From Sulfitobacter sp. (GTDB lineage: Bacteria; Pseudomonadota; Alphaproteobacteria; Rhodobacterales; Rhodobacteraceae): 64,000 nt of DNA. Both the position numbers and the translations under genes were made by a program. Below the pieces are notes generated by a model, which saw only the letters and a program-made list of their open reading frames with translations, made no database searches and had not been told where the DNA came from. This document shows, piece by piece, positions 1 to 64,000 of this stretch. The stretch is from positions 8,836 through 72,835 of the forward strand of contig JBAUHN010000355.1 of NCBI GenBank assembly GCA_049680295.1, written 5' to 3'. Positions within the stretch are counted from its first letter, which is position 1, and every line of letters starts with the position of its first letter.

Positions 1-631
1 CGTTTACGGCAACACCGATCAAATCCCGATCCGCGAGGACACCGCCCTTGCCCCAGAAAACACCTATGCCTGGACCAAACAGTTTGGCGAAGAATTCCTG
101 ACCCGCGTGTCCGGATCTCATCCTGAATTCAAGACCGGCATCCTGCGCTATTTCAACCCGGTGGGCGCCCATGCCTCAGGCCTGATCGGCGAAGATCCCA
201 GCCTGCCGCCCTCCAATCTGGTGCCGGTGATTGCACGGGTGGCCAAAGGCCAGATGGAAAAGCTGAAGGTTTTTGGCGGCGATTATCCGACCGCCGACGG
301 CACCGGCATTCGCGACTTTATCCATATCTCGGATCTGGCACAGGGTCATGTATTGTCCCTGAATGTGCTGCTGGGCCAAGGTCAGGGGCAGGGCCAAAGC
401 CATCTGGTCAACCTGGGCACCGGTACGGGTTACAGCGTGCTGGAGGTGCTGAAAACCTATTCCGAGGTTTGCGGCATTGATCTGCCTTATGAAATCGTCG
501 CCCGCCGCCCCGGCGATGCCGCGTTATCGTATGCCGGCACCGACCGCGCCTTTGAGATACTCGGGTTCAAAGCCCGGCACGATCTGCGCTCGATGTGCGA
601 AAGCAACTGGGCTTTTGCCTGCCGGGAGTGA
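1..631 (+). CDS. galE: UDP-glucose 4-epimerase, C-terminal part (5' end lies upstream of the window)
   Basis: Frame is open from base 2. Translation VYGNTDQIPIREDT..NTYAWTK (YxxxK)..ILRYFNPVGAHASGLIGEDP..FGGDYPTADGTGIRDFIHISDLA matches the extended-SDR GalE core. The ORF track shows only the part from the internal Met at 107. Confidence 0.85.
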   Translation, partial: VYGNTDQIPIREDTALAPENTYAWTKQFGEEFLTRVSGSHPEFKTGILRYFNPVGAHASGLIGEDPSLPPSNLVPVIARVAKGQMEKLKVFGGDYPTADGTGIRDFIHISDLAQGHVLSLNVLLGQGQGQGQSHLVNLGTGTGYSVLEVLKTYSEVCGIDLPYEIVARRPGDAALSYAGTDRAFEILGFKARHDLRSMCESNWAFACRE

Positions 632-639
632 GACCTGTC

Positions 640-724
640 ACGACACAGAGCCGCGCTGACGCCCGCCCGGCGCCTTCGGCTTGTCCCGGGCCGGAGAAGA
701 CTATCAAGGGCCGGTTTGAGCCCA
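640..724 (+). repeat. Intergenic repeat family, copy A (module 2 only)
   Basis: Core cgcccggcgccttcggcttgtcccgggccggagaagactatcaagggccggtttgagccca recurs near-identically at 9665-9725 (reverse) and 35171-35228. Confidence 0.8.
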
Positions 725-846
725 TTCTGACCGATGCCGCATTTAGCATGGAGGTCCGCTTTTCCGAAATCAAAGTCAGATGCTTAACAGTATTGGTAAA
801 AGTGCTAAATAAACAGTAGCCTATATAGGATAATTCTACAGGCGGC

Positions 847-1434
847 CTATTGGTCAGTTTCTATTTCAAAATAGACTGATCCACCGTCATCAATCCTGAT
901 CGTTGCTACATGCCCTGCAACCCCAAATCCACCTTCAACTCTAAGCAAATGACTTGTGGAATAGTATTCTTTTAGCTCGGCAACATCACTTGGATCACCG
1001 AAAAATGCAATCTTGTCTGATGAAACAGTAAGGTCATTCCGGTTTGAAAAATGCAACGTTATAGCGTTGAAGGTTTCATCTGCAGTTGTGACACTAGGTA
1101 ATGAACCGCTCAAAGAACAATGAAGCAAAGTCCCTTGTGATGTGGCGTTTCCTATCGCAGTAAACTGAAAGAAATTGTCCGGTGACAGCGTAAAATACTC
1201 TATGAAGCCAACAGACTCAGCGGCTCTCATAATCCATTTCCAGTCATTGATTTTGAACAAATTCGGAGATTGGACAAACAGATTTGGATCGCTAACGAAG
1301 GACGTGCATTTTGCCGAAAACAAATCCCACAAACCTCCAATAGTCGTTAATTCTGAGTTTTGCGCTCTTCCAAGAGTTGGATGAAAAGCTCCGCACAAAA
1401 GCAGAGCCAAGAGCGTTTTTTCCAGAAATTGCAC
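847..1434 (-). CDS. Hypothetical secreted protein (low-GC islet)
   Basis: 195 aa ORF with an N-terminal signal-like segment MQFLEKTLLALLLCGAFHPTLGRA. AT-rich coding unlike its flanks. No family motif recognised. Confidence 0.55.
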   Translation of the reverse strand: MQFLEKTLLALLLCGAFHPTLGRAQNSELTTIGGLWDLFSAKCTSFVSDPNLFVQSPNLFKINDWKWIMRAAESVGFIEYFTLSPDNFFQFTAIGNATSQGTLLHCSLSGSLPSVTTADETFNAITLHFSNRNDLTVSSDKIAFFGDPSDVAELKEYYSTSHLLRVEGGFGVAGHVATIRIDDGGSVYFEIETDQ

Positions 1435-1496
1435 GGTAAAAATCCTATATAGTCAGTGTACGAAGAGAAAGATACTGAGGCCGGAGCTAGGCCAAC

Positions 1497-1763
1497 TCAA
1501 GGTTTACAGTAAGGAACATCACAATCTATTTCGAATGGGTACCGAATACTTTCGCCATCAATTTCAACGATGAAGGCGGAGGCCGCGTACCACCATCGCC
1601 CCGTTCCTCCAGCTTTTTTGGCAGCTTCACAGGTCTTTCCAAGGTAGTATGTTGCGCCATCGGTCGTTGTCATGACGGCACCGTGTTTATTGCATTTAAT
1701 GCTGAAGTCAGCAAAAGCGGTGCTTGCTGAGAAAATTGCTAGTATTGTCAGAAAATTTTGCAT
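1497..1763 (-). CDS. Small secreted cysteine-containing protein (low-GC islet)
   Basis: 88 aa with signal peptide MQNFLTILAIFSASTAFA and four Cys in the mature part. No family recognised. Confidence 0.5.
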   Translation of the reverse strand: MQNFLTILAIFSASTAFADFSIKCNKHGAVMTTTDGATYYLGKTCEAAKKAGGTGRWWYAASAFIVEIDGESIRYPFEIDCDVPYCKP

Positions 1764-1777
1764 CTACGGGCTCCAGT

Positions 1778-1804
1778 TTAACACTATGAATGATAGTGTT
1801 AAAT
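1778..1804. promoter_or_regulatory. Perfect 11-bp inverted repeat TTTAACACTAT-N5-ATAGTGTTAAA (operator-like)
   Basis: Read directly, 15 bp upstream of the start of the 88-aa gene. Shares its half-site with the palindrome at 1871-1904. Confidence 0.4.
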
Positions 1805-1870
1805 CTTGGAACTGATGACCAGCGAAATTTTCCCAATGAATTCAGCGGCGACGTTCTCGCCATCCGCCTG

Positions 1871-1904
1871 ATATTTAACACTTCACGGGACAAGTGTTAA
1901 ATAT
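1871..1904. promoter_or_regulatory. Perfect 13-bp inverted repeat ATATTTAACACTT-N8-AAGTGTTAAATAT (operator-like)
   Basis: Read directly. Same TTTAACACT core as 1778-1804. Confidence 0.4.
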
Positions 1905-1983
1905 CTGAAAGCAGACCTTTAGCAGCCAGTCGTGAAAGACGGCTCTGTCCCGCACAGCAGCCATTCCGCCTCAGCCTCAGCCT

Positions 1984-2883
1984 CTACGCCTTTTTGCGGG
2001 CCACAAAGCAGGTCTCGGGACCGACGCGCGCCATGGATGTCTCGGGCGTCAGGCCGGCCTCGCGCAGCCAGCGGCGCATGGATCCGCGCATCGGGTAGAT
2101 GGGCCGCGATGTGGTGGCAACCCCGCGTGCGGGCAGGATGCGGCGGCGCAGGGCCATGTAGCTGAGCGTGTTCAGCGCCGTGATCACAATCGGCTTCAGC
2201 GCGGCGGGCCTGCGCAGCACCGCGCCCAGGGTCAGGCCCAGATAGGTATCCAGCGTACCGCCGATGATCATCAGCTGGCCCCCCGGCTTCACCAGACGGG
2301 CCAGTTCCTTAAAGGCAGGACAGATATCAAAATACTGATGCGCCGAGACGCATAGAACGATGTCGAACTGGGCGTCCTCAAACGGAAGCGCCTCGGCCGT
2401 GCCATGGCGGACATCCAGCGGGGCCATTTTTTCACGCTGGCGAAACAGCGCACCGAACTGGCCATAGGCTGCGACCGGCTCGACGCCCGCGACGCTCTGG
2501 GCGACATCGGCCAGCGACATCAGGTTCGCACCCATGCCGCAGCCGATCTCGACCACGGATTTACCGGCAAAATGGCTTTTGGACAGATGCGGTGCGGCGC
2601 CTTCAAAGGGCAGGGCGCGGTCGCGTTCCAGCCAGAATATATATTCGCGGCACGAATCAGCCGCAAATCCACCCAATTCGGTCAGCGCATGGGTTTCAGG
2701 GTCGATCCAGCCCAGATCCTGTGCAACCTGACCCACCTGCGGGTCAAAGGATTTGGTAGGTTTGCCAAGCGCCATGCACTGCATGAACTCAATCAGATCA
2801 GGGGTATTTTTAAAGATGGAATACCGTTGCATCTGCACAAGGTCATCGGGGGAAAATTGCATAAAGGCTCCAACTGGGTACAA
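1984..2883 (-). CDS. Class I SAM-dependent methyltransferase
   Basis: SAM-binding motif VVEIGCGMGANL followed by a Methyltransf_11-like core (FDIVLCVSAHQYF..LVKPGGQL). Start may be the internal Met at 2862. Confidence 0.75.
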   Translation of the reverse strand: MYPVGAFMQFSPDDLVQMQRYSIFKNTPDLIEFMQCMALGKPTKSFDPQVGQVAQDLGWIDPETHALTELGGFAADSCREYIFWLERDRALPFEGAAPHLSKSHFAGKSVVEIGCGMGANLMSLADVAQSVAGVEPVAAYGQFGALFRQREKMAPLDVRHGTAEALPFEDAQFDIVLCVSAHQYFDICPAFKELARLVKPGGQLMIIGGTLDTYLGLTLGAVLRRPAALKPIVITALNTLSYMALRRRILPARGVATTSRPIYPMRGSMRRWLREAGLTPETSMARVGPETCFVARKKA

Positions 2884-2970
2884 ACGCCAAACAAATTACA
2901 GGCGCGGGCAGATACTATCATAAAATCTGAATAACGGCGAAGATTCTGTTTTCAGGCAGTTTTTTCAACC

Positions 2971-3948
2971 TTAGATGCCAATGAGCCGCAGCCGGAACCG
3001 CGCCAGCGGATCATATCGGCTGACAGCCAGACGCGACAGGGCAAAAGAATCAGACCCTTTTTGTGCCAGCGCCATGTCCAGAACGGTGGCAGAGGTGAAC
3101 CCGATCTCGGCCATAGCGGCGCGCAGGGGGGCGGTGTGATTGCCATTGGGGTAGGCAAAATGCGCCACCTTTCGGCCGGTCCATTTTTGCAAAAGATCGC
3201 GCGAATGGGCGGCGCTGCTTTGGGCCTGGGCCAGCGGGATCTGATCGAGCAGGTTGTGGCAGTGGCTATGCGCCCCGATGGTGACATGGGGGCAGGCTGC
3301 CAGCGTTTTCAACTGCTCCAGTGACATCGGCCCCAGACGCGGCCCGATCTGCGTGACCGGCGCTTGCGCCACCACCTGCGCGGTCAGGTCTTCGCGCAGA
3401 TCAGGGTCCACGGCCTTAAGACGCTCCAGCACGTCCGAGATCACCTGCCAGCGCAGCGCGCCACCGGTTTCAGGCAGGCGCCAGACCGGCAGGCCAGCCG
3501 CATGGAGGTCTATCTGCATGGCGATCGGCGCCTGCAATGCGTTCATGATCCGGTCAAACCAATAGGGTTGCCCGGTCTCAATCTGGCGGGTGGCAACATA
3601 GATCGTCACCGGCAGGGCTTCGGCCTCGACGATGGGTAAAAGATGGGTAAAAAGCCCGATGTCGCCATCATCAAAGGTCAGCACCACACGCGGGCGCGGG
3701 TTGTTTTCGGCCGGGGTCAATGCCTGATCAAGGCTGACAATATCGTAATCCTTGCGCAAAAATGCGATCTGCTGGCGAAACTCACTGACACGCAGGGCGG
3801 TCCAGGCATCCGGGCCGCCGCGGTCAGGGCCCAGCGTGTGATAGCACAGGATCGTCAGGGGGCTGCCGCGCAGCGCCCGGTGTTGCAGGGCTTTATAGGG
3901 CAAAGGCCAGCCCAGCCCTGCCAGCACCGTTCGTTTCAGCAGGCCCAT
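2971..3948 (-). CDS. Polysaccharide deacetylase family protein
   Basis: NodB-type motif VVLTFDDGD plus a later H-rich motif IGAHSHCH. Confidence 0.8.
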   Translation of the reverse strand: MGLLKRTVLAGLGWPLPYKALQHRALRGSPLTILCYHTLGPDRGGPDAWTALRVSEFRQQIAFLRKDYDIVSLDQALTPAENNPRPRVVLTFDDGDIGLFTHLLPIVEAEALPVTIYVATRQIETGQPYWFDRIMNALQAPIAMQIDLHAAGLPVWRLPETGGALRWQVISDVLERLKAVDPDLREDLTAQVVAQAPVTQIGPRLGPMSLEQLKTLAACPHVTIGAHSHCHNLLDQIPLAQAQSSAAHSRDLLQKWTGRKVAHFAYPNGNHTAPLRAAMAEIGFTSATVLDMALAQKGSDSFALSRLAVSRYDPLARFRLRLIGI

Positions 3949-3954
3949 CCCAGC

Positions 3955-5181
3955 TTATCCTTTTTGCGCAAAAAATGCGCGCAGCTTACCCGCTTCGGTG
4001 TCGATGCTGTGGCGCGCCTGTGCCCGTGCGCTGGCATTGCGCCCCAGGGTCCGCATCTTGCGGGTGGGCGTGGCCAGGCTTTCGATCATCGCGCCACTCA
4101 GGTCGTCGATATCGCCTGCCGGCACCAGCCAGCCGTTTTCACCGGGCCGCACCAGTTCGGGGATGCCCGCCACATAAGTGGAAATCACCGGACGTCGCAA
4201 CGCCATCGCCTCCATGATCACCACGGGCAGCCCTTCGATAAAGCTGGGCTGCACCAGCACATTACAGGCCAGAATTTCGTCGCGCACCTGATCTGAGGAA
4301 ATCCAGCCGGTGATGCGCACCGCATCGCCGATGCCAAGGGCGGCAATCTTATCTTCGATCAGCCCGCGCAGATCGCCATCACCGGCCAGCACCAGCCGGG
4401 CTTTGGGATGTTGTTTCAGCGTGGCGGCAAAAGCATCAAGCAGGATCAGATGGCCCTTTTCACCGCTCAGACGCCCAATGCATAAAAACACCGGGGTTTT
4501 GGGCAGATCGCTGTCGGCATCGGCAAAGGCACGGGCTGGCAGGCCGCAATGAACGACCTTGATCTTGGGCCAGTCCTTGGGCGTGATATGGCGCAAAAGC
4601 TGGCTGCGGGTATAGGCACTGATCGCCACCACAAATTTGGCGTGACCCACCTTATGGTCAAACCCCAGCCGTTTGGCATTGTCGGCCTCGTCCATGCCGT
4701 GAATGGTAAAGCTGTAGGGCGGCCCGCCCAGCAATTCCACCAAGGCCGCAATCTCGGCTGAATTGGTGCCGAAATGCGCGTGCATATGGGTGACGGGGGA
4801 TTTGTCGAGATGATCCATGATCCGGCAGGCATGCGCCACATAGATCAGATGGTAGGGCCAGGGCCGCAATCCGTTTTTGGACATCGCAAGCGCGGCTTTG
4901 ACCGCACGCCAGACCGCACCGGGATGGCGAACCGTGCGGCGCAGGGCCGATCCCAGCAGGGACCCCAGCCCGTCTTTCAGCGTGTAGGTGGTCTTGGTCA
5001 ACTCGGATTTATCGCCGTCATCGACCACTTCCGCATCCCAGCCCCGCAGGGCGAAACGCTGGACCGTCACCCCCTGACGTTCCAGCGCCATAATCTCGCG
5101 CCGGATAAACGTATGGCTGACCTTTGGATATTGGTTCACCAGATAGGCGACGTGCAGCGGGGCGGTCGGGTTTTCAGTCAC
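3955..5181 (-). CDS. Glycosyltransferase family 4 (WcaL/colanic-acid-type)
   Basis: GT-B C-terminal signature PSFIEGLPVVIMEAMALRRPVISTYVAGIPELV. N-terminal YLVNQYPKVSHTFI is typical of this subgroup. Confidence 0.85.
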   Translation of the reverse strand: MTENPTAPLHVAYLVNQYPKVSHTFIRREIMALERQGVTVQRFALRGWDAEVVDDGDKSELTKTTYTLKDGLGSLLGSALRRTVRHPGAVWRAVKAALAMSKNGLRPWPYHLIYVAHACRIMDHLDKSPVTHMHAHFGTNSAEIAALVELLGGPPYSFTIHGMDEADNAKRLGFDHKVGHAKFVVAISAYTRSQLLRHITPKDWPKIKVVHCGLPARAFADADSDLPKTPVFLCIGRLSGEKGHLILLDAFAATLKQHPKARLVLAGDGDLRGLIEDKIAALGIGDAVRITGWISSDQVRDEILACNVLVQPSFIEGLPVVIMEAMALRRPVISTYVAGIPELVRPGENGWLVPAGDIDDLSGAMIESLATPTRKMRTLGRNASARAQARHSIDTEAGKLRAFFAQKG

Positions 5182-5508
5182 AATATATTCCGGTCAATTG
5201 TTAAACGTCTGAGATAGGCGATGTGCCGGATCAGAACATCAAAAAAACGGCATCAATAGGGAATTATCGCGTTTTGAATTTAAAGGCAGGGTGTGGGCGG
5301 GGCAAACCTGCGTGAAATAGGCCCCCCCCTCAGGCCGTGGCCTGCGTCAGGAACCGAGGATAAAACGCGCCGCGCCAAAGGTCCGTTGTGCGGACCGAGC
5401 TGGCTTTCGCTGCGCTTGCGCCAAAGTCCACTTTCAGAAAATTCCATCTGACAAGAAGGGGGGGCATCGGTGGAAACCGACACCCCTTGGACAGAAGTGG
5501 CGCTACCT

Positions 5509-6495
5509 TTAGTGTTTGATGCGATCCAGGAATTCGACCATCTGATCGGCAATCTCGTCGCCATATTCCTCAAGTGCGAAGTGACCTGTATCCAAAATGT
5601 GGAATTCCAGATCTTCCAGATCCCGCTTGTAGGGATGAGCACCCATCTCAGGGAAAATGTGATCGTTCTTACCCCACATCAGTAGTGCTGGTGGCTGATG
5701 TTCACGAAACAGCGCCTGCCATTTGGGGTATTCAGCAACGTTTGTTCCGTAGTCCAAAAACATCTCGAGCTGAACTTCTTGGTTGCCGGGGCGGTCAAGC
5801 AGGTACTGCACGTGCCAGAAGTTATCGGGACTTATTTTGGCAGGATCTTGTACGCCGTGAGTGAACTGCCAGATTGTTGCCTCCAGCTCGAAAAACCCAC
5901 GCAACGCATCGCCGTTTTCCGAAGTTGGTTCAGCCCAGTAGGCTTTTAGGGGATCCCAAAATTCACCCAAGCCCTCGGCATAAGCGTTGCCGTTCTGAAT
6001 GATGAAGCCAGACACGCGTTCCGGGTCCTCGGCGAACATACGATACCCAACCGGTGCACCGTAATCCATAAGGTAGACAGCGTAGTCGCCGACATCTTTG
6101 CGATCCAGAAGCTCGGTCATCATTGTCGCGATGTGTGCGAAGGAATATTCGAAAGTCTCAGCGGGTGGCATCTCCGAGGCACCGTATCCCGGATAGTCGG
6201 GAGCGATGACGTGGTAGTCTGCCGCCAGCTTCGGGATCAATTCGCGGTACATATGGGACGAGGTTGGAAAGCCGTGCAGCAATAGGACCGTGGGTTTGTC
6301 AGGATCTCCGGCTTCGCGATAGGCAATTTTGACGCCATCGATGAGTTCAGATTTGAACTGAACCTCTGTCGGGTCCGTTTGAATGCTCTCTGCTGCACGC
6401 AACGGCGAAGGCAACATCATTGGTACAGCCAATGTCAACGCGGCGAGGGTTATAACGCTGCCACTGACAAGCGCAGATTTCATAGTGTGTTTCAT
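5509..6495 (-). CDS. Secreted alpha/beta hydrolase (epoxide hydrolase / haloalkane dehalogenase-like)
   Basis: HGFP oxyanion motif (LLLHGFPTSSHMY), nucleophile elbow MDYGAPVG, C-terminal GHFALEE. Signal peptide begins at the Met at 6495; the upstream ORF extension was rejected. Confidence 0.8.
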   Translation of the reverse strand: MKHTMKSALVSGSVITLAALTLAVPMMLPSPLRAAESIQTDPTEVQFKSELIDGVKIAYREAGDPDKPTVLLLHGFPTSSHMYRELIPKLAADYHVIAPDYPGYGASEMPPAETFEYSFAHIATMMTELLDRKDVGDYAVYLMDYGAPVGYRMFAEDPERVSGFIIQNGNAYAEGLGEFWDPLKAYWAEPTSENGDALRGFFELEATIWQFTHGVQDPAKISPDNFWHVQYLLDRPGNQEVQLEMFLDYGTNVAEYPKWQALFREHQPPALLMWGKNDHIFPEMGAHPYKRDLEDLEFHILDTGHFALEEYGDEIADQMVEFLDRIKH

Positions 6496-6569
6496 GTTTA
6501 TTCCAATCAATTCTGGAGTTCGAGGGAGGATGCCGGGCATGTGTTCTGCCCAACGAGGGTTGTTAAGAG

Positions 6570-7202
6570 TCAACCAATCGAGGCTGATGCTGCAGACTTC
6601 AGTCGCTGGTTTTCGGCCTTCAGGCTTTCATTTTCGGCGTGTAATTCAGATAGATGTGGCTTTAGTTCGTCGATGGTCAGACGTATCGGGATGTGCTGTG
6701 GACAGTTCCAATCGAAGGCCTCGACGTCGATGACAACAGCGCGTTCCGGACGGGCGCGGTAGGTCTGATCATGCAAAGGCGTCGCGATTTCGGGTTCGTC
6801 GGCGGTCTCAATCAGACGCGCACGGCCCCAGATTTTCAGTCGACGGCGGTTCGGGTAATCCATCAGGATCATCGACACCCGGTCATTATTCGCCAGATTT
6901 CCTGCGCTGAGATATTGGCGATTTCCCCGGAAGTCCGCATATGCGACAGTGTTTGGCGTGAGCACTTTGAGAAAGCCGAGGGGGCCGCCGCGAAACTGCA
7001 CGTATGGCCAGCCTGTTTCTGACACGGTTGCCTGATAAAACCCATCACGGGCCGCGATGAAGTCGGTTTCCTCTGACCCAAGCGTGTCGGCACGGGGCGC
7101 ATCTTCGGCCAAGAAAGAGGCGTAGCCGTTGGCTGATCCCATTCGGGATTGCTGGGCGCGGACGGCGGGGGTGAAGGCGATATCTGCAAAGGCGCGGGCC
7201 AT
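6570..7202 (-). CDS. Pyridoxamine 5'-phosphate oxidase-family (FMN-binding split-barrel) protein
   Basis: General PNPOx-like pattern (GWPYVQFRGGPLGFLKV..RVSMILMDY..RRLKIWGRA). Call rests on similarity to that family only. Confidence 0.6.
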   Translation of the reverse strand: MARAFADIAFTPAVRAQQSRMGSANGYASFLAEDAPRADTLGSEETDFIAARDGFYQATVSETGWPYVQFRGGPLGFLKVLTPNTVAYADFRGNRQYLSAGNLANNDRVSMILMDYPNRRRLKIWGRARLIETADEPEIATPLHDQTYRARPERAVVIDVEAFDWNCPQHIPIRLTIDELKPHLSELHAENESLKAENQRLKSAASASIG

Positions 7203-7232
7203 GATGGTATCCTTTCAGTTCAAATATGAGTG

Positions 7233-7697
7233 TTAGAGGCCAAGATCGCTGAGGTCAGGGTGATCTTCCGGGCGCGGGCCAAGCGGCCAGCGGAACAGGC
7301 GGTCTGCTTCGGTAATTGGTAGATCGTTGATGCTGGCCAAGCGGTGGCACATTCGGCCATCCAGCTCGAATTGCCAGTTCTCGTTTCCAAATGCTCGGAA
7401 CCAGTTGTTGCTGTTGTCCTGCCATTCGTAAGCAAAGCGTACAGCGATCCGATTTCCTGCAAATATCCAAAGTTCTTTCATTAGCCGGTAGTTGTGTTCG
7501 CGCTGCCATTTACGGGTGAGCAGCTGGTGAATTTCGGTGTGCCCAGTGGCAAAGTCAGCCCGATTTCGCCAGATGCTGCCCTCGGTGTAAGCGGGAATCA
7601 CAATATCAGGGTTGCGGCTGTTCCAGGCGTTTTCAGCCGCGCGCACTTTCTGATGTGCTGTTGCTTCGGTGAACGGGGGCAAAGGAGGGCGTGTCAT
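7233..7697 (-). CDS. DUF1348 / NTF2-like (SnoaL-fold) protein
   Basis: KVRAAENAWNSRNPDIV..IWRNRADFATGHTEI..RKWQREHNYRLMKELW..NRIAVRFAYEW is the DUF1348 pattern. Start moved to the Met at 7697. Confidence 0.7.
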   Translation of the reverse strand: MTRPPLPPFTEATAHQKVRAAENAWNSRNPDIVIPAYTEGSIWRNRADFATGHTEIHQLLTRKWQREHNYRLMKELWIFAGNRIAVRFAYEWQDNSNNWFRAFGNENWQFELDGRMCHRLASINDLPITEADRLFRWPLGPRPEDHPDLSDLGL

Positions 7698-7903
7698 GGC
7701 AGAACCTTGTGATGAATGCCTTGACCGCAGGGGGTGCGGTCTGGGGTGTGATGGTGAAAGTTTTCGAACGGAAGCGTGTTGATAGAGACCGCCTTCGGCT
7801 GGCGCATAATCTCGCAGGCTCAACTTGATTGCTTTGGTTGACCCCGGGCGGGGGGAACGCCCGAGGTCGTCGGTGTGCTGGTTCGGGAGGAAACCAGCGG
7901 GGG

Positions 7904-8671
7904 TTAGTTGATTACAGCCTGCATGCGCGCAACGGTGGTTTCGGTGTCTGCCACATCGCTCGCAATCATGCGGAAGTTGACCATCGCGGCGGCATATCCA
8001 TCGAGCCCGGGAAGCTGTGCTTCAGCCGTGGCGTCCGTCACCACCATCACTTCGAAGCCTTGTTCCTGAAGCTCTCGCATGTGGGATTCAGTGCATAGGT
8101 TGGCGGACATTCCCGCGATGATGACTTTGGAAATACCCTGCTTGCGCAATTGCAGCACCAGATCGTTGGTTTCGGGTCCAAAGACTTTGTGCAGGCTGGT
8201 GATGACGGTTTCGCCGTCCTCAATGTAGAGCTTGTATTGCGCCAGCCAATCAGCGCCAGACCCCTCAAAGCCGTCTGTCGAAAGCGCGCTGGACCGGTCG
8301 AACATGCCAATTTCGTGCATCAGATTTTCCAGTGCGCCTTCGAAGTGCCACCCATGATCATGCGGGAAATAGTAATGCGGCGAGACGAAGACCGGCATGC
8401 CCGTCGCTTTGGCTGTTGCGAAAAGAGTGCCAATGTTTTCGACCGTACCGTTGGCCTCGACATTGGCACCCACGACGCCCCAGGCCACGCCATCGGGGCT
8501 CAGAAAGTCATTCTGTGGATCTGTAACTAAAAGGGCCGTCTGCCCGGCGACAATGTCGAAGCCGGGATGCGGCAAGCCGTCGTCCGCGAAAACGGGTGCG
8601 GCGAAACCGGATAACGTCGCAGCTGCAAGTGCTGCGACAGGAACCATAAGATAAGAGCGAGCGATGGTCAT
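7904..8671 (-). CDS. Secreted isochorismatase-family cysteine hydrolase
   Basis: Signal peptide, then ALLVTDPQNDF and KVIIAGMSANLCTESH (catalytic Cys context). Confidence 0.8.
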   Translation of the reverse strand: MTIARSYLMVPVAALAAATLSGFAAPVFADDGLPHPGFDIVAGQTALLVTDPQNDFLSPDGVAWGVVGANVEANGTVENIGTLFATAKATGMPVFVSPHYYFPHDHGWHFEGALENLMHEIGMFDRSSALSTDGFEGSGADWLAQYKLYIEDGETVITSLHKVFGPETNDLVLQLRKQGISKVIIAGMSANLCTESHMRELQEQGFEVMVVTDATAEAQLPGLDGYAAAMVNFRMIASDVADTETTVARMQAVIN

Positions 8672-8710
8672 TTCAGTCTCCAGTTGGTTAGATTCAAAGA
8701 TTGTTAGAGT

Positions 8711-8757
8711 TTACCGATCTGTACACCTTATATCTGCCTAAATGTACTGATCGGTAA
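8711..8757. promoter_or_regulatory. Pair of inverted operator-like sites TTACCGATCTGTACA / TGTACTGATCGGTAA
   Basis: Read directly in the divergent isochorismatase/TetR intergenic region. Each half is itself quasi-palindromic (TACnGATCnGTA). Confidence 0.45.
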
Positions 8758-8875
8758 CTCTTGTCAAGAAAATTAAGGGAGACCTGAGCCACTCCTACTC
8801 TCCGGCAGCACAAATTCACACGTGAAACAGTAATGTGATCAACACCTTGTTGCAGTTTTCAATAAATTAAAATAC

Positions 8876-8890
8876 TTACCGAACGGTACA
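8876..8890. promoter_or_regulatory. Third copy of the operator-like site (TTACCGAACGGTACA)
   Basis: Same consensus TTACCGAnCnGTACA, 11 bp upstream of the TetR start codon and overlapping its RBS region. Confidence 0.45.
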
Positions 8891-8900
8891 TATTGAGGGA

Positions 8901-9473
8901 ATGGAAATGCGTCCAAACAAACGAGATGAGCTGGTTCGCAAAGCTCTTGAGATCTTTTATCGCAATGGATTCCATGCGACCGGAATGGACATGCTGGTCA
9001 GAGAGACAGGGGTGTCCAAGACCTCGATGTACAAGCACTTCCGCAACAAGGACGAACTCATCCTGGCAGTCTTGCGGCTGCGGGACGAGAATTTCCGAAA
9101 CTGGTTGTATCGAAGGATCGAGGAAATCGCTGACACGCCAGGCGAGCAACTGCTGGCGTTATTTGATGCCTTGAAGGAATGGTTCACACTCCCTGGGTTT
9201 CGCGGTTGCATGTTTATCAAAGCCAGTGCCGAGTTTCAGGAACCCCAGCACCCTATTCATGCGCAGGCAGCCGAACACAAACGGATGCTTGGAGAATACT
9301 TTTCTGCACTTGCGATGAAGGCCGGTGCAGAAAAACCTCGCGATTTGTCAGCGCAGCTTATGCTCTTGAAAGAAGGCGCAATTGTTCTGGCTGCAATGGG
9401 GGTGAACCGTGAGTCTGCTATGGATGCAAAAAAGGCCGCACAGGTATTGCTTGCCGAGCAAGTTCCTTCTTAG
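8901..9473 (+). CDS. TetR/AcrR family transcriptional regulator
   Basis: N-terminal HTH: RDELVRKALEIFYRNGFHATGMDMLVRETGVSKTSMYKHFRNKDELI. Confidence 0.9.
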   Translation: MEMRPNKRDELVRKALEIFYRNGFHATGMDMLVRETGVSKTSMYKHFRNKDELILAVLRLRDENFRNWLYRRIEEIADTPGEQLLALFDALKEWFTLPGFRGCMFIKASAEFQEPQHPIHAQAAEHKRMLGEYFSALAMKAGAEKPRDLSAQLMLLKEGAIVLAAMGVNRESAMDAKKAAQVLLAEQVPS

Positions 9474-9664
9474 GGATATCCTACGCTGTCATCAACGCGC
9501 CCACTGACAGGACTTTCCGCCCATCGGTTTGTCCGTCAAATGTACACCGGAATTCTACACACCGAAGACGCCAGCGATGCGTTAGCGAAGTCTGATGTAT
9601 CTATCTTGAAAGGCTTTCCATCAACTTAAGCGACCATTGGCTGCAGAGCTGAAAATTAGAAGTT

Positions 9665-9930
9665 TGGGCTCAAACCGGACCTTGATCGTCTGTTCCGGCC
9701 CGGGACAAGCCGAAGGCGCCGGGCGATCGGCGACCCGCGCGCGGGCCTGAGAGGGCACAAAACAGCAGCAGCCATAAACTGCCCGATTGCACCCTTTCAT
9801 CGCCAACCCCCGGACCACCAACCGCCCGGCTTTTCGTGTCTACAGCGTCTCGCGTTTGACCGCAGGGAAAGGCAGCGAACACGTGATTCAGGTTCAAGAC
9901 GGGACGCTTTAAGCAAGGCAATCAGGGTTT
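9665..9930 (-). repeat. Intergenic repeat family, copy B (modules 1+2, reverse orientation)
   Basis: The reverse complement aligns over about 210-270 bp with copy C (35021-35228). It includes the hairpin module ..cgctgcctttccctgcggtcaaacgcga.. and the cgcccggcgccttcggcttgtcccgggc core. Confidence 0.8.
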
Positions 9931-10442
9931 AAACCAGACGTCGATCAATAGCACCCCAGCCCGGAACCAAGGCGTGGCCGCCGGGCCAGCACCTGCCCGT
10001 CCCTTCACGTAAAACTGCGCATATGTTGCGCTCCTTCCGTGGGTACACCTCTGATCTAGAAGCACAATCTGTTCCTTCCTCCATGGGCACGCGTCGCTTG
10101 TCGAAAAGAGTCTCGCTTTCTCTTGGTGGACACAGACGGGAACGGGCCTGGCGTCGGACCGTCTCCAACTTCACTTGTTGAAAAACTCCCTAATAGGATC
10201 GGAGCCATCGAATTCCTCCCGATGCGTTCTCAGAAAGAACCGAGAAAACGTTGGCCTGGCCCGGTCTGCACAATCCCATCGCGCCGAAAGAGAGTCCGCC
10301 AGGCGGACAACTATTTCCACAGAGATACTCGGCACCGGGATTTGCTTCTAAGTAGTTTGAACACCGCCGTAGCTCTTTGGGAGGGAAAGCCCGACATGCA
10401 GTTTTATTGCAAATGCGCGACGCAATTTGCAGGACGTCGCTC

Positions 10443-10919
10443 ATGCCCATAGCGACCTGGGCGCGAGCATCCCTGATCCTGGCGGCAACGTGCTTCTTGA
10501 TCGGAGCAAGTGCGACAGTGGTTGATGTCTTGATCCGGGCGGTGGCAAATCGCAATTTGCCGGGTGTCATCGAGATCACAACACTGTCCATTGGATTGGG
10601 GGCGCTCCTGTCGATGCCGGTGTGCTATCTCAACGACACCCATGTCACCGCGCGTCTTCTGAGCGAACTCCGCCCTGCTGTGTTCCTGCGACCACTCGGA
10701 ACGATCGGCGCCGCATTTGCCTTCATATTTGCAGGCATCATGGCTGCGATCATGGGGAATTTTGCACTTGGAAAGCTGGGTGGGCCGGAAACCACGTCTG
10801 ACCTTCAGATCAGAATGGATGTCTTGCTGGTCATCGTTTTTCTGGCGTTTCTTGCAGCACTTGTGGCCGCGTTCATTCGTATCCTGTCCCTTGCCCGAGG
10901 AGGACAGGGTAATGGTTGA
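10443..10919 (+). CDS. TRAP transporter small permease (DctQ-type)
   Basis: About 160 aa four-TM protein immediately upstream of, and overlapping by 8 nt, the DctM-type gene. Start uncertain (10377, 10413 or 10443). Confidence 0.7.
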   Translation: MPIATWARASLILAATCFLIGASATVVDVLIRAVANRNLPGVIEITTLSIGLGALLSMPVCYLNDTHVTARLLSELRPAVFLRPLGTIGAAFAFIFAGIMAAIMGNFALGKLGGPETTSDLQIRMDVLLVIVFLAFLAALVAAFIRILSLARGGQGNG

Positions 10920-12216
10920 CGGTCTTTTTCTGGGCGGTCTCGGTTTTGCTGCCGCGATCTTCCTGATCCTGATCGAGGTTCCCGTGGGGATCGCTATGGG
11001 TCTGGTGGGTCTGGCGGGGTGCGCCATGATCCTTGGTATTTCTGGCACGCTCGTGATCGGTGCAACAACGACTTGGGAGTCGCTGACAAACTATACCCTG
11101 ACAATGCTGCCGCTCTTCGTGCTCATGGGCAATTTGGCGGCGCAGAGCGAGTTGTCGTCTCGGCTCTACTCGGCGATGCGTACCTTGATGGGGCATCGCC
11201 GAGGCGGCCTCGCGCTGGCCACAATCGGGGCGTCGGCAGGCTTTGGCATGATCTCTGGCTCGTCCCTGGCTACGACTGCCACGATGGGCCGGATCGCGCT
11301 GCCTGAAATGCGCGCCGGAGGATACTCCGACAGCCTGTCTTCGGGAACCATCGCGGCCGGCGGGACACTGGGCATACTGATCCCTCCTTCAACGGTTCTG
11401 GTGATCTACGCCTTCCTCGCCGAGCAATCCATTCGCCAACTCTTGCTGGCAACTGCCGGACCGATTGTTCTGGCAGTCATCCTTTACTGTCTCGCGATCT
11501 GGCTTCCCATCTTGTTCGGTTGGTCCCAGGCACCCCGCCGCGAACGCGCAACGGTTTCAGAGCGGCTCGCTGCACTGAAGGAACTGGCGCCCCCAATGGG
11601 AGTTTTCGGGCTGATCATGGGCGGGCTTTACAGCGGATACTTCACCGCCAACGAGACCGCAGCGGTTGGTGTCGCTGTGGTGCTCGCTTATGGGGTCGGT
11701 TCGCGCAGGCTGGATTTCAAAGGGTTCACAGCCGCCGCAATGGACACAGCAATGACCTGCGGGGCCCTTTATCTTGTTCTTATCGCAGCCAACATCTTCA
11801 ACTTCTTTCTGGCGCTGTCCGGTCTGCCGTTTTCGTTGACCGCCCTGTTCGCAGGTATCCTGGATAATCCGCTTCTGGTCATCCTCGTGATGAGCGTGAT
11901 CTACATTCTGCTCGGGACGCTTATGGACAGCCTGGCCATGTTGCTTCTCACGGTCCCGCTCTTCGTGCCGGTCGCACAGGCTGCGGGGATTGACCTGATC
12001 TGGTTTGGCATTTTCGCCGTGATGGTGGTCGAGATGGGTCTGATCACGCCGCCCGTCGGGATGAACCTTTTCGTACTCAAGGCGACCAATCCCGACATTC
12101 CGATGACGACGCTGTGGCGCGGCGTGCTGCCGTTCGTCACTGCTGATGCAGTCCGCATCGTCCTGCTCATCGCCTTCCCTGCCTTGGCGCTGTGGTTGCC
12201 ACACGCTGCCCTTTAA
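10912..12216 (+). CDS. TRAP transporter large permease (DctM-type)
   Basis: 434 aa polytopic protein with a DctM-like pattern (GIAMGLVGLAG..LPLFVLMGN..GGTLGILIPPS..GMNLFV). Start set to ATG 10912; the upstream ORF extension overlaps dctQ out of frame. Confidence 0.9.
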   Translation: MVDGLFLGGLGFAAAIFLILIEVPVGIAMGLVGLAGCAMILGISGTLVIGATTTWESLTNYTLTMLPLFVLMGNLAAQSELSSRLYSAMRTLMGHRRGGLALATIGASAGFGMISGSSLATTATMGRIALPEMRAGGYSDSLSSGTIAAGGTLGILIPPSTVLVIYAFLAEQSIRQLLLATAGPIVLAVILYCLAIWLPILFGWSQAPRRERATVSERLAALKELAPPMGVFGLIMGGLYSGYFTANETAAVGVAVVLAYGVGSRRLDFKGFTAAAMDTAMTCGALYLVLIAANIFNFFLALSGLPFSLTALFAGILDNPLLVILVMSVIYILLGTLMDSLAMLLLTVPLFVPVAQAAGIDLIWFGIFAVMVVEMGLITPPVGMNLFVLKATNPDIPMTTLWRGVLPFVTADAVRIVLLIAFPALALWLPHAAL

Positions 12217-12242
12217 ATGTCTGCAATCAGGAGGAAACGCAC

Positions 12243-13241
12243 ATGACATTTCAATTCCCTACATCACTGGCCGCGGCGGCAGCCTTGGCTCTGACCATCG
12301 GGGCCGCGGACGCCCGAGAACTTCGTGTGTCCAGTTTTGAACCCCAGCAGGGCTTCTTTTCGCAGACCTTGCAGGCATGGATCGAACAGATCTCGCCCGC
12401 GCTTTCGGATCAGACATCGTTGAAACTTTATCCCGGCGGAATCCTTGGCGCACCACCTGCCCAGGCCGACCTGGTGCGTGCCGGCGCGGCAGACATTGCC
12501 TTTGTTGTCCCAACATATACGGCGGGTCTGTTTCCCATGACGTCCGTTGCCGAGATCCCCGGTCTGATCGACCAAAGCGCGACCGGAACCGAGATCCTGA
12601 ATACCCTTCTGGAGGAAGGTGCGCTTGGTGACGAATATGCAGACTACAAGGTGCTGGCGCTGTTCACCACGCCGGGCTACCGCGTGTTTTCGGCTGAGCC
12701 GATTGCAGTGCCGGGCGACATGGCCGGGCTTCGGCTGCGATCTCCGTCCGCCTTCGGGGCCAACGTTCTGGAGATGATGGGGGCTTCGGGTGTACCGATC
12801 CCCGCACCTCAGGTCTACGAGAACATCGAACGCAACGTCGTTTCCGGCGCGGCTTGGACCATGGACGCGTATCGTACGTTTCGGCTGAACGAGGTTGCGC
12901 CCAACATCACCGCGACACGCCTGATCGCCAGCCCATTGGCGATCCTGATGAACCGCGCGTCCTACGATGGCTTACCCGAGGCAGACAAGGCCGTCTTCGA
13001 TGCGCAGACCGGGCGCGTTTTGGCGGAGTGGATCGCGGAACGGGTCGATACCACGGAAGCCGAGATTGAAACCGCGCTCAGGGAGGCTGGCGAAGTGGCT
13101 TTCGTGGATCTCGACGCGGCTGGCACAGCGGCATGGCAAGCGGCCCTTTCAGGGGCAGCAGATGCCTGGTTGGCGGGTCAGCAGGGTGACGCTGCCGCTT
13201 CCGTCCTGGAACGCGCACGCGAGATCGCTGCGCAAGAGTGA
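12243..13241 (+). CDS. TRAP transporter substrate-binding protein (DctP-type)
   Basis: AGGAGG RBS at 12229-12234, signal peptide MTFQFPTSLAAAAALALTIGAADA, and operon position after the Q and M genes. Confidence 0.8.
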   Translation: MTFQFPTSLAAAAALALTIGAADARELRVSSFEPQQGFFSQTLQAWIEQISPALSDQTSLKLYPGGILGAPPAQADLVRAGAADIAFVVPTYTAGLFPMTSVAEIPGLIDQSATGTEILNTLLEEGALGDEYADYKVLALFTTPGYRVFSAEPIAVPGDMAGLRLRSPSAFGANVLEMMGASGVPIPAPQVYENIERNVVSGAAWTMDAYRTFRLNEVAPNITATRLIASPLAILMNRASYDGLPEADKAVFDAQTGRVLAEWIAERVDTTEAEIETALREAGEVAFVDLDAAGTAAWQAALSGAADAWLAGQQGDAAASVLERAREIAAQE

Positions 13242-13306
13242 TGCCTTGCATCGGGACTGCCCGGTTCGGCTGGTCCCGTTCTGCCCAAATCGCACGGAGA
13301 CAAGAT

Positions 13307-14290
13307 ATGGCAATTTGCGCACTGGGATACCTCGGAATTCGGTCGGATCGGTTAGAGGACTGGTCGGATTTCGCAAGTGACCTGCTCGGCATGATGAGAA
13401 TTGACCGGGGCGCGACCGCTTTGGCGTTTCGCATGGACGATCAGATGCAGCGGTTGCTGGTTTCCGATGAGCCCGGCGACACTCTGGCCTTCATGGGGTG
13501 GGAAGTCGAAACCGACGACGATCTGCAATCCTATGCTGGCCGTCTGGAAAAGGCAGGTGTGGCGGTTCACCTCGGCAGCCCTGCGTTGGCTGACAGGCGC
13601 TTTGTCCGTGATCTGATCTGGTTCGAGGATCCAATGGGAAACAGGATCGAACTGTTCGTGGCGCCGATGATCGCAGACGATCCTTTCGTGCCGGGCCGTC
13701 CGATCGACGGATTCAAGACGGGACCGCTGGGTATGGGTCATGCGGTCCTGCATGTGCGCGATATCGGTGTCATGCTTCCCTTCTATCGCGACCTTCTTGA
13801 TTTTCGGGTCTCCGATTATGGCCTGTCGCCTTATGGCCTCTACTTCTTCCACGTCAACGGCCGCCATCACAGCTTCGCCATGGTGGGTTCCGGCCAAGAG
13901 GGGTTCCACCACTTTATGGTGGAATTCCAGAACCTTGACGATGTTGGTCAGGGGTTTGATCTCGCCCAGTTGGACGAGGACCGCGTCGCCTACACCCTGG
14001 GGCGGCACACGAACGATTACATGACGTCCTACTACGCGCATTCCCCATCGGGTTTCTTTGTCGAAAACGGCTGGGGCGGGCGTGTCATCGACGCCGCAAC
14101 ATGGACACCTCACGAAACGACCCTCGGTCCCAGCTTCTGGGGGCACGAGAGGCTTTACCTGCCCGAAGATGGGGGAAGGAAGTCACTGCGTGACATGCGT
14201 TTGCAGGCCGCTGCCGAAGGACACCGTGCTCCGCCCGTGATGGCTTGTCCTTGGCTCTATTCCGAAATGGCGAAAAAGGGGCATTCATAA
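13307..14290 (+). CDS. Type I extradiol ring-cleavage dioxygenase (VOC superfamily, BphC/catechol-2,3-dioxygenase-like)
   Basis: Two VOC modules. LGYLGIRSDRLEDW..; metal-ligand contexts GMGHAVLHV, HHFMVEF, YYAHSPSGFFVENGWG. Confidence 0.85.
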   Translation: MAICALGYLGIRSDRLEDWSDFASDLLGMMRIDRGATALAFRMDDQMQRLLVSDEPGDTLAFMGWEVETDDDLQSYAGRLEKAGVAVHLGSPALADRRFVRDLIWFEDPMGNRIELFVAPMIADDPFVPGRPIDGFKTGPLGMGHAVLHVRDIGVMLPFYRDLLDFRVSDYGLSPYGLYFFHVNGRHHSFAMVGSGQEGFHHFMVEFQNLDDVGQGFDLAQLDEDRVAYTLGRHTNDYMTSYYAHSPSGFFVENGWGGRVIDAATWTPHETTLGPSFWGHERLYLPEDGGRKSLRDMRLQAAAEGHRAPPVMACPWLYSEMAKKGHS

Positions 14291-15799
14291 ATGCTTGATA
14301 ATTCGACGAATGAAACCTTTGACGTTGTGATCGTGGGCCTTGGCCCGGTCGGGGCCACGCTGGCACATCTGCTCGGCTTGCGAGGCGTCAGGACATTGAT
14401 CCTCGACCGGGAGGCCGCGGCCTATCATCTGCCGCGCGCCGTGCATTTCGACGATGAAACCATGCGCGTTTTTCAGTGTATTGGAGTGGCCGACGAGTTG
14501 CTGCCGAAGTTGCGGATCAACCCGGGCATGCGTTTTGTAGATCCCGAGGGAAACCTGCTTCTGGATTGGCCACGGCCACAGAGCGAAAGTGCTTTGGGAT
14601 GGCATCCCAGTTGGCGGTTTCATCAACCCGACCTCGAAGAAATCTTGCGTACCCGTTTGGCAGAACGAGAAAGCGTCACCATCCGTACACGTTGCGACGC
14701 GTTCATGGTCGAGGACAAGGGGACACATGTCTCATTGCGCTATGAAGACATGGCCAAGGGCAAGATCCATCATGTTCACGCCCAATATGTCGTTGGCTGT
14801 GATGGCGCCCGTTCTTTGATCCGTCGCTTTATTAAATCGGGTATGCAGGATCTGGGTTTTCACGAGCGCTGGCTGGTCGTTGACCTGATCCTGAAGCGGG
14901 ACAAGCCGGAACTTGGCGATCACTCGATTCAGTATTGCAACCCCTCGCGCCCGGCGACCTATGTGCGCAGCCCCGGCTTGCGCCGGCGTTGGGAAATCGC
15001 GGTGCTGCCAGAAGAGGACAACACCTTCATCACCTCAGAACCCCAGGTCTGGAAGCTTCTGTCGAGCTGGATTTCTCCCGATGATGCCGACATCGAGCGC
15101 AGCGCCGTCTACACGTTCCATTCGCTGATCGCCGAGCACTGGCGGCGAGGGCGTCTTCTGATCGCGGGTGATGCCGCGCATCAAACCCCGCCTTTCATGG
15201 GACAGGGGATGTGCGCCGGCATACGCGATGCTGCCAATCTGGGCTGGAAACTGGCGGACGTGGTACAAGAGCGGGCGCAAGAGCATCTGTTGGACAGTTA
15301 TCAGTCGGAACGAGAACCCAATACGTCAGAATTTATCCAAACGGCCGTACGTTTGGGCCAATTGATCAATGCAGCCGACAGCGAAGGCGCGCTGCGCGCC
15401 GCGGTTCACAAGCCGGACGGCCGGGCCGAGATGAAATCTCTGTACCCGCCGCTGGGCCCAGGGCTCGGTCAGGGCGCACTGGCTGGCGGGCAGTTCGGAC
15501 AGCCCAGACTGGCCGATGGCACCAGGATGGATGACAGGATCGGATACGCCCCTGTTGTTGTTGCTGATGCTTCTCTGGCGCGCGGGTATCGACCTGCGGC
15601 GGGCATTGCCCTTCTGACAACAGACGACGCACCTGACCTGACCGAACATCTGAAATCGCTTGGGACTCGCGCGGTTCTGCTGCGTCCTGATCGTTACATT
15701 CTTGGCGCGGCCGAAACGAAAGAGGAACTCGACGCCCTTTCAGAGCTTCTGCCAACCCGCAATCCTGACATGAATTCCCTGAAAGGGCCTATCCAATGA
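14291..15799 (+). CDS. FAD-dependent aromatic monooxygenase (MhpA / 3-hydroxyphenylpropionate hydroxylase-like)
   Basis: FDVVIVGLGPVGATLAHLL (GxGxxG), CDGARSLIR, GDAAHQTPPFMGQGMCAGIRDAANLGWKL. Confidence 0.85.
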   Translation: MLDNSTNETFDVVIVGLGPVGATLAHLLGLRGVRTLILDREAAAYHLPRAVHFDDETMRVFQCIGVADELLPKLRINPGMRFVDPEGNLLLDWPRPQSESALGWHPSWRFHQPDLEEILRTRLAERESVTIRTRCDAFMVEDKGTHVSLRYEDMAKGKIHHVHAQYVVGCDGARSLIRRFIKSGMQDLGFHERWLVVDLILKRDKPELGDHSIQYCNPSRPATYVRSPGLRRRWEIAVLPEEDNTFITSEPQVWKLLSSWISPDDADIERSAVYTFHSLIAEHWRRGRLLIAGDAAHQTPPFMGQGMCAGIRDAANLGWKLADVVQERAQEHLLDSYQSEREPNTSEFIQTAVRLGQLINAADSEGALRAAVHKPDGRAEMKSLYPPLGPGLGQGALAGGQFGQPRLADGTRMDDRIGYAPVVVADASLARGYRPAAGIALLTTDDAPDLTEHLKSLGTRAVLLRPDRYILGAAETKEELDALSELLPTRNPDMNSLKGPIQ

Positions 15800-16638
15800 A
15801 ACTATGCTCCTTCCGCACCGACGGCCGCGCCTCATACGGTCTTGTCACCAATAACGGCATCATCGATCTGGGCAGAAGATCTACAGCAGCCACGCTGCGT
15901 GATTTCATTGCCAGCGGCGAAGTGGGTGCTGCGGCGGACCTTGCCAACGCGCCCGCCGATTTCGGTTTCGATGCGGTCGATCATGACCCGGTCATTCCGA
16001 ACCCCGACAAGATCATATGCGTTGGTTTGAACTATCATGACCACATCAACGAAACCGGCCGGGAAGAAACATCTTTCCCAGTGCTCTTTGCCCGCTTTCA
16101 AGGCAGCCAGATCGGGCACGGCGCGCCGCTTGTCAAACCGCTGGAGTCGGACAAGTTCGACTATGAAGGTGAACTGGCGGTAATCATCGGCCAGGAGTGT
16201 CGTCGAGTCTCTGAGGATCAGGCCCTCGACATGGTCGCAGGTTACGCCTGCTATAACGACGGGTCAGTTCGCGACTGGCAAAAGCACACGCACCAGTTCA
16301 TGCCGGGCAAGACCTTTGCCAACACGGGTCCCTTTGGCCCCTGGATGGTCACCGCAGACGAAATTCCTGACCCCTCGAAGCTGCGCCTGCAAACCCGTCT
16401 CAACGGCGAAGTCATGCAGGACACGTCGACAGAATTGCTGATCGCATCCATACCGCGCCTCATCTCATATTGTTCAACCATTCTTCCGCTGCTGCCCGGC
16501 GATGTGATCGTCTCGGGAACACCCGGAGGCGTCGGAGCGCGACGCAATCCGCCGGTGTTCATGAAAGATGGCGACATCTGTGAGGTGGAAATCTCGGGCA
16601 TCGGCGTCCTGCGCAATGTGGTCAGGGACGAGACCTGA
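15796..16638 (+). CDS. Fumarylacetoacetate hydrolase (FAH) family protein
   Basis: KIICVGLNYHDH..FDYEGELAVIIG..GDVIVSGTPGGVG. 4-nt overlap with the upstream monooxygenase gene. Confidence 0.85.
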   Translation: MKLCSFRTDGRASYGLVTNNGIIDLGRRSTAATLRDFIASGEVGAAADLANAPADFGFDAVDHDPVIPNPDKIICVGLNYHDHINETGREETSFPVLFARFQGSQIGHGAPLVKPLESDKFDYEGELAVIIGQECRRVSEDQALDMVAGYACYNDGSVRDWQKHTHQFMPGKTFANTGPFGPWMVTADEIPDPSKLRLQTRLNGEVMQDTSTELLIASIPRLISYCSTILPLLPGDVIVSGTPGGVGARRNPPVFMKDGDICEVEISGIGVLRNVVRDET

Positions 16639-16684
16639 ACCTCAGGTCATTGCGCGCAGGTGCCGCCCATGCGACGATTCAAGT

Positions 16685-17476
16685 ATGCCTGCCGAAATCA
16701 ACAAGGACGAAAAGAAAACCGATGCAGTCCGTGCCTTGACGCGCGGGCTGGACATATTGCGATACGTTAACGAGACCGGGGCCTGCAAAGCCGCAGACAT
16801 TGCCCGGGCGCTTTCAATACCCAGACCCACAGTCTATCGCCTTCTGGAAACGCTCGAACAGCAGGGATATGTAGCCTTCTCGCCAACATCGGCACGTGTG
16901 CGTGTCACCCGGCTGGCAGGCTCATTGGGCGATGGCTTTGGCGCGACGTCAGAATTATGCCAGATCGTAGGACCGCTTTTTACTTCCCGCTCCCGCCAGA
17001 TCGCCTGGCCTCTGGATCTGACGGTCTACGAGAATACCGCCATGATCATTCAGGAAACCACCCATAGTCGCAATCCTCTTTCTATCGACTCGGGTATGAC
17101 CGGATATCGCTTACCCATGCTGCGCACCTCTGCCGGGCGGTGTTATCTGGCCCTTTGCCCGCGTGAAGAACACGAAATCATCCTCCGTCACCTGCAACGA
17201 AAGGGAGATCCGGATGATATGCCGTTCCTGGAACCGAAGACCCTCGACCGGCTGTTGCAAGAGGTCAAGGCGAGCGGGTTTGGCGCTCGCTTTGGCCTGG
17301 AATTTCGACCAAAGACATCGTCCATCGCTGTGCCGGTCATGGCGGGTGGCAGGATCGTATGTTGCATTTCGGTCATCTGGACTCGCGGAGCGATGAACAA
17401 GAGCGAAGCCATCAACAAGCTGGTTCCCCAGATGCAGGACCTGTCCCGCGATATCGCCCAGCGACTTGATCCCTAG
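16685..17476 (+). CDS. IclR family transcriptional regulator
   Basis: HTH ALTRGLDILRYVNETGACKAADIARALSIPRPTVYRLLETLEQQGYV plus an IclR effector domain. Start moved to the Met at 16685. Confidence 0.85.
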   Translation: MPAEINKDEKKTDAVRALTRGLDILRYVNETGACKAADIARALSIPRPTVYRLLETLEQQGYVAFSPTSARVRVTRLAGSLGDGFGATSELCQIVGPLFTSRSRQIAWPLDLTVYENTAMIIQETTHSRNPLSIDSGMTGYRLPMLRTSAGRCYLALCPREEHEIILRHLQRKGDPDDMPFLEPKTLDRLLQEVKASGFGARFGLEFRPKTSSIAVPVMAGGRIVCCISVIWTRGAMNKSEAINKLVPQMQDLSRDIAQRLDP

Positions 17477-17486
17477 GGTCCTGACC

Positions 17487-18065
17487 CTAACCCATCAGCG
17501 GTTGTTCAGACAGTTCCTGCGCGATCCGGGTGTCGAGCGGCGTTCCGAAAGTGTTCACGATAAACGCGAGGGTCGAGTAGAATCCTACGGTCGCCATCAC
17601 GTCCAGCACACCCTCCTTGCCGACAAGATCGACCAGTTGTGCGATTGTCGCGGTGGACATCTTCGAGCTGGTCAACAGTTCGTCCACCGCTCCCGCCAGA
17701 ATTGCGTCTTCGGCTGCCATGTTTTCTAGCGGCCCGCGAAGCGATGCAATTCGCCTGTCTTCAAGGCCGCAGGCACGCGCACGCGACACATGATGGCTCC
17801 ATTCATAATCAGAGCCATGACGGATGCCGGTGCGCAATATCGCCACTTCATTTCGCACAAGACCCAAGGAATTGTTCCGGACAACATGTTCGCGGATATC
17901 TACCCAAGCCCGCAGCAATGCCGGGTTGTGCGCCATCACGCGGTACACATTGAGTTGCCCCGCAAAGCCGCGGGCAAGATCAATGGCTTCAGCGGGCCAC
18001 CGATCATCTGCCAACGGCGCAAATGGCTTATCAGGAAAATCAGGGTCGCTGGCGGCATGTGGCAT
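17487..18065 (-). CDS. Carboxymuconolactone decarboxylase (AhpD-like) family protein
   Basis: NVYRVMAHNPALLRAW..EVAILRTGIRHGSDYEWSHH pattern of the CMD family. Start moved to the Met at 18065. Confidence 0.7.
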   Translation of the reverse strand: MPHAASDPDFPDKPFAPLADDRWPAEAIDLARGFAGQLNVYRVMAHNPALLRAWVDIREHVVRNNSLGLVRNEVAILRTGIRHGSDYEWSHHVSRARACGLEDRRIASLRGPLENMAAEDAILAGAVDELLTSSKMSTATIAQLVDLVGKEGVLDVMATVGFYSTLAFIVNTFGTPLDTRIAQELSEQPLMG

Positions 18066-18546
18066 TTTCTTGGAGCTTTCCAAATGGCTTCGGTTTCTTC
18101 GCAGACAGTTAGCGCCAGCACTCATCGTTTTGCAGACACATTGTCTTGGATGTCCGCCTGTCAGACAGATGCACATCCGCGAATGCCCGCCAAGTGCAAC
18201 ACAAAAGATACGGAGAGAACCTGTCGTCAGGCGACCAGGTCAATGCTCTCCCCCCTCCAGGAATGCCGGAACGGCCGATAGCACGCTAAGTTTTAACTAT
18301 GCAGATTTGCGCTCTCAGCACCGCCTGGCAACTGTATTTATCAGACGGTCTGAACGGACCATTTCTGATCTGATTTGATGAGAGCGTTGACGATGGTCAC
18401 GATCATAAGAACGACGCGCCGCTGTCTCCAGCATGCGGCGTTGGATTGCACTGTTCTTCTCTGTCTATTCGAGGCGTTCCGCCAGCCCCCCGTCTTGGAA
18501 AACCCCAAACCTTTCAATAAAGGGTAATAAAAATTGGAGCCTCCCC

Positions 18547-19524
18547 ATGTCCGAAATCCTGGCGCTGGCCAGCGCGAATCTTTTGTCGCCGATTATCCTG
18601 TCATTCGTACTTGGCCTTTTCGCCGCGATGGCGCGCTCAGATTTGTCCATCCCCGAAGCCGTCGCAAAAGGCATGTCGATTTATTTGCTATTTGCCATCG
18701 GTTTTAAGGGGGGGGCCTCGGTCTCGGATCATGGGGTCGATGCGGCCCTGTTGATGTCGGTTGGCGCAGGGGTTCTCTTGTCCTTCGGGCTCCCGCTGAT
18801 TGCCTTTGCTTTGTTGAAGGTGTTTACAACGTTCTCTCGGCTGGATGCCGCGGCTGTGGCTGCGCACTACGGCTCGATCAGTATCGTAACATTTGTGGCA
18901 GCAACCTCGGTTCTTGAAGGACGGGCGATTGCAGCAGAAGGCTATATGGTTGCCGTCGCCGCCGCGATGGAGGCACCGGCAATCCTGTCGGCCCTTTGGT
19001 TGGTGTCTCGCAATGGTTCAGGCGGGCGAATGGAGCCGGGGCTGATGCGAGAGATCATGCTCAATGGCTCAATCGTCTTGCTGGTTGGTAGCTTTGCAAT
19101 TGGTATCATGACTGGTGAAAAAGGCCTGGACGAAATTGCGCCGTTTATCGTCTCGCCTTTCAAAGGGGTTTTGTGCCTGTTCCTGCTGGACATGGGATTG
19201 GTTGCGGGACGCGGGTTGAGACAATCGAGGGGAATTTTGGGGGTCGGTGCAGTGGCATTTGGTATTGTCATGCCGCTCGTGGGATCAACGATCGGGCTCG
19301 TCTTGGGTATGATGATCGGGCTGTCCACGGGCGGCGTCATTCTCTTGATGGTACTTGCCGCGTCGGCTTCCTATATCGCGGTGCCTGCTGCGATGCGGGT
19401 GGCATTGCCAGAGGCGAACCCGGCACTCTATCTGACACTATCGTTGGGGGTGACGTTCCCATTCAATCTGACCTTGGGTATCCCTCTTTACGTGGCCGTG
19501 GCCACCCAGCTAACAGGAGTCTGA
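18547..19524 (+). CDS. SbtA-like sodium-dependent bicarbonate transport family permease
   Basis: The N-terminus LLSPIILSFVLGLFAAMARSDLSIPEAVAKGMSIYLLFAIGFKGGASV follows the SbtA (Sbt_1) pattern. About 10 TM segments, followed by a PII-like gene. Confidence 0.7.
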   Translation: MSEILALASANLLSPIILSFVLGLFAAMARSDLSIPEAVAKGMSIYLLFAIGFKGGASVSDHGVDAALLMSVGAGVLLSFGLPLIAFALLKVFTTFSRLDAAAVAAHYGSISIVTFVAATSVLEGRAIAAEGYMVAVAAAMEAPAILSALWLVSRNGSGGRMEPGLMREIMLNGSIVLLVGSFAIGIMTGEKGLDEIAPFIVSPFKGVLCLFLLDMGLVAGRGLRQSRGILGVGAVAFGIVMPLVGSTIGLVLGMMIGLSTGGVILLMVLAASASYIAVPAAMRVALPEANPALYLTLSLGVTFPFNLTLGIPLYVAVATQLTGV

Positions 19525-19525
19525 C

Positions 19526-19834
19526 ATGCAGATGACCCCCGCGAAACGCGTCGAAATCGTGATTGAAAAACCACTTGAAGGGCGACTGACCGATGCGCTC
19601 AACAAGGCGGATGTGACGGGTTATACTGTCCTCCCTGTGCGCGGAGGGTCGGGCCGATCCGGGCCTTGGACACGCGAAGGTCAGGTTGGCCGTGCCGGAA
19701 TGGTAATGGTCGTCTGTCTGATAAGGCCCGAACGACTGGACGCGCTTCTTGAATCTGCTTTTGCGGTCGTGGAGCGCCATATCGGTGTGGTATCGGTAAG
19801 CGACACACTCGTCCTCAGGGCTGAGCGTTTCTGA
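19526..19834 (+). CDS. PII-like signalling protein (SbtB-like)
   Basis: 102 aa with ferredoxin-like PII topology: KRVEIVIEKPLEGRLTDALNKADVTGYTVLPVRGGSG...MVMVVCLIRPERLDALL. Starts 2 nt after the permease stop. Confidence 0.65.
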   Translation: MQMTPAKRVEIVIEKPLEGRLTDALNKADVTGYTVLPVRGGSGRSGPWTREGQVGRAGMVMVVCLIRPERLDALLESAFAVVERHIGVVSVSDTLVLRAERF

Positions 19835-20090
19835 CCTCTGACCACAGACCAAAGCGTTGCTCCTGGGTGGACAACAAATCTGAACCGGAAATGGCCTTTG
19901 GGTTTGACAGCCCCGCGTCTTGGGAAAATCATAAAAAAGTCTGGTTTGGCGGGTAAATCCGCGCTCAAATCCGTGGCAATATTCCGGTCTGTGGCGGATT
20001 GGCTATCGCTTTTGGGTTATTGGGCTTAAAAGACCCTGATTATACTGCGACGATCACATCTGACTGACAGAAAGCTGCCCGCTTAAGACT

Positions 20091-21635
20091 ATGCCCAATA
20101 TTCTCGCCTACCTTGTTGTTTTTGGCTACCCGGTTGTCGTGGTTGTCTTGTTTCGCAAACTGCCTGTGCCGGCGGCTTTGACCTGGTCGCTTTTGCTGGG
20201 GTATCTGTTTTTGCCAACGGGTGTCGGGGTCGATGTGCCGATTTTGCCGGCGCTGGACAAGGTGCTGATCCCCAGCCTGTCTGCGGCCATTATGTGCTTT
20301 TTCGTCACCCGCAAGGCCCGCAAACCTGCCCCCGGGCGCGATCCCGCGGCGCGGCGGCGCAAAACGTCCCTGGGCACCAAGGTTTTTCGCCTGCTAGTGG
20401 CAATCTTGATTGTGACCCCGTTCCTGACTGTCAGCCAGAACGCAGAGCCGATCATCGTCGGGCTGATTTATATCCCGGGCATGCGTCTTTATGATGCGTT
20501 TTCGATCATCAACGCGTCTTTGGTGACGATCCTGCCTTTGTTGCTGGGCCGGCATTTTCTTAACACGCCCGAAAGCCATATGACACTGTTGCGGGCGATC
20601 TGTCTGGCAGGCCTTGCCTATTCGCTTTTGATGATGTTCGAGGTTCGGATGAGCCCGCAGCTGAACCGCTGGATCTACGGGTTTTTCCCCCACAGCTTTG
20701 AACAGCATATCCGCGCCGGTGGCTTTCGCCCTCTGGTGTTTTTGAAACATGGGCTATGGGTCGGGATATTCACCGCGATGGCGATCTTGTCGGCGGTGAC
20801 CTTGTGGCTGCATGACCGCGCCGTCGGCAAACGCTCGCCCTGGTTTCTGGCGGGTGTGTGGTTGCTGGTGACCCTGTTTTTTGCCAAGACCGTGGGCGCG
20901 CTGATCCTGGCGGTGTTGATGCTTTTGCTGCTGTTTTTCACCCGGGTGCGCGGGCAGATGATTTTCGCGGTCTGTGTGGCCTCGGTTGTGCTGCTGTATC
21001 CGGTTTTGCGCACTGCCGGATATATCCCGGTCGAAGAGATTTACGAGTTCTCGAAAGCGCGCAGCGAAGACCGCGCACAGTCGTTCAAATTCCGGCTGGA
21101 TAACGAAGACATCCTGCTCGAACGGGCCAGTGAGAAACCGGTTTCGGGCTGGGGTGGCTGGGGACGCTCGCGGGTTTATGATGCGGAAAACAGCGAAGAG
21201 GTCACAACCGCGGACGGGGCCTGGATCATTATCATCGGACAGTCAGGCTGGTTGGGATATATCGCTCAGTTCGGGCTTTTGACCTTGCCATTGCTGTTGC
21301 TGGGTCTGGGGTCCCGGCGCAAGCTAGGGCTGTCGCTGGCCACATCCGGGTTGATGGTGGTGTTATCCATCAATCTGATTGATCTTTTGCCCAATGGCAC
21401 ACTGACCCCCATTACCTTTTTGCTGGCAGGGGCGTTGCTGGGCCGGTATGAACATGCGCGCGCCGCCCTTTGGGGGCAAAAAATCGCCGCTGCCGAACAG
21501 CAAGTGAAGGCCAAGATAAAGGCCCGGCAACCGGCAGACCCCAGTCCGGCCTTTGCGGCGACACCCGCGGCCCCGCCCTCAGGTCCCGCCCGCCATCAGC
21601 GCAGGTCGCGCAGCCAGCCTCTTACCGAAGAGTGA
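20091..21635 (+). CDS. O-antigen ligase / Wzy-like polytopic membrane protein
   Basis: More than 10 TM segments, a central periplasmic-loop region and a Pro/Ala-rich basic tail. Sits among GT genes. Family call is by architecture only. Confidence 0.55.
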   Translation: MPNILAYLVVFGYPVVVVVLFRKLPVPAALTWSLLLGYLFLPTGVGVDVPILPALDKVLIPSLSAAIMCFFVTRKARKPAPGRDPAARRRKTSLGTKVFRLLVAILIVTPFLTVSQNAEPIIVGLIYIPGMRLYDAFSIINASLVTILPLLLGRHFLNTPESHMTLLRAICLAGLAYSLLMMFEVRMSPQLNRWIYGFFPHSFEQHIRAGGFRPLVFLKHGLWVGIFTAMAILSAVTLWLHDRAVGKRSPWFLAGVWLLVTLFFAKTVGALILAVLMLLLLFFTRVRGQMIFAVCVASVVLLYPVLRTAGYIPVEEIYEFSKARSEDRAQSFKFRLDNEDILLERASEKPVSGWGGWGRSRVYDAENSEEVTTADGAWIIIIGQSGWLGYIAQFGLLTLPLLLLGLGSRRKLGLSLATSGLMVVLSINLIDLLPNGTLTPITFLLAGALLGRYEHARAALWGQKIAAAEQQVKAKIKARQPADPSPAFAATPAAPPSGPARHQRRSRSQPLTEE

Positions 21636-22692
21636 TTGCCTGTTCAAACCGCACTGCCGCATCCTCCCATGTATAAGACGCAGCCATGTCTCGGGCTGCG
21701 TCTGACATCGCGCGCCAGGGGGCATCTTCCAGGTTCAGGATATTTGTGATCCCAGCCGCCAGGGCTGTTACATCCTCGACCGGTGCCACATATCCGTTCA
21801 CCCCGTTGCTGATCACGCCCGCCGCACATCCGGTGCGGGTCGCGACAACCGGGGTGCGGCAGGCCATGGCCTCCAGAATGGGCAGACCAAAGCCTTCGAT
21901 CCGGCTGCTGGTCAGGAACACATCGCACATGGCGTAGGTTTCGCGCAGCGCGTCCGGGCTGGGGCTTTGGATATAGGTTGTATTGTCGGGCAGCGGCAGA
22001 TCCTTGTGCGGTGGGATCGCCCCAAAGCAGACCACCCGCAGATCCGGGTGGGTGCGCCGCGCCGCCTCGATCACCGCAAAGCTGGTGTCGAGCCCCTTAA
22101 AGGGCTGCACGGCATACATAAGGCCCAAGGTCGGCACCGGTTGACGTCCGCGCGGCGGCGCATGAAACACCGACAGATCGACACTGTTGGGCACCAGATC
22201 CACATCTGCGTCCCCATAGGTCTGCGCCATCGTGTCTTTCAGCCAGTCGGAAATGGTGATCTTTTTCAAAGGCAGATAGTAGCTGCCCGCACTCAGATGG
22301 CGCGGCAGGTGGGCGTGGACTTCGTGGTGCTGCACAAAATAGAATTTGGCGCCCTTGCTGGCGGACAGCCCCGCCACGGCAAAGGCCGTTTCCCACCAGG
22401 TCGCGATCACCACATCCGCATCAGGCACATCCGCGTCGGTGACGGGCCCGGGGTGATCCAGCAACGTCAGCGGCGCCTGCATCGTGTCGTAATGGGTTGC
22501 CCCCGAAGGCCTGCGTCGCCCAACCAGATCGCGGGCCAGCCCCTTAAGCCGCGCCTTTGACGAAAGCTGCGGCGCAGAGGTGGCGACGACATTTACCTCA
22601 TGGCCACGGGCGCGCAGGGCATCCGCATAGATGGCGACGACGCGCACCCCCCCCGAGAGGTTTGGCGGCGGGCTGACAAAGGTGATTTTCAT
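21622..22692 (-). CDS. Glycosyltransferase family 4
   Basis: MKITFVSPPPNLSGGVRVVAIYA.. start and the GT-B motif SRIEGFGLPILEAMACRTPVVATRTG. Its 3' end overlaps the convergent gene by 14 nt. Confidence 0.85.
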   Translation of the reverse strand: MKITFVSPPPNLSGGVRVVAIYADALRARGHEVNVVATSAPQLSSKARLKGLARDLVGRRRPSGATHYDTMQAPLTLLDHPGPVTDADVPDADVVIATWWETAFAVAGLSASKGAKFYFVQHHEVHAHLPRHLSAGSYYLPLKKITISDWLKDTMAQTYGDADVDLVPNSVDLSVFHAPPRGRQPVPTLGLMYAVQPFKGLDTSFAVIEAARRTHPDLRVVCFGAIPPHKDLPLPDNTTYIQSPSPDALRETYAMCDVFLTSSRIEGFGLPILEAMACRTPVVATRTGCAAGVISNGVNGYVAPVEDVTALAAGITNILNLEDAPWRAMSDAARDMAASYTWEDAAVRFEQAITLR

Positions 22693-22824
22693 AAGGGCTG
22701 CCTTGGTAGTTTGATCCTCTATAAGACAGATCTCGTCCCGGACCAACCGGGGGCTACGGGCAAAAAAGGCGTGATCCGTGATGCCCTAAATTGGCCGTTA
22801 ACCAATCGCTGCTAAAGCTGCCGC

Positions 22825-24624
22825 ATGAAGAAACTGAATTTGCAAATCCTGCATCCCGCAACAACGCGTGGTCATGTCTCGCTGTTTCATCTGATTGTGA
22901 TCGGCTTGTCGCTGACGATGACGATCGGGGCCTGGCAAATCTCTAAGTCCCAGATCGAGACGCGCATCGAGACGCGGTTTGACAGCGCGCGCGACCGGGC
23001 CCTTGGCCTGATCACCGAACGGATGGAGAAATATGAGGATGCACTGTGGGCTGGTGTCTCGGCGATCTCATCGCATGGCGGTGATGTCTCGCATGAGCAG
23101 TGGCGCATCTTTGCGGAAAAGTTGCGGATCAAAGACCGGTATCCCGGCATCAGCGGGATTGGCGTGATCCATTATCTGACGGACCGCGACATGCCGGCCT
23201 ATATGGCCGCCCGGCAGGCGGAACGGCCCGGTTATAAGATCCATCCGGCGCATGCCGAGGCGCTGTATATGCCGATCTCATTTATTGAGCCCGAGGCAAG
23301 GAATGCTGCTGCCGTCGGGCTGGATGTGGCGCATGAACTGAACCGGCGCACCGGGGCGCTGGCCAGCCGCGACACCGGCACCGCGCAGATCACTGGCCCG
23401 ATTGTTCTGGTGCAGGATGCCGGCAGCACGCCGGGTTTCTTGTTCTACGCCCCGTTTTATCGCGGCGGTCATCCTGCCTCGCTCGGGGCGCGCAAGGCGC
23501 GGTTTCAGGGTGCCGTCTATGCCCCTTTTGTCGTGCGCGAATTGATGGCAGGCGCATTGGCCCAAGATCTGCGCGAGGTCAGGTTCAGCATCACCGATGC
23601 GGGCCAGCGTATCTATGACGAACATCTTGCGGATGATCCGCTTTATGATCCCGACCCTCTGCGGACCGATCAGGTCAGTCTGGAACTCTACGGCAGAACA
23701 TGGGTGCTGGACGTCAGATCGAACCTGATCTTTCGCGCCCACAATACATATGATCAGCCGACGTTCATTCTGGTTGCCGGGTTGATCATCGAGGCGCTGA
23801 TCATAGCCCTGCTGGTGCTGATGTCGCGGGCCAATCGCCGCGCGGTGGCTTATGCCGACAGGATGACGGCCGCGCTCAGGCGGAAAACCGAAAGGCTGGC
23901 CCAAAGCAATGAGGAGCTTGAGCAGTTTGCCTATGTCACCTCGCATGACCTAAAGACACCTATTCGCGGCATCGGCGGGCTCACGGAAATGCTGCAAGAA
24001 GACCTGGAGGAATATTTGGCCTCTCCGGGCGCAAATCCAGAAGTTGACCTGAACCTGAACCGCATTCTGGACCGTGTACACCGGATGGATGATCTGACAC
24101 GCGGGGTGCTGGAATATTCCAGAGTTGATACACCCAAGGCGGGGGGCACAACATTGGTTCTGCAAGAGGCGATTGATGCACTGACATCGGACTTTGGCTT
24201 GTTGCCGGGGCAGCTGGCCCTGACTGGCGATATCAAGGTTGTGTGCTATGACACATTCAACCTGCGACGGGTTCTGGAAAACCTTGTCGGCAATGCCATC
24301 AAATACCATGATGGCGTCCAGACGCTTGCCATCTGTGTGTCTGCCCGGGCCAAGGGCGGGCGCTGCGAGATCGCGGTTCAGGACAATGGCCCCGGTATCG
24401 AGCCGCGCTTTCACGGCAGGATTTTCGATGTGTTTCAGACATTGCGGGTTGGGGATGCCCCTGAGAGCACCGGCATCGGGTTGTCGATTGTCAAAAAATC
24501 GGTGGAGCGTCACGGCGGCAAAATCACATTGGATTCGACCCCGGGTGCAGGTGCCAAGTTTTGCTTTGACTGGCCATTGGCGGACGAAGTCAAATTTTAT
24601 CTGGAAACTGGAAAGGCGGCGTAA
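22825..24624 (+). CDS. CHASE-domain sensor histidine kinase
   Basis: N-terminal TM, periplasmic CHASE-like region (GISGIGVIHYL..YMPISFIEP..GPIVLVQD), second TM, HisKA FAYVTSHDLKTPIRGI, HATPase N/G boxes (NLVGNAIKY, DNGPGI, GIGLSIV). Confidence 0.85.
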   Translation: MKKLNLQILHPATTRGHVSLFHLIVIGLSLTMTIGAWQISKSQIETRIETRFDSARDRALGLITERMEKYEDALWAGVSAISSHGGDVSHEQWRIFAEKLRIKDRYPGISGIGVIHYLTDRDMPAYMAARQAERPGYKIHPAHAEALYMPISFIEPEARNAAAVGLDVAHELNRRTGALASRDTGTAQITGPIVLVQDAGSTPGFLFYAPFYRGGHPASLGARKARFQGAVYAPFVVRELMAGALAQDLREVRFSITDAGQRIYDEHLADDPLYDPDPLRTDQVSLELYGRTWVLDVRSNLIFRAHNTYDQPTFILVAGLIIEALIIALLVLMSRANRRAVAYADRMTAALRRKTERLAQSNEELEQFAYVTSHDLKTPIRGIGGLTEMLQEDLEEYLASPGANPEVDLNLNRILDRVHRMDDLTRGVLEYSRVDTPKAGGTTLVLQEAIDALTSDFGLLPGQLALTGDIKVVCYDTFNLRRVLENLVGNAIKYHDGVQTLAICVSARAKGGRCEIAVQDNGPGIEPRFHGRIFDVFQTLRVGDAPESTGIGLSIVKKSVERHGGKITLDSTPGAGAKFCFDWPLADEVKFYLETGKAA

Positions 24625-24637
24625 CGTGGTACGCGAT

Positions 24638-25066
24638 ATGAACATCCTGTTGGTAGAAGACAATGATCTGGACGTTGAGATTCTGAAACGCGGGCTGAAA
24701 AAGATCGGCGCATCGGGGTCACTGGTGCGGGCCCGCGACGGGCTTGAGGCGCTGGAAATCCTAAAGAACGAGGTGGGTAGCGGGCCCGTTCCAGCCCCCT
24801 TTGTCATCCTGCTGGACATCAACATGCCGCGCATGAACGGACATGAATTTCTGGAAGCGCTGCGGCAGAAAGAAGAGATCGCGGATGCGCGCGTTTTTGT
24901 GTTCACGACGTCGGACAGCCAGAAAGACATCTCCCTGGCATACCGAAAAAACACCTGTGGCTATATCGTGAAACCCAATGGTGCCTCTGAGCTGAACAAT
25001 ATCCTGTTGTCGCTGCGCAGCTTTTGGAGGACCTGCGAGTATCCAATGGACGTGTACCCTGCATAG
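24638..25066 (+). CDS. Stand-alone response-regulator receiver protein
   Basis: MNILLVEDNDLDVEIL..FVILLDINMPRMNGHEFL..VFVFTTS..YIVKP. 143 aa with no output domain. Confidence 0.85.
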   Translation: MNILLVEDNDLDVEILKRGLKKIGASGSLVRARDGLEALEILKNEVGSGPVPAPFVILLDINMPRMNGHEFLEALRQKEEIADARVFVFTTSDSQKDISLAYRKNTCGYIVKPNGASELNNILLSLRSFWRTCEYPMDVYPA

Positions 25067-25088
25067 CGGCGCGGGACAGGGCCACCGC

Positions 25089-25496
25089 GTGATCCCTCGG
25101 GGCAGTCTTGGCCGGGTCATGGTCATCGACGACACAGAGGTCGATCAGCTGATGTGCCGGCGTGTGCTTGCGCGCTCAAAAATGGCGACGGATATGATCG
25201 AATTTACCTGTGCGGAAGCTGCGCTGGCCTATCTGGCGGACCCGTCAGAGCCGCCGGTGGATCTGATCCTGCTCGACATTAACATGCCGCGGATGACGGG
25301 GTTTGAATTTCTCGATGCCGCCGACCGCATACTTGGGGCGGGCTGTCTGCCAACCGTTATGATCCTGCTGGGGGGGCCTTTGACCGGGGCTGACAGCCGC
25401 CGCGCGGCTGGCTTTGCGCAGATCAAGGGCCATTGCAACAAACCTTTGGCAGCACAGCACCTGCACATGGCTGCCGGGCTGCTCCGGGCATCCTAA
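25089..25496 (+). CDS. Second stand-alone receiver protein
   Basis: VMVIDDTEVDQLM..DLILLDINMPRMTGFEFL..NKP. Non-ATG start likely. Confidence 0.7.
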   Translation: MIPRGSLGRVMVIDDTEVDQLMCRRVLARSKMATDMIEFTCAEAALAYLADPSEPPVDLILLDINMPRMTGFEFLDAADRILGAGCLPTVMILLGGPLTGADSRRAAGFAQIKGHCNKPLAAQHLHMAAGLLRAS

Positions 25497-25516
25497 ACCG
25501 GGGGTCAGATCGGGGT

Positions 25517-26662
25517 TTAAGCCGGGGACGGCTGAAGACTGCGGCCCGCCAGAGCGCCGATCAGGTCTGTGCGGGTCACAATTCCCAAAAGACGGCCCTG
25601 CTCCAGAACCGGCACCGCATCAACACCGCCTTCAGACATCAGGGCCAACAGCGCTGCAACAGGCGTCGCAGGGGCCGCGCGCGGCCCGGCCGTTTCCATG
25701 ATTTCATGCGCCTGAGCCGGCACCTTGCGACCAGGCAACCGGGTCAGGGTGACCCCGCGGCCCCCCTGTGCCAGCAGATGTATCTGAAAGATGATGCCCA
25801 AAAACCGGGTGTCCCTGTCCACGACAGGCAGTGAGGTGAACCTATGGGCCGCAAACAGCGCCTTGATGTCACCTAGCGGCATATGCGGCCCGACGGTGAC
25901 AAGGTCGCGCGACATGACATCCGCAGCCGTCAGCGGGCCAGTCTGCCGCAGATCAGTCTGATGGGTTGCATTCTGCCGTTCGGCGGCCCCCACCAGCCGC
26001 GCCAGATCCTCGACACCAAGGTTGAAAGACAGATGATACCGATCAAGGATCTCTGTCAGTTCGGCTTCCGACAGGCTCAGGCGTTCCAGCGGGGCGGGGC
26101 CCGGGGTGTCTTGGGCCCTGGGGTCCTCAAATTGACGAAACGGGTAATGGCGCCCGGTGCATTTTGCGTAGATCGCGGCGATCACCACCAGCAAAACAGT
26201 GCCCACCGCAACCGGTGCCAGAACAAAGCGGAACCCCAGATCAGCGATGGCTTCGGGGTTCATTGCGGCGGTCATGGCCACCGCACCTGCGGGCGGATGC
26301 ACCGCACGGCACAGCACCATCGCGCCGATTGTCAGCCCAACGGCCAGCGCAATCCGCAAGGCCGGGTCGGGCAAATACAGACAGGCCAGCACCCCAATCA
26401 ATGCCGCGACCGTATTGCCGACGATGGCAGACCATGGCTGCGCCAGCGGACTGTTTGGCACCGCGAACAGCAAAACCGCGCTCGCTCCGAAGGGCGCGAT
26501 CAGATACAGCCCCAACCGGGTATCGACCGCCGGTGACAGCACAAAAACCCCCGCGACACCCAGCCCCACGAAGGCCCCGAACCCTGCGCGCAATCCCTCA
26601 GTGGGGGATCCTGCGGGAAGGGCCGGACCCATCGCGCGTAAAAACCTGGATACAAAATTCAT
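25517..26662 (-). CDS. HPP-family membrane protein fused to a CBS-domain pair
   Basis: HPP motif (RAVHPPAGAVAMTA) in a four-TM N-terminal part, and two CBS repeats in the C-terminal half (DVMSRDLVTVGPH..; IMETAGPRA..). Start set to the Met at 26662. Confidence 0.75.
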   Translation of the reverse strand: MNFVSRFLRAMGPALPAGSPTEGLRAGFGAFVGLGVAGVFVLSPAVDTRLGLYLIAPFGASAVLLFAVPNSPLAQPWSAIVGNTVAALIGVLACLYLPDPALRIALAVGLTIGAMVLCRAVHPPAGAVAMTAAMNPEAIADLGFRFVLAPVAVGTVLLVVIAAIYAKCTGRHYPFRQFEDPRAQDTPGPAPLERLSLSEAELTEILDRYHLSFNLGVEDLARLVGAAERQNATHQTDLRQTGPLTAADVMSRDLVTVGPHMPLGDIKALFAAHRFTSLPVVDRDTRFLGIIFQIHLLAQGGRGVTLTRLPGRKVPAQAHEIMETAGPRAAPATPVAALLALMSEGGVDAVPVLEQGRLLGIVTRTDLIGALAGRSLQPSPA

Positions 26663-26870
26663 GACGCGCCGAGGTGTCCTTTGGGTGATCGCGTGATCCG
26701 TCAAAGCAAAGGCCGGGGGGGATGTAAAGGTCGCGATCCTGCTGTGGGGAGCACCCCGCATCCGGCCCACCATGGCCACAGAAATATCCAAAAATCGCCA
26801 ACAGCCGGGTGCACACCCTAGGTTGGTGAAACGGCCCCGCGCTTCGGGCCGCCTTAAAGGATGCAGCCCC

Positions 26871-28775
26871 GTGACCGAATACAGACGAGACATTGATGGG
26901 CTGCGCGCGATCGCGATCCTGTTGGTGATCGTGTTCCACTTTAATATTTTCCAGATCGGCAAGGCTGGTTTCATCGGCGTCGATATTTTCTTTGTGATCT
27001 CGGGGTTTCTGATCGGGCACATCATCACCCGTGATCTGCACGCCGGGACATTCACCTTTGGGGGGTTTCTGTATCGCCGGGTGCGTAGGCTTTATCCGGC
27101 GATGCTGGCCACTTTGCTGCTGTTCGGGGTCTTTGGCTATGTCGCCTTTCTGCCCGATCTGTTCAAAGAGCTCGCCGTTGAGGCGGTGTTGTCGCAGCTT
27201 TACGTGGTGAATGTCTATTTCTGGCGCACGGTGAATTATTTTGGCCTGCAAACCGGCGAAGTGCCTTTGCTGCACATGTGGTCGCTGGCGATTGAGGAAC
27301 AGTTCTATCTGATCTTCCCGCTGTTTTGTCTGGGCGTATATAAGATCTGGCCGCGCGGATTGCTGGCGGCTTTTGCGATCAGCTGTGGTGCGTCCTTTGT
27401 TCTGGGGGTGATGGCATCCGGCTGGAAACCCGAGGCGGCGTTTTATTTGCTGCCCACCCGCGCGTGGGAATTCCTGATTGGGGCGGTTCTGGCGCTCAGC
27501 CTCACGCCAAAGGGGCGTATTTTGTGGCTGGCAGGGCCGGTCGGGCTGGCGCTGATTGTTGCCGCTTTGGTTTTGCATACGCCTGCCACGCAGGTGCCGG
27601 GGTGGTACGCGCTGTTGCCGGCTTTGGCGGCGGTGCTGATCATCATCGGCGGCGGGGATGCGCGCGCGCCTGTCACCCGGGCTTTGTGCTGGGGGCCGAT
27701 GGTCTGGCTGGGGCAGATATCCTATCCGCTTTATCTGGTGCATTGGCCGGTGCTGATCGGGCTTAAAAATATTCTGGCGGATTTTGATCTACCCTGGCGG
27801 ATCTTTGGGCTATTGCTGTCGATCGCCCTTGGATTTGCAATCCATGTCCTGGTAGAGCGCCCGGTGAAAAGCCGCCGCATTCTGGCCCGTCCCGCGGCCT
27901 TCCTGAGTGCGACCGCCATGGCCTCAGCCGTGCTGATCGGTACCGGCGTCTACACCCAGCAGACCGACGGCATCCCGACCCGGTTTGCCCCGCCGGTGCG
28001 TGATCTTCTGGCCTATGCGCAGGATCTGCCCGACAGCTATCAGCGGTGCAGTTTTAACGGACAAGCCCCGTCGCAGATGTGCAGGCTGGGCGACCCGCAG
28101 GCCCCGGTCAGCAAGTTAATCATCGGGGACAGCCATGCGCGCGCGCTGGCAGGGGCGGTGGATTTATGGTTGAAAGAGACCGGTCAGGCCGGCCTTTTCG
28201 CCTTTGAACATGAATGCATGCCGATCCCGCGCTTTGGCCGGGCGCGTTGCGTGGATTTTGGCGCCCATATGTTAAATGCGGCGATAGCCGATCGCGCCAT
28301 CGAGGAAGTGATCGCCGTGTCGATCTGGCGTCAGCCCTTTGAAGGCAGCGGTATTCTGTTTGATAACGCATGGCTGACGTCAGACCGCGTGCCACAGGCG
28401 TTTGCAGACACGTTGGCACAGATGACAACATCCCTGTCTGAAAGCGGCACAACACTGACATTGATTGATCCGCTGTTTGCCGCGCCGCGCAATGTGCCCG
28501 CCACTCTGGCCAAGAACGCAGCCTTTGGGCACAGCTGGTCGGTGGACACACCCTTGGAGGCGCATAACCGCTGGTTTACACGGTTGTTTGACGCCTTTGC
28601 ACGGGCTGAAACCATGGGCGCGCGCCGGGTGTCCCTGATTGAAGGGTTCTGCACCGATGGTCTGTGTAAATCGGTCTGGCAGGGGCGGCCGATCTTTTCA
28701 GACAACAACCATCTGGCCTTTAGCATGTCACCTGTGCTGGCATCGGTCCTGACCACCGCGTTTGCCAATCCCTGA
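26871..28775 (+). CDS. OafA/OatA-type O-acyltransferase (acyltransferase-3 membrane domain + C-terminal SGNH domain)
   Basis: YRRDIDGLRAIAILLVIVFH..FFVISGFL AT3 signature, about 10 TM segments, then LIIGDSHARALA (GDS block). Start is GTG 26871 or ATG 26772. Confidence 0.8.
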   Translation: MTEYRRDIDGLRAIAILLVIVFHFNIFQIGKAGFIGVDIFFVISGFLIGHIITRDLHAGTFTFGGFLYRRVRRLYPAMLATLLLFGVFGYVAFLPDLFKELAVEAVLSQLYVVNVYFWRTVNYFGLQTGEVPLLHMWSLAIEEQFYLIFPLFCLGVYKIWPRGLLAAFAISCGASFVLGVMASGWKPEAAFYLLPTRAWEFLIGAVLALSLTPKGRILWLAGPVGLALIVAALVLHTPATQVPGWYALLPALAAVLIIIGGGDARAPVTRALCWGPMVWLGQISYPLYLVHWPVLIGLKNILADFDLPWRIFGLLLSIALGFAIHVLVERPVKSRRILARPAAFLSATAMASAVLIGTGVYTQQTDGIPTRFAPPVRDLLAYAQDLPDSYQRCSFNGQAPSQMCRLGDPQAPVSKLIIGDSHARALAGAVDLWLKETGQAGLFAFEHECMPIPRFGRARCVDFGAHMLNAAIADRAIEEVIAVSIWRQPFEGSGILFDNAWLTSDRVPQAFADTLAQMTTSLSESGTTLTLIDPLFAAPRNVPATLAKNAAFGHSWSVDTPLEAHNRWFTRLFDAFARAETMGARRVSLIEGFCTDGLCKSVWQGRPIFSDNNHLAFSMSPVLASVLTTAFANP

Positions 28776-28958
28776 TCCGGCCGGCGAAGGGCAGTCAAGC
28801 CACCGAAAAATGCCATCTTCTACCCACGATAGAAAGTGTGGGTGTTTTACCCTAAAACCTTTTAAAGCCAGAAACATTGTGTTAAAAATTCGATTAAATA
28901 ATGGCAACGCAGCCCTCCTTCAGGTAACTGAGTTTGAATTGGTGAATAAGGAAACGAT

Positions 28959-29702
28959 ATGATTGGTAAAATTTTTAAAGCGGGAACCCTTGGCGTTGCT
29001 TTGGCAGTTGCAGGTTTTAGCACTGCAAATGCGGCAATTGTCCAGATCGCGACGGAAGAAGGCGTCGGCCAAACCACACAGCAAGGTATTCGCGACGAGA
29101 CCGGAACAACCGGTCTTGATCTGGCGGGTATGCTGGTCACAGCCAACTACGCAGACGGCTCAAGCGAGCAAATGACCTGGGCCGCGATCAACGAATATGA
29201 TCAGGGTGAAGCAACCGGCGCCGGCACACATATCTTTGCCAGCTGGGCTGCGTTTGAACTGACCGCAACACAGCGCCTCAGCTCGCTTTTGTTGCAGGCA
29301 GCCCCTGCAAGCAGCATCTTTGACATGTCGCTTCTGGCCGAAGGTGATGAAGGCAACACCCCGACCACATTGGGCGGCTATCCTTTCCGCGTGACAGACG
29401 ACAGTGGTCTGGGCGTGAGTGACGTTGTCACCGCAACCTACTCTGGCATCGTGACGCTGGCGGGTTACGCCACAGGTGTTGACGCCTATACAGACCTGCT
29501 GCTGGACTTTTCGCAAGCAGCCGGTGGTGGCCTTTTGGGCTACATCGAATTTGAAACAGATCTCGACACATTGCGCGTCTCTGGTGATCTGTCTGCCGTT
29601 CCAGTCCCAGGATCCTTCTGGTTGCTGCTGGCCGGTATCGGTGGATTGCTGATCCTGCGCCGCCGTCAGAACGCAGGCCCTGCGCTGGCGATGGCTGCCT
29701 GA
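28959..29702 (+). CDS. Secreted protein with a VPLPA-CTERM-type sorting signal
   Basis: Signal peptide (..AVAGFSTANA). C-terminus is VPVPGS, then the hydrophobic helix FWLLLAGIGGLLIL, then RRRQ, matching the PEP-CTERM/VPLPA-CTERM layout. Confidence 0.7.
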   Translation: MIGKIFKAGTLGVALAVAGFSTANAAIVQIATEEGVGQTTQQGIRDETGTTGLDLAGMLVTANYADGSSEQMTWAAINEYDQGEATGAGTHIFASWAAFELTATQRLSSLLLQAAPASSIFDMSLLAEGDEGNTPTTLGGYPFRVTDDSGLGVSDVVTATYSGIVTLAGYATGVDAYTDLLLDFSQAAGGGLLGYIEFETDLDTLRVSGDLSAVPVPGSFWLLLAGIGGLLILRRRQNAGPALAMAA

Positions 29703-29741
29703 TACTTTCTGGGTCCTTCGCCGGATCCATGAGTTAAAATT

Positions 29742-29780
29742 AAAACGCGGTCCAATAGATTTGGGCCGCGTTTTCTTTTG
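29742..29780. terminator. Bidirectional intrinsic terminator-like hairpin
   Basis: aaaacgcggtcc-N9-gggccgcgtttt followed by cttttg, between convergent genes ending at 29702 (+) and 29811 (-). The A-run and T-run flanks allow function on both strands. Confidence 0.6.
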
Positions 29781-29810
29781 TCATCTGCCTTTGGGCGCGC
29801 CGGCCCCGGT

Positions 29811-30548
29811 TCAGATTCGCTTTTTCTTGAAAATCGCTTCGGGGATATTGCGGATGATCATCATGATCAGCGCCCAGATCGGTTTGACATAGATGATGTT
29901 CTTTTTTCGGATCACGGCCTTTTCAATGGCTGCGGCCAGCGCCTGCGGTGATGCGGTCAGCTTTTCCGGCAGATCCATCCCTTCGGTCATCCGGGTGGCG
30001 ACAAACCCCGGTAGCACCGTGACCACATGCACGTTTGCACCTACCAGCCGGTTGCGCAGCCCCGAAAGATAGGCGGTAAACCCGGCCTTGGCCGATCCAT
30101 AGACATAGTTGGATGCCCGCCCGCGGTCGCCGGCAACCGAACTGATGCCCACCAGCGTGCCACGGCCGCGGGTTTCAAAGCGGTTGGCCAGCACTGACAG
30201 GATTGACGCTGGCCCCTCGTAGTTGGAGCGCATCACCTCGATGGCGGCATCCAGATCGCGTTCGTTTTCATCCTGATCGCCCAGGCGGCCAACGGCGCAG
30301 ACCACCACATCGGGCAGCGCGTCCAGCCCGTCGACAAAGCCTGCGTGGCTGCCGGTGTCCAACGCGTCAAATTCGTGCAGCGTGACGGGGACGCTGTGGC
30401 GCAGGGCGATGTCATCGCGGTCGGCACTTAAGGTATCCACGTTGCGCGCGGCCAGTTGAATGGCATGACCGGCGGCGGCAAATTGATGGGCGGTGGCCAA
30501 TCCGATATCGGAACGGCCGCCCAGGATCAGAACGGGATCCTTGCTCAT
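29811..30548 (-). CDS. dprE2: Short-chain dehydrogenase, DprE2-like (decaprenylphospho-2'-keto-ribose reductase homolog)
   Basis: SDR motifs (ILGGRSDIGLA, YGSAKAG). 4-nt overlap with the upstream DprE1-like gene, as in the mycobacterial dprE1-dprE2 pair. Confidence 0.7.
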   Translation of the reverse strand: MSKDPVLILGGRSDIGLATAHQFAAAGHAIQLAARNVDTLSADRDDIALRHSVPVTLHEFDALDTGSHAGFVDGLDALPDVVVCAVGRLGDQDENERDLDAAIEVMRSNYEGPASILSVLANRFETRGRGTLVGISSVAGDRGRASNYVYGSAKAGFTAYLSGLRNRLVGANVHVVTVLPGFVATRMTEGMDLPEKLTASPQALAAAIEKAVIRKKNIIYVKPIWALIMMIIRNIPEAIFKKKRI

Positions 30549-31867
30549 AATTTTAATCTTTCTGATTGGCTTGAGGTGAACTGCGTCGATACGCCGGTCT
30601 GATCACGCATGTCCAGAAACGATTGCACCCGATTGTCAGATGCGCGCAGCGTGTCAGACGTCATGCGGCTGTCCTTGGCCAGATAAAACCGGCCGCCATG
30701 GGCCAGGGTGATCTGATCCAGTTCAGACAGCAGCGACAGGGTTTTGGGCCGCACCGGGAAATCCAGCGCCAGCGTGTAGCCTTCCATCGGAAAGGAAAAC
30801 CGGCTGTCTTGCGCGCCAAAGCGTTTGAGCACGGCCAGAAAAGACCCCTGACCGGCCGCCGACAACCGTGTCAGCAGCGCCGTCAGCCCGGATTTCGAGG
30901 TCTCAAGCGGCAAGGCACATTGAAACTGGGCAAAACCATCCCGCCCGTAAATCCGGTTCCAGTCCAGGATCGCGTCCAGCGGATAAAAGTAGCTGTCCCA
31001 ATCGACCAGCTGCGTGCCGGCTTTGCGCGCGCCGGTATAATAATAAAGCGCGTTGAACGCCCGCACGCTATGGCGGTTCAGCGCAAATCCCGGCGCGTTG
31101 AACGGCACCCGCCGGGTGCCTTTGCGCGGTGTCTCAAACGGTCTGCGCCGCAGTTTCATCGGCAAGTCCCCGGCGCTTGCATGTTCGCCCAGCATCACCA
31201 AAGACCGCCCCAAAGCAGCGCCCGAGGCCAGACAATCAATCCACGCGACCGAATAGGTGGCGTCCTGGGCCGCCTCAAATATCGCCATCGCCGCCTCCAG
31301 ATTACCTGCAGGCAGGGTGGTCTGTTCAATCCAGCCGCTTTCAACCGGTTGCAACCGGAACGCGGCGCGCAGGATCACCCCTGTCAGCCCCATGCCGCCC
31401 ACCGTCCAGTCAAACAGATCAGGGTTCTGGTCCGGCCCACAACGGGTGATGGCGCCATCCGCCCCCATCACGTCAATCCAGTCAATAAACCGCCCGAAAG
31501 AGCCGTGTTTGTGATGGTTTTTGCCGTGCACATCCGCAGCAATCATACCGCCGATGGTGACAAATTTGGTCCCCGGTGTGACGCTAGGAAACCAGCCGCG
31601 GGGCAGAAACGAGGCGATGATATCGCTGAGCAGAACACCGGCTTCGGCGACGATCTGTCCGCTGGCCGCATCAAAGGCGGATATCCGGTTAAAGCCACGC
31701 ATGTCCAACGTGCCCTCCCGGTTCAGCGCACTGTCCCCATAAGCCCGCCCATTGCCCCGCGCGATCACCGGCCCGCGCGCAATCTGCCTGGCGACAGCAT
31801 CGGGGCTTCGGGGCCGCGCAATCTTGCAATGTTCAAGGGGAAATCGCCCCCAGCCAGAAATCTTCAT
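30545..31867 (-). CDS. dprE1: FAD-dependent oxidase, DprE1-like (polyprenylphosphoryl-beta-D-ribose 2'-oxidase homolog)
   Basis: Collinear motif matches to DprE1 as I remember it: GWGR, ARGNGRAYGDSA, TIGGMIAADVHGKNHHKHGSFG, GGMGLTGVI, FYPLD..WNRIYG..GFAQFQ, GGRFYLAKDSR. Confidence 0.8.
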   Translation of the reverse strand: MKISGWGRFPLEHCKIARPRSPDAVARQIARGPVIARGNGRAYGDSALNREGTLDMRGFNRISAFDAASGQIVAEAGVLLSDIIASFLPRGWFPSVTPGTKFVTIGGMIAADVHGKNHHKHGSFGRFIDWIDVMGADGAITRCGPDQNPDLFDWTVGGMGLTGVILRAAFRLQPVESGWIEQTTLPAGNLEAAMAIFEAAQDATYSVAWIDCLASGAALGRSLVMLGEHASAGDLPMKLRRRPFETPRKGTRRVPFNAPGFALNRHSVRAFNALYYYTGARKAGTQLVDWDSYFYPLDAILDWNRIYGRDGFAQFQCALPLETSKSGLTALLTRLSAAGQGSFLAVLKRFGAQDSRFSFPMEGYTLALDFPVRPKTLSLLSELDQITLAHGGRFYLAKDSRMTSDTLRASDNRVQSFLDMRDQTGVSTQFTSSQSERLKL

Positions 31868-32151
31868 CACGACATTCTTTACAATACCGGTGCTGAGCAC
31901 CTTTGGGCCAAGCGATACTTTAGACGGCCCTATATGGCCAGAGTATGGTCGAGTTATGGGTTTTTAGGGAGGTTTGCAGACCAGCGGTCCAGTTGTGGCC
32001 AAACGGCCAAAACTTCTGAAAATTACAGATTTGTAAGGAAAATTTTCTTGCAACCCTAGGGTATGCACGCTTAGGTAAGGCCTTAGGTCGGGGGATCTTG
32101 GTAAGTCAAAGCCGTGCATTGGTTTGCTAATCTTCTGTAGTTGGGTTCAAT

Positions 32152-33165
32152 TTGCGCAATACCGGTCCTGAAAAGCACCTCGAAATCGTGATTTCGATTA
32201 TCAATTACCGCACTGCGGAATTGACCATCGCCTGTGTGCAGTCGGTGCTGGATGACCTGTCCGGCATTGCGGCCCGTATCGTGGTTGTCGACAATAATTC
32301 AGGCGACGGATCCGCCAGGGTGATCGCCGACTGGATCGGCACGCTACCCGCAGACGCACCGGTCAGCCTGATCCTGTCGCCGACCAATTCAGGCTTTTCG
32401 GGGGGCCACAATCAGGGGATTGGTGCGCATCGCGCTGATTATTATCTGGTGCTGAATTCGGATGCGATCCTGCGGCCAGGATGCCTTGCCGCCCTGCTTG
32501 AGACGGCAAGGTCCAAGCCTGACATCGGTCTTTTCGCCCCGCGTCTTGAATATGATGACGGCACCCGGCAGACCAGCTGTTTTCGGTTTCCAAGCCCCTT
32601 GAGCGAGGTGATCCGCGGGGCCTGCAGTGGCCCGGTGACGAAGCTGCTGAAACGCTATGATATCCCGTTGGATATGCCGCCTGCGCCAGATCAGATTGAT
32701 TGGGCCAGCTTTGCCTGCATTATGCTGAGCGGCCGGATGATCGACGCTTTGGGCACGCTGGATCAGGGCTATTTCATGTATTTCGAAGATATCGAATACT
32801 GCTGGCGCGCCCGCAAAGCCGGATGGCGGATCATCTATGTGCCGCAGGCCCGCGCGGTCCACTATCGCGGCGGATCAGGCCCGGTGCAGCAAGGCGTGCG
32901 CGAAAACGCCCGGCTGCCGGCCTATTACTACGCTTCGCGGACCCGGTTTTTCTATCAGGCCTATTCAAGGGTCGGTGTTTTCGCGGCAAATGGCTGCTGG
33001 CTGCTGGGCCGCAGCTTTGCCAATCTACGGCGTCTGGTGGGCAAACCAGTGCCAAAAACCAACCAATCTGAACCGAAAGACATCTGGACGAACGCGCTTT
33101 CTCCGCTGGGGGACTGGCGCGCCGAGGGCAATGAACAAGGGCAACTGACAAATGGCACTTCCTGA
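32152..33165 (+). CDS. Glycosyltransferase family 2
   Basis: VISIINYRTAELT..VVVDNNSGDGS..LNSDA (DxD region)..FMYFEDIEYCWR. Clear paralog of the GT2 at 52916-53929. Confidence 0.85.
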   Translation: MRNTGPEKHLEIVISIINYRTAELTIACVQSVLDDLSGIAARIVVVDNNSGDGSARVIADWIGTLPADAPVSLILSPTNSGFSGGHNQGIGAHRADYYLVLNSDAILRPGCLAALLETARSKPDIGLFAPRLEYDDGTRQTSCFRFPSPLSEVIRGACSGPVTKLLKRYDIPLDMPPAPDQIDWASFACIMLSGRMIDALGTLDQGYFMYFEDIEYCWRARKAGWRIIYVPQARAVHYRGGSGPVQQGVRENARLPAYYYASRTRFFYQAYSRVGVFAANGCWLLGRSFANLRRLVGKPVPKTNQSEPKDIWTNALSPLGDWRAEGNEQGQLTNGTS

Positions 33166-33997
33166 TTTTCTGATCGTGGGGGCAATGAAATGTGGGACCA
33201 GTACGCTGGCCGCACAGCTTGGCGCGCAGCCGGGTATTTTCATGACCACCCCGAAAGAGCCAAACTTCTTTTCTGATGATGCGGTCTATGCCAAAGGGCT
33301 GGACTGGTACGCGCATTTGTTTGACGGTGCCCAGCCCGGCGATCTGAAGGGCGAGGCCAGCACCCATTACACCAAACTGCCCACCTATCCCAATTGCGTG
33401 GACCGGCTGACGGCGGTTTTAAAAGCGCCCAAGATCATCTACCTGATCCGTGATCCGCTGGTGCGGACCGTGTCGCATTATATGCATGAATGGAGCATGG
33501 GCGAATTCACCGACGACTATACGGAAACCTTTGCCGCCCACCCCGAGATGATTTCCTACAGTTGCTATGGCGAACAGATCGCGCCTTATGTCGAGGCCTA
33601 TGGCGCGCAGAATATCCTGATCACCAGTCTCGAAGAACTGGCCGCCCGCCCGCAGCAGACACTGGATGAGATATGCGCCTTTCTGGGCCATCCGGCAAAG
33701 CCGCAGTGGCATCAGGAAATCTCGCAGATGAACGTGTCTTCGGAACGCATCCGCCGCTTTCCGCTGCATGATGTTCTGATCGACAGCACGGTGGCCACCA
33801 CCCTGCGCCGATCGCTGGTGCCGCAATCCCTGCGCGACAAGATCAAGGACGCGCGCCGGCTTTATGACAGACCTGCACCGCCGCCCGGCCTGAAGGGCCA
33901 GCTGCAAAACCTCTTTGATCATGACTATGCCCTGCTGCGGTCCTTGTTTCCGAATTCTGAGCGGATCGACGCAAGCTATCTTTTCCGGACCGAATGA
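33152..33997 (+). CDS. PAPS-dependent sulfotransferase
   Basis: 5'-PSB loop FLIVGAMKCGTSTL and 3'-PB motif IYLIRDPLVRTVSHY. Overlaps both flanking GT2 genes (14 nt upstream, ATGA downstream). Confidence 0.8.
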   Translation: MALPDFLIVGAMKCGTSTLAAQLGAQPGIFMTTPKEPNFFSDDAVYAKGLDWYAHLFDGAQPGDLKGEASTHYTKLPTYPNCVDRLTAVLKAPKIIYLIRDPLVRTVSHYMHEWSMGEFTDDYTETFAAHPEMISYSCYGEQIAPYVEAYGAQNILITSLEELAARPQQTLDEICAFLGHPAKPQWHQEISQMNVSSERIRRFPLHDVLIDSTVATTLRRSLVPQSLRDKIKDARRLYDRPAPPPGLKGQLQNLFDHDYALLRSLFPNSERIDASYLFRTE

Positions 33998-34974
33998 CCA
34001 CAGATCCTGTTCTTGGCGCCGTCATTATCGGGCGCAATGAAGGGGGCCGGCTGATCCGCTGTCTGGCGTCCGTGGCCCCCGATGTGGCGCGCATGGTCTA
34101 TGTCGATTCCGGCTCCACCGACGGCAGTGCCGATGCGGCGCGCAAACTGGGCGCACAGGTGGTCGATATCGACATGACCCAGCCCTTTACCGCCGCACGC
34201 GCGCGCAATGCGGGGTTTGCCGCCCTGATGGCGGCAGGGCCGGTAGAGTATGTCCAGTTTGTCGATGGCGATTGCGAATTACAGCCCGGCTGGATTGCGG
34301 CGGCCCGCGATTTTCTGGAGGCGCACCCACAGGCCGCCGTGGCCTGCGGGCGACGGCGCGAACGCTTTCCCGAGGCCACGGTTTATAATCGCTTATGTGA
34401 CTGGGAATGGGACACAGCCCTGGGCCAGACCAAATCCTGCGGCGGCGATGCGTTGATGCGCGCGACGCATCTGGACGGGGTCGGCGGCTTTAACCCCGCG
34501 ATGATCGCCGGCGAGGAACCTGAATTATGCGTGCGCCTGCGCCAGGCCGGGTGGCAGATCTGGCGGCTGGACCATGAGATGACATTGCATGACGCCGCAA
34601 TGACACGGTTTGGCCAGTGGTGGAAACGTGCGCGCCGCGCCGGTCACGCCTTTGGCGAAGGGGCCGCATTGCATGGCGCGCCGCCCGAACGCCACAGTGT
34701 GGACGCCACCCGGCGCATTCTGCTCTGGGGCGTGGCGATTCCGGCCTTCATCCTACTGGCGGCTTTGCTTGTGACCCCCTGGGCGTTGCTGCTGGTGCTG
34801 CTTTACCCGGTGCAGGTCGCGCGTCTGGCGCGCCGCGAAGGGGCCGGGGACAGATCAAGCTGGGAACGGGCCTGTCTGCTGACGCTGGGCAAATTCCCCG
34901 AAGCCTTGGGCGTGCTGGAATACCACTGGCGCCGCCTGCTGGGACGCCCTGCAGGGCTGATCGAATATAAGTAG
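33994..34974 (+). CDS. Glycosyltransferase family 2 with C-terminal TM segments
   Basis: GAVIIGRNEGGRL..VYVDSGSTDGS..FVDGDC (DxD)..GEEPELC, then a hydrophobic C-terminal region. Confidence 0.8.
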   Translation: MTTDPVLGAVIIGRNEGGRLIRCLASVAPDVARMVYVDSGSTDGSADAARKLGAQVVDIDMTQPFTAARARNAGFAALMAAGPVEYVQFVDGDCELQPGWIAAARDFLEAHPQAAVACGRRRERFPEATVYNRLCDWEWDTALGQTKSCGGDALMRATHLDGVGGFNPAMIAGEEPELCVRLRQAGWQIWRLDHEMTLHDAAMTRFGQWWKRARRAGHAFGEGAALHGAPPERHSVDATRRILLWGVAIPAFILLAALLVTPWALLLVLLYPVQVARLARREGAGDRSSWERACLLTLGKFPEALGVLEYHWRRLLGRPAGLIEYK

Positions 34975-35020
34975 GGCTTTGGGAGATACAGGTTTAACGC
35001 GGAACGCGTTAATGTCTGGC

Positions 35021-35228
35021 CTGAACCCTGACTGTCTTGCTTAAAGCAATTCGACTTATACTTGAATCACTTGGTCGCTGCCTTTCCCTGCGGTCAAACG
35101 CGAACAAGTGATCAGTGATGCCTCAGGTCAAAGCCGAAACCCGATAGGCACGAAAAGCCGGGCCGCCAATCGCCCGGCGCCTTCGGCTTGTCCCGGGCAA
35201 GAGAAGGCGATCAAGGGCCGGTTTGAGT
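35021..35228 (+). repeat. Intergenic repeat family, copy C (modules 1+2)
   Basis: ctgaaccctgactgtcttgcttaaagc.., the hairpin atcacttggtcgc..gcgaacaagtgat, ..acgaaaagccggg.., then cgcccggcgccttcggcttgtcccgggc..gatcaagggccggtttgag. Aligns with copies A, B and D. Confidence 0.8.
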
Positions 35229-35335
35229 CAAAATCGACGGATGTTGCGTCCTCGGCCGATGGCCGCTTGCAAACGTGTGGCATTGAGTTGGGTGCTGCTT
35301 GCAGTTGCAGAGACACGCTTCTAGTGTGAGCGCGA

Positions 35336-35878
35336 GTGAATTTGGAGAAGTGCCTGATGTTGAAATACTTCGCCACCTTACTGGTCTCACGGGGGGAAAG
35401 AAGAACAGGCGTTTCGCTTGATTACGCGCGACATATTGCCCAAACAGATATTGCTTTGATGGCGCGATATGGAAAGATATTTTCTTTTCTCGATCCGAAC
35501 AGAAAGACCCCCGCTTTGGCATATCATACGGCGCGGTTGCGCGGTGCTATCGCAGCTGATTGCGGGACCTGTGTCGAAGCCGAAGTGAACCTTGCCAAAC
35601 GCGCCGGTATCAGCGTCGAAATTATCCATCAGGTGCTTTCGGCACAATACGCTGCACTCCCGCAAGAAATTCAGGCTGTCGCGCGCTTGTCAGACGCAGT
35701 GGTCGGGCGCCGGGAGGATGACGATGTTGCGCGTCAGACCGTCCAGTCTGCTTACGGCGATGCAGGCCTCATTGAACTCGGCTATGCGATGAATGGCGCG
35801 GCGCTCTTACCGGGAATCAAGCGCGCAATGGGCTATGCAACTACCTGTGATATCAATGTCTTGCGGCTCAAGGGTTAG
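35336..35878 (+). CDS. Hypothetical protein (possible AhpD/CMD-like fold, CGTC motif)
   Basis: 180 aa ORF at lower GC than its flanks, with a CxxC (AADCGTCVEAE) in a helical context. Family assignment is weak. Confidence 0.45.
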   Translation: MNLEKCLMLKYFATLLVSRGERRTGVSLDYARHIAQTDIALMARYGKIFSFLDPNRKTPALAYHTARLRGAIAADCGTCVEAEVNLAKRAGISVEIIHQVLSAQYAALPQEIQAVARLSDAVVGRREDDDVARQTVQSAYGDAGLIELGYAMNGAALLPGIKRAMGYATTCDINVLRLKG

Positions 35879-35970
35879 GTCTGTGTGGTCAGCATCAATC
35901 GGTTTGACGATCTTGTACCAATGACGTTTGATCCAATTGAGCAGGATATCAACGTTCGAGGAACTATTCT

Positions 35971-36351
35971 GTGACATTCCATTTCTTGATCAGCTTGGGT
36001 ATTGCCTGTTTGATTCTGACCGCGATCGTTCATTCGATTGGCGGTGAAAAATACCTGCTGCGCCCCCTATTCACGCACCGCGGAAACCATGTGCTGAACC
36101 ATAATCTGGGAAGAATGGTTTTGCGTTTTGCCTGGCATATTACTTCCGTTTTTTGGCTGCTGCTTGCAGCAATTCTCTATACATCAGCTTTCTACGAGAC
36201 ATATTTAGTCACATTTGTACTATGGTCAGTTGGCGCGACTTTTGCCGCTGTTGGTGTGTTTGACCTTTTCGCCAGCAGGGGACGTCATATAGGTTGGCCG
36301 CTGCTAGTTTTGACGGGCATTTTCATACTAGCGGCAACCGCTTACAAATAG
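35971..36351 (+). CDS. Hypothetical four-TM membrane protein
   Basis: 126 aa, GTG start, four hydrophobic segments. No motif recognised. Confidence 0.45.
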   Translation: MTFHFLISLGIACLILTAIVHSIGGEKYLLRPLFTHRGNHVLNHNLGRMVLRFAWHITSVFWLLLAAILYTSAFYETYLVTFVLWSVGATFAAVGVFDLFASRGRHIGWPLLVLTGIFILAATAYK

Positions 36352-36527
36352 AGCCTTTTCGGGATTTGGGAAACATATACGCTGGTCTGGTGCGTTCTGC
36401 ATTGCGCTAGAAATTTAGCCATTCGAAAGCGGCCATTGGATTGGAAAATAGAAATGACCGCATTGTCCCGCACAGCCGACCTTGGTTCAGACTTAAAATA
36501 CACGCATTTCAGGGACGCAAACGCGCC

Positions 36528-37913
36528 CTATTCCACCGAGGCCACAACATGGTCGGGCATTGGCGCTGTATTCATACCCAATGCGACCCGCAGCGAGATG
36601 AAATCGACCGCCAGATCACGTTGGTTGCTGGTCAGCACCGAGCGCGATGTGGTCACCGTCCGCTCGCGGTCCAGCAGGTCCAGAACGGTGATGTTGCCGC
36701 GGCTTTCCAGCAGGCGGCGCGACAGGTTCAGGGCGTTTTCGTTCAGGGTGACCACCTGACGGGACGCGCGTACCGCCGCATAGGAGGCATGCAGCGAATT
36801 CAGCGCGGTCTCGACCTCTTCAACGGCTGTCAGAACCACCTGACGCCATTCTTCATAGGCCTGATCGGCGCGCGCCGCACTGGCGCCCACTTCGGCCTGC
36901 AATGTGGGTTGGTTGAACACCGGTAAAACCAGACCGGCAGACAGCGATTCACTGCTCGATCCACCGCCAAAGGGCGCGCGGATCACACCGCTGAGGCTGA
37001 GCCGCGGATAGCGCGCGGCATGGGCCTCGTCGATGCCCGACACGGCGGCGGCATACAGCCGCTCGGCGGCGCGCACATCAGGGCGGTTGCGCAAGATATC
37101 AGCCGGCACGCCAACTTTGGACAGGCCCGGCGGGTTGGGCTGTCTGCCCGAAAACGCCAGATTGATGTTCATCATGCCGACAGGTTTGCCCACCAGCGTC
37201 GACAGGCGGTTGCGTTCGCGCACAATGCTGGCGCCAAGTTTGGGCAGATCCACCTGCAATTCAGCCACCAGTGCCTTGGCGCGCACAACATCCAGTTCCG
37301 TCGACACACCGATATCACGCTGCGTGGTAATCTCGCGCAATGTTACCCGGCGCGAGCGCAGATCCTGGTTCCGCTCGACCAGGCTTTTCTGGAAGAACCG
37401 CATATTCACATAAGATTGCGCCACCTCGGACAGCAGCAGGCGGCGGGCGTCCAATTCGCCCAGACGCGCCGCCTCAAGCCGGGCAGCCGAGGCTTTTTTC
37501 CGCGCCGTGCCGACGCCAAAGGGGTCAAACAGGGCCGACAATCCGACCTCGGCGTTGTCACTGTCGGTATTTGCAACCGTGCCTTGCAGGCGGCCGTCAC
37601 CTGACACGGTATTGCCCGCCGCGCGCACCCCGGCCTCGGCTTCTCTGATCCGGGCAGCGGCCTGGCGCAGCGATGGGTTGTCGGCAAAGGCCTGATCAAT
37701 CAGCTGGTTCAACACCGGGTCGTGGAAATCCGTCCACCAGCGTTCATCGGCCAGCGACGGCCCATGCACCGGTGCAATCAGCGAATACTTGTCAGAAAGC
37801 CGCATATTCGGGGCGTTATAAGGCAGGCTGAGATCACAGCCCGACACAAAAACCGCTGCCAAAAGGGTCAGCGCCATCGGGGATTTCAGTCCCCGGGATT
37901 CATAAAAGCCCAT
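36528..37913 (-). CDS. Outer-membrane efflux lipoprotein (OMF, NodT family)
   Basis: Lipobox LLAAVFVSGC, and duplicated TolC-like halves with a typical pattern (WWTDFHDPVLNQLI.., RPDVRAAERLYAAA..). Confidence 0.85.
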   Translation of the reverse strand: MGFYESRGLKSPMALTLLAAVFVSGCDLSLPYNAPNMRLSDKYSLIAPVHGPSLADERWWTDFHDPVLNQLIDQAFADNPSLRQAAARIREAEAGVRAAGNTVSGDGRLQGTVANTDSDNAEVGLSALFDPFGVGTARKKASAARLEAARLGELDARRLLLSEVAQSYVNMRFFQKSLVERNQDLRSRRVTLREITTQRDIGVSTELDVVRAKALVAELQVDLPKLGASIVRERNRLSTLVGKPVGMMNINLAFSGRQPNPPGLSKVGVPADILRNRPDVRAAERLYAAAVSGIDEAHAARYPRLSLSGVIRAPFGGGSSSESLSAGLVLPVFNQPTLQAEVGASAARADQAYEEWRQVVLTAVEEVETALNSLHASYAAVRASRQVVTLNENALNLSRRLLESRGNITVLDLLDRERTVTTSRSVLTSNQRDLAVDFISLRVALGMNTAPMPDHVVASVE

Positions 37914-38192
37914 AATACTGCCTTAACTAAACTCTGCCTCAACGGGTCATTTTTTCTGAACATGCGACCTCGTCCTTGAAAACATAGCATAATTTATCGG
38001 GGCGTATCGCCCGCCAAACCGCGCATTGGCATTTTCTGGCGGTTTGTTGCCCTCCTGCCCCACCTTTGGGGGGGCGCAGGGGCGGCGTCCTGACCCGAAT
38101 CGCGGCGCGCCCTCGGGCTGCCAAGACTTGTAGGGCCCCCTCTTTGATCTTAAGGCTTTGCTGGATTTGGATTTAAAAAAGGGTTTCGGGCA

Positions 38193-39302
38193 ATGGAAAA
38201 AACAGTTGTGAACAGCTGGAATGAATGGGACCCGTTGCGTCATGTGATCGTCGGCCGGGCGGATGATTGCCATATCCCCCCCGAGGAACCCGCGCTGGAC
38301 GCCAAAGTCCCCGAAGACAGTGATATGCGCGGCCAATGGGGGCGACGCCCACAAGATACGATCGACCGCGCCAATGAACTGCTGGATGGGTTCGCGTCGC
38401 AGCTGCGTGCCCGCGGCATCAGGGTCGACCGGCCCACGTCGATTGATCATTCCCTGCCTGCCACCACGCCTGATTTCCACACCGCCAGCCAGTTTGGCTG
38501 CATGCCGCCGCGCGATGTGTTGCTGACCGTGGGATCGGAAATGCTGGAGGCGACGATGTCTTATCGCTGCCGCTGGTTTGAATATCTCAACTACCGCCCC
38601 CTGATGCAGCAGTATTTCAACGAAGACCCGAATTTCCGCCATGAAAGCGCGCCCAAGCCGCGGCTGACGGATGCGGATTATCACCCTGATTACCTGAGCG
38701 ATAAAATCGGCGATGCCAAGCGGCTGGAATGGGCGGCGGATAAGTTTTTTGTCACCACCGAGGAAGAGCCGCTGTTTGATGCCGCCGACGTCTTGCGCTT
38801 TGGCCGTGATCTGGTGGTGCAGCACGGATTTACCACCAACCTTAAAGGCATCGAATGGCTGCGCCGGCATTTTCCCGATCACCGGGTGCATGCGGTCAAT
38901 TTCCCCGGCGATCCCTATCCTATTCATATTGATGCGACGTTCACCCCCCTGCGCCCCGGCCTGATCCTGAACAACCCGCAGCGCCGCCTGCCCGAAGGCC
39001 AGCGCGAGATGTTCAACAAAAACGGCTGGGAGATCGTGGACGCGGTGCGCCCCGCCCATAACACGCCGCCGCCGTTGTGTTATTCCTCCACATGGCTGAG
39101 CATGAACGTGCTGGTGCTGGACCCGAAAACCGTCTGCGTCGAGAAATCCGAGGTCTATCAGGCCGAACAGATGGACAAGCTGGGCATGGAGGTCGTCGAG
39201 GTCGAAATGCGCGACGCCTATGCCTTTGGCGGCGGGCTGCATTGCTGCACGGCGGATGTCTACCGCGAAGGGAGCTGTGAAGATTATTTCCCGAATATGT
39301 AG
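38193..39302 (+). CDS. Amidinotransferase, glycine amidinotransferase (AGAT)/StrB1 family
   Basis: Full-length collinearity with vertebrate AGAT as I remember it: NSWNEWDPLRHVIVGR, TPDF, MPPRDVLL, FDAAD (Asp), PIHIDATF (His), WLSMNVLVLD, and C-terminal GGGLHCCTADVYREG (catalytic Cys). Confidence 0.88.
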   Translation: MEKTVVNSWNEWDPLRHVIVGRADDCHIPPEEPALDAKVPEDSDMRGQWGRRPQDTIDRANELLDGFASQLRARGIRVDRPTSIDHSLPATTPDFHTASQFGCMPPRDVLLTVGSEMLEATMSYRCRWFEYLNYRPLMQQYFNEDPNFRHESAPKPRLTDADYHPDYLSDKIGDAKRLEWAADKFFVTTEEEPLFDAADVLRFGRDLVVQHGFTTNLKGIEWLRRHFPDHRVHAVNFPGDPYPIHIDATFTPLRPGLILNNPQRRLPEGQREMFNKNGWEIVDAVRPAHNTPPPLCYSSTWLSMNVLVLDPKTVCVEKSEVYQAEQMDKLGMEVVEVEMRDAYAFGGGLHCCTADVYREGSCEDYFPNM

Positions 39303-39321
39303 GGGGGTGAGACCCGTCTCG

Positions 39322-39344
39322 GAAACTGTCCGGGGGACAGTTTC
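39322..39344 (+). terminator. Perfect 10-bp stem hairpin after the amidinotransferase stop
   Basis: gaaactgtcc-ggg-ggacagtttc, 20 nt downstream of the stop. No U-tract, so terminator function is uncertain. Confidence 0.35.
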
Positions 39345-39394
39345 AGGGTCGAACGGGCGCAGCCCCGGAGGCGGCGTTTCAGAGCGCCCCGCCT

Positions 39395-39490
39395 TAAACA
39401 TGTTTCACTTGTTCGCTGCCTTCGCCTGCGGCTCAACGCGAAAAGTGATGCTTAATGGCTCAGGTTAAAGGCGGGACGCTTTAATCAGGA
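39395..39490. repeat. Intergenic repeat family, copy D (module 1, rearranged)
   Basis: cacttgttcgctgccttcgcctgcggctcaacgcgaaaagtg matches the module-1 hairpin of copies B and C. The adjoining ggcgggacgctttaatcagg matches the module-1 end in the opposite orientation. Confidence 0.65.
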
Positions 39491-39600
39491 TTTTCTTCGG
39501 CCCACTGGACGGCCAATAACGGCTTTGCGGGACAAAACGATCATTGACGCGTCTCAAATGAATGGCTGGTTTCGATGTAACGCGACTAAAAATGGAATAA

Positions 39601-40044
39601 CTAAGTCATCCGGCGGCTTAGAAATAGAAGGCCTAGGGTCACAGCGACGACCACTACCGCGATGAAGATTTCCTCTGAAGGGCGATCTCCGCCAGTGCCA
39701 CTTATGACGTAAACCCATACATAATAGATCGCCGCTGAGACGACAGATAAAGCAAACACCAGCTTTGCATTGGATGACTCGGCGAAGAGCAGAATTGATC
39801 CCAACAGCCCTGCGCCCGACGCGACAGCGAAGGCGACCCATATTAAGAGTGGTGTTCCATCAATGGCTGCAGCGTGTGCCGCAGTGATAGCACCGGCTTC
39901 GGACGCGGCGAGGGTTTCCATTGAATACCCAAGCCAGAATTGAAGCAGGCCAAATGCGTACCAAACGATCCCAATTATCGCGATGATCTTAAGCCATTTG
40001 GGTGCATCAGTGGATGTTTTCATAGTAGCTGAGGTGTCCATCAT
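39601..40044 (-). CDS. Hypothetical membrane protein (low-GC cassette)
   Basis: 147 aa with four hydrophobic helices. No motif recognised. Confidence 0.5.
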   Translation of the reverse strand: MMDTSATMKTSTDAPKWLKIIAIIGIVWYAFGLLQFWLGYSMETLAASEAGAITAAHAAAIDGTPLLIWVAFAVASGAGLLGSILLFAESSNAKLVFALSVVSAAIYYVWVYVISGTGGDRPSEEIFIAVVVVAVTLGLLFLSRRMT

Positions 40045-40080
40045 TAAATCCTTTCAACAAGTATCATTTCATAGATGGCG

Positions 40081-40608
40081 TTATTTGAGTGGCCAGTTTT
40101 CGATGCTTTGGCCCTTCTTTGCCAACAACCCAAAAACCGGTGACAGCAATCCAACCATTCGGCCCGTCAAGGCGGGGCGTCCAGTTTCGCAAAGTGTCTT
40201 CAAGTTCGAGCCTATAAATCCTTGAGCGCCTGCCATTTCCTTGAAGAGTTTTCCGCCTTCAATTGCATTCTCAATGGTGAGCGAAAACTCGGTTCCCCCA
40301 TCCTTTTCAACAAGTTCGTATGTCACCTTGCAGGGTGGTTCATCGATATTGGTCATCTGGAACGTGTGGGAATAAATTCGTGGCGGGTCGAACGCGACAA
40401 CCTCACCAACGACCATCGCTACCTTTTTGTTTGGGTGAACCATTCTGTAGCTTGCGCCGGGTTTCAGGCCGTCAGTTGTCTGGCAAATGGAACCAAAGAA
40501 AAACGGCAGCGCCTTATCAGTTGCAACTAGCGTTGACCAAACCGTCTCGATCGGAGCTTTGATAAAAGTGCGGTTGATATTGGCTTTGGCGAATACCGGT
40601 TCAGTCAT
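40081..40608 (-). CDS. SRPBCC-superfamily protein (AHSA1 / activator of Hsp90 ATPase homolog-like)
   Basis: INRTFIKAPIETVWSTLV.. start typical of the SRPBCC/AHSA1 fold. Overlaps the upstream ArsR gene by 8 nt, which is the common ArsR-SRPBCC pairing. Confidence 0.7.
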   Translation of the reverse strand: MTEPVFAKANINRTFIKAPIETVWSTLVATDKALPFFFGSICQTTDGLKPGASYRMVHPNKKVAMVVGEVVAFDPPRIYSHTFQMTNIDEPPCKVTYELVEKDGGTEFSLTIENAIEGGKLFKEMAGAQGFIGSNLKTLCETGRPALTGRMVGLLSPVFGLLAKKGQSIENWPLK

Positions 40609-40960
40609 CGTTTTCCCTCTCTTCCAATTTACGTACCGCTGCCTCAGCAGCGTGCTTGATTATGTTCACCCGATCAGCCCAATGGGATGAATAGGTGTCG
40701 GTCCATCGTTCGTGGATGTCTTGGATTGGCATGGCGTTTAGATAGAGCCTGCGTGACCGCCCGTCTTTCTCACTGATGACGAGTTCAGCTTTCTCGAGAA
40801 CAGCCAGATGGTTCATTACAGCGATCCGGCTAACATCAAAATGACTAGCCAATTTACCCACAGTTAGACCGGGATCAGCCCGTACATGATCCAGCATTGC
40901 GCGTCGGGTCACGTGTGCCAACGCGTGAAAGATCGAATCCATGTCATCATTAGTAATCAT
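40601..40960 (-). CDS. ArsR/SmtB family transcriptional regulator
   Basis: FHALAHVTRRAMLDHV..LTVGKLASHFDVSRIAVMNHLAVLEKAELV winged-helix HTH. Confidence 0.85.
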   Translation of the reverse strand: MITNDDMDSIFHALAHVTRRAMLDHVRADPGLTVGKLASHFDVSRIAVMNHLAVLEKAELVISEKDGRSRRLYLNAMPIQDIHERWTDTYSSHWADRVNIIKHAAEAAVRKLEERENDD

Positions 40961-41164
40961 GTAATTACATTATTACACATATAAGACGTGTCAAGTGGAT
41001 TGCGCGTAAAGCTTTCGAAGCCACTGATTAGCCAAATACTGGGAAGCGGACTTTGCTACGAAGTGCAGCATCCGTCACTCTGGGCTCAAACCGGCCATTG
41101 ACGTGACCATCGCCCGGGCTGCCGCCGGAGGGCGTGTATGCGGCGGATCACCGGACAATCCGCC

Positions 41165-41665
41165 TCACGCAGAGGCAGAGCGACCTCTGAGCGTGATGAC
41201 CCGCAACGCACGGCCCGTGAAGCTGCCAGAGCACATACCGATCACACTTGCAAAAATGGCGGTAAAGACTGTCATTTCTCGCATCTGCGGCGCAACAGCT
41301 TCAACCACGCCGTTCACAAAGTTTGAAAAGAAAATGAGCATCAGGATCAGGATCGTTATGCGATCGCCCTTGAGCCGCATGGTCCAGCCGGTTTTTTGCA
41401 GGATCAAGCCATCTTGCCACCGAAAGGCGAGCGCGACACCAACCAAGTAGCTGACAGCAAAAACAGTCCAGCTTGTCGGGACATGAACAAGCCCGCTGAT
41501 CGCATTGGCCGCAGACAGGCCAAACAGCGGATAAAAGAAATACGGTATGATTGAGCTGTTCCGGGTGCGCATCGCCAAAAAGCCGATGAGCAGCAGAATA
41601 AAAAACAGCGGCCAAATCCAAACCGGCGCATTCTGCCAGATCCCAAGTAAAACCTCGCGCATCAT
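41165..41665 (-). CDS. Hypothetical five-TM membrane protein
   Basis: 166 aa hydrophobic ORF. No motif recognised. Confidence 0.45.
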   Translation of the reverse strand: MMREVLLGIWQNAPVWIWPLFFILLLIGFLAMRTRNSSIIPYFFYPLFGLSAANAISGLVHVPTSWTVFAVSYLVGVALAFRWQDGLILQKTGWTMRLKGDRITILILMLIFFSNFVNGVVEAVAPQMREMTVFTAIFASVIGMCSGSFTGRALRVITLRGRSASA

Positions 41666-41808
41666 AGAAAGACCCAGTCTGTTTTGTTGATAATTTCCGG
41701 CGCGTTGTTGCCGTTTTCAATCATGAGGTCGAGTGCAAAATACATGAAGGCCCGGAACAAAGCCGCAGGCGCCGGGCCAGTGCCTGCTTGCTTTACCCCA
41801 GCCAAACC

Positions 41809-43116
41809 CTATTCGCGGAAGGCGCGGTTAAAGAAATTCATCAGCGGCTGCGTCAGATATTCAAACGCGGTGCGATCGCCGGTCTTGATATAGACCTCGA
41901 CCGGCATCCCCGGCAGCAGCACCTGACCCGTCAGCTTGGCCAGATCCGTCTCAAGCGGCAGAATCTTGGTTTCATAATAATTGGCCCCGGAATTCGGATC
42001 GACAATCACATCCGCCGAGATTTGCGACAGCTTGCCGCCCATTTCGGGCATTTCGCGCTGATCAAAGGCGGAAAAACGCAAGGTTGCATCCTGGCCCAGA
42101 TAGACCTCGTCGATGTTAATCGAATTGATCCGGGCGGACACCACAAGCGGTTGATCTTGCGGGATAATATACATCAGATCGGCGGCGGGCTGCACCACGG
42201 ACTGCACCGCAAAGACCTGATTTTCATAAATGATCCCGCCCACAGGCGCCTTGATATCGAGCCGCGATATGGTGTCGCGCAGCGCGCCGCGGCGCTCCAG
42301 CAACTCGATCTCGCGAAATTGCAGATCGCGCAACGCGGTCACCGCCTCTTCGCGGCGGCGGGTTTCAAGCTGCAACAGACCAATCTGATTGCTGGTCGCC
42401 TGCCCGCGCAATTCGGCAATCTCGGCCTCCAGCCGTCCGGTCTGGCCCAAAAGTTCGGCCCGTTCCCGGCGCAGCCCCAGCACGCGCGAGGCTTGCGTCA
42501 ACTGCTGCTTGAGCAGCTTTTCCTGATCGGCAAGCTCGCCTTCCATGATCTCGCTTTGCGCGGCCAGGGCCTCAAGCTGGGAATTGATGCCCTTGACGCG
42601 GTTTTCGATTTGCAGGTTCTGTTCGCCCAGCAGATCAATTTCCTGCGCCAGCGCCTCGCGGCGGGCATTAAACAGGGTGCTTTCGCCCTCGACCTGTTTG
42701 CGCGCATCCGGGTTTGAGGCCGCAAGGGCCAAAAGCTCCGGTGCAAAGGTGATCTCGGCGGCGCCATCGCGTTCGGCTTCCAGCCGGGCCTGGCGCGCCA
42801 TGATTTCCTGCAACTGACCCACGACAATGGCCAGATCAGACATCAGCCGGGTGCCATCCAGGCGCACCAGCACATCACCGGGGGCAACCTGATCGCCGTT
42901 CTTGACCAGAATGTCGCCGACAACGCCGCCCTCAAGATGCTGAATGACCTGGCGGTTGCTTTCCACCTGCACCGTGCCCGAAGCCACAACAGCGCCCGAG
43001 ATATTGGCCCGCATGCCCCAGTAGCCCAGCCCCAGAACCAGCGCCGAAATGGCCAGAATGCCCGCAACAAGCGGCAGCTTGGCGCCCCAGACAGGGGCTT
43101 TTTCTTGTGCCTTCAT
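41809..43116 (-). CDS. HlyD-family type I secretion membrane-fusion protein
   Basis: N-terminal TM, GTVQVESNRQVIQHLEGGVVGDILVKNGDQV lipoyl-like motif, long coiled coil, and C-terminal LLPGMPVEVYIKTGDRT. Confidence 0.9.
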   Translation of the reverse strand: MKAQEKAPVWGAKLPLVAGILAISALVLGLGYWGMRANISGAVVASGTVQVESNRQVIQHLEGGVVGDILVKNGDQVAPGDVLVRLDGTRLMSDLAIVVGQLQEIMARQARLEAERDGAAEITFAPELLALAASNPDARKQVEGESTLFNARREALAQEIDLLGEQNLQIENRVKGINSQLEALAAQSEIMEGELADQEKLLKQQLTQASRVLGLRRERAELLGQTGRLEAEIAELRGQATSNQIGLLQLETRRREEAVTALRDLQFREIELLERRGALRDTISRLDIKAPVGGIIYENQVFAVQSVVQPAADLMYIIPQDQPLVVSARINSINIDEVYLGQDATLRFSAFDQREMPEMGGKLSQISADVIVDPNSGANYYETKILPLETDLAKLTGQVLLPGMPVEVYIKTGDRTAFEYLTQPLMNFFNRAFRE

Positions 43117-43120
43117 AGCC

Positions 43121-44854
43121 TCAGACCGCCTTTCGGTTGACCAGCGATTTTTTCACGTTGCCCGCGTTTTTCAGCATTTTATCCATCACCTCATCGCGCG
43201 GACCCATGGATGCAATGATGCCGTTTTCAACCACCATCAGCGTGTCGCATTCGGCAATCGCAATCGGGCGGTGGGTCATGATGATGACCGAATGGCCCGC
43301 CTTTTTGAAACCGCGCACGGCAAAGTTCAGCGCTTCTGATCCATCCGAATCCAGCGCCGAGTTCGGCTCATCCAGGATCAGCAGCACCGGGTCGCCATAA
43401 AGCGCCCGCGCCAGGGCGATGCGCTGGCGCTGGCCGCCCGACAGCTGGTTTTCATTGCCGTTGAGAACCGTATCATAGCCATCGGGCAATTGGGTGATCA
43501 TGTCATGCGCGTTGGACCGCCGGGCGGCGGCGACCACAGCTTCGGCATCGGGGGTTTGCGACATGCGGGCGATGTTTTCGGCCACCGTGCCGCTGAACAG
43601 GGTCACCGATTGCGGCAGATAGCCAATGTGCTGGCCCAGCCGTTCGGGATCATATTGGTCCAGCGTCGCGCCGCCCAGCCGCACTTCGCCCGCGGCAGGC
43701 TGCCAATAGCCCAAAAGCGTGCGCGCCAGTGTCGATTTACCCGATCCGCTGCGGCCAATGACGCCAAGCGCCTTGCCCGGTTGCAATTCGAACGACAGCG
43801 CGCGCAATGTCGGCACCTTGCCCCCCGGAGGTACAACCGTCAGCCCCAGAACTTTCAGCCGCGCCTCGGGCACCGGCAGTTGCGTCCGCTCGACCATGGG
43901 CGGGACTTTTGCCAAATAATCCGACAGCGCCTGCCAGCCGGCGCGCGCGCGCTGCAGCAGCGGCCACTGGCCCATGGATTGTTCAATCGGCGCCAGCGCG
44001 CGGCCCAAAAGGATGGTGCCCGCGATCATTGAGCCGGGCGTCATTTCGCCCTTGAGCACATAAAACGCGCCCAGGCCCAGCATCGCGGATTGCAAAAACA
44101 TCCGGAATGATTTGGTCAGTGATGTCAGGCTGCCGGTCCAGTCATTGGCACCAATGCTTTTGCGCAACCCGTCATTGCGCCGCAACAGCCAGCGATCGCG
44201 GATGGTCGAGCGCATGCCCTGGGCCAGAATAATCTCGCTGCCCGCACGGGCCTGATCGGCAAAGCTATGGGCGCCTTGCAGGGCGATCTGGCTTTGGCGG
44301 ACCCTGCGGGCAGTCAAAATCTGGTTGAGCAGCGCAAAGACAATCAGCACCGAAGCCCCGGCGACGGCCAGCCAGCCCAGCATCGGGTGAAACAGGAAAA
44401 TCGCCGCCACGAACAGCGGCGTCCAGGGCACATCCATCAGGGCCAGCAACAGCGGCGAGCCCAGAAAAGCCTGCACCGAATCCAGATCGCGCAGCACCGC
44501 CCCCGACACCGCCTGATCCTGCGGGTTGGTTGAACGGCGCAGCGTTGCCTCAAACACCCGCCCGTCCATGGCGGTCTGAAACCGCGCCCCCACCCGCGCC
44601 ATCACCCGGCCACGGGCAAAATCCAGCACCGCCATCAGGACAAACAATCCGGTGACAAGAATTGATAGCGCAATCAATGTCTCGACCGATTGCGACGACA
44701 GCACCCGGTCATAGACCTGCAACATATAAAGCGGCCCTGTCAGCATCAGCAGATTGACAAAGATGCTGAATATGATCGCCCAGAAAATAAGCGCGCGACC
44801 GCTGCGTTGGGCGGCGCGGAGTTCGTCGCGTCCGGGGGCTGGGGTTGAAGTCAT
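43121..44854 (-). CDS. Type I secretion system ABC permease/ATPase (PrtD/AprD type, no C39 domain)
   Basis: LMLTGPLYMLQVYDRVL TMD start; Walker A GRSGSGKST, signature LSGGQRQRIALARAL, Walker B LLILDEPNSALD. Start moved to the Met at 44854. Confidence 0.9.
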   Translation of the reverse strand: MTSTPAPGRDELRAAQRSGRALIFWAIIFSIFVNLLMLTGPLYMLQVYDRVLSSQSVETLIALSILVTGLFVLMAVLDFARGRVMARVGARFQTAMDGRVFEATLRRSTNPQDQAVSGAVLRDLDSVQAFLGSPLLLALMDVPWTPLFVAAIFLFHPMLGWLAVAGASVLIVFALLNQILTARRVRQSQIALQGAHSFADQARAGSEIILAQGMRSTIRDRWLLRRNDGLRKSIGANDWTGSLTSLTKSFRMFLQSAMLGLGAFYVLKGEMTPGSMIAGTILLGRALAPIEQSMGQWPLLQRARAGWQALSDYLAKVPPMVERTQLPVPEARLKVLGLTVVPPGGKVPTLRALSFELQPGKALGVIGRSGSGKSTLARTLLGYWQPAAGEVRLGGATLDQYDPERLGQHIGYLPQSVTLFSGTVAENIARMSQTPDAEAVVAAARRSNAHDMITQLPDGYDTVLNGNENQLSGGQRQRIALARALYGDPVLLILDEPNSALDSDGSEALNFAVRGFKKAGHSVIIMTHRPIAIAECDTLMVVENGIIASMGPRDEVMDKMLKNAGNVKKSLVNRKAV

Positions 44855-45234
44855 AACCTGGGGTCTACCTGTGTTCGGGTCGTCAGTCTGATCGCCATAG
44901 GGCTCATTGGCCGACAAAGATACTATCTGCGCCCTAAAGGGAAACAATTCCACAAGGCATGAGCGGTTGTCCTCCAGCCAGAGGGGGCCATCTGAGCAGA
45001 GGACCGCCACTTCGCAGGGATTCGCCTCTCGGTTTAGGGCAAGAGGTTTGCGCATTCAACTTTCGATGGAAATTACCACAGTATCAAGGCCTGTCACTGC
45101 CTCAAAAGCACCGGAGGCTTTGTTGCACTGGTTTGCAAACACAGTTATAATCGGCGCATAATTTTCTTTTGTTAAAGAACCGCTTTCATCGCTGACAGCA
45201 GCGATACGGGCCTGTGAATTTAAGGGGTAAGATC

Positions 45235-46203
45235 ATGACAGTTATGGCAGTGATAAAACGGATTGGGTTTTGCCTGTCCATGGCGGTTCTGGCGGCCTGT
45301 CAGGCGGGGGCGGCCAGCGATCTTCCCAACGCAGCAGGCGCCACCAGCGCGGCCCCGACCACAGATATTGCCCCGACACTGGCGCGCAGCCCCGACGCGC
45401 GCCGCCTGAACCTGCGCGTCATCCAATCAGGTCACAGCCTGACCGATCCGATCCCCGAGATTCTGCGCGGCATGGTCAGCGCCCGTGGCATCCAGAACCC
45501 GGTCATCGACCGATCCACCATTCCCGGCAGCCCGATGAGCTGGCGTTGGGACAACGCACCCGGATACGGCGAACCTGACGCGCGCGCCGACATCGGCAAA
45601 TACGAAGTGCTGGTGCTGACCGAAGGGGTGTCGATGTCGTTGACCCTGCCGCATCACAAATCCGATGAACTGGCTTTGCGCTGGTTCAAAAACACATGGT
45701 CCAAAGGCAACAATGGCAAAGGCGCCGAAACCATCCTTTATGCGTCCTGGGTCCATATCACCAGCGGCCCGAACTGGGAAAACCCCTATAAAGACCCCGA
45801 AGGCAATATCCCGTTCCGCAAGCGGCTGCCGCTGGAGTTCGCGCGCTGGGAACATGTGGCCAAATACGTCAATGCCAACCGCCCCAAGGGATCGCCCGCG
45901 ATGCGCATCATCCCCGGTCCTTTGCTGATGGCCGCCCTTTATGACGCAATTCAGGCCGGTAGGGCACCGGGGCTGACCAACATCTCGGATGTGTTCGAGG
46001 ATGAAATCCACGTCAACGATAAGGGCGCCTATTTTATCGCACTGGCACATTATGCTGTGATTTACGGCCAGAACCCGCGTGGATTGCCCTATAATCTTGG
46101 ATTGGCGCGACCGCCCAGCCGTGACCTTGCCCTGTGGATGCAGGATCTGGTCTGGAAAGTTGTGACAGATTACAAAGGCGCGGGCGTGCGGGCCTCTGGA
46201 TAA
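45235..46203 (+). CDS. Lipoprotein, SGNH-like hydrolase candidate (paralog 1 of the pair bracketing the PKS/NRPS locus)
   Basis: Lipobox AVLAAC, GHSL block (IQSGHSLTD) and C-terminal DEIHVND (DxxH). About 35-40% identity by eye with 62232-63164 across all blocks. Confidence 0.7.
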   Translation: MTVMAVIKRIGFCLSMAVLAACQAGAASDLPNAAGATSAAPTTDIAPTLARSPDARRLNLRVIQSGHSLTDPIPEILRGMVSARGIQNPVIDRSTIPGSPMSWRWDNAPGYGEPDARADIGKYEVLVLTEGVSMSLTLPHHKSDELALRWFKNTWSKGNNGKGAETILYASWVHITSGPNWENPYKDPEGNIPFRKRLPLEFARWEHVAKYVNANRPKGSPAMRIIPGPLLMAALYDAIQAGRAPGLTNISDVFEDEIHVNDKGAYFIALAHYAVIYGQNPRGLPYNLGLARPPSRDLALWMQDLVWKVVTDYKGAGVRASG

Positions 46204-46439
46204 TATGGCCTGCCGTTTCCCAGGGCCTGCGGGCAATGGTGAAATATCGCACCCCCCGATGAGGCCATACACCACATAGTTGCAATTGCACCCTACACGT
46301 TGCGCCGATTGGCCTCCTTCGCGTATTCTGCCCTTAACAAATTTTTTTAAAAAAAGCGTCTAGAAGACAGATTACCGCCCCAAAGACACCCTAATTTTTG
46401 TATTAAGACAGACAGTATTAAAGAGGATGCCCGAACGTT

Positions 46440-49400
46440 ATGGACGGTTCTGATCAAGATATTCCGGTAAACGACAACGACATCGCTATCGTTGGTATGG
46501 CAGCGCATCTTCCGGGTGCGCGCACCATTGGCGATTACTGGGACAACCTGCGGGGTGGCGTCGAATCGATCCGCAAACTCACCCCCGAAGAACTGCGCGC
46601 CGCCGGTGAGCCTGAACATATTTCAGGCCGTCCCGATTATGTGCCCTATGCTGCCGTGCTTGAAGGCTTTGAAACATTTGACGCCGAATTCTTTGGTTTT
46701 TCCCCCAAAGAAGCCGCGATCATGGACCCGCAGCACCGCCAGTTTCTGGAGGTCGCCTGGGCCGCGCTGGAAAACGCGGGCCACCCGCCTGAAAACACCC
46801 CCGGACCGGTGGGCGTTTTTGCCGGCTGCGGCATGGGCAGCTATTTCTATTTCAACGTCTGTTCAAACCCGGATCTGGTCGACAATGTCGGCATGTTCCT
46901 GCTGCGCCACACCGGCAACGACAAGGATTTTCTGGCCACACGTCTTAGCCACACACTGGACCTCAAAGGCCCCAGCGTGAACATGCAGACCGCCTGTTCG
47001 ACATCACTGGTGACCACCCATTATGCCTGTCAGGCGCTGATGAACGGCGAATGTGACATGGCGCTGGCGGGGGGTGTGACGATCGAATTGCCCCACGCGC
47101 GCGGCTATCTTTACAAAGAAGGCGAAGTCCTGTCGCCGGATGGTCATTGTCATGCCTTTGATCACCGCGCCCAGGGCACGGTTTTTGGATCAGGGGCGGG
47201 CGTTGTTGTGCTGCGCCGTCTCGCGGACGCGATTGCCGATGGCGATCACATCTGGGCGGTGATCAAGGGCACGGCGATCAACAATGATGGCGCCGCCAAA
47301 GCCGGGTATCTGGCGCCTTCCGTCGATGGGCAAGCCGCCGCCATTGCCGAGGCGCATATGATGGCCGGCACCCCGGCCGACACCATTGATTACATCGAAT
47401 GTCACGGCACCGGCACCTATCTGGGCGACCCGATCGAGGTTGCGGCCCTGACACAAGCCTTTGCCGAGACCACGGACGATCAGGGTTTTTGCCGGATCGG
47501 GTCGGTCAAAACCAACATTGGCCACCTTGATACGGCGGCCGGTGTCGCCAGCCTGATCAAAACCAGCCTGTCGCTGCACCACAAGCAAATCCCGCCCTCG
47601 CTGGGCTATGAGGCCCCAAACCCGTCGATTGATTTCGATGGCAGCCCCTTTGTCGTCAATGACAAGCTGACCGACTGGGCGTCGCACAAAGGTCCGCGCC
47701 GGGCCGGGGTAAATTCACTGGGTGTGGGCGGAACCAATGCCCATGTTGTCCTGCAAGAAGCGCCGATGCGCGCCCCATCAGAAGATTCCGACTGGCCGTT
47801 TCAGATCTTGACCGTCTCGGGCCGCACCAAGGCCGCTTTGGACGGCAATGCCGCAGCCCTGGCCGCCCATCTGCGCGCAAACCCTGACCAATCGCTGGCC
47901 GATATCGCCTGGACCCTCAAAGAGGGCCGTCGCGCCTTTGAAAAACGCCGGGTGATTGTGGCCGCAGACCACGCAGAGGCGGCACAGCTGCTGGAAGAAA
48001 ACGATCCGCGCCGGGTGTTCACCCATACGCTGGTCGATGACGCCCCCGAATCCGTCTTTATGTTCCCCGGTGGCGGCGCCCAATACGCCGGCATGGCCCG
48101 CGATCTTTATGAGACCGAGCCGGTGTTCCAGGAATGGATGGACCGGGGTCTCGATATTCTGCAGCCCAAGCTCGATTACGACATCCGGGCGATCTGGCTG
48201 CCGGGTGCGGCAGATCACGCCAGCGCCGAGGAACGTCTGAAAACGCCATCCGTGCAATTGCCGTTGATCATGATCGTGGAATATGCGCTGGCGCAGCTTT
48301 GGATGTCCTGGGGTGTCAAACCCGACGTGCTTGTTGGCCATTCGATGGGCGAGAACACTGCCGCGTGTGTCGCCGGTGTGATGTCGTTTGAGGATTGCAT
48401 CGGTCTGGTGCATCTGCGCGGTCAGCTGTTTGATACCGTGGCCCCCGGGGGCATGCTCAGCGTGCCCTTGCCTGCTGCTGAACTGGAACCTTTGCTGGGC
48501 GACGATCTGGATCTGGGCGCGATCAACGCGCCGGACCTCAGCGTCGCCACAGGCCCGCAGGCCGCCTTGGACGTGCTGGAGGAGGTCCTGAAAGCCCGCG
48601 AGGTCGACTGCCAGCGGATCGGCATCAATATTGCCGCCCATTCGCGCATGTTAGAGCCTATTTTGGAGCGTTTCGGCGCCTATCTGCGTTCGATCACGTT
48701 AAACGCGCCGCAAATCCCTATTGTCTCAAACCGCAGCGGGCAGATGATGACGGATGCGCAGGCCATGGACCCTGACTATTGGGTCGGCCATTTGCGTCAC
48801 ACCGTGCGCTTTGCCGATTGCATCACCACGCTTGCGACAGACGCCACCCCCCGCATCTTTATTGAGGTCGGACCGGGCAAGGCGCTGTCGTCGCTGACCG
48901 GCATGCATGACAAGGTCAGCGCCAATCAGGTCATAGGCAGCCTGCGCCATCCCGATGACACCACAGCCGATGACGCCTATTTCATGGCGATGCTGGGCCG
49001 GGTCTGGGCGGTTGGCGGTGAATTCGACTGGGCGCAGATCTGGGGCGAGGCACGGCGCAACCGTGTGCCGCTGCCGGGATACGCCTTTCAGCGCGCGCCC
49101 TATTTCATTGAACCGGGCAGCAACCAGACCCAAAGTCAGGCCCAATGGCTGACCCGTACCGATGATGTGGGCGACTGGGGCTACCGCCCGGCCTGGGTGC
49201 CGCGCTATGCCGCCTGTGATCTGGATGTCACCCATGATCTGAAAGACGCCGAGACGCAGACATGGCTGGTCTTTGAAGACAACACCGGTCTGTGTACCGG
49301 CATCTCTGAGCGCCTGCGCGGTGCGGGCCAGCGTGTGGTCACCGTCACCCCCGGCGACGCCTTTGTGAAAACCGGCGACGACAGCTATGTGATTGCCCCT

Positions 49401-52400
49401 GAACGGGGGCGCGAAAACTATGATCAGCTGATCGGTGATCTGATCGCCCAAGATAAGGCACCCACCCGCATTCTGCACGGCTGGCTGGTCACCGGGGACG
49501 AAAGCTTCCGCCCCGGCAGCAGCTTTTTCCATCGCAATCAGGAACAGGGCTTCTACAGCCTGTTGTTCCTGGGCCAGGCCATCGGCGGCGAAGATCTGGC
49601 AATGCCTGTGCATATGACGGTTCTGACATCGGGGGCCATGCAGGTCAGCAACGAGGCGCTGCGCTATCCTGATAAATCCACCGTCATGGGACCTGCACGG
49701 GTGCTGCCGCAGGAATTTCCGGGGCTCACCACAACGGTGCTTGATCTGGATCTGCCGCTGGCTGCCAAAGGCCGGCGCAAGGGTCAGATCGCGCCGCAAA
49801 TGAACCGGCTGATTGATCAGACCCTCGAAGATCTGATTGCCGCACCGGCCAATATCACCGCCGCCCTGCGCGGTGAAAAACGTTATGAACTGTCGGTGCG
49901 CAAACTGGAGATACCAGAGCCTGACAAGGGTGATTTGCCCCTGCGCGACAAAGGTGTCTATATGATCACCGGCGGCTTTGGCGGCATTGGCCTGACCATC
50001 GCCCGCGATCTGATCACCACCCATTCGGCCCGCATTGTGCTGCTGTCACGCAGCGCCATGCCGCCGCGCGATCAATGGGATCAGGTGCTGCACCAGAACG
50101 CGCCGCAAGACCCTGTTGTGCGCCGCATCCGCGCCATTCAGGACCTCGAAAACCTGGGCGGCGAAGTGCTGTGCATCGCCGCCGACGTCAGCAACGTCGA
50201 AGACATGCGCGACGCGGTGACCCAGACCCGCGACGCCTTTGGCGACATCAACGGTGTGATCCATGCCGCAGGGCTGATTGCCGATGCCCCGATCATGGGT
50301 AAATCCACCATGGAGATCGAGGACGTGCTCACGCCCAAGGTCCATGGCACCCATGTGCTGGAAAGCATCTTTCCCGATGGCACGCTGGACTGGCTGGTGC
50401 TGTTCTCGTCAACGTCAACCGTGACCACGCCCGCAGGTCAGGTCGATTATGTCGCCGCCAACGAATATCTGAATGCCTATGCCAAATCGCGCAAGGGCGA
50501 CAAAACCCGGGTGCTGGCGATCAACTGGGGGGTCTGGTCCGAGGTCGGCATGGCCGCGGATGCGATGCTGGCACGGTCCGGCAGCGCCACGCCGCCGCCT
50601 TCTGATCCGGCCCATGTCCCGATGCTGGACGCCGCCACCTTTGGCCCGGCCCATAACCGGGTCTTTACCGCCACATATACCGCCAAGGACCGCTGGTTCC
50701 TGGATGAACACCGCACCAAAGCAGGCGACGCACTGTTGCCCGGCACCGGCTATCTGGAACTGGCCGCCGAAGCGCTGGAGGCGCAGGGCGAAACCAGCCC
50801 GTTTGAAATTCGCGATCTCTATTTCCTGCGCCCGCTGGCTGTGGGCGATGACGTGGCCCAAAACATCCGTCTGCGGCTGCCGCGCAGCGATGTCGGCTAT
50901 GATTTCTCGGTGCAAAGCAGCGATACGGACGCCTTTGAGATCAACGCCCAGGCCAGCCTGTCCCTGCTGCCGATGGAGACCCCCGAGGCGGTGGATATCG
51001 CGGCCCTGCGCGCGCGCTGCACAGTGGCGGCCACTGCGGATGCAGGTGCCGCCATCACCTCGCGGCAAGAAGAACATCTGAACTTTGGCCCGCGCTGGCG
51101 GGTGCTGATGTCGACCGCTTATGGCGACAACGAAGGTCTGGCCGATCTGAAACTGTCAGATGCCTATCAGGGCGATCTGGACGATGGCTATGTGCTGCAC
51201 CCCGGTCTGATGGATCTGGCCACCGGCTGGGCGATGGATCTGATCCGCGACTACCAGCCCACCAACCTGTGGGTACCGGTGTCTTATGGCTCTGTCAAAG
51301 TCTACCGCGATCTGCCGCGCGAGGTGGTCAGCTGGGTCCGCAATGCCGGTGACAACCACGCCGGCGGCCAGATGGCCAGCTTTGATGTCACCATCATGGC
51401 CCCCGATGGCACCGTCTGCGTCGAGATCAAAGGCTTCTCGATCCGGCGCATGGACAGCGTTGCCGATTTCGCCAAAACCGAAAACGCCGCCGTCGCACAG
51501 ATAGACGAGGACGCACCGCGCCCCTTGTCACCTGCCGAAGAACGGCTGCGGCACAATATCTCGCAGGGCATCAAACCGCATGAAGGCTCGGATGCGTTTT
51601 TCCGCGCGCTGGCCTCATCGGCGCCACAGGTCATCGTGTCTTCGCTGGATCTGGATTTGCTGACCGCGCAAGTCGCCGAAAGCTCGGCGGTGCCGGAAAG
51701 CTCCGAGCAGACCTTCCAGCGGCCGGAACTGGATTCCGAATACGCCGCCCCCGCCAATGACATCGAGGAAAAACTGGCCAGCATCTGGCAGGATTTGCTG
51801 GGTGTCGATCAGGTCGGCGTCGAAGACAGCTTTTTCGACCTCGGGGGCCATTCGCTGATCGCGGTGCGGCTGTTTGCGCAGGTGCGCAAGGCCTATAGTG
51901 TCGATTTTCCGATCTCGGTGCTGTTTGAAGCGCCAACCATCCGCAAATGCGCTGAAATGATCGCCGCACGCGGTGTGGCCACATCCTCGGATGCCGGTGA
52001 CAATGCCACCGCAGCGCCCGAAACCGCCACCCGCCGCTTTACCCATCTGGTGCCGATGCACGCAGGCGAGGCCGGACCGCAAACGCCGTTCTTTCTGGTT
52101 GCGGGCATGTTTGGCAACGTGCTGAACCTGCGCCATCTGGCGCATCTTCTGGGCGCGGACCGGCCATTCTACGGGTTGCAGGCGCGCGGGCTTTACGGCG
52201 ATGAGGCGCCCCATACCTCCCTGGTTGAGGCGGCCACCGATTACATCGCTGAAATCCGTGCCGTGCAGCCGCATGGGCCTTATATGGTTGGCGGATTTTC
52301 CGGCGGCGGCATCACCGCCTATGAGATCGCACAACAATTGACAGCCATGGGCGAAGAAGTATCGGTTCTGGTGATGCTCGACACACCGCTGCCGGTGGCA

Positions 52401-52913
52401 GAGCCTGTGACCCTGCGTGACCGGCTTATGATCCAATGGATTGAGCTGCGCAAAAAAGGCCTGAACTATCCGCTGCAATGGGCCAGAAACCGCATTGCAT
52501 GGGAACTCTCCAAGCGCCGCGGTGACGCGGACGGCGATGACATGCCCGCCAATCAGTTCCACAACACCGAAATCGAAGCCGCGTTCATGGAAAGCGTGCG
52601 GTCTTACCAGGTCAAACCCTGGAACGGCCCATTGGCAATGATGCGCCCGCCCTTGGTTGGCACCTGGGAAGTCGCCCCAGGCCGCTGGATCAATGATGAA
52701 CGTGACTATGTGCTGCATGACAATGGCTGGACCGGCTGGGCGCCCAAAATCGAAGTGTTCGAAGTGCCCGGAGACCACGATTCCATGGTGTTAGAGCCGA
52801 ATGTACGGGTGCTTGGCGCCCGGATGAAGCGCTGTATTGAGGCGGCAGGTCGCAGCCCCGGCGTCGCACCCGTCTCCGCAGGCCTGCGCACCATTAAAAA
52901 GGCAGCAGAATAA
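46440..52913 (+). CDS. Type I polyketide synthase, KS-AT-KR-DH-T-TE
   Basis: KS: TACSTSLV, ECHGTGT, KTNIGHLDTAAG. AT: GHSMGE..R..IAAHS. KR: GGFGGIGL, HAAGLIAD, S..YVAANEYL. DH: HRTKAGDALLP and HPGLMD. Carrier: FFDLGGHSL. TE: GGFSGGG, LDTP, GDHDSM. Confidence 0.92.
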   Translation: MDGSDQDIPVNDNDIAIVGMAAHLPGARTIGDYWDNLRGGVESIRKLTPEELRAAGEPEHISGRPDYVPYAAVLEGFETFDAEFFGFSPKEAAIMDPQHRQFLEVAWAALENAGHPPENTPGPVGVFAGCGMGSYFYFNVCSNPDLVDNVGMFLLRHTGNDKDFLATRLSHTLDLKGPSVNMQTACSTSLVTTHYACQALMNGECDMALAGGVTIELPHARGYLYKEGEVLSPDGHCHAFDHRAQGTVFGSGAGVVVLRRLADAIADGDHIWAVIKGTAINNDGAAKAGYLAPSVDGQAAAIAEAHMMAGTPADTIDYIECHGTGTYLGDPIEVAALTQAFAETTDDQGFCRIGSVKTNIGHLDTAAGVASLIKTSLSLHHKQIPPSLGYEAPNPSIDFDGSPFVVNDKLTDWASHKGPRRAGVNSLGVGGTNAHVVLQEAPMRAPSEDSDWPFQILTVSGRTKAALDGNAAALAAHLRANPDQSLADIAWTLKEGRRAFEKRRVIVAADHAEAAQLLEENDPRRVFTHTLVDDAPESVFMFPGGGAQYAGMARDLYETEPVFQEWMDRGLDILQPKLDYDIRAIWLPGAADHASAEERLKTPSVQLPLIMIVEYALAQLWMSWGVKPDVLVGHSMGENTAACVAGVMSFEDCIGLVHLRGQLFDTVAPGGMLSVPLPAAELEPLLGDDLDLGAINAPDLSVATGPQAALDVLEEVLKAREVDCQRIGINIAAHSRMLEPILERFGAYLRSITLNAPQIPIVSNRSGQMMTDAQAMDPDYWVGHLRHTVRFADCITTLATDATPRIFIEVGPGKALSSLTGMHDKVSANQVIGSLRHPDDTTADDAYFMAMLGRVWAVGGEFDWAQIWGEARRNRVPLPGYAFQRAPYFIEPGSNQTQSQAQWLTRTDDVGDWGYRPAWVPRYAACDLDVTHDLKDAETQTWLVFEDNTGLCTGISERLRGAGQRVVTVTPGDAFVKTGDDSYVIAPERGRENYDQLIGDLIAQDKAPTRILHGWLVTGDESFRPGSSFFHRNQEQGFYSLLFLGQAIGGEDLAMPVHMTVLTSGAMQVSNEALRYPDKSTVMGPARVLPQEFPGLTTTVLDLDLPLAAKGRRKGQIAPQMNRLIDQTLEDLIAAPANITAALRGEKRYELSVRKLEIPEPDKGDLPLRDKGVYMITGGFGGIGLTIARDLITTHSARIVLLSRSAMPPRDQWDQVLHQNAPQDPVVRRIRAIQDLENLGGEVLCIAADVSNVEDMRDAVTQTRDAFGDINGVIHAAGLIADAPIMGKSTMEIEDVLTPKVHGTHVLESIFPDGTLDWLVLFSSTSTVTTPAGQVDYVAANEYLNAYAKSRKGDKTRVLAINWGVWSEVGMAADAMLARSGSATPPPSDPAHVPMLDAATFGPAHNRVFTATYTAKDRWFLDEHRTKAGDALLPGTGYLELAAEALEAQGETSPFEIRDLYFLRPLAVGDDVAQNIRLRLPRSDVGYDFSVQSSDTDAFEINAQASLSLLPMETPEAVDIAALRARCTVAATADAGAAITSRQEEHLNFGPRWRVLMSTAYGDNEGLADLKLSDAYQGDLDDGYVLHPGLMDLATGWAMDLIRDYQPTNLWVPVSYGSVKVYRDLPREVVSWVRNAGDNHAGGQMASFDVTIMAPDGTVCVEIKGFSIRRMDSVADFAKTENAAVAQIDEDAPRPLSPAEERLRHNISQGIKPHEGSDAFFRALASSAPQVIVSSLDLDLLTAQVAESSAVPESSEQTFQRPELDSEYAAPANDIEEKLASIWQDLLGVDQVGVEDSFFDLGGHSLIAVRLFAQVRKAYSVDFPISVLFEAPTIRKCAEMIAARGVATSSDAGDNATAAPETATRRFTHLVPMHAGEAGPQTPFFLVAGMFGNVLNLRHLAHLLGADRPFYGLQARGLYGDEAPHTSLVEAATDYIAEIRAVQPHGPYMVGGFSGGGITAYEIAQQLTAMGEEVSVLVMLDTPLPVAEPVTLRDRLMIQWIELRKKGLNYPLQWARNRIAWELSKRRGDADGDDMPANQFHNTEIEAAFMESVRSYQVKPWNGPLAMMRPPLVGTWEVAPGRWINDERDYVLHDNGWTGWAPKIEVFEVPGDHDSMVLEPNVRVLGARMKRCIEAAGRSPGVAPVSAGLRTIKKAAE

Positions 52914-52915
52914 CG

Positions 52916-53929
52916 ATGTCTCACCCCACAGTTCTGACCATCATCCTGAACTATAAAACCGCCCCGATGACCCAGAAATCCATCGCCGCAGCGCGGGCCG
53001 CGATGGCCGGGTTATCCGGTGAAATCACCGTCGTTGATAACGCCTCACAGGACGGATCCTTCGAGACGCTGTCGGCGTATGTGGCAGGCCTTGGCCCCGA
53101 TCCGGACATCCCGGTCCGGGTCCTGGCATCGGGCCGCAATGGCGGCTTTGGGGCGGGCAATAACGTCGGCATCCGCGCCGGGCTGAAGGATGGATCGAAA
53201 CCCGATTACGTCTATGTGCTGAACTCTGACGCCTTCCCGGACAAAGACGCCATTCGTCTGCTGCTGGCGCATCTGCAAACCCACCCCGACGCGGGTTTTG
53301 CCGGCAGTTACATCCATGGCGAAGACGGCGACACCCATCTGACGACATTCCGGTTTCCCTCCGTGTTCAGCGAATTCGAAGGGGCGATCCAGTTTGGCCC
53401 GGTCAGCCGTCTGCTGGCCAAATATGCCGTGCCGGTCAAAACCCCGGACACGGTCACACCCGTCGACTGGCTGGCAGGCGCCAGCATCATGATGCGCCAA
53501 AGCGTGCTGGATGAAATTGGCATCTTTGACGAAGAATTCTTTCTCTATTTTGAGGAAACGGACCTGTGCCGCCGCGCCCATCTGGCCGGGCATCAGACCG
53601 TGTTTGTGCCGCAAAGCCGTGTGGCCCATATCGGGTCGGTGTCCACGGGCATGAAAACATGGGGGCGGGTGCCGGGCTACTGGTTTGCCTCGCGGCGCTA
53701 TTATTTCACCAAGAACCACGGCCGGCTTTATGCGGGTCTGGCCACGCTGGCGCATCTGGCGGGGGGCGGGCTGCACTGGCTGCGCTGTCTGGTGACGCGC
53801 CGCGCCAACAACACGCCGTCGCATTTCCTGCGCACCTTGGCCTGGCATGATCTGACCGCCCGGCGCCGCGAGAATCCAAAACCGCAACCTGCGCTGACAT
53901 CCACGCCCCATCCAACGACCGGAGAATAA
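52916..53929 (+). CDS. Glycosyltransferase family 2 (embedded between the PKS and NRPS genes)
   Basis: LTIILNYKTAPMT..VVDNASQDGS..LNSDA..FLYFEETDLCRR. Starts 2 nt after the PKS stop and ends 4 nt before the NRPS start. Confidence 0.85.
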   Translation: MSHPTVLTIILNYKTAPMTQKSIAAARAAMAGLSGEITVVDNASQDGSFETLSAYVAGLGPDPDIPVRVLASGRNGGFGAGNNVGIRAGLKDGSKPDYVYVLNSDAFPDKDAIRLLLAHLQTHPDAGFAGSYIHGEDGDTHLTTFRFPSVFSEFEGAIQFGPVSRLLAKYAVPVKTPDTVTPVDWLAGASIMMRQSVLDEIGIFDEEFFLYFEETDLCRRAHLAGHQTVFVPQSRVAHIGSVSTGMKTWGRVPGYWFASRRYYFTKNHGRLYAGLATLAHLAGGGLHWLRCLVTRRANNTPSHFLRTLAWHDLTARRRENPKPQPALTSTPHPTTGE

Positions 53930-53933
53930 CCCC

Positions 53934-56900
53934 ATGTCCGATTTCAATTCCATCGTCATCGGCAACGAATCCCTTGTGATTCAATGCGGTGACATGCTGT
54001 TGCAGGGCGGGCATAAGATCAGCGCCCTTGTCACCCGCAACCCGGACGTGCGCGCCTGGGGCGAAAAACAGGGTCTAAGCGTGCATAGGCCGGGGTCTGA
54101 TCTGGCGGATCGGCTGGGGGATACCCCCTGTGACTGGCTGTTTTCCATCGCCAACCTCGATATTATTCCGCAGGCCCTGCTGGACCGCGCCGCCAAAGGG
54201 GCGATCAACTTTCACGATGGGCCCCTGCCGCGTTATGCCGGTCTGAACGCACCGGCCTGGGCGCTGATCAACGGCGAGGCGCAGCACGGCATCACCTGGC
54301 ACCTGATCGAAGGCGGCATCGACGAAGGCGATATCATCGAGCAACGCAGCTTTGACATCGCCCCCCATGACACTGCCCTGACGATGAACACCAAATGCTA
54401 TGTCGCGGCGATCGAAAGTTTCGGCGCGGTGATATCGGCCGTGGCAGATGGTCTGCCCGGCCGCCGCGCTCAGGACCTGTCCCAGCGCAGCTATTTCGCC
54501 AAAGACGCCCGGCCCGCCGCTGCCGCACGGCTGGATTTCAATACATCCGCCAAAGATCTGGTGGCCTTGGTGCGGGGCCTTGATCATGGCGACTACTGGA
54601 ACCCGCTGTCTTGCCCCAAGATCGAAGCGAATGGCCAAATCTGGCTGATCGGCGCCGCCTCTGTCGCCGAAGACAGCCCCGATGCGGCCCCCGGTACGGT
54701 CCTTGCCAGCGACGGCGACACACTGACTGTTGCCACCGGTGCAGGCGCCATTGCGCTGACAAATATCAGACCCTGCACAGGCGATGCGGACCTGCCACAG
54801 GCAGGCGATGTCCTCTCCTCGCCCTCGGCAGCCGAGGCAACGGCCCTTGATGCCGTCCTGGCCAAAACCCTGCGCGCAGAACCCTATTGGCGCAAACGTC
54901 TTGAAACCCTGACCCCGGCGCAGGCCCCTTTGATGCAGGCCACGGATGCCAAGGGCGTCGAGACGCGCAAATTAAATCTGCCCGCGGCACTAGGCGCGGA
55001 TGATCAGGCCGCAGTGCTGGCCACATTGGTCCTGCGCCTTGGCGATGACAGCACCATTGATCTGGCCTGGCAGGACGCAGGAACCACCCATAACGCGCCA
55101 AAACCCTATGTCAGAGACTGGGTGCCGCTGCGGTTTGAGACAAAAGACAGCTTTGACGCCGCCAGCACCGCACTCGCCGATGAGATCGCAACCGCGCGCA
55201 GCAAGGGCGGTTTTGCCTGCGATCTGCCCGCGCGTATTCCGGGTCTGGATGCTGCGCAAATGCCGCAGGTCGGGGTGACATCCGGCCGTGAAATCATTTC
55301 CGGCACGGTTCTGACCCTTGCCACCGGTGACGCCCCCGCCCTGATCGCGGATGCCGCACAGATGCCCGCCGCCCTGCTGGATCTGATCGCAGCGCGTCTT
55401 GAAACCCTTGGCACAGCCCTTGCCATGCCTGACGCGCGCGGCCAGGCGCTTAGTGCCCTGCCGATCCTGCCGGATGCAGAACGCCAGCACATCCTGCAGG
55501 GCCTGAACGACACAAAAACCGCCTACCCGGCAGATGCCTGCATTCATCAGCTGTTTGAAGCCCAGGTCGCCCGCACGCCGGACGCCGAAGCACTGGTGTT
55601 TGAAGGCGAGGTGCTAAGCTATGCCGCGCTGGATGCGCGCGCCAATCAGGTGGCCCATGTGTTGCGCGATATGGGCGTCGGCCCCGGCAAAACCGTCGGG
55701 CTGCATTTGCGCCGCTCGACCGAATTGCTGGTGGGCGCCCTGGCGATCTTTAAGGCCGGGGGCGCTTATGTGCCGCTGGACCCAGGCTTCCCCTCTGATC
55801 GCATTGCCTACTACATCGAAGACAGCGCCGCACCGGTGATCATCACCCAGAGCGATCTGGCAGCGGGCCTGCCCGCGCATAGTGCCAAAGTGCTTGTGTT
55901 AGAGAGTGATCCGCGCATTGCCGCCGCCGCCACAGACACGCCCGACAGCGGTGTTTCCGCCTCTGATCTGGCCTATCTGATCTACACTTCCGGCTCGACC
56001 GGCAAGCCCAAGGGCGTCATGGTTGAACACCGCAATGTATCGAATTTCTTTACCGGCATGGACGCCCATATCAGCCATGACCCTGCGGGCGTCTGGCTGG
56101 CCGTGACCAGCCTGTCGTTTGATATCTCGGTGCTGGAACTGTTCTGGACCCTTGCGCGGGGTTTCAAACTGGTGCTTAGCAGCGATGAAGACCGCGGTCT
56201 GATCTCAAACGGGGGGCTGCAGGTATCCGACACGCCGATGGATTTCAGTCTCTATTACTGGGGGAATGACGATGCTGTCGGCACCGAGAAATACAAATTG
56301 CTGCTGGAAGGCGCGAAATTCGCCGATGACCACGGCTTTTGCGCTGTCTGGACGCCTGAACGGCATTTCCACGCCTTTGGCGGGCCTTATCCCAACCCGT
56401 CCGTGACCGGTGCGGCGGTGGCTGCCGTGACCAAAAATCTGTCGGTGCGCGCCGGTAGTATCGTCGCCCCCCTGCACCATCCTGCGCGCATTGCCGAAGA
56501 ATGGGCGGTGATTGACAATCTGACGGGGGGCCGTGTCGGGCTGGCCATGGCCTCGGGCTGGCAGCCCGATGATTTTGTGCTGCGCCCCGAAAACACGCCG
56601 CCACACAATAAAACCGCCCTGATAGAGACGATCAAGACCGTGCGCCGGCTTTGGGCGGGCGAAGCGGTTGAATTCCCCCGCCAGGATGGCGCGATGCACG
56701 CGGTTGTCACCCAGCCGCGCCCGATTTCGGACAAAATGCCGATGTGGGTCACCTCTGCCGGCAACCCCGCCACCTGGGTTGAGGCGGGCGAATTGGGCGC
56801 CAATGTTCTGACCCACCTTCTGGGCCAAAGCGTGGATGAGGTCGCCGAAAAGATCAAAATCTACCACAAGGCGCTGCGCAGCGCCGGGCATGATCCGGCC

Positions 56901-58562
56901 GACCACACCGTCACGCTGATGCTGCACACCTATATCGCCGACAGCCGCGATGCCGCGCGCGACGTCGCCCGCGAGCCGATGAAAAGCTATCTGCGCAGTG
57001 CCGCCGGGCTGATCAAACAATACGCCTGGGCCTTTCCCGCCTTTAAGCGCCCTGAGGGGGCCAAAAACGCCTTTGATCTTGATCTGGGCAGTCTGGAACC
57101 GGACGAGCTGGAAGGCATCCTCGATTTCGCCTTTGAGCGGTATTTCAACGATTCCGGCATGTTTGGGACTGTTTCGGACTGTGTGGAACGGGTCGAAGCG
57201 CTGAAAAAAATCGGCGTTGGCGAAGTCGCCTGCCTGATCGAATATGGCATCGCCACCGACACCGTTCTTGAGGGTCTGCGCCCGCTGGCCGAGGTGTTGC
57301 GCCAGTCCAATCAGGCCACTGAACTGGACGCGGATGATTTCTCCATCGCCGCCCAGATCATCCGCCACAAGGTCACGCATATGCAGTGCACCCCCTCAAT
57401 GGCGCAGATGATCACCATGAACGACGAGGCGCGCAGCGCTTTGGCGCGGGTGCCGCATGTGCTGGTTGGCGGCGAGGCACTGTCGGGTGCGCTGGCCCAG
57501 GAATTGCACCAGATCACCGGCAAGCCGGTCCAGAATATGTATGGTCCCACGGAAACCACGATCTGGTCCACAACCGAACGGACAACAGGCGGCGAGGGTG
57601 TGATCAACATCGGCAAACCCATCGCCAATACCCAGGTCTATGTGCTGGACGAGGACCGCCAGCCCGTGCCCATCGGCACCGCAGCCGAGCTTTATATCGG
57701 CGGCGATGGGGTGACGCGCGGCTATTGGCAGCGCCCTGATTTGACAGACGAAAGATTCGTCGCTGATCCCTTTATAGAGCCTGATATGGCCGCCCCCGGC
57801 GGCGCGCGCATGTACCGCACCGGCGATCTGGTGCGCTGGCGCAGCGATGGGCGGCTTGATTTTCTGGGCCGCATTGACCATCAGGTCAAACTGCGCGGCT
57901 ACCGGATTGAACTGGGCGAAATTGAAGCGGCAATTGACGGCTTTGCAGGCGTGCGCCAATCGGTGGTGATGCCCCGCGAAGACACCCCCGGCCTGACCCA
58001 GCTGGTGGCCTATGTGACCACCACCGCCCCGGTGGCCGAGGCAGCGTTGCGCAAACATATCGGCGCCGGACTGCCTGACTATATGGTACCCGCACGTGTT
58101 GTAACGCTGGACAGCTTTCCGCTGACCCCCAACAAAAAGATCGACCGCAAGGCGCTGCCGGCCCCCATGGCCGTGCAGGCTGCACCCCCCGCGACAGCCA
58201 GCGCCCCGGCCCCGGACGGATCATCGGCCCAGAGGATCGCCGACATCTGGTCACAGATATTGGGCGTCGCCAACATCGGTGCGCGCGATAACTTCTTTGA
58301 TCTGGGCGGGCATTCACTGCTGGCGGTACAGGCCCACCGTGAAATACGCACCACCCTGTCGGTGCCAAAGCTCAGCATCACGGACATTTTCCGCTTTCCA
58401 ACCCTGCAGGCCCTTGCCGCCCAGGTGGATGCGAAATCCGGCGTGTCTGAACCTGCGTCCAAACCCGATGACGCCCCCGCCGTGGCCGAACGGGCCGCAG
58501 CCCGCAGCGATGCCATGTCGCGCCGCAAGGAAATGAGGGCGAAACGTCACGCCCGCTCATGA
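53934..58562 (+). CDS. NRPS starter module: formyltransferase-like domain, C-domain C-lobe remnant, A domain (Gly code) interrupted by a luciferase-like monooxygenase, and T domain
   Basis: F: INFHDGPLPRYAG + GGIDEGDII. A: LSYAALDARAN (A1), LKAGGAYVPLD-type (A2), YLIYTSGSTGKPKG (A3), FDISVLE (A4), then a 360-aa LLM insert, then NMYGPTETT (A5), GELYIGG..GYW (A6), YRTGD (A7), GRIDHQVKLRGYRIELGEIE (A8), LPDYMVP (A9), NKKIDRK (A10). T: FFDLGGHSL. Confidence 0.92.
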   Translation: MSDFNSIVIGNESLVIQCGDMLLQGGHKISALVTRNPDVRAWGEKQGLSVHRPGSDLADRLGDTPCDWLFSIANLDIIPQALLDRAAKGAINFHDGPLPRYAGLNAPAWALINGEAQHGITWHLIEGGIDEGDIIEQRSFDIAPHDTALTMNTKCYVAAIESFGAVISAVADGLPGRRAQDLSQRSYFAKDARPAAAARLDFNTSAKDLVALVRGLDHGDYWNPLSCPKIEANGQIWLIGAASVAEDSPDAAPGTVLASDGDTLTVATGAGAIALTNIRPCTGDADLPQAGDVLSSPSAAEATALDAVLAKTLRAEPYWRKRLETLTPAQAPLMQATDAKGVETRKLNLPAALGADDQAAVLATLVLRLGDDSTIDLAWQDAGTTHNAPKPYVRDWVPLRFETKDSFDAASTALADEIATARSKGGFACDLPARIPGLDAAQMPQVGVTSGREIISGTVLTLATGDAPALIADAAQMPAALLDLIAARLETLGTALAMPDARGQALSALPILPDAERQHILQGLNDTKTAYPADACIHQLFEAQVARTPDAEALVFEGEVLSYAALDARANQVAHVLRDMGVGPGKTVGLHLRRSTELLVGALAIFKAGGAYVPLDPGFPSDRIAYYIEDSAAPVIITQSDLAAGLPAHSAKVLVLESDPRIAAAATDTPDSGVSASDLAYLIYTSGSTGKPKGVMVEHRNVSNFFTGMDAHISHDPAGVWLAVTSLSFDISVLELFWTLARGFKLVLSSDEDRGLISNGGLQVSDTPMDFSLYYWGNDDAVGTEKYKLLLEGAKFADDHGFCAVWTPERHFHAFGGPYPNPSVTGAAVAAVTKNLSVRAGSIVAPLHHPARIAEEWAVIDNLTGGRVGLAMASGWQPDDFVLRPENTPPHNKTALIETIKTVRRLWAGEAVEFPRQDGAMHAVVTQPRPISDKMPMWVTSAGNPATWVEAGELGANVLTHLLGQSVDEVAEKIKIYHKALRSAGHDPADHTVTLMLHTYIADSRDAARDVAREPMKSYLRSAAGLIKQYAWAFPAFKRPEGAKNAFDLDLGSLEPDELEGILDFAFERYFNDSGMFGTVSDCVERVEALKKIGVGEVACLIEYGIATDTVLEGLRPLAEVLRQSNQATELDADDFSIAAQIIRHKVTHMQCTPSMAQMITMNDEARSALARVPHVLVGGEALSGALAQELHQITGKPVQNMYGPTETTIWSTTERTTGGEGVINIGKPIANTQVYVLDEDRQPVPIGTAAELYIGGDGVTRGYWQRPDLTDERFVADPFIEPDMAAPGGARMYRTGDLVRWRSDGRLDFLGRIDHQVKLRGYRIELGEIEAAIDGFAGVRQSVVMPREDTPGLTQLVAYVTTTAPVAEAALRKHIGAGLPDYMVPARVVTLDSFPLTPNKKIDRKALPAPMAVQAAPPATASAPAPDGSSAQRIADIWSQILGVANIGARDNFFDLGGHSLLAVQAHREIRTTLSVPKLSITDIFRFPTLQALAAQVDAKSGVSEPASKPDDAPAVAERAAARSDAMSRRKEMRAKRHARS

Positions 58563-59254
58563 CCCCGGTTCCCGGGTTGGAAGCGGCCCTGCGCAGCCAG
58601 CTGGGCGGTCAGATCTCGGTGGCTTTGGCAGACCCCAAAGCCCCAACCGGCAGATTGTTCCCCGCTGAAGCGGCCGCCATGGCAGCGGCGACGCCAAAAC
58701 GCCTGTCGGAGTTTACCGCCGGACGCGGCGCGGCGCGGCGCGCGCTGGCCGCCATCGGCGTGGACCCTCAGCCCATCCTGCACGCCCCCGACCGTGCACC
58801 GATCTGGCCCGCGGGTGTGACCGGCAGCATCACCCATTGCGACATTTTATGTCTCTCTGCCGTGGCCAGGACCGACACCATCCGCAGCCTTGGCATTGAT
58901 CTGGAACCCGACGCAGACCTGCCCCGCGATCTGGAAGACATCGTCTGTACATCGGCCGAGCGGGGCTGGCTGGACAGCCACCCCGCAGACAGACGCGGGA
59001 CACTGGCCAAGCTGATCTTTTGCGCCAAGGAAAGTGCCTATAAGGCGCAATATCCCCTGACACAGAGCCTGTTTGGCTTTGAGACCTTTGAAATTACCCT
59101 TGATCCGGAGGCGGGGCAATTCACTGCAACCTTCCAAAACCCGGTCGGCGGGTTTGCAGCCGGTGACGTGCTACAGGGGCGGTTTCTGCGGCAACAGGGT
59201 CTGATTTTCACCAGCGTGGTGATCCCACACTCTGACAGCCCGGTGTTCGGCTGA
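58559..59254 (+). CDS. Sfp/EntD-type 4'-phosphopantetheinyl transferase
   Basis: WPAGVTGSITHC, SLGIDLEP and FCAKESAYKA motifs. ATGA overlap with the NRPS stop. Confidence 0.88.
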   Translation: MTPVPGLEAALRSQLGGQISVALADPKAPTGRLFPAEAAAMAAATPKRLSEFTAGRGAARRALAAIGVDPQPILHAPDRAPIWPAGVTGSITHCDILCLSAVARTDTIRSLGIDLEPDADLPRDLEDIVCTSAERGWLDSHPADRRGTLAKLIFCAKESAYKAQYPLTQSLFGFETFEITLDPEAGQFTATFQNPVGGFAAGDVLQGRFLRQQGLIFTSVVIPHSDSPVFG

Positions 59255-59366
59255 CGCAAACGACACAAACCTGCGGCTCAATCTGTTCCAGACGGCCATT
59301 TTAACTGTTTGTTAAGACCTTGAGACCCTGGTGTTGCGCACGAGGTTTCACAGGGTAAATGCAAAC

Positions 59367-60878
59367 ATGCGCGACATAAAAGCAGCGGTTTTTATCATGG
59401 CCTGTCTGTTCCATATTGCCCCTGTGGAACAGGCCCGCGCCCAGGAAGGCGCGCTGGATCTGGAACTCAGCACCACATACGAGCGGTGGACGTTACCCGG
59501 TAACGAAAAGATGGGCATGGCCAATGTCAGGCTGTCGGAATTTTCCGGGGAGTATTTCAATTATGGCATTGAATCCTACACCGCAGTGGCGGGGGAGCGT
59601 GGCGGCTTCATCACAATCGGTGCGCATGCTGGATTGCGCTTTCCCGTCAGCCAGAGACTGTCACTGGACAGTGGGCTTTCTGTGGGGGCCGGGGGCGGGC
59701 GTGGAGGGTATTTCCTAAGTGGCGGCGGCCTGATGCTGCGTGGGCACGCAGGTCTGAAATACGCGGCTCCCATCGGGCAGTTGGGTCTGGGTGTCAGCTA
59801 TGTAAGCTTTCCTGAAAATGGGGATATAGACAGTGCGCAAGCCTATATTTCCTATTCTCTGCCCTTCTCGGTGGCGGGCAGACCTGGCCTGAATTTCGGC
59901 ACCGCTGCGCAGGCTGGCAATGCAATTCCGCGCAGAAAAGATTCCAAAACACATCAGTTTTCACTGGTGACGCGGTCGGTGATGGCCAACAGACAGGTTC
60001 TGAAAGACGCCAGCGCAACGGTCTTTCAGGAAGATTTCAAAATGCTGGGGGTCAGGTGGCGGACGCATTTGACTGACACATGGATCGCCCAGTTTGAAAC
60101 AGTCGGAGGCGGCGGAGGCAACAGCGCGGGGTACATGCATCTTCTGGCCGGGTTGGGTGCGCGGCAATCCATCACCAGAAACCTGTCGGTCTATGAAACC
60201 CTGTCCATCGGGGGCGGTGGCGGCGGCGGCGTGCCCACGGGGGGCGGGTTTTTGGTAGATGCCGCCATCGGCGTTCAGTATCTGTTTCCCAATTCTGCCT
60301 TTATCGATGTGTCCGCGTCCAAATTTCTTGCGCCTTCAACAGCGTTTTCAAACACCACTTTAAATCTGAACTTTGGCTACCAGTTGGGCACAGCCAGACC
60401 CGCGGATACGGGCAGTGTGGACAGGCGCCTTGCCTATCCGGTCAGAATTCGGACCGTCCAGCAGAACTATAAAGGCACACATCCAAACTGGCGAAACCGG
60501 CCCGCGCAGCCCGTCGATAACCTTGGGTTTCAGATTGACTATTTTATGTCTCCCAACATGTTTCTCACCGGGCAGGCCATTGGCGCATGGGGCGGAGACG
60601 CCGGGGCCTATATGACGGGTCTGGTCGGCGCAGGTGTGCATAAAGATTTGATCGGCAACCTTTTTGTCGAAGCAGAGGGTCTTGTTGGTGTTGCAGGCGG
60701 CGGCGGTCTGACCGTCGGTAGCGGCGCCGTGGGACAAGTGAATTTGGGTCTTGGATATCAATTTACACCCCGTTTAAGTGCGATGGTCAGCACCGGAAAA
60801 ATCAAATCTTTTGACGGGGACTTTGAAGCAGATGTTCTGGGTGTCTCGCTCAACTACGATTTCACCCTGTTCTTTTAA
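59367..60878 (+). CDS. Predicted outer-membrane beta-barrel protein with three internal repeats and poly-Gly tracts
   Basis: Signal peptide ..APVEQARA/QEG, alternating-hydrophobic strands, terminal ..LNYDFTLFF (C-terminal Phe beta-signal), and Gly runs GAGGGRGG, GGGGG, GGGGGGG, AGGGG. Confidence 0.65.
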   Translation: MRDIKAAVFIMACLFHIAPVEQARAQEGALDLELSTTYERWTLPGNEKMGMANVRLSEFSGEYFNYGIESYTAVAGERGGFITIGAHAGLRFPVSQRLSLDSGLSVGAGGGRGGYFLSGGGLMLRGHAGLKYAAPIGQLGLGVSYVSFPENGDIDSAQAYISYSLPFSVAGRPGLNFGTAAQAGNAIPRRKDSKTHQFSLVTRSVMANRQVLKDASATVFQEDFKMLGVRWRTHLTDTWIAQFETVGGGGGNSAGYMHLLAGLGARQSITRNLSVYETLSIGGGGGGGVPTGGGFLVDAAIGVQYLFPNSAFIDVSASKFLAPSTAFSNTTLNLNFGYQLGTARPADTGSVDRRLAYPVRIRTVQQNYKGTHPNWRNRPAQPVDNLGFQIDYFMSPNMFLTGQAIGAWGGDAGAYMTGLVGAGVHKDLIGNLFVEAEGLVGVAGGGGLTVGSGAVGQVNLGLGYQFTPRLSAMVSTGKIKSFDGDFEADVLGVSLNYDFTLFF

Positions 60879-60935
60879 ATGTAAGAATTGGCGCGTCTGG
60901 GGTTCGCCCCTCCGAACAGCAGGCAAAACCAAAGG

Positions 60936-62117
60936 TCAGCCTTGCCTGAGTGTTGCGGCCAGATGATCCATGCGGCGCCCGAACTCTGTTTGGAAATCGC
61001 GCGCCTGCGCAAAGGCCACCGATGCCGTGCAGGCCGCGACGATCTGGTCGCGATCCGCATTCAGCGTGGCGATGGTGTCGGCCAAAGCCCCCACATCCCC
61101 CAGTGGCACCGCCCAGCCCGCCTGTGCCTGCGCCTGCACCGCAGACCACATCTGATTGGCATAGCCGACAATGGCCAGCCCGCAGCCCATGCTTTCCAGA
61201 TAGGTGCACGACGGGTCCGACTGGCGATGACAACTCAGAAAGATATCCGCGCAGGTCCGGCTAACCGGCACCAAGACGTCCTCGAAATCCACCGGATCAT
61301 GCAGAGTCACGTGATCGCCCAGATTTTTGCTGTTGATCTGATCTGCGATCTCGTCGCGCAGGCTGCCCGCGCCGTAGATATCCAGCTGAAAGTTGATGCC
61401 CTTCCCCTGCAGGCGCTGTGCAACCGGGATCAGGTCCTGCGCGCCTTTCATCGGTTCCAGCCGGCCTGAATGGATCAGCCGCAGCGGGGAACCTGATTGC
61501 AAATGCGCCGCGCGGCGCTGCATTTCATCATCCGTGACAAACAAATCCGGCTTCATCCGGTTGTCGAGATACATCATCGTATTGGCGTTTAGCCCTTTGT
61601 AGGCTCTGTATGCGGGGTAGCCATTGACCTGAACGCCCTGGGCGTGCCGAAAGGCGCGGCGGCGGCGGATTTCATGCCATGTGTTCCAGCCCATCGAATA
61701 GATCCGGCGCGCAAGGCTTTTGTCTTTGCTCAGCCATGCGATCTGCAATCGGGCCTGCAAGGTATATTCAATCGTATAGACAACCTTTGCCCCGACCTGC
61801 GCGCCAAGGGCTGCGATGTGCAGACCTTCATGGTCATCGGCGGCACAAAACACCACATCATAGCCTTGCAGCATGTCGCGGGTCACGGGCTGCCCCGGAT
61901 CCAGCACTGTCAGGCCAAATTCCAGATCCGCAGGGTTTTGCGTGGTCTGAAACGGGATATGGGTCGCCCCGCCGTGCAGAATGCAATCCACCTTGCCCTC
62001 CCACAGGGCGCAATGCTGGCGCATGCCCTCGACAAACTTGGCGTCCAGAATCAGGGCGTCCCCCGCAGGCATGACCGGAGCGGTGGCAATCATCAACAGG
62101 TGGGGCATTTTATTCAT
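60936..62117 (-). CDS. Glycosyltransferase family 4 (GT-B)
   Basis: RLIHSGRLEPMKG..DIYGAGSLRDEI..LSCHRQSDPSCTYLESMGCGLAIVGY GT1/GT4 C-terminal domain. Confidence 0.8.
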   Translation of the reverse strand: MNKMPHLLMIATAPVMPAGDALILDAKFVEGMRQHCALWEGKVDCILHGGATHIPFQTTQNPADLEFGLTVLDPGQPVTRDMLQGYDVVFCAADDHEGLHIAALGAQVGAKVVYTIEYTLQARLQIAWLSKDKSLARRIYSMGWNTWHEIRRRRAFRHAQGVQVNGYPAYRAYKGLNANTMMYLDNRMKPDLFVTDDEMQRRAAHLQSGSPLRLIHSGRLEPMKGAQDLIPVAQRLQGKGINFQLDIYGAGSLRDEIADQINSKNLGDHVTLHDPVDFEDVLVPVSRTCADIFLSCHRQSDPSCTYLESMGCGLAIVGYANQMWSAVQAQAQAGWAVPLGDVGALADTIATLNADRDQIVAACTASVAFAQARDFQTEFGRRMDHLAATLRQG

Positions 62118-62231
62118 CTTTGGTAATATTCAGTGTCGAGAGTAGAATTGAGTGCGCTATATTGAAACCTAATAACGTTTTTTATATGCCCTTGGGGCGT
62201 TTTTTTCAGACCGTTACAAAAGGACAAAACA

Positions 62232-63164
62232 TTGCTGAGACGTCTCAAACGCCATAGCCCCGCTTTTCTTTTATTGCTGCTTGCCGCCTGTGGCAGCCTG
62301 ACCCGCTGTAGCGGGCCCAAACCACTGGATCAGGCCGCGTTTGACGCGCTTTATGCGACCCCGCAGGCCGTTGGCGCTGGTCCGCAAAAAACCTACCACA
62401 TTGGCCATAGTCTGGTCGGGCGTGACATGCCGGCAATGCTGGCGCAATTGGCCGGAGACGGGCATGGCTATGACAGCCAGCTTGGCTGGGGCAGTCCGCT
62501 GAAAGCGCATTGGGACCCGGATGAGGAAATCAACGGCTTTGACGTTGAAAACAACCACCCGCGTTACCGCGACGCAATGGAGGCGGTGACATCGGGGGAG
62601 TACGACGCGCTGGTGCTGACCGAAATGGTCGAAATCCGCGACGCGATCAAATATTTCAACTCAGGCGATTACCTGCACCGCTGGGCGCAGGCCGGATGGG
62701 GGGCAAACCCCGAAATGCGGGTCTATTTATACGAAACCTGGCATCCGCTGGACGATCCCGAGGGCTGGCTGGAGCGCATAGACAGCGATCTGGCCCGCTA
62801 TTGGGAGGGCGACATCCTGCGCCGCGCGCTGGCCTATGATGACATGCCGCATCCGGTCTATGTGATCCCGGCCGGACAGGTGCTGGCCGCTTTTGTCCGC
62901 GCGATTGAGGCGACCCCCGTCGATGGCCTGTCTGCGCGGGCCGATCTTTTCAGCGATGACATCCACATCAACGATCTGGGGGCCTATCTGGTGGCGCTGA
63001 CGCATTATGCGGTGCTTTATCAGAAATCCCCCGTTGGGTTGCCTCATGCGCTCAACCGTGCCGACGGAACCCCGGCCACAGCCCCCGGTGAAGGCACCGC
63101 ACGATTGATGCAGGAAACGGTCTGGCGCGTGGTGCAGGCCTATCCGCCCGCAGGGCTGCCCTAG
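62232..63164 (+). CDS. Lipoprotein, SGNH-like hydrolase candidate (paralog 2)
   Basis: TTG start, lipobox LLLAAC, YHIGHSLVG, YDALVLTE, DDIHINDLGAYLVALTHYAVLY. Paralog of 45235-46203. Confidence 0.7.
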   Translation: MLRRLKRHSPAFLLLLLAACGSLTRCSGPKPLDQAAFDALYATPQAVGAGPQKTYHIGHSLVGRDMPAMLAQLAGDGHGYDSQLGWGSPLKAHWDPDEEINGFDVENNHPRYRDAMEAVTSGEYDALVLTEMVEIRDAIKYFNSGDYLHRWAQAGWGANPEMRVYLYETWHPLDDPEGWLERIDSDLARYWEGDILRRALAYDDMPHPVYVIPAGQVLAAFVRAIEATPVDGLSARADLFSDDIHINDLGAYLVALTHYAVLYQKSPVGLPHALNRADGTPATAPGEGTARLMQETVWRVVQAYPPAGLP

Positions 63165-63333
63165 GGGTCAGGCGTGCGCCGCCGCGAGACCAATCAAAAT
63201 TCAACCCACGCGGGATAAAGCCGGGCAAAAAAGCAGGTTCCCGCCGATACGCCCGCCGATCCTGCCAAGTCTCTGGACTTGTCAGACCCCGCATAGGACA
63301 CAAGCTGTGGGCTATTTATCTTTCGGGAATACA

Positions 63334-63612
63334 ATGGGTGACTTAGAGACCAAGCTCCGGCAGGCCGGAGAAGAACTCCGTGCGATCCGGGGTCATGTGA
63401 ACATATTGAAATCAATCGCCCCCAAACGGGCAGAGGAAAAAGCCGCGCCTTTGACCTTTCGGTCCGTGCGACACGACACCCAAAGCCCCAAACGGCCCAC
63501 ATTGTCTGTGCTCAGCAATGAGCGGCTGGATATGCTGAAAAACCAGTTCACCAAACTGGCCGATCTGGATCAGTTCGTGTTTTCCTACAAACGCGAAAGC
63601 AAAGCCGGCTAG
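63334..63612 (+). CDS. Hypothetical small protein
   Basis: 92 aa ORF with GC-rich third positions and a coiled-coil-like N-terminus. No motif recognised. Confidence 0.35.
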   Translation: MGDLETKLRQAGEELRAIRGHVNILKSIAPKRAEEKAAPLTFRSVRHDTQSPKRPTLSVLSNERLDMLKNQFTKLADLDQFVFSYKRESKAG

Positions 63613-63800
63613 CCAAGGCACGGCCCGGCGATGCAAAGCCGCTGCAAACACGCTCTCGGGAGAGGGCGGTGTCGGCATATGAATGACCGCTCCGCCCCCG
63701 ACTTACGGGTGTTGCAGGCCTGCCAACTGTCTGCCAGTTTTCTTGTACTTTAGCAGTCGGGCAAACCTGATCCGGCGATGAAATTAACGGGGGCCACCAA

Positions 63801-64000
63801 ATGCCAGAGGGAACATGTCATTGCGGCGACGTAAGCTGGACAATGAGAGATTTGCCTGAATCAGCCACCGCATGCAATTGTACGGTTTGTCGTCGTTACG
63901 GTGTTCTTTGGGCATACGGCTATATTGGCGATGATATATTTTCTGATGGAAAAACAAATATTTACCGCCGAAGTGACGGCGGAGACATCGACTTTCATTT
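63801..64000 (+). CDS. GFA-family (glutathione-dependent formaldehyde-activating / CENP-V-like) protein, 5' part; runs off the window end
   Basis: Not in the ORF track because no stop lies in the window. ATG at 63801 gives MPEGTCHCGDVSW..ATACNCTVCRRYGVLWAY, the Zn-binding CxC..CxC..C pattern of the GFA family. Confidence 0.7.
   Translation, partial: MPEGTCHCGDVSWTMRDLPESATACNCTVCRRYGVLWAYGYIGDDIFSDGKTNIYRRSDGGDIDFH

Follow-up and report, generated by a model that had tools for sequence, protein, structure and literature searches.

The window, by which we mean the whole 64,000-nucleotide stretch of Sulfitobacter sp. DNA that was analysed, carries four consecutive genes on one strand for a PKS, a GT2 glycosyltransferase, an NRPS and an Sfp-type 4'-phosphopantetheinyl transferase (PPTase), with accessory genes on either side (Table 1). 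The open reading frames lie where a preliminary description of this DNA had placed them, and the gene junctions, domains and catalytic motifs that it gave are borne out by the sequence and by Pfam. Read from the sequence, the PKS stop codon (TAA, 52911-52913) is separated by CG from the GT2 ATG at 52916, the GT2 stop codon (TAA, 53927-53929) lies 4 nt before the NRPS ATG at 53934, and the NRPS and PPTase genes share an ATGA overlap at 58559-58562. Promoter and terminator scans of the window were uninformative.

Table 1. Genes and domains of the locus, in positions of the window.
Feature	Position	Strand	Remarks
HlyD adaptor	41809-43116	-	TIGR01843, 1.5e-105
Type I secretion ABC, PrtD family	43121-45055	-	TIGR01842, 2e-189
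Upstream lipoprotein, paralogue	45214..46203	+	keeps GHS and DxxH; not co-conserved beyond immediate lineage
PKS	46440..52913	+	core gene; type I, single module (Pfam)
PKS KS	46476-47759
PKS AT	48054-48950
PKS psiKR/KR	49263-50543
PKS DH	50619-51464
PKS carrier	51768-51962
PKS TE	52092-52814
GT2 glycosyltransferase	52916..53929	+	core gene; between PKS and NRPS, coupled on both sides (Pfam/NCBIfam)
NRPS	53934..58562	+	core gene; reads as loading module (Pfam/NCBIfam, incl. TIGR04020)
NRPS F domain	53934-54788		FMT/ArnA-like with C-terminal subdomain (Formyl_trans_N+C)
NRPS truncated C-domain remnant	54789-55538		residues 286-535; poorly conserved
NRPS A domain, N-part	55539-56228		AMP-binding
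NRPS luciferase-like FMN monooxygenase	56229-57308		inserted between a4 and a5 of A domain (Bac_luciferase)
NRPS A domain, C-part	57309-58163
NRPS PCP	58206-58433		PP-binding; followed by basic C-terminal tail
PPTase	58559..59254	+	core gene (Pfam 4PPT_N+ACPS)
OM beta-barrel, unnamed family	59331..60878	+	NCBI start 59367; outside conserved system
GT4 (Glycos_transf_1)	60936..62117	-	convergent; lineage-restricted accessory
Downstream lipoprotein	62232..63164	+	predicted SGNH/GDSL-hydrolase fold; recurrent fifth gene of cluster family

The preliminary description took seven genes as a single system, but synteny across 80 Rhodobacterales loci keeps only PKS-GT2-NRPS-PPTase collinear and tightly coupled. 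PKS orthologues of 57-72% identity are collinear in 66 of these loci, the PPTase follows the NRPS in 60, and the earlier view of four fused genes as one unit holds elsewhere too, with median gaps of -4, +1 and -4 nt. Even in rearranged, Tabrizicola-type loci, the PKS, NRPS, PPTase, SGNH and GT2 genes remain together. The GT2 has 3862 homologues at E<=1e-20, with 55-69% identity across genera, and a structure search returned no close solved structure. Since the locus of Ruegeria sp. ANG-S4 (L001), one of the genomes reported to hold the conserved cluster (PMC4337385), is collinear with ours and its genes are 72/65/63% identical to those of the window, the locus represents in Sulfitobacter the Roseobacter-group hybrid PKS/NRPS cluster that Martens et al. 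described (2007, Microb Ecol 54:31) and that PMC4337385 and PMC5014874 recount. The same four genes are found there, with direct orthology to the window copy in many genera, and the searchable literature has assigned no product since the 2007 description (PMC4337385, PMC5014874), which agrees with the mention, in the preliminary description, of a conserved Roseobacter PKS/NRPS, GT and PPTase cluster lacking one. The window copy differs in having a lineage-specific OM barrel, GT4 and second SGNH-lipoprotein paralogue, and in adjoining a type I secretion system.

These additions appear from synteny to be peripheral. The 515-aa product of the barrel gene is modelled with a signal helix and ~24 beta strands (pLDDT 82.4) and its PDB matches are solely OM beta-barrels, as had been predicted. 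However, because none of the 80 loci has the gene and the closest relative, L084, lacks it too, it is best seen as a recent insertion rather than a component of the conserved system; its GC3 is 0.61 versus 0.70-0.74, and its nearest non-trivial homologues lie in unrelated contexts in Chlorobiaceae and Betaproteobacteria (the Chlorobium context was inspected). The convergent GT4, confirmed as Glycos_transf_1 on the minus strand, directly follows the PPTase in L084, and full-length homologues (34%) occur in only three of the 80 loci (L013, L075 and L080). What had been called an ABC/MFP exporter is a PrtD/HlyD pair for type I protein secretion, not a glycolipid exporter of the DevBCA kind; it is divergent from the cluster and is present in only 1 of the 80 loci, on the opposite side of the core. 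The two same-strand lipoproteins are indeed paralogues (33% identity, E 1e-29), both with an L-A-A-C lipobox. Their bracketing of the unit is nevertheless a local accident, as only the downstream family is recurrently linked, while the upstream gene, with 236 nt of AT-rich sequence between it and the PKS, is not co-conserved with the core in the 80 loci. Hence the OM barrel, the upstream lipoprotein and the type I secretion pair count as local neighbours and not as components.

The PKS has the order KS-AT-(psiKR)KR-DH-ACP-TE in Pfam, and the domain search found neither an ER nor a loading domain. The motifs of KS (TACST, HGTGT, NIGH), AT (GHSMG plus Arg), KR (GGFGGIG, Ser, YVAAN), DH (His, HPGLMD) and TE (GGFSGGG, MLDTP, GDHD) are intact, both carrier domains of the PKS and NRPS have GGHSL, and the catalytic motifs are at least 95% conserved in a set of 65 PKS and 69 NRPS orthologues. 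The AT specificity motif is IAAHS, neither HAFH nor YASH, from which the extender is not predicted. We read the NRPS, in an assignment from sequence that is new here, as F-(truncated C remnant)-A(Gly, monooxygenase inserted)-PCP. Invariant in its orthologues are N92, H94 and D130 of the F domain and the glycine code DILQLGMIWK (GrsA numbering) of the A domain. The last ~85 residues of the remnant align with the C-terminal end of C domains and the C-A linker (McyB/Txo1) and HHxxxDG was not found in it, in line with the earlier statement that there is no functional condensation domain. The best-conserved part of the NRPS is the 360-aa monooxygenase inside the A domain, which matches PuwE (6ket) at E 2.7e-101 in a PDB search; monooxygenases embedded at this site alpha-hydroxylate PCP-bound glycine (PMC10204066). 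The preliminary description was silent on this domain.

We now put forward a two-protein, one-extension assembly line that makes a small glycine-derived acyl unit bound for a sugar or surface polysaccharide and not a free antibiotic, a reading to which we give a probability of about 0.55. As the NRPS is without a working C domain and the PKS begins with KS and ends with TE, the NRPS would do the loading, and the PKS would carry out the only extension and the termination. The A domain would activate glycine as its code indicates, the F domain would N-formylate Gly-S-PCP and the embedded monooxygenase, which most resembles the PuwE domain and occupies the a4-a5 position seen in MtaG/MelG, would hydroxylate the glycine alpha-carbon, leaving N-formyl-alpha-hydroxyglycyl-S-PCP, or glyoxylyl-S-PCP once formamide is lost. 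The KS would take this PCP-bound starter for one malonyl-type extension, KR and DH would then act to leave the carrier with a C4 alpha,beta-unsaturated acyl group, which the TE would off-load. The PKS could also act iteratively. We propose that the acyl unit ends on a sugar or surface polysaccharide because the operon itself contains the GT2, the core lies within Wzx...Wzz arrays and the commonest fifth gene is an SGNH esterase/acyltransferase-like lipoprotein.

Known systems resemble parts of the proposed line. MtaG/MelG (myxothiazol/melithiazol) and SolF (solanimycin) likewise have a Gly A domain split at the a4-a5 loop by a flavin/luciferase-like monooxygenase, which is expected to alpha-hydroxylate PCP-bound N-acyl glycine (PMC10204066). 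Unlike MtaG/MelG, which end a line, the window module would begin one; it has an N-terminal F domain but no functional C domain or TE of its own, and the N-acyl would be formyl. LgrA (linear gramicidin) also has an N-terminal formyltransferase fused to A-PCP and primes a downstream synthase, whereas the window F domain is FMT/ArnA-like and only weakly similar to LgrA and is accompanied by a C remnant and the monooxygenase. In oxazolomycin/conglobatin-type oxazole polyketides, formyl-glycine loaders use glycine and hand on to a PKS. In contrast, the KR and DH of the window would eliminate the keto group on which oxazole formation depends, and no CongE/OzmP-type cyclodehydratase gene was found in the cluster. 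By architecture and context the PKS can be set beside WcbR/RkpA of the wcb/rkp capsule loci of Burkholderia and Sinorhizobium, type I PKSs whose product is presumed to be linked to the glycan or to what carries it (PMC3908369). These too are proteobacterial single-module type I PKSs amid genes that make and export surface polysaccharides, but their loci are of Kps/ABC type and have neither an NRPS partner nor an embedded GT2 nor a PPTase, while the neighbours of the core are of Wzx/Wzz type.

The surroundings of the core in other genomes point in the same direction. Of the 58 fully flanked loci, 41 have beside the core at least two families among GT4, GT2, Wzx flippase, Wzz, P-loop kinase-like and epimerase genes. 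The core of most marine lineages belongs to a same-strand array, GT2b-Wzx-PKS-GT2-NRPS-PPT-Wzz, with the GT2-Wzx flippase pair on one side and the Wzz chain-length determinant on the other; an identical 10-gene array recurs in 18 loci and near-identical ones in ~30, and these loci fall on several branches of the NRPS tree and come from at least 15 genera. This Wzx/Wzz/GT/epimerase context, which we report here as seen by gene-neighbourhood comparison, could mostly reflect one ancestral, vertically inherited arrangement. In the window itself the Wzx/Wzz families are not adjacent to the core, and glycan genes lie 10-25 kb upstream. Also new here is the assignment, from its model (pLDDT 87.6), of the downstream lipoprotein to the SGNH/GDSL fold and as the commonest fifth gene. 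It has 2473 unnamed homologues, no match in Pfam/NCBIfam and invariant columns G58-H59-S60-L61 and D242-x-x-H245, and its best Foldseek matches are SGNH proteins including OafA/OatA domains. Its gene follows the PPTase in 21 of the 80 loci (51-65% identity) and in L047 and L062 lies between PPTase and Wzz. The Lipo1/Lipo2 family shares fold, Ser/Asp-His motifs, extracytoplasmic site and glycan-gene neighbourhood with OafA/OatA SGNH domains and carbohydrate esterases, yet it is a stand-alone lipoprotein without a fused AT3 membrane domain, its block I is GHSL and not GDSL, and the TM-scores are low, at 0.36-0.53. The domain reading, the SGNH gene and the polysaccharide context are not described in PMC4337385 or PMC5014874.

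A possible but less favoured explanation is that the product is a diffusible small molecule bearing a sugar (signal, toxin or antibiotic): the TE would hydrolyse a C4 formamido/oxo-enoate, the GT2 would glycosylate it, unlinked transporters would export it and the polysaccharide genes would be mere neighbours. The line is indeed self-sufficient (loader, extender, TE, GT and PPTase), antiSMASH-based papers class the cluster as NRPS-like/T1PKS (PMC10584327), and polysaccharide genes and the SGNH gene are both missing from the surrounding 10 kb in 10 of the 58 fully flanked loci, a group that takes in every freshwater/Rhodobacter-like clade. However, the genes co-conserved with the core in the 80 loci include no transporter, regulator or resistance gene, the array is kept in those many genera, the recurrent fifth gene encodes a putative periplasmic lipoprotein with a fold used in glycan O-acyl chemistry, and no product has surfaced in the searchable literature since 2007.

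It is unlikely that the F domain and GT2 instead act on sugar nucleotides, with an amino sugar N-formylated as by ArnA/WlaRD, the PKS/NRPS product acylating the sugar and formyl never entering the polyketide starter. The substrate of the F domain is not certain, because it is nearer to sugar and tRNA formyltransferases (Met-tRNA FMT, ArnA and sugar N-formyltransferases at E 1e-21 to 1e-13, with 1fmt at 1e-21 and ArnA at 6e-16) than to the sole solved NRPS F domain, LgrA (2e-6); it also retains the FMT-type C-terminal subdomain, and the genomic context is one of polysaccharides. Against this, the F domain is joined in cis to the A-PCP just downstream, as in the formylating loader LgrA, and a Gly A domain with an N-acyl-glycine-hydroxylating monooxygenase needs an N-acyl group that no C domain is there to supply (PMC10204066).

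Least probable is a heterocyst- or mycobacterial-style envelope glycolipid, with a long chain from an iterative PKS, glycosylated by the GTs and exported by ABC/MFP/TolC and the OM barrel: although PKS, two GTs and PPTase do lie near ABC, MFP and TolC-like genes, resembling the hgl PKSs, HglT and DevBCA-TolC in joining PKS, glycosyltransferase and PPTase toward an envelope product, and a PKS with KR and DH but no ER might, if iterative, yield a polyene in principle, the analogy drawn earlier breaks down on the chemistry (a single module, no ER, no fatty-acyl loading or multi-enzyme iterative lipid synthase, and a glycine-loading F-A-PCP starter), the exporter is the protein secretion pair that is not co-conserved, the barrel appears recently inserted and the GT4 is lineage-restricted.

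The preliminary idea of a cell-surface glycoconjugate thus stands on the context of the 41 loci and not on the OM barrel, upstream lipoprotein and ABC/MFP genes cited for it. The proposed glycine-derived acyl unit for a surface glycan is supported through comparative context, and the cluster itself is of a known orphan kind.

The window carries four adjacent genes for a type I PKS, a glycosyltransferase (GT2), an NRPS, and a phosphopantetheinyl transferase (PPTase), as seen in the ORF map and by Pfam, and the gene coordinates and junctions of the preliminary description were reproduced by that map and by direct reading of the junctions. Scanning one genome per species by alignment yielded at least 550 loci that encode a relative of the GT2 (the window GT2 is itself 100% identical to a protein of a Sulfitobacter sp. 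MAG), and the best 80 of these, with 10 kb flanks, were compared with ten window proteins by tblastn, while all flank ORFs were clustered. Across the 80 loci the PKS, GT2, NRPS, and PPTase genes are collinear nearly throughout, with identities of 57-72%, 55-69%, 53-63%, and 36-50%, respectively, and the median gaps between them are -4, +1, and -4 nt, which bears out the tight coupling of the four genes first noted in the window. The same tblastn comparison excludes the outer-membrane (OM) barrel, the upstream lipoprotein (Lipo1), and the ABC/MFP secretion genes as components, so that the seven-gene system originally claimed does not hold. Rather than a new system of seven genes, the locus is one more example of an orphan cluster that was already known. 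Promoter and terminator scans of 45-63.6 kb (10 versus 6.1±2.3 and 22 versus 17.9±4.5 expected, respectively) did not rise above shuffles and are thus uninformative on operon structure.

Orthology to the published cluster is direct, since one of the relatives, locus L001, comes from Ruegeria sp. ANG-S4, whose genome is listed in PMC4337385. It has the same gene order as the window, with identities of 72% (PKS), 65% (GT2), 63% (NRPS), and 43% (PPTase), and the same orthology and collinearity are seen in about 65 further loci. By these sequence relationships we assign the window locus to the Roseobacter cluster first described by Martens et al. 2007, the product of which is called uncharacterized in the passages that treat it in two later papers (PMC4337385; PMC5014874). 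Of 57 Roseobacter-lineage genomes sequenced earlier, 28 share the conserved cluster (PMC4337385). A 2023 genome paper gives it “low similarity” to MIBiG entries (PMC10584327), and genome papers of 2023 and 2024 still find it unlike MIBiG or any known cluster (PMC10584327; PMC11225332). Neither a product nor a mutant phenotype was found in the searchable literature since 2007, and a 2026 paper on Roseobacter phage resistance does not mention the cluster. Beyond these accounts, we put forward a domain-level prediction (formyl-glycine, alpha-hydroxylation, and one extension), together with a C-domain remnant, a putative SGNH lipoprotein partner, and the embedding of the cluster in Wzx/Wzz polysaccharide loci.

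The NRPS consists of Formyl_trans_N and Formyl_trans_C (PF00551 and PF02911; the F domain), a split AMP-binding domain, and a PCP (Pfam/NCBIfam). The AMP-binding domain is divided at profile position 242 by a luciferase-like monooxygenase (TIGR04020, E 1e-141), unmentioned in the preliminary description, which is the best-conserved NRPS segment (74% in 69 orthologues) and lies between a4 and a5 (FDISVLE ... NMYGPTETTIW). Its closest solved structure is the PuwE domain of the puwainaphycin synthetase (6ket, E 2.7e-101). By GrsA numbering the A-domain residues are FD(235)I(236)SVL(239)E, HMQ(278)C, VL(299)VG(301)G, and NM(322)YGPTETTI(330)W(331), with the A10 Lys, and the resulting code, DILQLGMIWK, is a glycine code, invariant in the 69 orthologues. 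Residues 286-535 are the least conserved in the orthologue alignment (31% versus 58-74% in other parts), and HHxxxDG is absent from them. Their profile aligns to C domains (McyB, 2.4e-14; Txo1, 1.1e-13) over just the final ~85 residues and the C-A linker, which favors a remnant over a novel domain, an idea we dropped, and the segment reads as a truncated C-domain remnant. The earlier statement that there is no functional C domain was therefore right, as only a C-terminal piece without the active-site motif is present.

An NRPS without a working C domain cannot take over a chain, and because the PKS has a KS at its start and a TE at its end, we infer from the domain logic that the NRPS loads and the PKS extends. 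The Asn92/His94/Asp130 triad of the F domain is invariant in the NRPS orthologues, and the domain is fused N-terminally to A-PCP with no upstream C domain; its predicted role is to pass a formyl group from N10-formyl-THF to the carrier-bound glycine. In the most economical reading, the F domain would supply the N-acyl group, a formyl, which is elsewhere the job of a C domain. Inserted monooxygenases of this type act on N-acyl-glycine bound to the PCP and hydroxylate its alpha-carbon; in MtaG/MelG (a4-a5 insertion) the carbinolamide is then cleaved to an amide and a glyoxylyl thioester, and SolF, with an a8-a9 insertion, retains the hydroxyglycine (PMC10204066). From homology and this literature, the monooxygenase would alpha-hydroxylate glycine on the PCP and, with formyl as the N-acyl group, the starter would be N-formyl-(alpha-hydroxy)glycyl-S-PCP or, once formamide is lost, glyoxylyl-S-PCP.

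The PKS is one module, KS-AT-KR-DH-ACP-TE, with no ER (Pfam). A single extension followed by KR and DH action would give a C4 alpha,beta-unsaturated acyl thioester, and the TE would then free or transfer this C4 acyl unit, although the PKS may act iteratively. The AT specificity motif, kept in orthologues, reads IAAHS in place of HAFH or YASH; being non-canonical, it gives no extender prediction. The PKS carrier bears a PCP-like FFDLGGHSL, not an ACP-like GxDSL, and this too is conserved in orthologues. All of the catalytic motifs previously listed for the two enzymes are there, and they are at least 95% conserved in 65 PKS and 69 NRPS orthologues. The GT2 profile has only marginal matches in the PDB, so no acceptor can be deduced for it.

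The locus takes parts from three known logics and is a member of none of the three. The window NRPS resembles MtaG/MelG in its Gly-specific A domain with a monooxygenase between a4 and a5, but it lacks a functional C domain, ends after the PCP without a TE, and would initiate where MtaG/MelG terminates. It resembles LgrA-type formylating loaders in having an N-terminal F domain with the Asn/His/Asp triad on A-PCP, but this domain is FMT-like, nearer to Met-tRNA formyltransferase and ArnA than to LgrA, to which the match is weak (2e-6). Conglobatin/oxazolomycin-type formyl-glycine starters have a CongE/OzmP-type ATP-dependent cyclodehydratase in the cluster (PMC4504003); no such domain occurs in the genes at 45.2-63.2 kb or in the recurrent flank families of the 80 loci, and in this the cluster differs from oxazole-forming starters. 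WcbR and RkpA are PKSs in capsule loci (PMC3908369), and the likeness to them is one of context, that of a PKS amid surface-polysaccharide genes in 41 of 58 fully flanked orthologous loci and not in the window itself; the export type differs, as the neighbors in the orthologous loci are of Wzx/Wzz type and their flanks showed no Kps genes. The analogy once drawn to heterocyst glycolipids fails on two defining features, since the PKS has no ER and there is no lipid-building synthase for a long saturated chain, nor is there a co-conserved DevBCA-type exporter.

The features that give the window its special look, namely the OM barrel, the bracketing lipoproteins, and the ABC/MFP pair, are local accidents. 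The barrel call itself was correct: the 515-aa protein has a signal peptide, an all-beta barrel, and a C-terminal aromatic residue (ends ...FTLFF), its model (pLDDT 82.4) shows a signal helix and about 24 beta strands, and its likeness in the PDB is to outer-membrane barrels only, while a sequence search against the PDB gave no match. However, tblastn found no homologue in the 80 loci, and it is missing in the closest long relative, L084 (GT2 81% identical), the layout of which is otherwise the same (T1SS, Lipo1, PKS, GT2, NRPS, PPTase, GT4, and Lipo2, the downstream lipoprotein). Its GC3 is 0.61 versus 0.70-0.74 in its neighbors, and past two close relatives its nearest homologues are in Chlorobiaceae and Beta-/Gammaproteobacteria (40-48% identity), with that of Chlorobium ferrooxidans in an unrelated context with no PKS/GT link. 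The OM barrel is a recent insertion. Its unnamed family of 570 homologues is patchy (Sulfitobacter relatives, Chlorobiaceae, and Beta-/Gammaproteobacteria), with repeated Gly-rich GGGRGG motifs and, apart from weak PF13505 in some members, no Pfam domain. The ABC/MFP pair that had been read as an exporter for the product is a PrtD/HlyD type I protein secretion pair (TIGR01842, 2e-189; TIGR01843, 1.5e-105) found in just 1 of 80 other loci. No RTX-type substrate is obvious near the secretion set.

The two lipoproteins are indeed paralogous (33% identity, E 1e-29), each with an L-A-A-C lipobox, but none of the 80 loci has Lipo1 ahead of its PKS. A Lipo2 orthologue follows the PPTase in 21 of the 80 loci (51-65% identity), and in L047 and L062 the gene sits between PPTase and Wzz. 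The family has 2473 proteins, none named and with no Pfam domain, and a Lipo2 sequence search against the PDB gave no match; the structure-based search was informative. In 24 aligned sequences, including both window paralogues, G58-H59-S60-L61 and D242-x-x-H245 are invariant, providing the block I Ser and block V Asp-x-x-His of SGNH enzymes; G87 and T130-E131 are also invariant in this alignment and are candidates for the oxyanion residues of block II (Gly) and block III (Asn). The Lipo2 AlphaFold model (pLDDT 87.6, pTM 0.86) has a three-layer alpha/beta/alpha SGNH fold with top Foldseek matches to 4i8i (DUF4886), 2hsj, 4q9a, 6se1, and 6vjp (probability 0.99-1.0, with modest TM-scores of 0.31-0.53), which include GDSL-like lipases, carbohydrate esterases, and the OafA/OatA periplasmic SGNH domains of LPS/peptidoglycan O-acetyltransferases. 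Model and motifs thus support the SGNH fold and its catalytic residues, and a putative role as a lipid-anchored periplasmic esterase or acyltransferase, attaching or trimming acyl groups on an exported glycan, would fit. The family is a likely partner of the cluster.

The orthologous loci provide the context for the product. Recurrent flank families (Pfam) are a GT4, a second GT2 (GT2b), a Polysacc_synt_3 flippase that ends ~143 nt upstream of the PKS, a Wzz chain-length determinant that starts ~153 nt downstream of the PPTase, a P-loop kinase-like protein, and an NAD epimerase. The array GT4(-) GT2b Wzx PKS GT2 NRPS PPT Wzz BYK(-) Epim(-) is identical in 18 loci, and most of these ten genes are common to about thirty. 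At least two polysaccharide families occur in 41 of 58 fully flanked loci, where the type I PKS lies inside a Wzx/Wzz-type polysaccharide locus, and none in 10 of 58, nor does the window have this arrangement. A neighbor-joining (NJ) tree of the NRPS does not confine this context to one clade: polysaccharide-type loci fall on several marine branches with at least 15 genera, interleaved with Lipo2-type clades, while freshwater/Rhodobacter-like clades have neither polysaccharide families nor Lipo2. Given this spread, the linkage of core and polysaccharide genes is old and persistent, though not universal, and vertical inheritance probably accounts for part of it.

Variants of the cluster were also seen. 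In Tabrizicola-type loci (L057, L060, L061, and L076) the PKS, NRPS, PPTase, and Lipo2 genes are co-stranded with no GT2 between PKS and NRPS; the relocated GT2 is convergent and directly adjoining, the genes still being together in a changed order. Two loci from MAGs labeled Hydrogenophaga sp. (L075) and Betaproteobacteria (L080, additionally with GT4 and Lipo2) have the complete core, and their NRPSs fall within Rhodobacterales beside Paracoccus in the NJ tree, reflecting either horizontal transfer or mis-binned contigs. An Amylibacter MAG contig (L030, 20945 bp) has GT2b-Wzx-PKS-GT2, and NRPS and PPTase were undetected in the 10 kb downstream; the cluster may have decayed or been split here.

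The preliminary interpretation is borne out in part: its idea of a surface glycoconjugate gains support from this independent comparative context and not from its original cues, as the OM barrel, the bracketing lipoproteins, and the ABC/MFP pair all fail. We tentatively propose, at a probability of about 0.3, that the PKS-GT2-NRPS-PPTase module is not a secondary-metabolite cluster but a line from glycine to a formamido-/hydroxy- or oxo-butenoyl unit that would decorate a Wzx/Wzy-dependent polysaccharide or lipid-linked precursor, with the SGNH lipoprotein transferring or trimming it. In such a decoration pathway, formylation would be the handle for monooxygenase-driven alpha-oxidation. Elsewhere in the window, a glycan region at 20-35 kb suggests assembly of a sulfated, O-acylated surface polysaccharide.

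Table. Features of the window, with strand where assigned
Feature	Position	Strand	Remarks
Methyltransferase, polysaccharide deacetylase, GT4	1984-5181	-	left end
TRAP transporter (DctM/DctP), then extradiol dioxygenase, FAD monooxygenase, FAA-hydrolase-family protein	10717-16638	+	ordinary aromatic-acid catabolic operon
Glycan region	20091-34974
Wzy_C-like membrane protein	20091-21635		glycan region
GT4	21622-22746	-	glycan region
CHASE histidine kinase	22825-24624		glycan region
OafA-like AT3+SGNH acyltransferase	26772-28775		glycan region
FAD_binding_4 + SDR pair	29811-31900	-	DprE1/DprE2-like
GT2	32152-33165		glycan region
Sulfotransferase	33152-33997		glycan region
GT2	33994-34974		glycan region
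TolC-like OEP	36528-37913	-	complete-looking type I secretion set 36528-45055
484-aa ORF	37947-39401	-	no Pfam match; overlaps 369-aa + strand ORF
AHSA1/SRPBCC protein	40081-40608		amid type I secretion genes
HlyD adaptor	41809-43116	-
PrtD-type ABC	43121-45055	-
Lipo1	45214-46203	+
PKS	46440-52913		KS-AT-(psiKR)KR-DH-carrier-TE (Pfam, NCBIfam); stop TAA 52911-52913
PKS AT specificity motif	48600-48650
PKS carrier motif	51830-51870
GT2 of core	ATG 52916, stop 53927-53929		family by Pfam/NCBIfam
NRPS	ATG 53934		stop shared with PPTase start as ATGA 58559-58562 (sequence read directly)
PPTase	start in ATGA 58559-58562		Sfp-type (Pfam/NCBIfam)
OM barrel	59331-60878	+
GT4	60936-62117	-	convergent (Pfam/NCBIfam); three locus proteins have no family match
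Lipo2	62232-63164	+

Roseobacters are dominant marine surface colonizers and algal partners, and at least 550 species-level genomes have a relative of the GT2. The analysis narrows the search for the product to the polysaccharide/LPS fraction, away from culture extracts, and the signature to be sought consists of a C4 unit built from glycine and malonate, a carrier mass shifted by formyl or hydroxyl, and freed formamide or glyoxylate. A product question standing since 2007 is thereby made more directly testable and, if the proposal is true, abundant marine bacteria would have a new class of glycan decoration that is not itself carbohydrate and is made on an assembly line.

Follow-up and report, generated by a model that had tools for sequence, protein, structure and literature searches.

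A Roseobacter hybrid PKS with KR-then-DH order and a candidate formylglycyl loader

The Roseobacter cluster and described relatives

A hybrid NRPS/PKS cluster with genes for a PKS, a glycosyltransferase, an NRPS and a phosphopantetheinyl transferase was described in Roseobacter (Martens et al. 2007; PMC4337385, PMC4062626), and the four genes were reported in Leisingera (PMC4337385). The cluster descriptions in PMC4337385 and PMC4062626 give no domain order, product or fifth gene. No product of this cluster is reported in the literature searched.

Several other systems share parts of this assembly line. The order KR, then PS-type DH, with no ER, is found in PfaA and PKSE. In the oxazolomycin (OzmO) and conglobatin pathways an F-A(Gly)-T loader passes N-formylglycyl to a KS, and a cyclodehydratase gene is a defining feature of these pathways. 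The MtaG and MelG proteins of the myxothiazol and melithiazol pathways contain a Gly A domain with a luciferase-like monooxygenase (MOx) between core motifs A4 and A5. There the hydroxylated N-acylglycine undergoes C-N cleavage, and the terminal C-A(MOx)-T-TE modules yield a terminal amide. Finally, module 6 of the BE-43547/rakicidin (APD) PKS has a non-canonical KR-DH order and converts serine to a vinylogous amino acid (bioRxiv 10.64898/2026.09.17.752105).

The window (the whole analysed stretch of 64,000 nucleotides from Sulfitobacter sp.) contains the following genes:

45214..46203, + strand: paralogue of the 62232..63164 protein (33% identity, E-value 1e-29), directly upstream of the PKS
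46440..52913, + strand: PKS gene, 2157 aa in a single reading frame, KS-AT-psiKR-KR-DH-T-TE by the Pfam set
52916..53929, + strand: family-2 glycosyltransferase (GT2), starting 3 nt after the PKS stop
53934..58562, + strand: NRPS loader, 1542 aa, F-A(MOx)-T by Pfam, NCBIfam and specificity code
58559..59254, + strand: Sfp/EntD-type phosphopantetheinyl transferase (PPTase), overlapping the NRPS stop by 4 nt
62232..63164, + strand: predicted lipoprotein with SGNH-like motifs (GHSL ... DDIH) and orthologues elsewhere

The PKS, GT2, NRPS and PPTase genes are co-directional and tightly coupled (46440-59254; gaps of 3 and 4 nt, overlap of 4 nt), and the same layout is seen in loci L001 and L002 and in about 40 Rhodobacterales loci. 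The GT2 gene keeps its place after the PKS in most Rhodobacterales loci, and orthologues of the 62232-63164 lipoprotein directly follow the PPTase in at least 16 of them. PKS orthologues from Aliiroseovarius, Ruegeria, Thalassovita, Yoonia and Tateyamaria are 64-86% identical over 98-100% of the length and have an identical Pfam set; the PKS of Leisingera sp. ANG59 is 62% identical to that of the window. As the four genes are the same as in the published cluster and nothing essential differs, the window cluster is its orthologue. The window PKS is a member of the long-known marine Roseobacter PKS-GT2-NRPS-PPTase cluster.

The NRPS+PKS pair was found in more than ten phyla, often amid polysaccharide-synthesis genes and usually in the layout NRPS, then PKS. 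The A(MOx) NRPS and the PKS occur together in 67 of 86 loci, and in 23 loci from other phyla the NRPS is immediately upstream of the PKS and co-directional with it.

Domain order and active sites of the PKS

The domains of the PKS, with the residues that mark them, are:

46476..47774, + strand: KS (aa 13-445), Pfam; C186, H322, H362
48045..48959, + strand: AT (aa 536-840), Pfam; GHSMG, Arg660, IAAH
49155..49769, + strand: KR structural subdomain (aa 906-1110), Pfam PF21394 and NCBIfam KR prefix
49935..50564, + strand: catalytic KR, B-type (aa 1166-1375), IAD at the LDD position, Tyr1337
50595..51479, + strand: DH (aa 1386-1680), His1424 and Asp1592, one-residue insertion in the His motif
51750..51974, + strand: carrier, PCP-like FFDLGGHSL (aa 1771-1845), Ser1805
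52050..52829, + strand: thioesterase (aa 1871-2130), Ser1954, Asp1981, His2113

Pfam places the KS at aa 13-390, the KS-AT linker at aa 393-519, the AT at aa 539-837, Beta-ketacyl_N (the KR structural subdomain) at aa 942-1104, the KR at aa 1172-1368, PKS_DH_N at aa 1394-1493, PS-DH at aa 1519-1675, PP-binding at aa 1777-1841 and Thioesterase from aa 1885; the NCBIfam 'KR prefix' covers aa 912-1001. Given these boundaries, called with E-values from 1e-15 to 1e-69, the KR is upstream of the DH. The order KS-AT-KR-DH-T-TE, read in the original prediction from motif positions, agrees with the Pfam coordinates, and a local phmmer map gives the same order. A PKSE identity was considered and rejected: the carrier follows the DH, the protein ends in a TE, and the PPTase is encoded by a gene of its own.

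The motifs were found where they had been predicted, the sole divergence being the DH His motif. The AT contains GHSMG with Ser635, VHLRGQ with Arg660, and IAAH at aa 731-734; the KR contains GGFGGIG at aa 1178-1184, HAAGLIAD with Asp1282, and Tyr1337. The DH has His1424 in HRTKAGDALLPG and Asp1592 in HPGLMD. Its His motif is H-x4-G-x4-P, one residue longer than the canonical HxxxGxxxxP; despite the extra residue, the His and Asp of the domain line up with their counterparts in the solved PksJ DH. The carrier has GGHSL with Ser1805, and the TE has GFSGG with Ser1954 together with Asp1981 and His2113. The KR Tyr, Ser, Lys and B-type Asp and the DH His and Asp are all present, and the key residues of the PKS are invariant in 13 orthologues and 14 distant homologues. 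All catalytic residues are in place.

The best solved matches of the KR are the MlnE and PksJ KRs. Its B-type assignment holds: at the LDD position the second Asp alone is conserved, and the Trp typical of A-type KRs is missing. The carrier and TE resemble those of NRPSs, as had been proposed for the carrier: the carrier-TE region best matches NRPS PCP-TE structures (AB3403, PvdL, LgrA, TycC, EntF).

The KS-AT part is nearest by similarity to ClbI, ClbC and CurL. ClbI is the closest solved KS-AT, with the KS 51% identical, and identity to the KSs of multimodular KR-DH modules reaches 54-58%. By similarity ranking the KS largely falls among non-iterative cis-AT modules of known function, an outcome that the original prediction had set against itself. 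The relationship to the colibactin protein ClbB extends further. A single BLASTP HSP joins aa 11-1629 of the PKS to residues 1083-2619 of ClbB (31.5% identity, 1660 residues, 670 bits), and Pfam with local phmmer gives the ClbB order KS-AT-KR-DH-ER (KR 2194-2365, DH 2401-2653, ER 2704-2996). The succession KR-DH-carrier was also found inside multimodular lines, in C-A-T-KS-AT-KR-DH-T-TE, in the same arrangement with an ER, and in KS-AT-KR-DH-T-C-A-T. The homologue in locus L078 is likewise paired with an F-A(MOx)-T NRPS; it has no TE and is fused to C-A-T, and therefore acts as an ordinary in-line module. The KR-then-DH layout is thus common to ClbB and many hybrid peptide-polyketide modules; it is unusual, not unique. 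The PKS is probably a single-module cis-AT hybrid of the class in which the AT leads straight into a KR didomain, with the DH behind it, as in ClbB and BE-43547/rakicidin.

The NRPS partner and the AT signature

The NRPS consists of an F domain (aa 1-290), A part 1 (aa 530-760), a luciferase-like monooxygenase (aa 771-1121), A part 2 (aa 1130-1410) and a T domain (aa 1433-1497). Accordingly, Pfam reports AMP-binding at aa 541-754, Bac_luciferase at aa 782-1095 and AMP-binding again from aa 1134; it finds no C or TE domain, and the N-terminus is a formyltransferase domain. The monooxygenase matches TIGR04020 (472 bits), a family whose members are described as alpha-hydroxylases or Baeyer-Villiger enzymes with carrier-bound chains as substrates (PMC8739492). 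It is inserted after core motif A4, between A4 and A5, with FDISVLE before it and NMYGPTE after it. The A-domain code DILQLGMIWK is Gly-like and is conserved as DILQxGMIWK across partners. The Asn/His/Asp motif of the F domain is intact, and NFHDGPLP..AG is present in 64 of the 67 partner NRPSs. No cyclodehydratase gene was found among the window neighbours or the 117 flanking ORFs of 26 loci. By analogy with MtaG/MelG, formamide could be cleaved from an alpha-hydroxylated N-acylglycine, giving a glyoxylyl starter.

The atypical AT motif of the original prediction, IAAH with the dicarboxylate-binding Arg retained, is confirmed and proves to go with the NRPS partner. Of the 62 PKSs with an F-A(MOx)-T partner, 61 show the pattern xAAH, as [IV]AAH together with RPSxQLP, whereas in relatives of the same layout but with different partners the malonyl signatures HAFH and QTxxTQP are retained. 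At this position HAFH is the motif in ClbB, ClbI and the multimodular relatives. In 80 of 80 cases the Arg for binding the free carboxylate is kept. As the AT deviates at both specificity motifs, the extender is perhaps other than malonyl.

Candidate pathway and comparison with known systems

Most likely the PKS extends an N-formylglycyl group, which may be hydroxylated, once to give a 4-formamido-2-butenoyl unit. The PPTase would prime the NRPS and PKS carriers. Glycine would be loaded on the NRPS T domain by the A domain and formylated by the F domain, and at some point the alpha-carbon of the glycine is probably hydroxylated by the embedded monooxygenase. The KS would accept N-formylglycyl and carry out one condensation with an AT-loaded malonyl-type extender on the PCP-like carrier. 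The B-type KR and the DH would then give the (E)-4-formamido-2-butenoyl thioester, that is, N-formyl vinylogous glycine, possibly 4-hydroxylated, which the NRPS-type TE may free or transfer. The idea of an F-A-T loader feeding formyl-Gly to the KS for conversion to vinylogous glycine was part of the original prediction, and at the sequence level it is supported by the Gly-like code, the intact F motif and the NRPS-upstream-of-PKS order elsewhere. As a whole, the locus is reasonably well explained as a ClbB-class single-extension PKS of the Roseobacter cluster with a formylglycyl loader, each step being a prediction. Several observations count against this explanation: the AT deviates from the malonyl signatures, in Rhodobacterales the PKS precedes the NRPS, a non-collinear order, and hardly any docking sequence is present at the N-terminus of the PKS.

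The single KS-AT-KR-DH-T set might instead iterate on the formylglycyl starter, producing a long N-formyl-amino polyenoyl chain, possibly the lipid part of a glycoconjugate. The PKS sequence is compatible with this: the module stands alone and carries a TE of its own, PfaA and PKSE also run from KR to PS-type DH without an ER, and the adjoining GT2 and the polysaccharide- or glycolipid-type surroundings would fit a lipid product. However, the PfaA model TIGR02813 gives 346.7 bits, far short of its cut-off of 1010.1, with the best stretch covering the KS-AT only (aa 164-825). Pfam finds no carrier domain between AT and KR, the place of the tandem ACPs of PfaA, and the single PP-binding domain follows the DH. 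Neither KS-CLF, FabA-type DH, ER, pfaB-D nor hglC/D was found by Pfam among the neighbouring ORFs in the window, nor was a PKSE-type PPTase domain found. The nearest relatives are in-line assembly-line modules, and the L078 homologue hands its product directly to a C domain. We therefore regard iteration as very unlikely. The original prediction stands in its domain and motif readings and in the formyl-Gly idea; its use of the KR-then-DH order as a sign of a PfaA/HglE-type synthase does not, given the PfaA score, the lack of tandem ACPs and partner genes, and the collinearity with ClbB.

Two further alternatives change the substrates of the same assembly line. Formylation may serve only to make an N-acylglycine for alpha-hydroxylation, the carbinolamide then collapsing to formamide and glyoxylyl-S-T, which the PKS would extend, reduce and dehydrate to a 4-oxo-2-butenoyl (fumaraldehydic) unit; the product would therefore be nitrogen-free. 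The position of the monooxygenase inside a Gly-specific A domain, between A4 and A5, the shared arrangement and C-N cleavage of MtaG/MelG, and the near-perfect co-occurrence of F domain and monooxygenase across 67 loci are consistent with this route. But it is an elaborate path to a small reactive aldehyde, and N-acyl-alpha-hydroxyglycines, as known from peptide amidation, can be stable in the absence of a lyase; we consider it distinctly improbable. It is also unlikely, if somewhat less so, that the assembly logic is as proposed and the AT picks a non-malonyl-CoA extender to give a 2-substituted vinylogous glycine. The partner-specific AT signature points this way, and the change of Phe to Ala should widen the AT pocket. 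On the other hand, no ACP-linked extender-unit genes are conserved beside the NRPS+PKS pair, the carboxylate-binding Arg is invariably kept, and we know of no specificity assigned to the xAAH motif.

As for the fate of the 4-formamido-2-butenoyl unit, the adjoining GT2 and the recurring polysaccharide-gene surroundings suggest that the product is glycosylated or attached to a glycan. A broader reading, tentative and on balance doubtful, is that the loader F-A(Gly, monooxygenase)-T and the KS-AT-KR-DH-T-TE protein form an ancient two-protein unit, spread over more than ten phyla, which makes a small acyl group or primer of the N-formyl vinylogous (hydroxy)glycine type. This group would be put on or into exopolysaccharide or another surface glycoconjugate, with transfer by the NRPS-type TE and/or the SGNH-like proteins and the GT2. 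If so, the cluster would represent an assembly-line-made polysaccharide modification, not a diffusible antibiotic.

Like PfaA/HglE and PKSE, the window PKS has its KR ahead of a PS-type DH and contains no ER; these systems differ in placing carriers between AT and KR (tandem in PfaA), in having dedicated partner subunits or a PPTase at the C-terminus, and in iterative use. The NRPS has the Gly-type code and insertion site of MtaG/MelG, but it is an F-A-T loader before a PKS, whereas those are terminal modules yielding an amide. Like the OzmO and conglobatin loaders, it is proposed to pass N-formylglycyl to a KS; unlike them, it has a monooxygenase inside the A domain and serves only one PKS module. 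Module 6 of BE-43547/rakicidin, judged by its description, is similar in its KR-DH order and in the flanking NRPS modules, and it joins an amino acid with one extender, as is predicted for the window PKS; it is actinobacterial, lies within a long line, performs a second vinylogous dehydration and has an extra 'DHt' called by antiSMASH ahead of the KR. ClbB of the E. coli pks island has the same KS-AT-KR-DH order, is collinear with the PKS from KS through DH, and accepts its aminoacyl or peptidyl chain from the carrier of an NRPS for one extension, as is proposed for the window PKS. However, ClbB contains its C-A-T module in the same protein, with an ER behind the DH and no TE; its AT is of the HAFH type, it fully reduces the beta-carbon, and the identity is only 31.5%.

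Domain order and motifs of the PKS

The PKS is encoded by a single reading frame of 2157 codons (window positions 46440-52913, + strand). Its domains are listed below, with Pfam boundaries unless stated otherwise.

aa 13-390, KS
aa 393-519, KS-AT linker
aa 539-837, AT
aa 912-1001, 'KR prefix' domain (NCBIfam)
aa 942-1104, Rossmann-like 'Beta-ketacyl_N', the structural half of the KR (psiKR)
aa 1172-1368, KR
aa 1394-1493, first half of the DH (PKS_DH_N)
aa 1519-1675, second half of the DH (PS-DH)
aa 1777-1841, PP-binding (carrier, T)
from aa 1885, thioesterase (TE)

The original prediction had placed the KR before the DH, and these boundaries bear it out; each motif that it had located in the PKS was found at the expected residue. 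The catalytic residues show no variation in 13 close orthologues or 14 distant homologues. The DH motifs lie where they had been placed, but the His motif is H-x4-G-x4-P, one residue over the canonical form. His1424 and Asp1592 still pair with the catalytic residues of the solved PksJ DH in a HMMER alignment. The carrier had been called NRPS-like, and indeed aa 1751-2157 match first NRPS PCP-TE and PCP structures (AB3403, PvdL, LgrA, TycC, SrfA-C, EntF). As anticipated, the AT is atypical, keeping the carboxylate-binding Arg with the motif IAAH, and the KR has IAD at the expected place. The A-type Trp is absent from the KR. At the IAD site the orthologues show IDD or LDD, and the second Asp alone is invariant. 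This pattern is compatible with a B-type KR and a trans double bond.

The same features recur in PKSs partnered with an F-A(MOx)-T loader, that is, an NRPS with a formyltransferase domain (F) and an A domain carrying an inserted luciferase-like monooxygenase (A(MOx)). In these PKSs the AT motif is xAAH (61 of 62), the DH His motif has the extra residue (all 57 readable cases), the carrier motif is LGGHSL (58 of 62), and the KR motif is [LIV]xD. The malonyl signatures HAFH and QTxxTQP are found in the colibactin PKSs ClbB and ClbI of E. coli and in multimodular relatives, whereas the family of the window PKS has [IV]AAH and RPSxQLP. Since no ACP-linked extender genes are conserved nearby, malonyl is taken as the extender by default.

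The Roseobacter cluster and its loader

The PKS is followed by three tightly coupled genes.

52916-53929, + strand, GT2
53934-58562, + strand, NRPS of 1542 aa, F-A-T
58559-59254, + strand, Sfp/EntD-type PPTase

In the NRPS A domain, the luciferase-like monooxygenase (TIGR04020, 472 bits) is inserted after core motif A4. The specificity code of ten positions (GrsA numbering; the register was checked and reproduces the published PheA code) is D-I-L-Q-L-G-M-I-W-K, of the glycine type, and DILQxGMIWK is the dominant code among 67 partner NRPSs. The F domain keeps the formyltransferase motif N-x-H...D. The top NCBIfam match of the NRPS, 'SolG', is a plain C-A-P module and was set aside as uninformative.

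The PKS and these three genes make up the four-gene Roseobacter cluster that Martens et al. reportedly described in 2007. The PKS has orthologues in Aliiroseovarius, Ruegeria, Thalassovita, Yoonia and Tateyamaria (64-86% identity) and in Leisingera sp. ANG59 (62% identity). Later papers (PMC4337385, PMC4062626) place the cluster in approximately half of Roseobacter genomes and call its product uncharacterised; a full-text literature search for the product gave only statements of this kind. By orthology the window PKS belongs to this known but uncharacterised cluster; modules of its type have been characterised elsewhere.

The cluster is flanked by genes of two paralogous predicted lipoproteins, 45214-46203 (+) and 62232-63164 (+), with 33% identity (E 1e-29). 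Both have SGNH-like motifs (GHSL ... DDIH/DEIH) and weak DUF4886 matches. In at least 16 Rhodobacterales loci an orthologue of the 62232-63164 copy comes right after the PPTase, so that a fifth gene is often conserved in the 'four-gene' cluster. This fifth gene had no match in a PDB sequence search. Two distant loci (L006, L007) have GDSL-family genes next to the PKS. In the window, the PPTase and the fifth gene are separated by a 515-aa ORF at 59331-60878 (+), which matches no Pfam family and lacks homologues throughout the 88 loci, and by a GT1 gene on the opposite strand, 60936-62117 (-). The 59331-62117 stretch appears to have been inserted locally.

The analysis shows which domains, residues and partners are present and how the genes are ordered; the scheme that follows is inferred. 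Glycine would be loaded on the NRPS and then formylated, and the KS of the PKS would accept the formylglycyl unit. One extension with B-type reduction and dehydration would give (E)-4-formamido-2-butenoyl-S-T, to be released by the TE. Enzymes of the TIGR04020 family are described as alpha-hydroxylases or Baeyer-Villiger enzymes acting on carrier-bound chains (PMC8739492). At some stage the monooxygenase could introduce a persisting alpha-hydroxylation, perhaps a glycosylation site for the GT2, or else cause formamide to be lost, so that a glyoxylyl starter remains. The TE could act by hydrolysis or by transfer to a sugar, the module might iterate, and the extender might be other than malonyl. 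The cluster, carried by a large fraction of an ecologically dominant marine lineage, has been an orphan since 2007. The scheme is a concrete proposal that is cheap to test: a glycine loader would formylate and probably hydroxylate its substrate, a single extension would yield a C4 vinylogous amino acid, and release would be of the NRPS type.

Genomic surroundings and distribution

The NRPS-PKS pair is often flanked by polysaccharide genes. Surface-glycan loci lie on both sides within the window, which contains the following groups.

1984-5181, methyltransferase, polysaccharide deacetylase, GT1
29811-34974, SDR, FAD-binding oxidase, GT2, sulfotransferase, GT2
32152-34974, two GT2s and sulfotransferase of the preceding group
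60936-62117, GT1 downstream of the PPTase

Other loci contain exosortase EpsH/EpsI, Wzz, Bac_transf, a Wzx-type flippase, rml genes, Wzy_C, pyruvyl transferase and GDSL proteins.

Flank census (117 ORFs, 26 non-Rhodobacterales loci)
GT2, 8 ORFs
Bac_transf, 5 ORFs
GT1/GT4, 4 ORFs
PPTase, 4 ORFs
GH5, 3 ORFs
Polysaccharide deacetylase, 3 ORFs
Wzz, 3 ORFs
Exosortase, 2 ORFs
EpsI, 2 ORFs

By a rough estimate, a genome has on average at most about one priming sugar transferase per thousand genes. Five in 117 genes (the Bac_transf ORFs) is far above this rough figure, and the association with polysaccharide genes is taken as a lead and not a proof. Given the polysaccharide context, culture extracts seem a less promising place to look for the product than the cell envelope or EPS.

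Divergent from the PKS operon is a type I secretion-like set at 36528-45055 (-).

36528-37913, - strand, TolC-type OEP
41809-43116, - strand, HlyD-type adaptor
43121-45055, - strand, ABC exporter

Few other loci (L027, L007) have ABC homologues near the NRPS-PKS pair, and a link of this set to the cluster is unproven. An aromatic-catabolism-like block at 10717-17476 (TRAP transporter DctM and DctP, an extradiol-type dioxygenase, an FAD monooxygenase, a fumarylacetoacetate-hydrolase-family protein, an IclR regulator) is unrelated to the PKS finding.

In a scan of one genome per species, the best 80 loci of at least 600 stretches came from Rhodobacterales, Rhizobiales, Sphingomonadales, Burkholderiales, Gammaproteobacteria, Myxococcota, Planctomycetota, Actinomycetota (Ilumatobacteraceae, 52% identity), Acidobacteriota, Cyanobacteria, Chloroflexota, Gemmatimonadota and Binatota. 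Among 86 domain-mapped loci, the PKS ends in T-TE in 75, and an A(MOx) NRPS is present in the same locus in 67. The gene order PKS-(GT2)-NRPS-PPTase is found in 40 loci, in Rhodobacterales; in 23 loci from other phyla the NRPS is directly upstream of the PKS and co-directional, the two genes overlapping by 4 nt in Rhodopirellula maiorica. In one locus (L078, 2503-15879) the same loader feeds a KS-AT-KR-DH-T fused to C-A-T, without a TE. In Acidobacteriota, Gemmatimonadota, Chloroflexota and Microcoleus, related modules are placed behind ordinary C-A-T modules. These layouts are in keeping with a module that works in line and accepts amino acids, not with a dedicated iterative synthase.

Two Pyrinomonadaceae loci, also with ordinary C-A-T modules upstream, have the luciferase-like monooxygenase fused to the PKS C-terminus (L087, 9508-16764) or as a separate gene just before the PKS (L074, 10236-17484). 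The PKSs of L011 (Ilumatobacteraceae, Actinomycetota) and L010 (Gammaproteobacteria) are 49-52% identical to the window PKS over the full length, and some alphaproteobacterial homologues are less similar to it than this. Such values point to horizontal transfer between phyla of the NRPS-PKS pair. No description of the wide distribution, the collinear NRPS-PKS unit, the AT signature or the polysaccharide context was found in the literature searched.

KR-before-DH modules and known synthases

A search of 1.84 billion cluster representatives with aa 921-2120 of the window PKS yielded proteins of ~2100-2200 aa in dozens of 50%-identity clusters, matching end to end at 35-54% identity, and multimodular proteins in which one unbroken match covers psiKR-KR-DH-T. 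Mapped by local phmmer with the window PKS's own domains, all stand-alone homologues are KS-AT-psiKR-KR-DH-T-TE. The multimodular orders are C-A-T-KS-AT-KR-DH-T-TE, C-A-T-KS-AT-KR-DH-ER-T-TE, KS-AT-KR-DH-T-C-A-T and KS-AT-KR-DH-T-KS-AT-KR-T. Two metagenomic proteins indicate that the reductive-domain order in this clade is more plastic than textbooks suggest: P0240 (6150 aa) combines a canonical DH-KR module with a KR-DH-ER module, and P0236 (2446 aa) has the ER between AT and KR (KS-AT-ER-KR-DH-T-TE).

The original prediction took KR-then-DH as the layout of PfaA/HglE-type iterative synthases. This reading is not supported: the window PKS reaches 347 bits with the PfaA model (cut-off 1010), on KS-AT only, versus 600-980 bits with general modular-PKS models. 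The window PKS has one carrier, positioned after the DH, and no PUFA-type partner genes were found among the neighbouring ORFs. Model score, carrier position and missing partner genes speak against placing it with PfaA/HglE or with enediyne PKSE. In a small neighbour-joining tree (no bootstrap, no PfaA or PKSE references) the window KS is nested in the stand-alone clade, next to KSs of hybrid KR-DH(-ER) modules (54-58% identity), with the canonical-order KS as the outgroup at 42%; the tree supports hybrid-module kinship without being decisive. The best solved KR and DH matches are trans-AT domains (MlnE, PksJ). However, the cis AT and the KS-AT-KR-DH collinearity with the cis-AT ClbB argue against a trans-AT origin, and the ranking most likely reflects which structures exist. 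The original prediction is partly supported: its architecture stands, as does its chemistry as a proposal, and the PfaA/HglE analogy does not.

The literature on PUFA hybrids, myxoglucamide and rhabdobranin offered no direct parallel for the NRPS-PKS pair. The closest solved KS-AT (8xju/8xjy) is that of colibactin ClbI, as a PDB search with E. coli Nissle ClbI showed. Because published 'KS-AT-KR-DH' strings are mostly biosynthetic shorthand and not sequence order, the order in ClbB was checked directly in the E. coli Nissle genome: by Pfam it is C-A-T-KS-AT-KR(2194-2365)-DH(2401-2653)-ER(2704-2996)-T. A likewise KR-DH order is reported for the BE-43547/rakicidin module (APD PKS module 6) in a September 2026 preprint (bioRxiv 10.64898/2026.09.17.752105). 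Current literature still terms this layout rare and unusual, yet among amino-acid-accepting PKS modules of non-actinobacterial phyla it is standard throughout a large clade, a point of relevance to domain callers and to PKS engineering. The window PKS (aa 11-1629) aligns with ClbB (1083-2619) in a single HSP, from KS through DH. ClbB is well studied and non-iterative, and extends an NRPS-bound amino acid once; like the window PKS, it has the KR before the DH. Therefore KR-before-DH has a non-iterative precedent that extends an NRPS-bound amino acid.

Follow-up and report, generated by a model that had tools for sequence, protein, structure and literature searches.

In the synthetase of linear gramicidin, LgrA (F-A-T), a formyltransferase (F) fold at the N-terminus precedes the adenylation (A) and thiolation (T) domains without a working condensation (C) domain. 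The F domain, about 193 residues long and abutting the A domain directly, acts on T-bound Val (PMC4504003; PMC10510592). In OzmO, CongA and rhizopodin, an F domain, a glycine-predicted A domain and a T domain hand a formylglycyl starter to the KS of a PKS (PMC4504003). The pathways of OzmO and CongA also include a PP-loop protein (OzmP/CongE) and give oxazoles. A different kind of glycine module is described from myxothiazol and melithiazol biosynthesis, where a luciferase-like monooxygenase (MOx) splits the glycine A domain of MtaG and MelG between motifs A4 and A5; these modules are laid out as C-A-MOX-A-T-TE, end the assembly line, and hydroxylate the C-alpha of glycine (PMC11411415). In the Roseobacter group, a four-gene PKS/NRPS cluster goes back to Martens et al. 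(2007), as cited in two later papers (PMC4337385; PMC4062626), and was counted in 28 of 57 sequenced genomes, about half (PMC4337385). No report of its product was found in the searchable literature.

Here, we compare with these systems an NRPS gene from Sulfitobacter sp., found in a window (the whole stretch of DNA analyzed) of 64 kb. Its domain order is F - C' (a C-lobe remnant) - A(N) - MOx - A(C) - T (Table 1). While the type of F domain is already known, its setting is unusual, and no description of NRPS modules combining F with a luciferase-like MOx was found in a literature search.

Table 1. Positions of the features discussed, numbered along the window
Feature	Position	Strand	Residues	Evidence or remark
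Type I PKS, KS-AT-KR-DH-ACP-TE	46440..52913	+		Pfam; presumed acceptor of NRPS-bound starter
Family-2 glycosyltransferase (GT2)	52916..53929	+		Pfam Glycos_transf_2
NRPS gene	53934..58562	+	1,542 aa	ORF list, translation, Pfam and NCBIfam domains
F, catalytic N-terminal subdomain	53934..54503	+	1-190	Formyl_trans_N 63.6 bits; modelled Rossmann-like strand/helix alternation
Motif INFHDGPLPRYAG	54204..54242	+	91-103	Holds catalytic N92 and H94; aligns to Fmt I107-G119
Motif GGIDEGDII	54312..54338	+	127-135	Holds catalytic D130; aligns to Fmt V143-L151
F, C-terminal beta-barrel subdomain	54504..54803	+	191-290	Formyl_trans_C 28.5 bits at aa 197-280; modelled beta strands 229-276
C', condensation C-terminal lobe and C-A linker, without HHxxxDG	54804..55538	+	291-535	Foldseek, profile against PDB
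A domain, N-terminal part, motifs to A4 (FDISVLE, aa 729-735)	55539..56228	+		AMP-binding at aa 541-754
Luciferase-like FMN monooxygenase (MOx) within A domain	56244..57296	+	771-1121	TIGR04020, Bac_luciferase
A domain, C-terminal part, A5 NMYGPTE to A10	57309..58193	+		TIGR01733, AMP-binding_C
Thiolation (carrier) domain, GGHSL with Ser1461	58230..58424	+		PP-binding 48.4 bits
Sfp/EntD-type 4'-phosphopantetheinyl transferase (PPTase)	58559..59254	+		4PPT_N, ACPS
o310, possible accessory cluster gene	62232..63164	+		Homologue after PPTase in about half of related loci

An N-terminal formyltransferase domain of the Fmt/ArnA type

Residues 1-290 of the NRPS are a genuine two-subdomain formyltransferase domain of the Fmt/ArnA type. 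A sequence-only reading had placed such a domain at 53946-54803, that is, residues 5-290 of the ORF at 53934-58562 (+), and both the domain and its fold were confirmed by Pfam, PDB searches and a structural model. Formyl_trans_N (PF00551; 63.6 bits, E 2.5e-17, cut-off 26.1) and Formyl_trans_C (PF02911; 28.5 bits, E 1.8e-6, cut-off 21.1) both scored above their cut-offs, and the top NCBIfam matches were all formyltransferases (PRK06988, ArnA, Fmt, PurN). An AlphaFold2 model of residues 1-540 reached a pLDDT of 94.5 and a pTM of 0.90, and with its F part Foldseek returned the ArnA formyltransferase domain and Fmt as top PDB matches (E ~5e-24, target TM 0.77-0.82). A search of PDB sequences gave E. 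coli Fmt at 4.1e-22 (residues 39-294), ArnA at 2e-16, and LgrA F at 8e-7. The ArnA and Fmt alignments extend through the C-terminal subdomain in both searches, and across both subdomains E. coli Fmt and ArnA (N-terminal domain) are the best sequence and structure matches, although the domain is here fused into an NRPS. In contrast, the similarity to LgrA F, the one F domain of an NRPS with biochemical proof, is far lower and covers the catalytic core only, with LgrA absent among the best 50 Foldseek matches for the F part. This greater nearness to Fmt and ArnA had been left out of the otherwise correct first assignment. Size also sets the two apart: the F domain here spans 290 aa and is followed by a 245-aa C-lobe, rather than forming the compact unit of about 190 aa that abuts the A domain in LgrA.

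The F domain was rejected as an Fmt or ArnA orthologue, as it scores below the NCBIfam equivalog cut-offs (TIGR00460 / NF005998) for fmt (83.3 bits vs 201.5) and ArnA (98.7 vs 777); PRK06988 gave 107.9 bits against a cut-off of 316. Because all NCBIfam matches are sub-cut-off, the domain is considered a subfamily of its own. Its family comprises over 1,400 clusters at 50% identity, and among the species-representative genomes searched at least 588 contain the F-domain signature. The same F subtype (38-65% identity) also heads ordinary multimodular NRPSs of the form F-A-T-C-A-T... (P0230, P0244), the position expected for formylating the first carrier-bound amino acid. In one relative (P0199) it is placed after a full C domain, which fits poorly with a strictly initiating role.

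The catalytic triad is intact, as first read: N92, H94, and D130 fall on N108, H110, and D146 of E. coli Fmt, counted from the alignment coordinates, and are invariant both in a 63-sequence alignment and in 73 full-length orthologues. The same Asn/His/Asp core aligns with that of LgrA F. Asn and His had been located in INFHDGPLPRYAG by comparison with N-x-H..SLLP..RG, and their identity and place were borne out, but 'SLLP' and 'RG' are not literally kept. Where Fmt and ArnA have N-x-H-G-S-L-L-P-x-x-R-G, the invariant signature of the present family is N-F-H-D-G-P-L-P-x-x-A-G, with N92, H94, D95, G96, P97, L98, P99, A102, and G103 as the invariant positions within the motif. The conserved Asp had been traced to GGIDEGDII, in which D130 and G132 are invariant and D130 does sit on Fmt D146. 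In the N-terminal subdomain as a whole, 31 of 190 columns are invariant among the 73 orthologues. Judged from these intact catalytic residues, the F domain is apparently active.

A glycine module with a condensation remnant and an embedded monooxygenase

As in LgrA-type initiation, F lies ahead of A-T on a single polypeptide whose module has no functional C domain, and the two are covalently joined in a continuous ORF in 72 of 80 related loci. However, since residues 291-535 are a condensation C-terminal lobe without HHxxxDG, the module is F-C'-A-T and not an LgrA-like F-A-T. The sequence-only reading was right that no working C domain is present and passed over this remnant. Pfam gave no match for residues 290-539 alone, even with E up to 1, and a search for HH in the stretch found none. 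A model of C' alone reached a pLDDT of 93.1, and Foldseek matched it only to NRPS C domains (McyB C1 at 3.9e-10, Txo1, the LgrA C domain, RzmA Cs, and the X-domain), while a profile of 46 C' orthologues retrieved from PDB sequences the C-terminal end of the McyB, Txo, and McyA C domains (E 1.7e-13). Structure prediction with Foldseek and this 46-sequence profile are the sole sources of the C' assignment. We propose that F stands where a condensation domain would have its catalytic N-lobe, and that the C-lobe was retained on the A domain to serve as a scaffold.

Otherwise the module is apparently intact, with A-domain core motifs, glycine code, and T-domain Ser all present. Placing the code positions by motif register against GrsA numbering gives DILQLGMIWK, a glycine code (DILQ[MLFY]GMIWK in orthologues) in line with the sequence-only reading; the substrate of LgrA is Val. 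Carrier Ser1461 is kept in 71 of 73 rows and falls in a gap in the remaining two. The A domain further carries a MOx, a feature in which LgrA differs and which had been omitted from a reading whose checkable parts hold. The MOx scores 471.9 bits against TIGR04020 (MupA/Atu3671 family; cut-off 244) and 157 bits against Bac_luciferase, and no other part of the protein is as well conserved (mean identity of 74%, with 35% of columns invariant, in 73 orthologues). Its insertion between A4 FDISVLE (729) and A5 NMYGPTE (1201) is that of MtaG and MelG.

Compared with MtaG and MelG, a formyltransferase stands in for the catalytic N-lobe of the C domain, so that the acyl group on glycine would be a folate-derived formyl and not an upstream chain. 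Whereas MtaG and MelG modules end the line and combine a complete C domain and a TE in one protein, the module here starts it, with a C-lobe only and the TE on the PKS. In a megablast search against PLSDB plasmids, the NRPS gene gave only partial matches in the MOx and A domain (72-74%; Parasedimentitalea, Aminobacter).

A conserved gene cluster of the Roseobacter group

The locus is a copy of the PKS-GT2-NRPS-PPTase cluster, which is widespread in marine bacteria and has long been known to be shared within the Roseobacter group, with the same genes in the same order; the first reading, correct on the domain, had not recognized this orphan cluster. Related loci in Ruegeria, Leisingera, Shimia, Roseovarius, Thalassovita, and other genera share the arrangement in 80 of 80 cases (PKS upstream in all 80, a GT2 match between PKS and NRPS in 79), and in almost every locus that extends far enough the PPTase comes after the NRPS. 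Identity of the copy in the window to the nearest genome representative ranges from about 50% (F-C') to 72% (PKS). This copy differs by additional genes, o515 and GT1, that separate the PPTase from o310. The latter gene, a paralogue of 45214-46203, has homologues of 51-65% identity after the PPTase in about half of the related loci and also in S. albidus; family searches with o310 gave no match, and neither did PDB sequence searches with o310 and o515.

The NRPS ATG is preceded by GGAG 9 nt upstream and lies 4 nt past the GT2 stop, while the NRPS 3' end overlaps the PPTase start by 4 nt. The KS of the PKS has an active-site Cys (QTACSTS) as well as HGTGT and NIGH motifs, and a KS-Q self-priming PKS was rejected because this Cys is retained. 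With the genes packed and overlapping, Cys in the KS, the TE on the PKS, and synteny in 80/80 loci, the NRPS must be the loading module. The locus shares with OzmO and CongA an F-A-T arrangement in which the A domain is glycine-specific (code DILQLGMIWK) and would feed a PKS, here an adjacent one with an active KS.

Proposed function and alternatives

F most likely serves to N-formylate Gly-S-T, which would be the starter for the PKS, probably in combination with C-alpha hydroxylation. In the proposed sequence, the A domain would activate glycine and load it on the T domain, primed by the PPTase of the cluster. F would then N-formylate Gly-S-T with N10-formyl-tetrahydrofolate, using N92, H94, and D130 as catalytic residues, and the A-embedded MOx, of the MtaG/MelG kind and insertion site, would hydroxylate the C-alpha of glycine. 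The (hydroxy)formylglycyl thioester would pass to the adjacent KS for one malonyl extension, ketoreduction, and dehydration. Chain release would fall to the TE, and a sugar would probably be attached by GT2. What we observe here is which domains are present, how they fold, which residues are conserved, the glycine code, and the synteny of the cluster; we infer what donates the formyl group, the acceptor, the sequence of the steps, and the product. Because F is nearer to Fmt/ArnA than to LgrA and forms its own subfamily, the case for its formylating T-bound glycine is made by position and conservation rather than by orthology. For the F-C'-A(MOx)-T mechanism as a whole, delivering a formylated glycyl starter to the PKS, we put the probability at roughly 0.7.

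The embedded MOx probably alters what the starter becomes, and it leaves the fate of the formyl group uncertain. Formylation could be cryptic, serving only C-alpha hydroxylation by the MOx, after which the hemiaminal would collapse, formamide would leave, and a glyoxylyl-S-T (alpha-oxo) starter would go to the PKS; the final product would then contain neither the formyl group nor the nitrogen. The module does resemble an MtaG-type C-A(MOx)-T with F replacing the catalytic half of the C domain, the MOx is the best conserved part of the protein, and in MtaG and MelG the hydroxylation of N-acylglycine is followed by a proposed dealkylation to an amide and an alpha-keto acid (PMC11411415). However, formyl-THF spent merely to deaminate glycine would be wasteful, and such a loss of the formyl group is judged unlikely. 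Furthermore, N-acyl-alpha-hydroxyglycines are fairly stable at neutral pH, and a separate lyase is required in peptide amidation. A formyltransferase and a monooxygenase fused in a single glycine module could also point to N-hydroxylation of glycine by the MOx and formylation of the N-hydroxy group by F, giving a hadacidin-like, metal-binding N-formyl-N-hydroxyglycyl starter. Formylation of N-hydroxy-amino acids is known within the Fmt family, and Fmt-type enzymes make N-formyl-N-hydroxyornithine in siderophores. This hydroxamate chemistry is nevertheless thought very improbable: the MOx is of the luciferase-like TIGR04020 family, whose documented analogues MtaG and MelG act on carbon (PMC11411415), and no siderophore receptor or transport genes were seen beside the cluster.

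It is about equally improbable that F acts on a substrate not bound to a carrier, for example an amino sugar as in ArnA, together with GT2, or that it has lost catalysis and remains as a structural remnant. Its nearest structural and sequence matches do include ArnA and sugar N-formyltransferases, and the GT2 gene lies directly upstream, but F is fused ahead of A-T in 72/80 loci, and its subtype heads multimodular NRPSs that lack a MOx and close with additional C, A, and T domains. GT2 has no specific ArnC match, and ArnA/ArnC-like sugar chemistry was judged unlikely on this ground and on the NRPS-heading positions of the subtype. A dead domain was rejected because the catalytic residues are invariant, and the 31 further invariant columns likewise speak against it. 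The least probable outcome is an oxazole as in oxazolomycin and conglobatin, in which N-formylglycine would be extended and then cyclodehydrated. The transfer from F-A(Gly)-T to a KS follows the logic of OzmO and CongA (PMC4504003), but OzmO, CongA, and rhizopodin modules have no embedded MOx, and the N-type ATP pyrophosphatase OzmP/CongE (SGGKDS) is not found adjacent to the module. As the sequence-only reading had stated, no such enzyme is present in the window: the SGGxDS PP-loop signature, taken from PMC4504003, occurs in no ORF of the 64 kb, and Pfam scans of 44 of its larger ORFs gave no OzmP/CongE-like match. The lack of this gene makes the oxazole route unlikely, and the core conserved across 80 loci consists of PKS, GT2, NRPS, and PPTase only.

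Implications

The favored reading, a formylated glycyl starter loaded onto the PKS, may be extended more tentatively. F and MOx might together constitute an undescribed chain-initiation chemistry, and F-C' a second class of NRPS formylation domain, recruited independently, though we hold this combined claim to be doubtful. If F and MOx do act jointly, N-formylation would make glycine a substrate for C-alpha hydroxylation, and the starter would be a glycosylatable N-formyl-alpha-hydroxyglycyl unit, or a glyoxylyl thioester after loss of formamide. If F-C' is such a class, it would be a graft of an Fmt/ArnA-like domain on a condensation C-terminal lobe. This graft would show how an elongation module can become an initiating one, which would be useful for NRPS engineering, and F-C'-A(MOx)-T defines a simple in vitro system. 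Altogether, a glycine formyltransferase start, an MtaG-type MOx, and the lack of an oxazole enzyme give concrete predictions for finding the metabolite of this Roseobacter-group cluster, covering mass shifts, 13C-formate and 15N-glycine labelling, and the release of formamide or glyoxylate.

Formyltransferase domain of the NRPS

The range 53946-54803 corresponds to residues 5-290 of a 1,542-aa NRPS, whose ORF opens with an ATG behind GGAG. Because a 4-nt gap separates this ORF from the stop of the preceding gene, and the following gene overlaps its end by 4 nt, the NRPS gene is considered part of a tightly packed operon. Residues 1-290 form a formyltransferase domain (F), as the sequence-only reading had proposed. 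Both Pfam models score above their cut-offs (Formyl_trans_N, 63.6 bits, E 2.5e-17, cut-off 26.1; Formyl_trans_C, 28.5 bits, cut-off 21.1), and NCBIfam matches of residues 1-300 are exclusively formyltransferases (PRK06988, ArnA, Fmt, PurN, sugar formyltransferases and PurU). Since every one of these NCBIfam scores falls under its family cut-off, the domain is regarded as a separate subfamily. Among PDB sequences, E. coli Fmt was the top match (4.1e-22, residues 39-294 against Fmt 51-300), followed by ArnA (about 2e-16); the F domain of the NRPS LgrA was matched at 8e-7, over the catalytic core only (residues 66-162). An AlphaFold2 model of residues 1-540 with 63 homologues as input (pLDDT 94.5, pTM 0.90) gave the ArnA formyltransferase domain and Fmt of several species as top PDB matches (E about 5e-24, target-normalised TM 0.77-0.82, about 310 aligned columns), with the FDH hydrolase domain and then sugar N-formyltransferases next. 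Alone, the domain is an ordinary feature, detectable by pipelines, and fragments of these proteins have already been named 'formyltransferase family protein' by standard ones.

The catalytic triad, proposed to be intact, is present: N92, H94 and D130 coincide with Fmt N108, H110 and D146, counted along the printed Fmt alignment. The Asp is supplied, as suggested, by GGIDEGDII (residues 127-135). The stretch at residues 91-103 (INFHDGPLPRYAG) had been aligned to the N-x-H..SLLP..RG motif of Fmt, which holds for Asn and His, but the literal SLLP and RG give way to a family-specific N-F-H-D-G-P-L-P-x-x-A-G. Across 63 aligned homologues from databases, no variation occurs at N92, H94, D95, G96, P97, L98, P99, A102, G103 or D130. 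In a 73-sequence alignment of the window protein and 72 full-length orthologues taken from genome loci, the triad is invariant in 73/73, and the catalytic subdomain has 31/190 invariant columns. Judged from such alignments, purifying selection clearly acts on the domain, which is no remnant.

Architecture of the module

The gap of about 245 residues between F and A (291-535) has no Pfam match, even at E up to 1. Modelled on its own, it gives a confident fold (pLDDT 93.1), for which Foldseek returned only NRPS condensation-type domains (McyB C1, 3.9e-10; also Txo1/2, the LgrA C domain, the RzmA starter C and the teicoplanin X-domain), in alignments of about 250 columns, roughly half a C domain. 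A profile built on 46 orthologues aligns to the C-domain C-terminus and the C-A linker of McyB (406-477, E 1.7e-13), and likewise of Txo2 and Txo1; a second, weak alignment falls in the C-lobe. The HH dipeptide, and hence HHxxxDG, is absent from the stretch. Because the fold and profile matches are C domains and HH is absent, these residues are identified as the C-terminal lobe of a C domain (C'), with the formyltransferase standing in for the catalytic N-lobe. The module architecture is F-C'-A-T, and the earlier view that it has no working C domain is borne out by a C-lobe fold devoid of the catalytic histidines.

The A domain is interrupted by a luciferase-like FMN monooxygenase (MOx) of the TIGR04020 MupA/Atu3671 family (471.9 bits against a cut-off of 244), inserted between A4 (FDISVLE, 729) and A5 (NMYGPTE, 1201). 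Placed by motif register against the GrsA numbering, the ten specificity positions are DILQLGMIWK, the canonical glycine code; orthologues carry DILQ[MLFY]GMIWK. The T-domain serine S1461 (GGHSL) is present and conserved in the 73-sequence alignment. MOx is the best-conserved part of the NRPS (74% mean identity to the window, 35% invariant columns); mean identity is 59% in the catalytic subdomain of F and 35% in C'.

Features of the cluster and its surroundings (nt in the window unless marked aa)
Feature	Position	Strand	Remarks
Outer-membrane efflux protein	36528-37913	-	secretion-like set
HlyD-family protein	41809-43116	-	secretion-like set
ABC transporter	43121-45055	-	secretion-like set
Flanking paralogue, upstream	45214-46203	+	
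Type I PKS	46440-52913	+	KS-AT-KR-DH-ACP-TE; upstream of NRPS; Pfam
Family-2 glycosyltransferase (GT2)	52916-53929	+	after PKS
NRPS	53934-58562	+	F-C'-A(MOx)-T
A domain (AMP-binding)	aa 541-754, resumes from about aa 1134		interrupted at aa 771-1121 (MOx); Pfam/NCBIfam
PPTase	58559-59254	+	Sfp/EntD-type; downstream of NRPS; Pfam
515-aa ORF	59331-60878	+	directly after PPTase
Flanking paralogue, downstream	62232-63164	+	

Cluster and genomic context

The PKS KS keeps its Cys/His/His (QTACSTS, HGTGT, NIGH). The PKS domain order is unusual in having KR ahead of DH, and its carrier domain bears the PCP-like motif DSFFDLGGHSL. The locus is the four-gene cluster of NRPS, PKS, glycosyltransferase and PPTase that one paper, citing Martens et al., describes as conserved in the Roseobacter lineage, present in 28/57 genomes and of uncharacterised product (PMC4337385). 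In P. inhibens, the locus tags of PKS and NRPS differ by two (PMC4062626), and later genome-mining papers (PMC10584327, PMC11595833) continue to class the NRPS/T1PKS hybrid cluster as unknown.

Two peptide patterns from the F domain, scanned against a single genome of each species, yielded at least 588 confirmed loci. The best 80 of these are mostly from Paracoccaceae (Ruegeria, Primorskyibacter, Thalassovita, Leisingera, Shimia, Roseovarius and others) and also take in Hydrogenophaga and other Burkholderiales. By tblastn, the order PKS-GT2-[F-C'-A-MOx-A-T]-PPTase is found in 80/80, as far as contigs reach, and 72 of these loci carry the NRPS as a single unbroken ORF of about 1,400-1,620 aa. 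Identity between the window and these loci is 42-52% for F-C', 50-63% for F alone and up to 72% for the PKS. Identical sequence turned up in two Logan metagenome assemblies only. The source probably belongs to Paracoccaceae. In two complete genomes, F-C' and A(MOx)-T are separate overlapping ORFs in different frames (Sulfitobacter albidus CP073581.1, L083 8001-12451, 522 and 977 aa; Hydrogenophaga sp. OZ260093.1, L084 8001-12631, 552 and 1,028 aa), reflecting either a real break at the C'-A junction or a frameshift. No gene was called at the expected PKS position in S. albidus, so this copy may be decaying.

The paralogues flanking the cluster share 33% identity (E 1e-29) and have no match in Pfam, NCBIfam or PDB sequences; the motif 'DDIHIND' may resemble block V of SGNH hydrolases. 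Because about half of the best 80 loci have a homologue of the downstream paralogue immediately behind the PPTase, this paralogue may be a fifth gene of the cluster. The 515-aa ORF was matched neither in Pfam, NCBIfam or PDB sequences nor, by tblastn, in the 80 loci. Just upstream of the cluster, the type I secretion-like gene set (36528-45055) is not kept beside it in related loci. Polysaccharide-type genes lie at 20091-35000 (Wzy_C O-antigen-ligase-like, GT4, AT3-SGNH acyltransferase, two GT2 and a sulfotransferase) and at 1984-5181 (methyltransferase, polysaccharide deacetylase and GT4).

Wider family of the F subtype

An exhaustive phmmer search with residues 1-290 against 1.84 billion cluster representatives gave 1,435 matches at E up to 1e-30, and the majority of full-length ones (about 1,450-1,600 aa) have the F-C'-A(MOx)-T architecture. 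Four longer relatives share this F subtype and its distance of about 260 aa to the A domain. In P0226, F-C'-A(MOx, MT)-T, the final 55 positions of the Condensation model are recognised by Pfam immediately ahead of the A domain. In P0199, a 2,167-aa metagenomic C-F-A-T-TE protein, F follows a complete condensation domain, a non-initiating position that is hard to square with N-formylation blocking the amine. P0230 (F-A-T-C-A-T-C...T) and P0244 (F-A-T-C) are ordinary NRPS lines headed by this F. Such heading of multimodular NRPSs is counted as the strongest indirect evidence for the acceptor, since the subtype would there be expected to formylate the first carrier-bound amino acid.

Proposed mechanism and alternatives

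The locus thus holds an intact Fmt-type domain, a C-lobe that lacks the catalytic histidines, and an A domain with a glycine code in which an LLM monooxygenase is embedded; the carrier Ser, KS Cys and TE are intact, the PPTase is in the operon and gene order is conserved. F probably (about 0.7) formylates T-bound glycine, priming the line. Glycine would be loaded onto the T domain, and F would formylate the amino group of Gly-S-T with N10-formyl-THF as donor, much as LgrA does with Val and as CongA and OzmO are proposed to do with Gly. MOx would then hydroxylate C-alpha of the N-formylglycyl thioester, as suggested by the likewise N-acylglycyl thioester substrate of MtaG/MelG. The KS would accept this starter and extend it by a single malonyl unit; KR and DH would act, the TE would release the chain and GT2 would attach a sugar at some position. 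With no C domain in the NRPS and the sole TE carried by the PKS, the only co-linear order puts the NRPS before the PKS. Any specific downstream structure is given far lower confidence.

The main rival, judged improbable, is cryptic formylation, in which collapse of the hemiaminal releases formamide and leaves a glyoxylyl starter. For MtaG/MelG, C-alpha hydroxylation of an N-acylglycyl thioester has been proposed to give a terminal amide and an alpha-keto acid (PMC11411415); the glycine-specific A(MOx) is common to both systems, but their full C domain and TE are absent here. An oxazole is far less probable still. The F-A(Gly)-T-to-KS logic is shared with OzmO and CongA, whose genes lie beside those of OzmP/CongE, N-type ATP pyrophosphatases with an SGGKDS motif (PMC4504003), but this cyclodehydratase partner is absent here. 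A six-frame search of the window for SGGxDS gave a single match, in a 10-codon open frame and nothing real; Pfam scans of 44 of its larger ORFs found no PP-loop enzyme, and no OzmP/CongE-like gene occurs in the conserved core of the 80 loci. The initial doubt about an oxazole route was therefore justified. A hadacidin-like N-hydroxy-N-formyl unit is similarly remote, and very little weight is given to a sugar acceptor or a dead F domain, beside the NRPS lines headed by this subtype and the invariant triad.

Comparison with known systems and significance

With formylation of T-bound glycine as the preferred reading, the module would function like an NRPS formylation-domain initiation module. 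LgrA has a 193-residue F domain with the A domain directly adjoining (PMC10510592), whereas this compact arrangement was looked for here and not found, and similarity to the LgrA F is marginal beside that to Fmt and ArnA; the domain should therefore not be filed as LgrA-type. No paper describing the combination of F and MOx was found in the literature searched, and Martens 2007 may already mention the F domain. Altogether, the sequence-only observation was correct and its interpretation sound as far as it goes. The locus is worth following as a very widespread marine BGC without a reported product in the literature searched, and also for its F-C' graft and the pairing of this domain with an MtaG-type monooxygenase on glycine.
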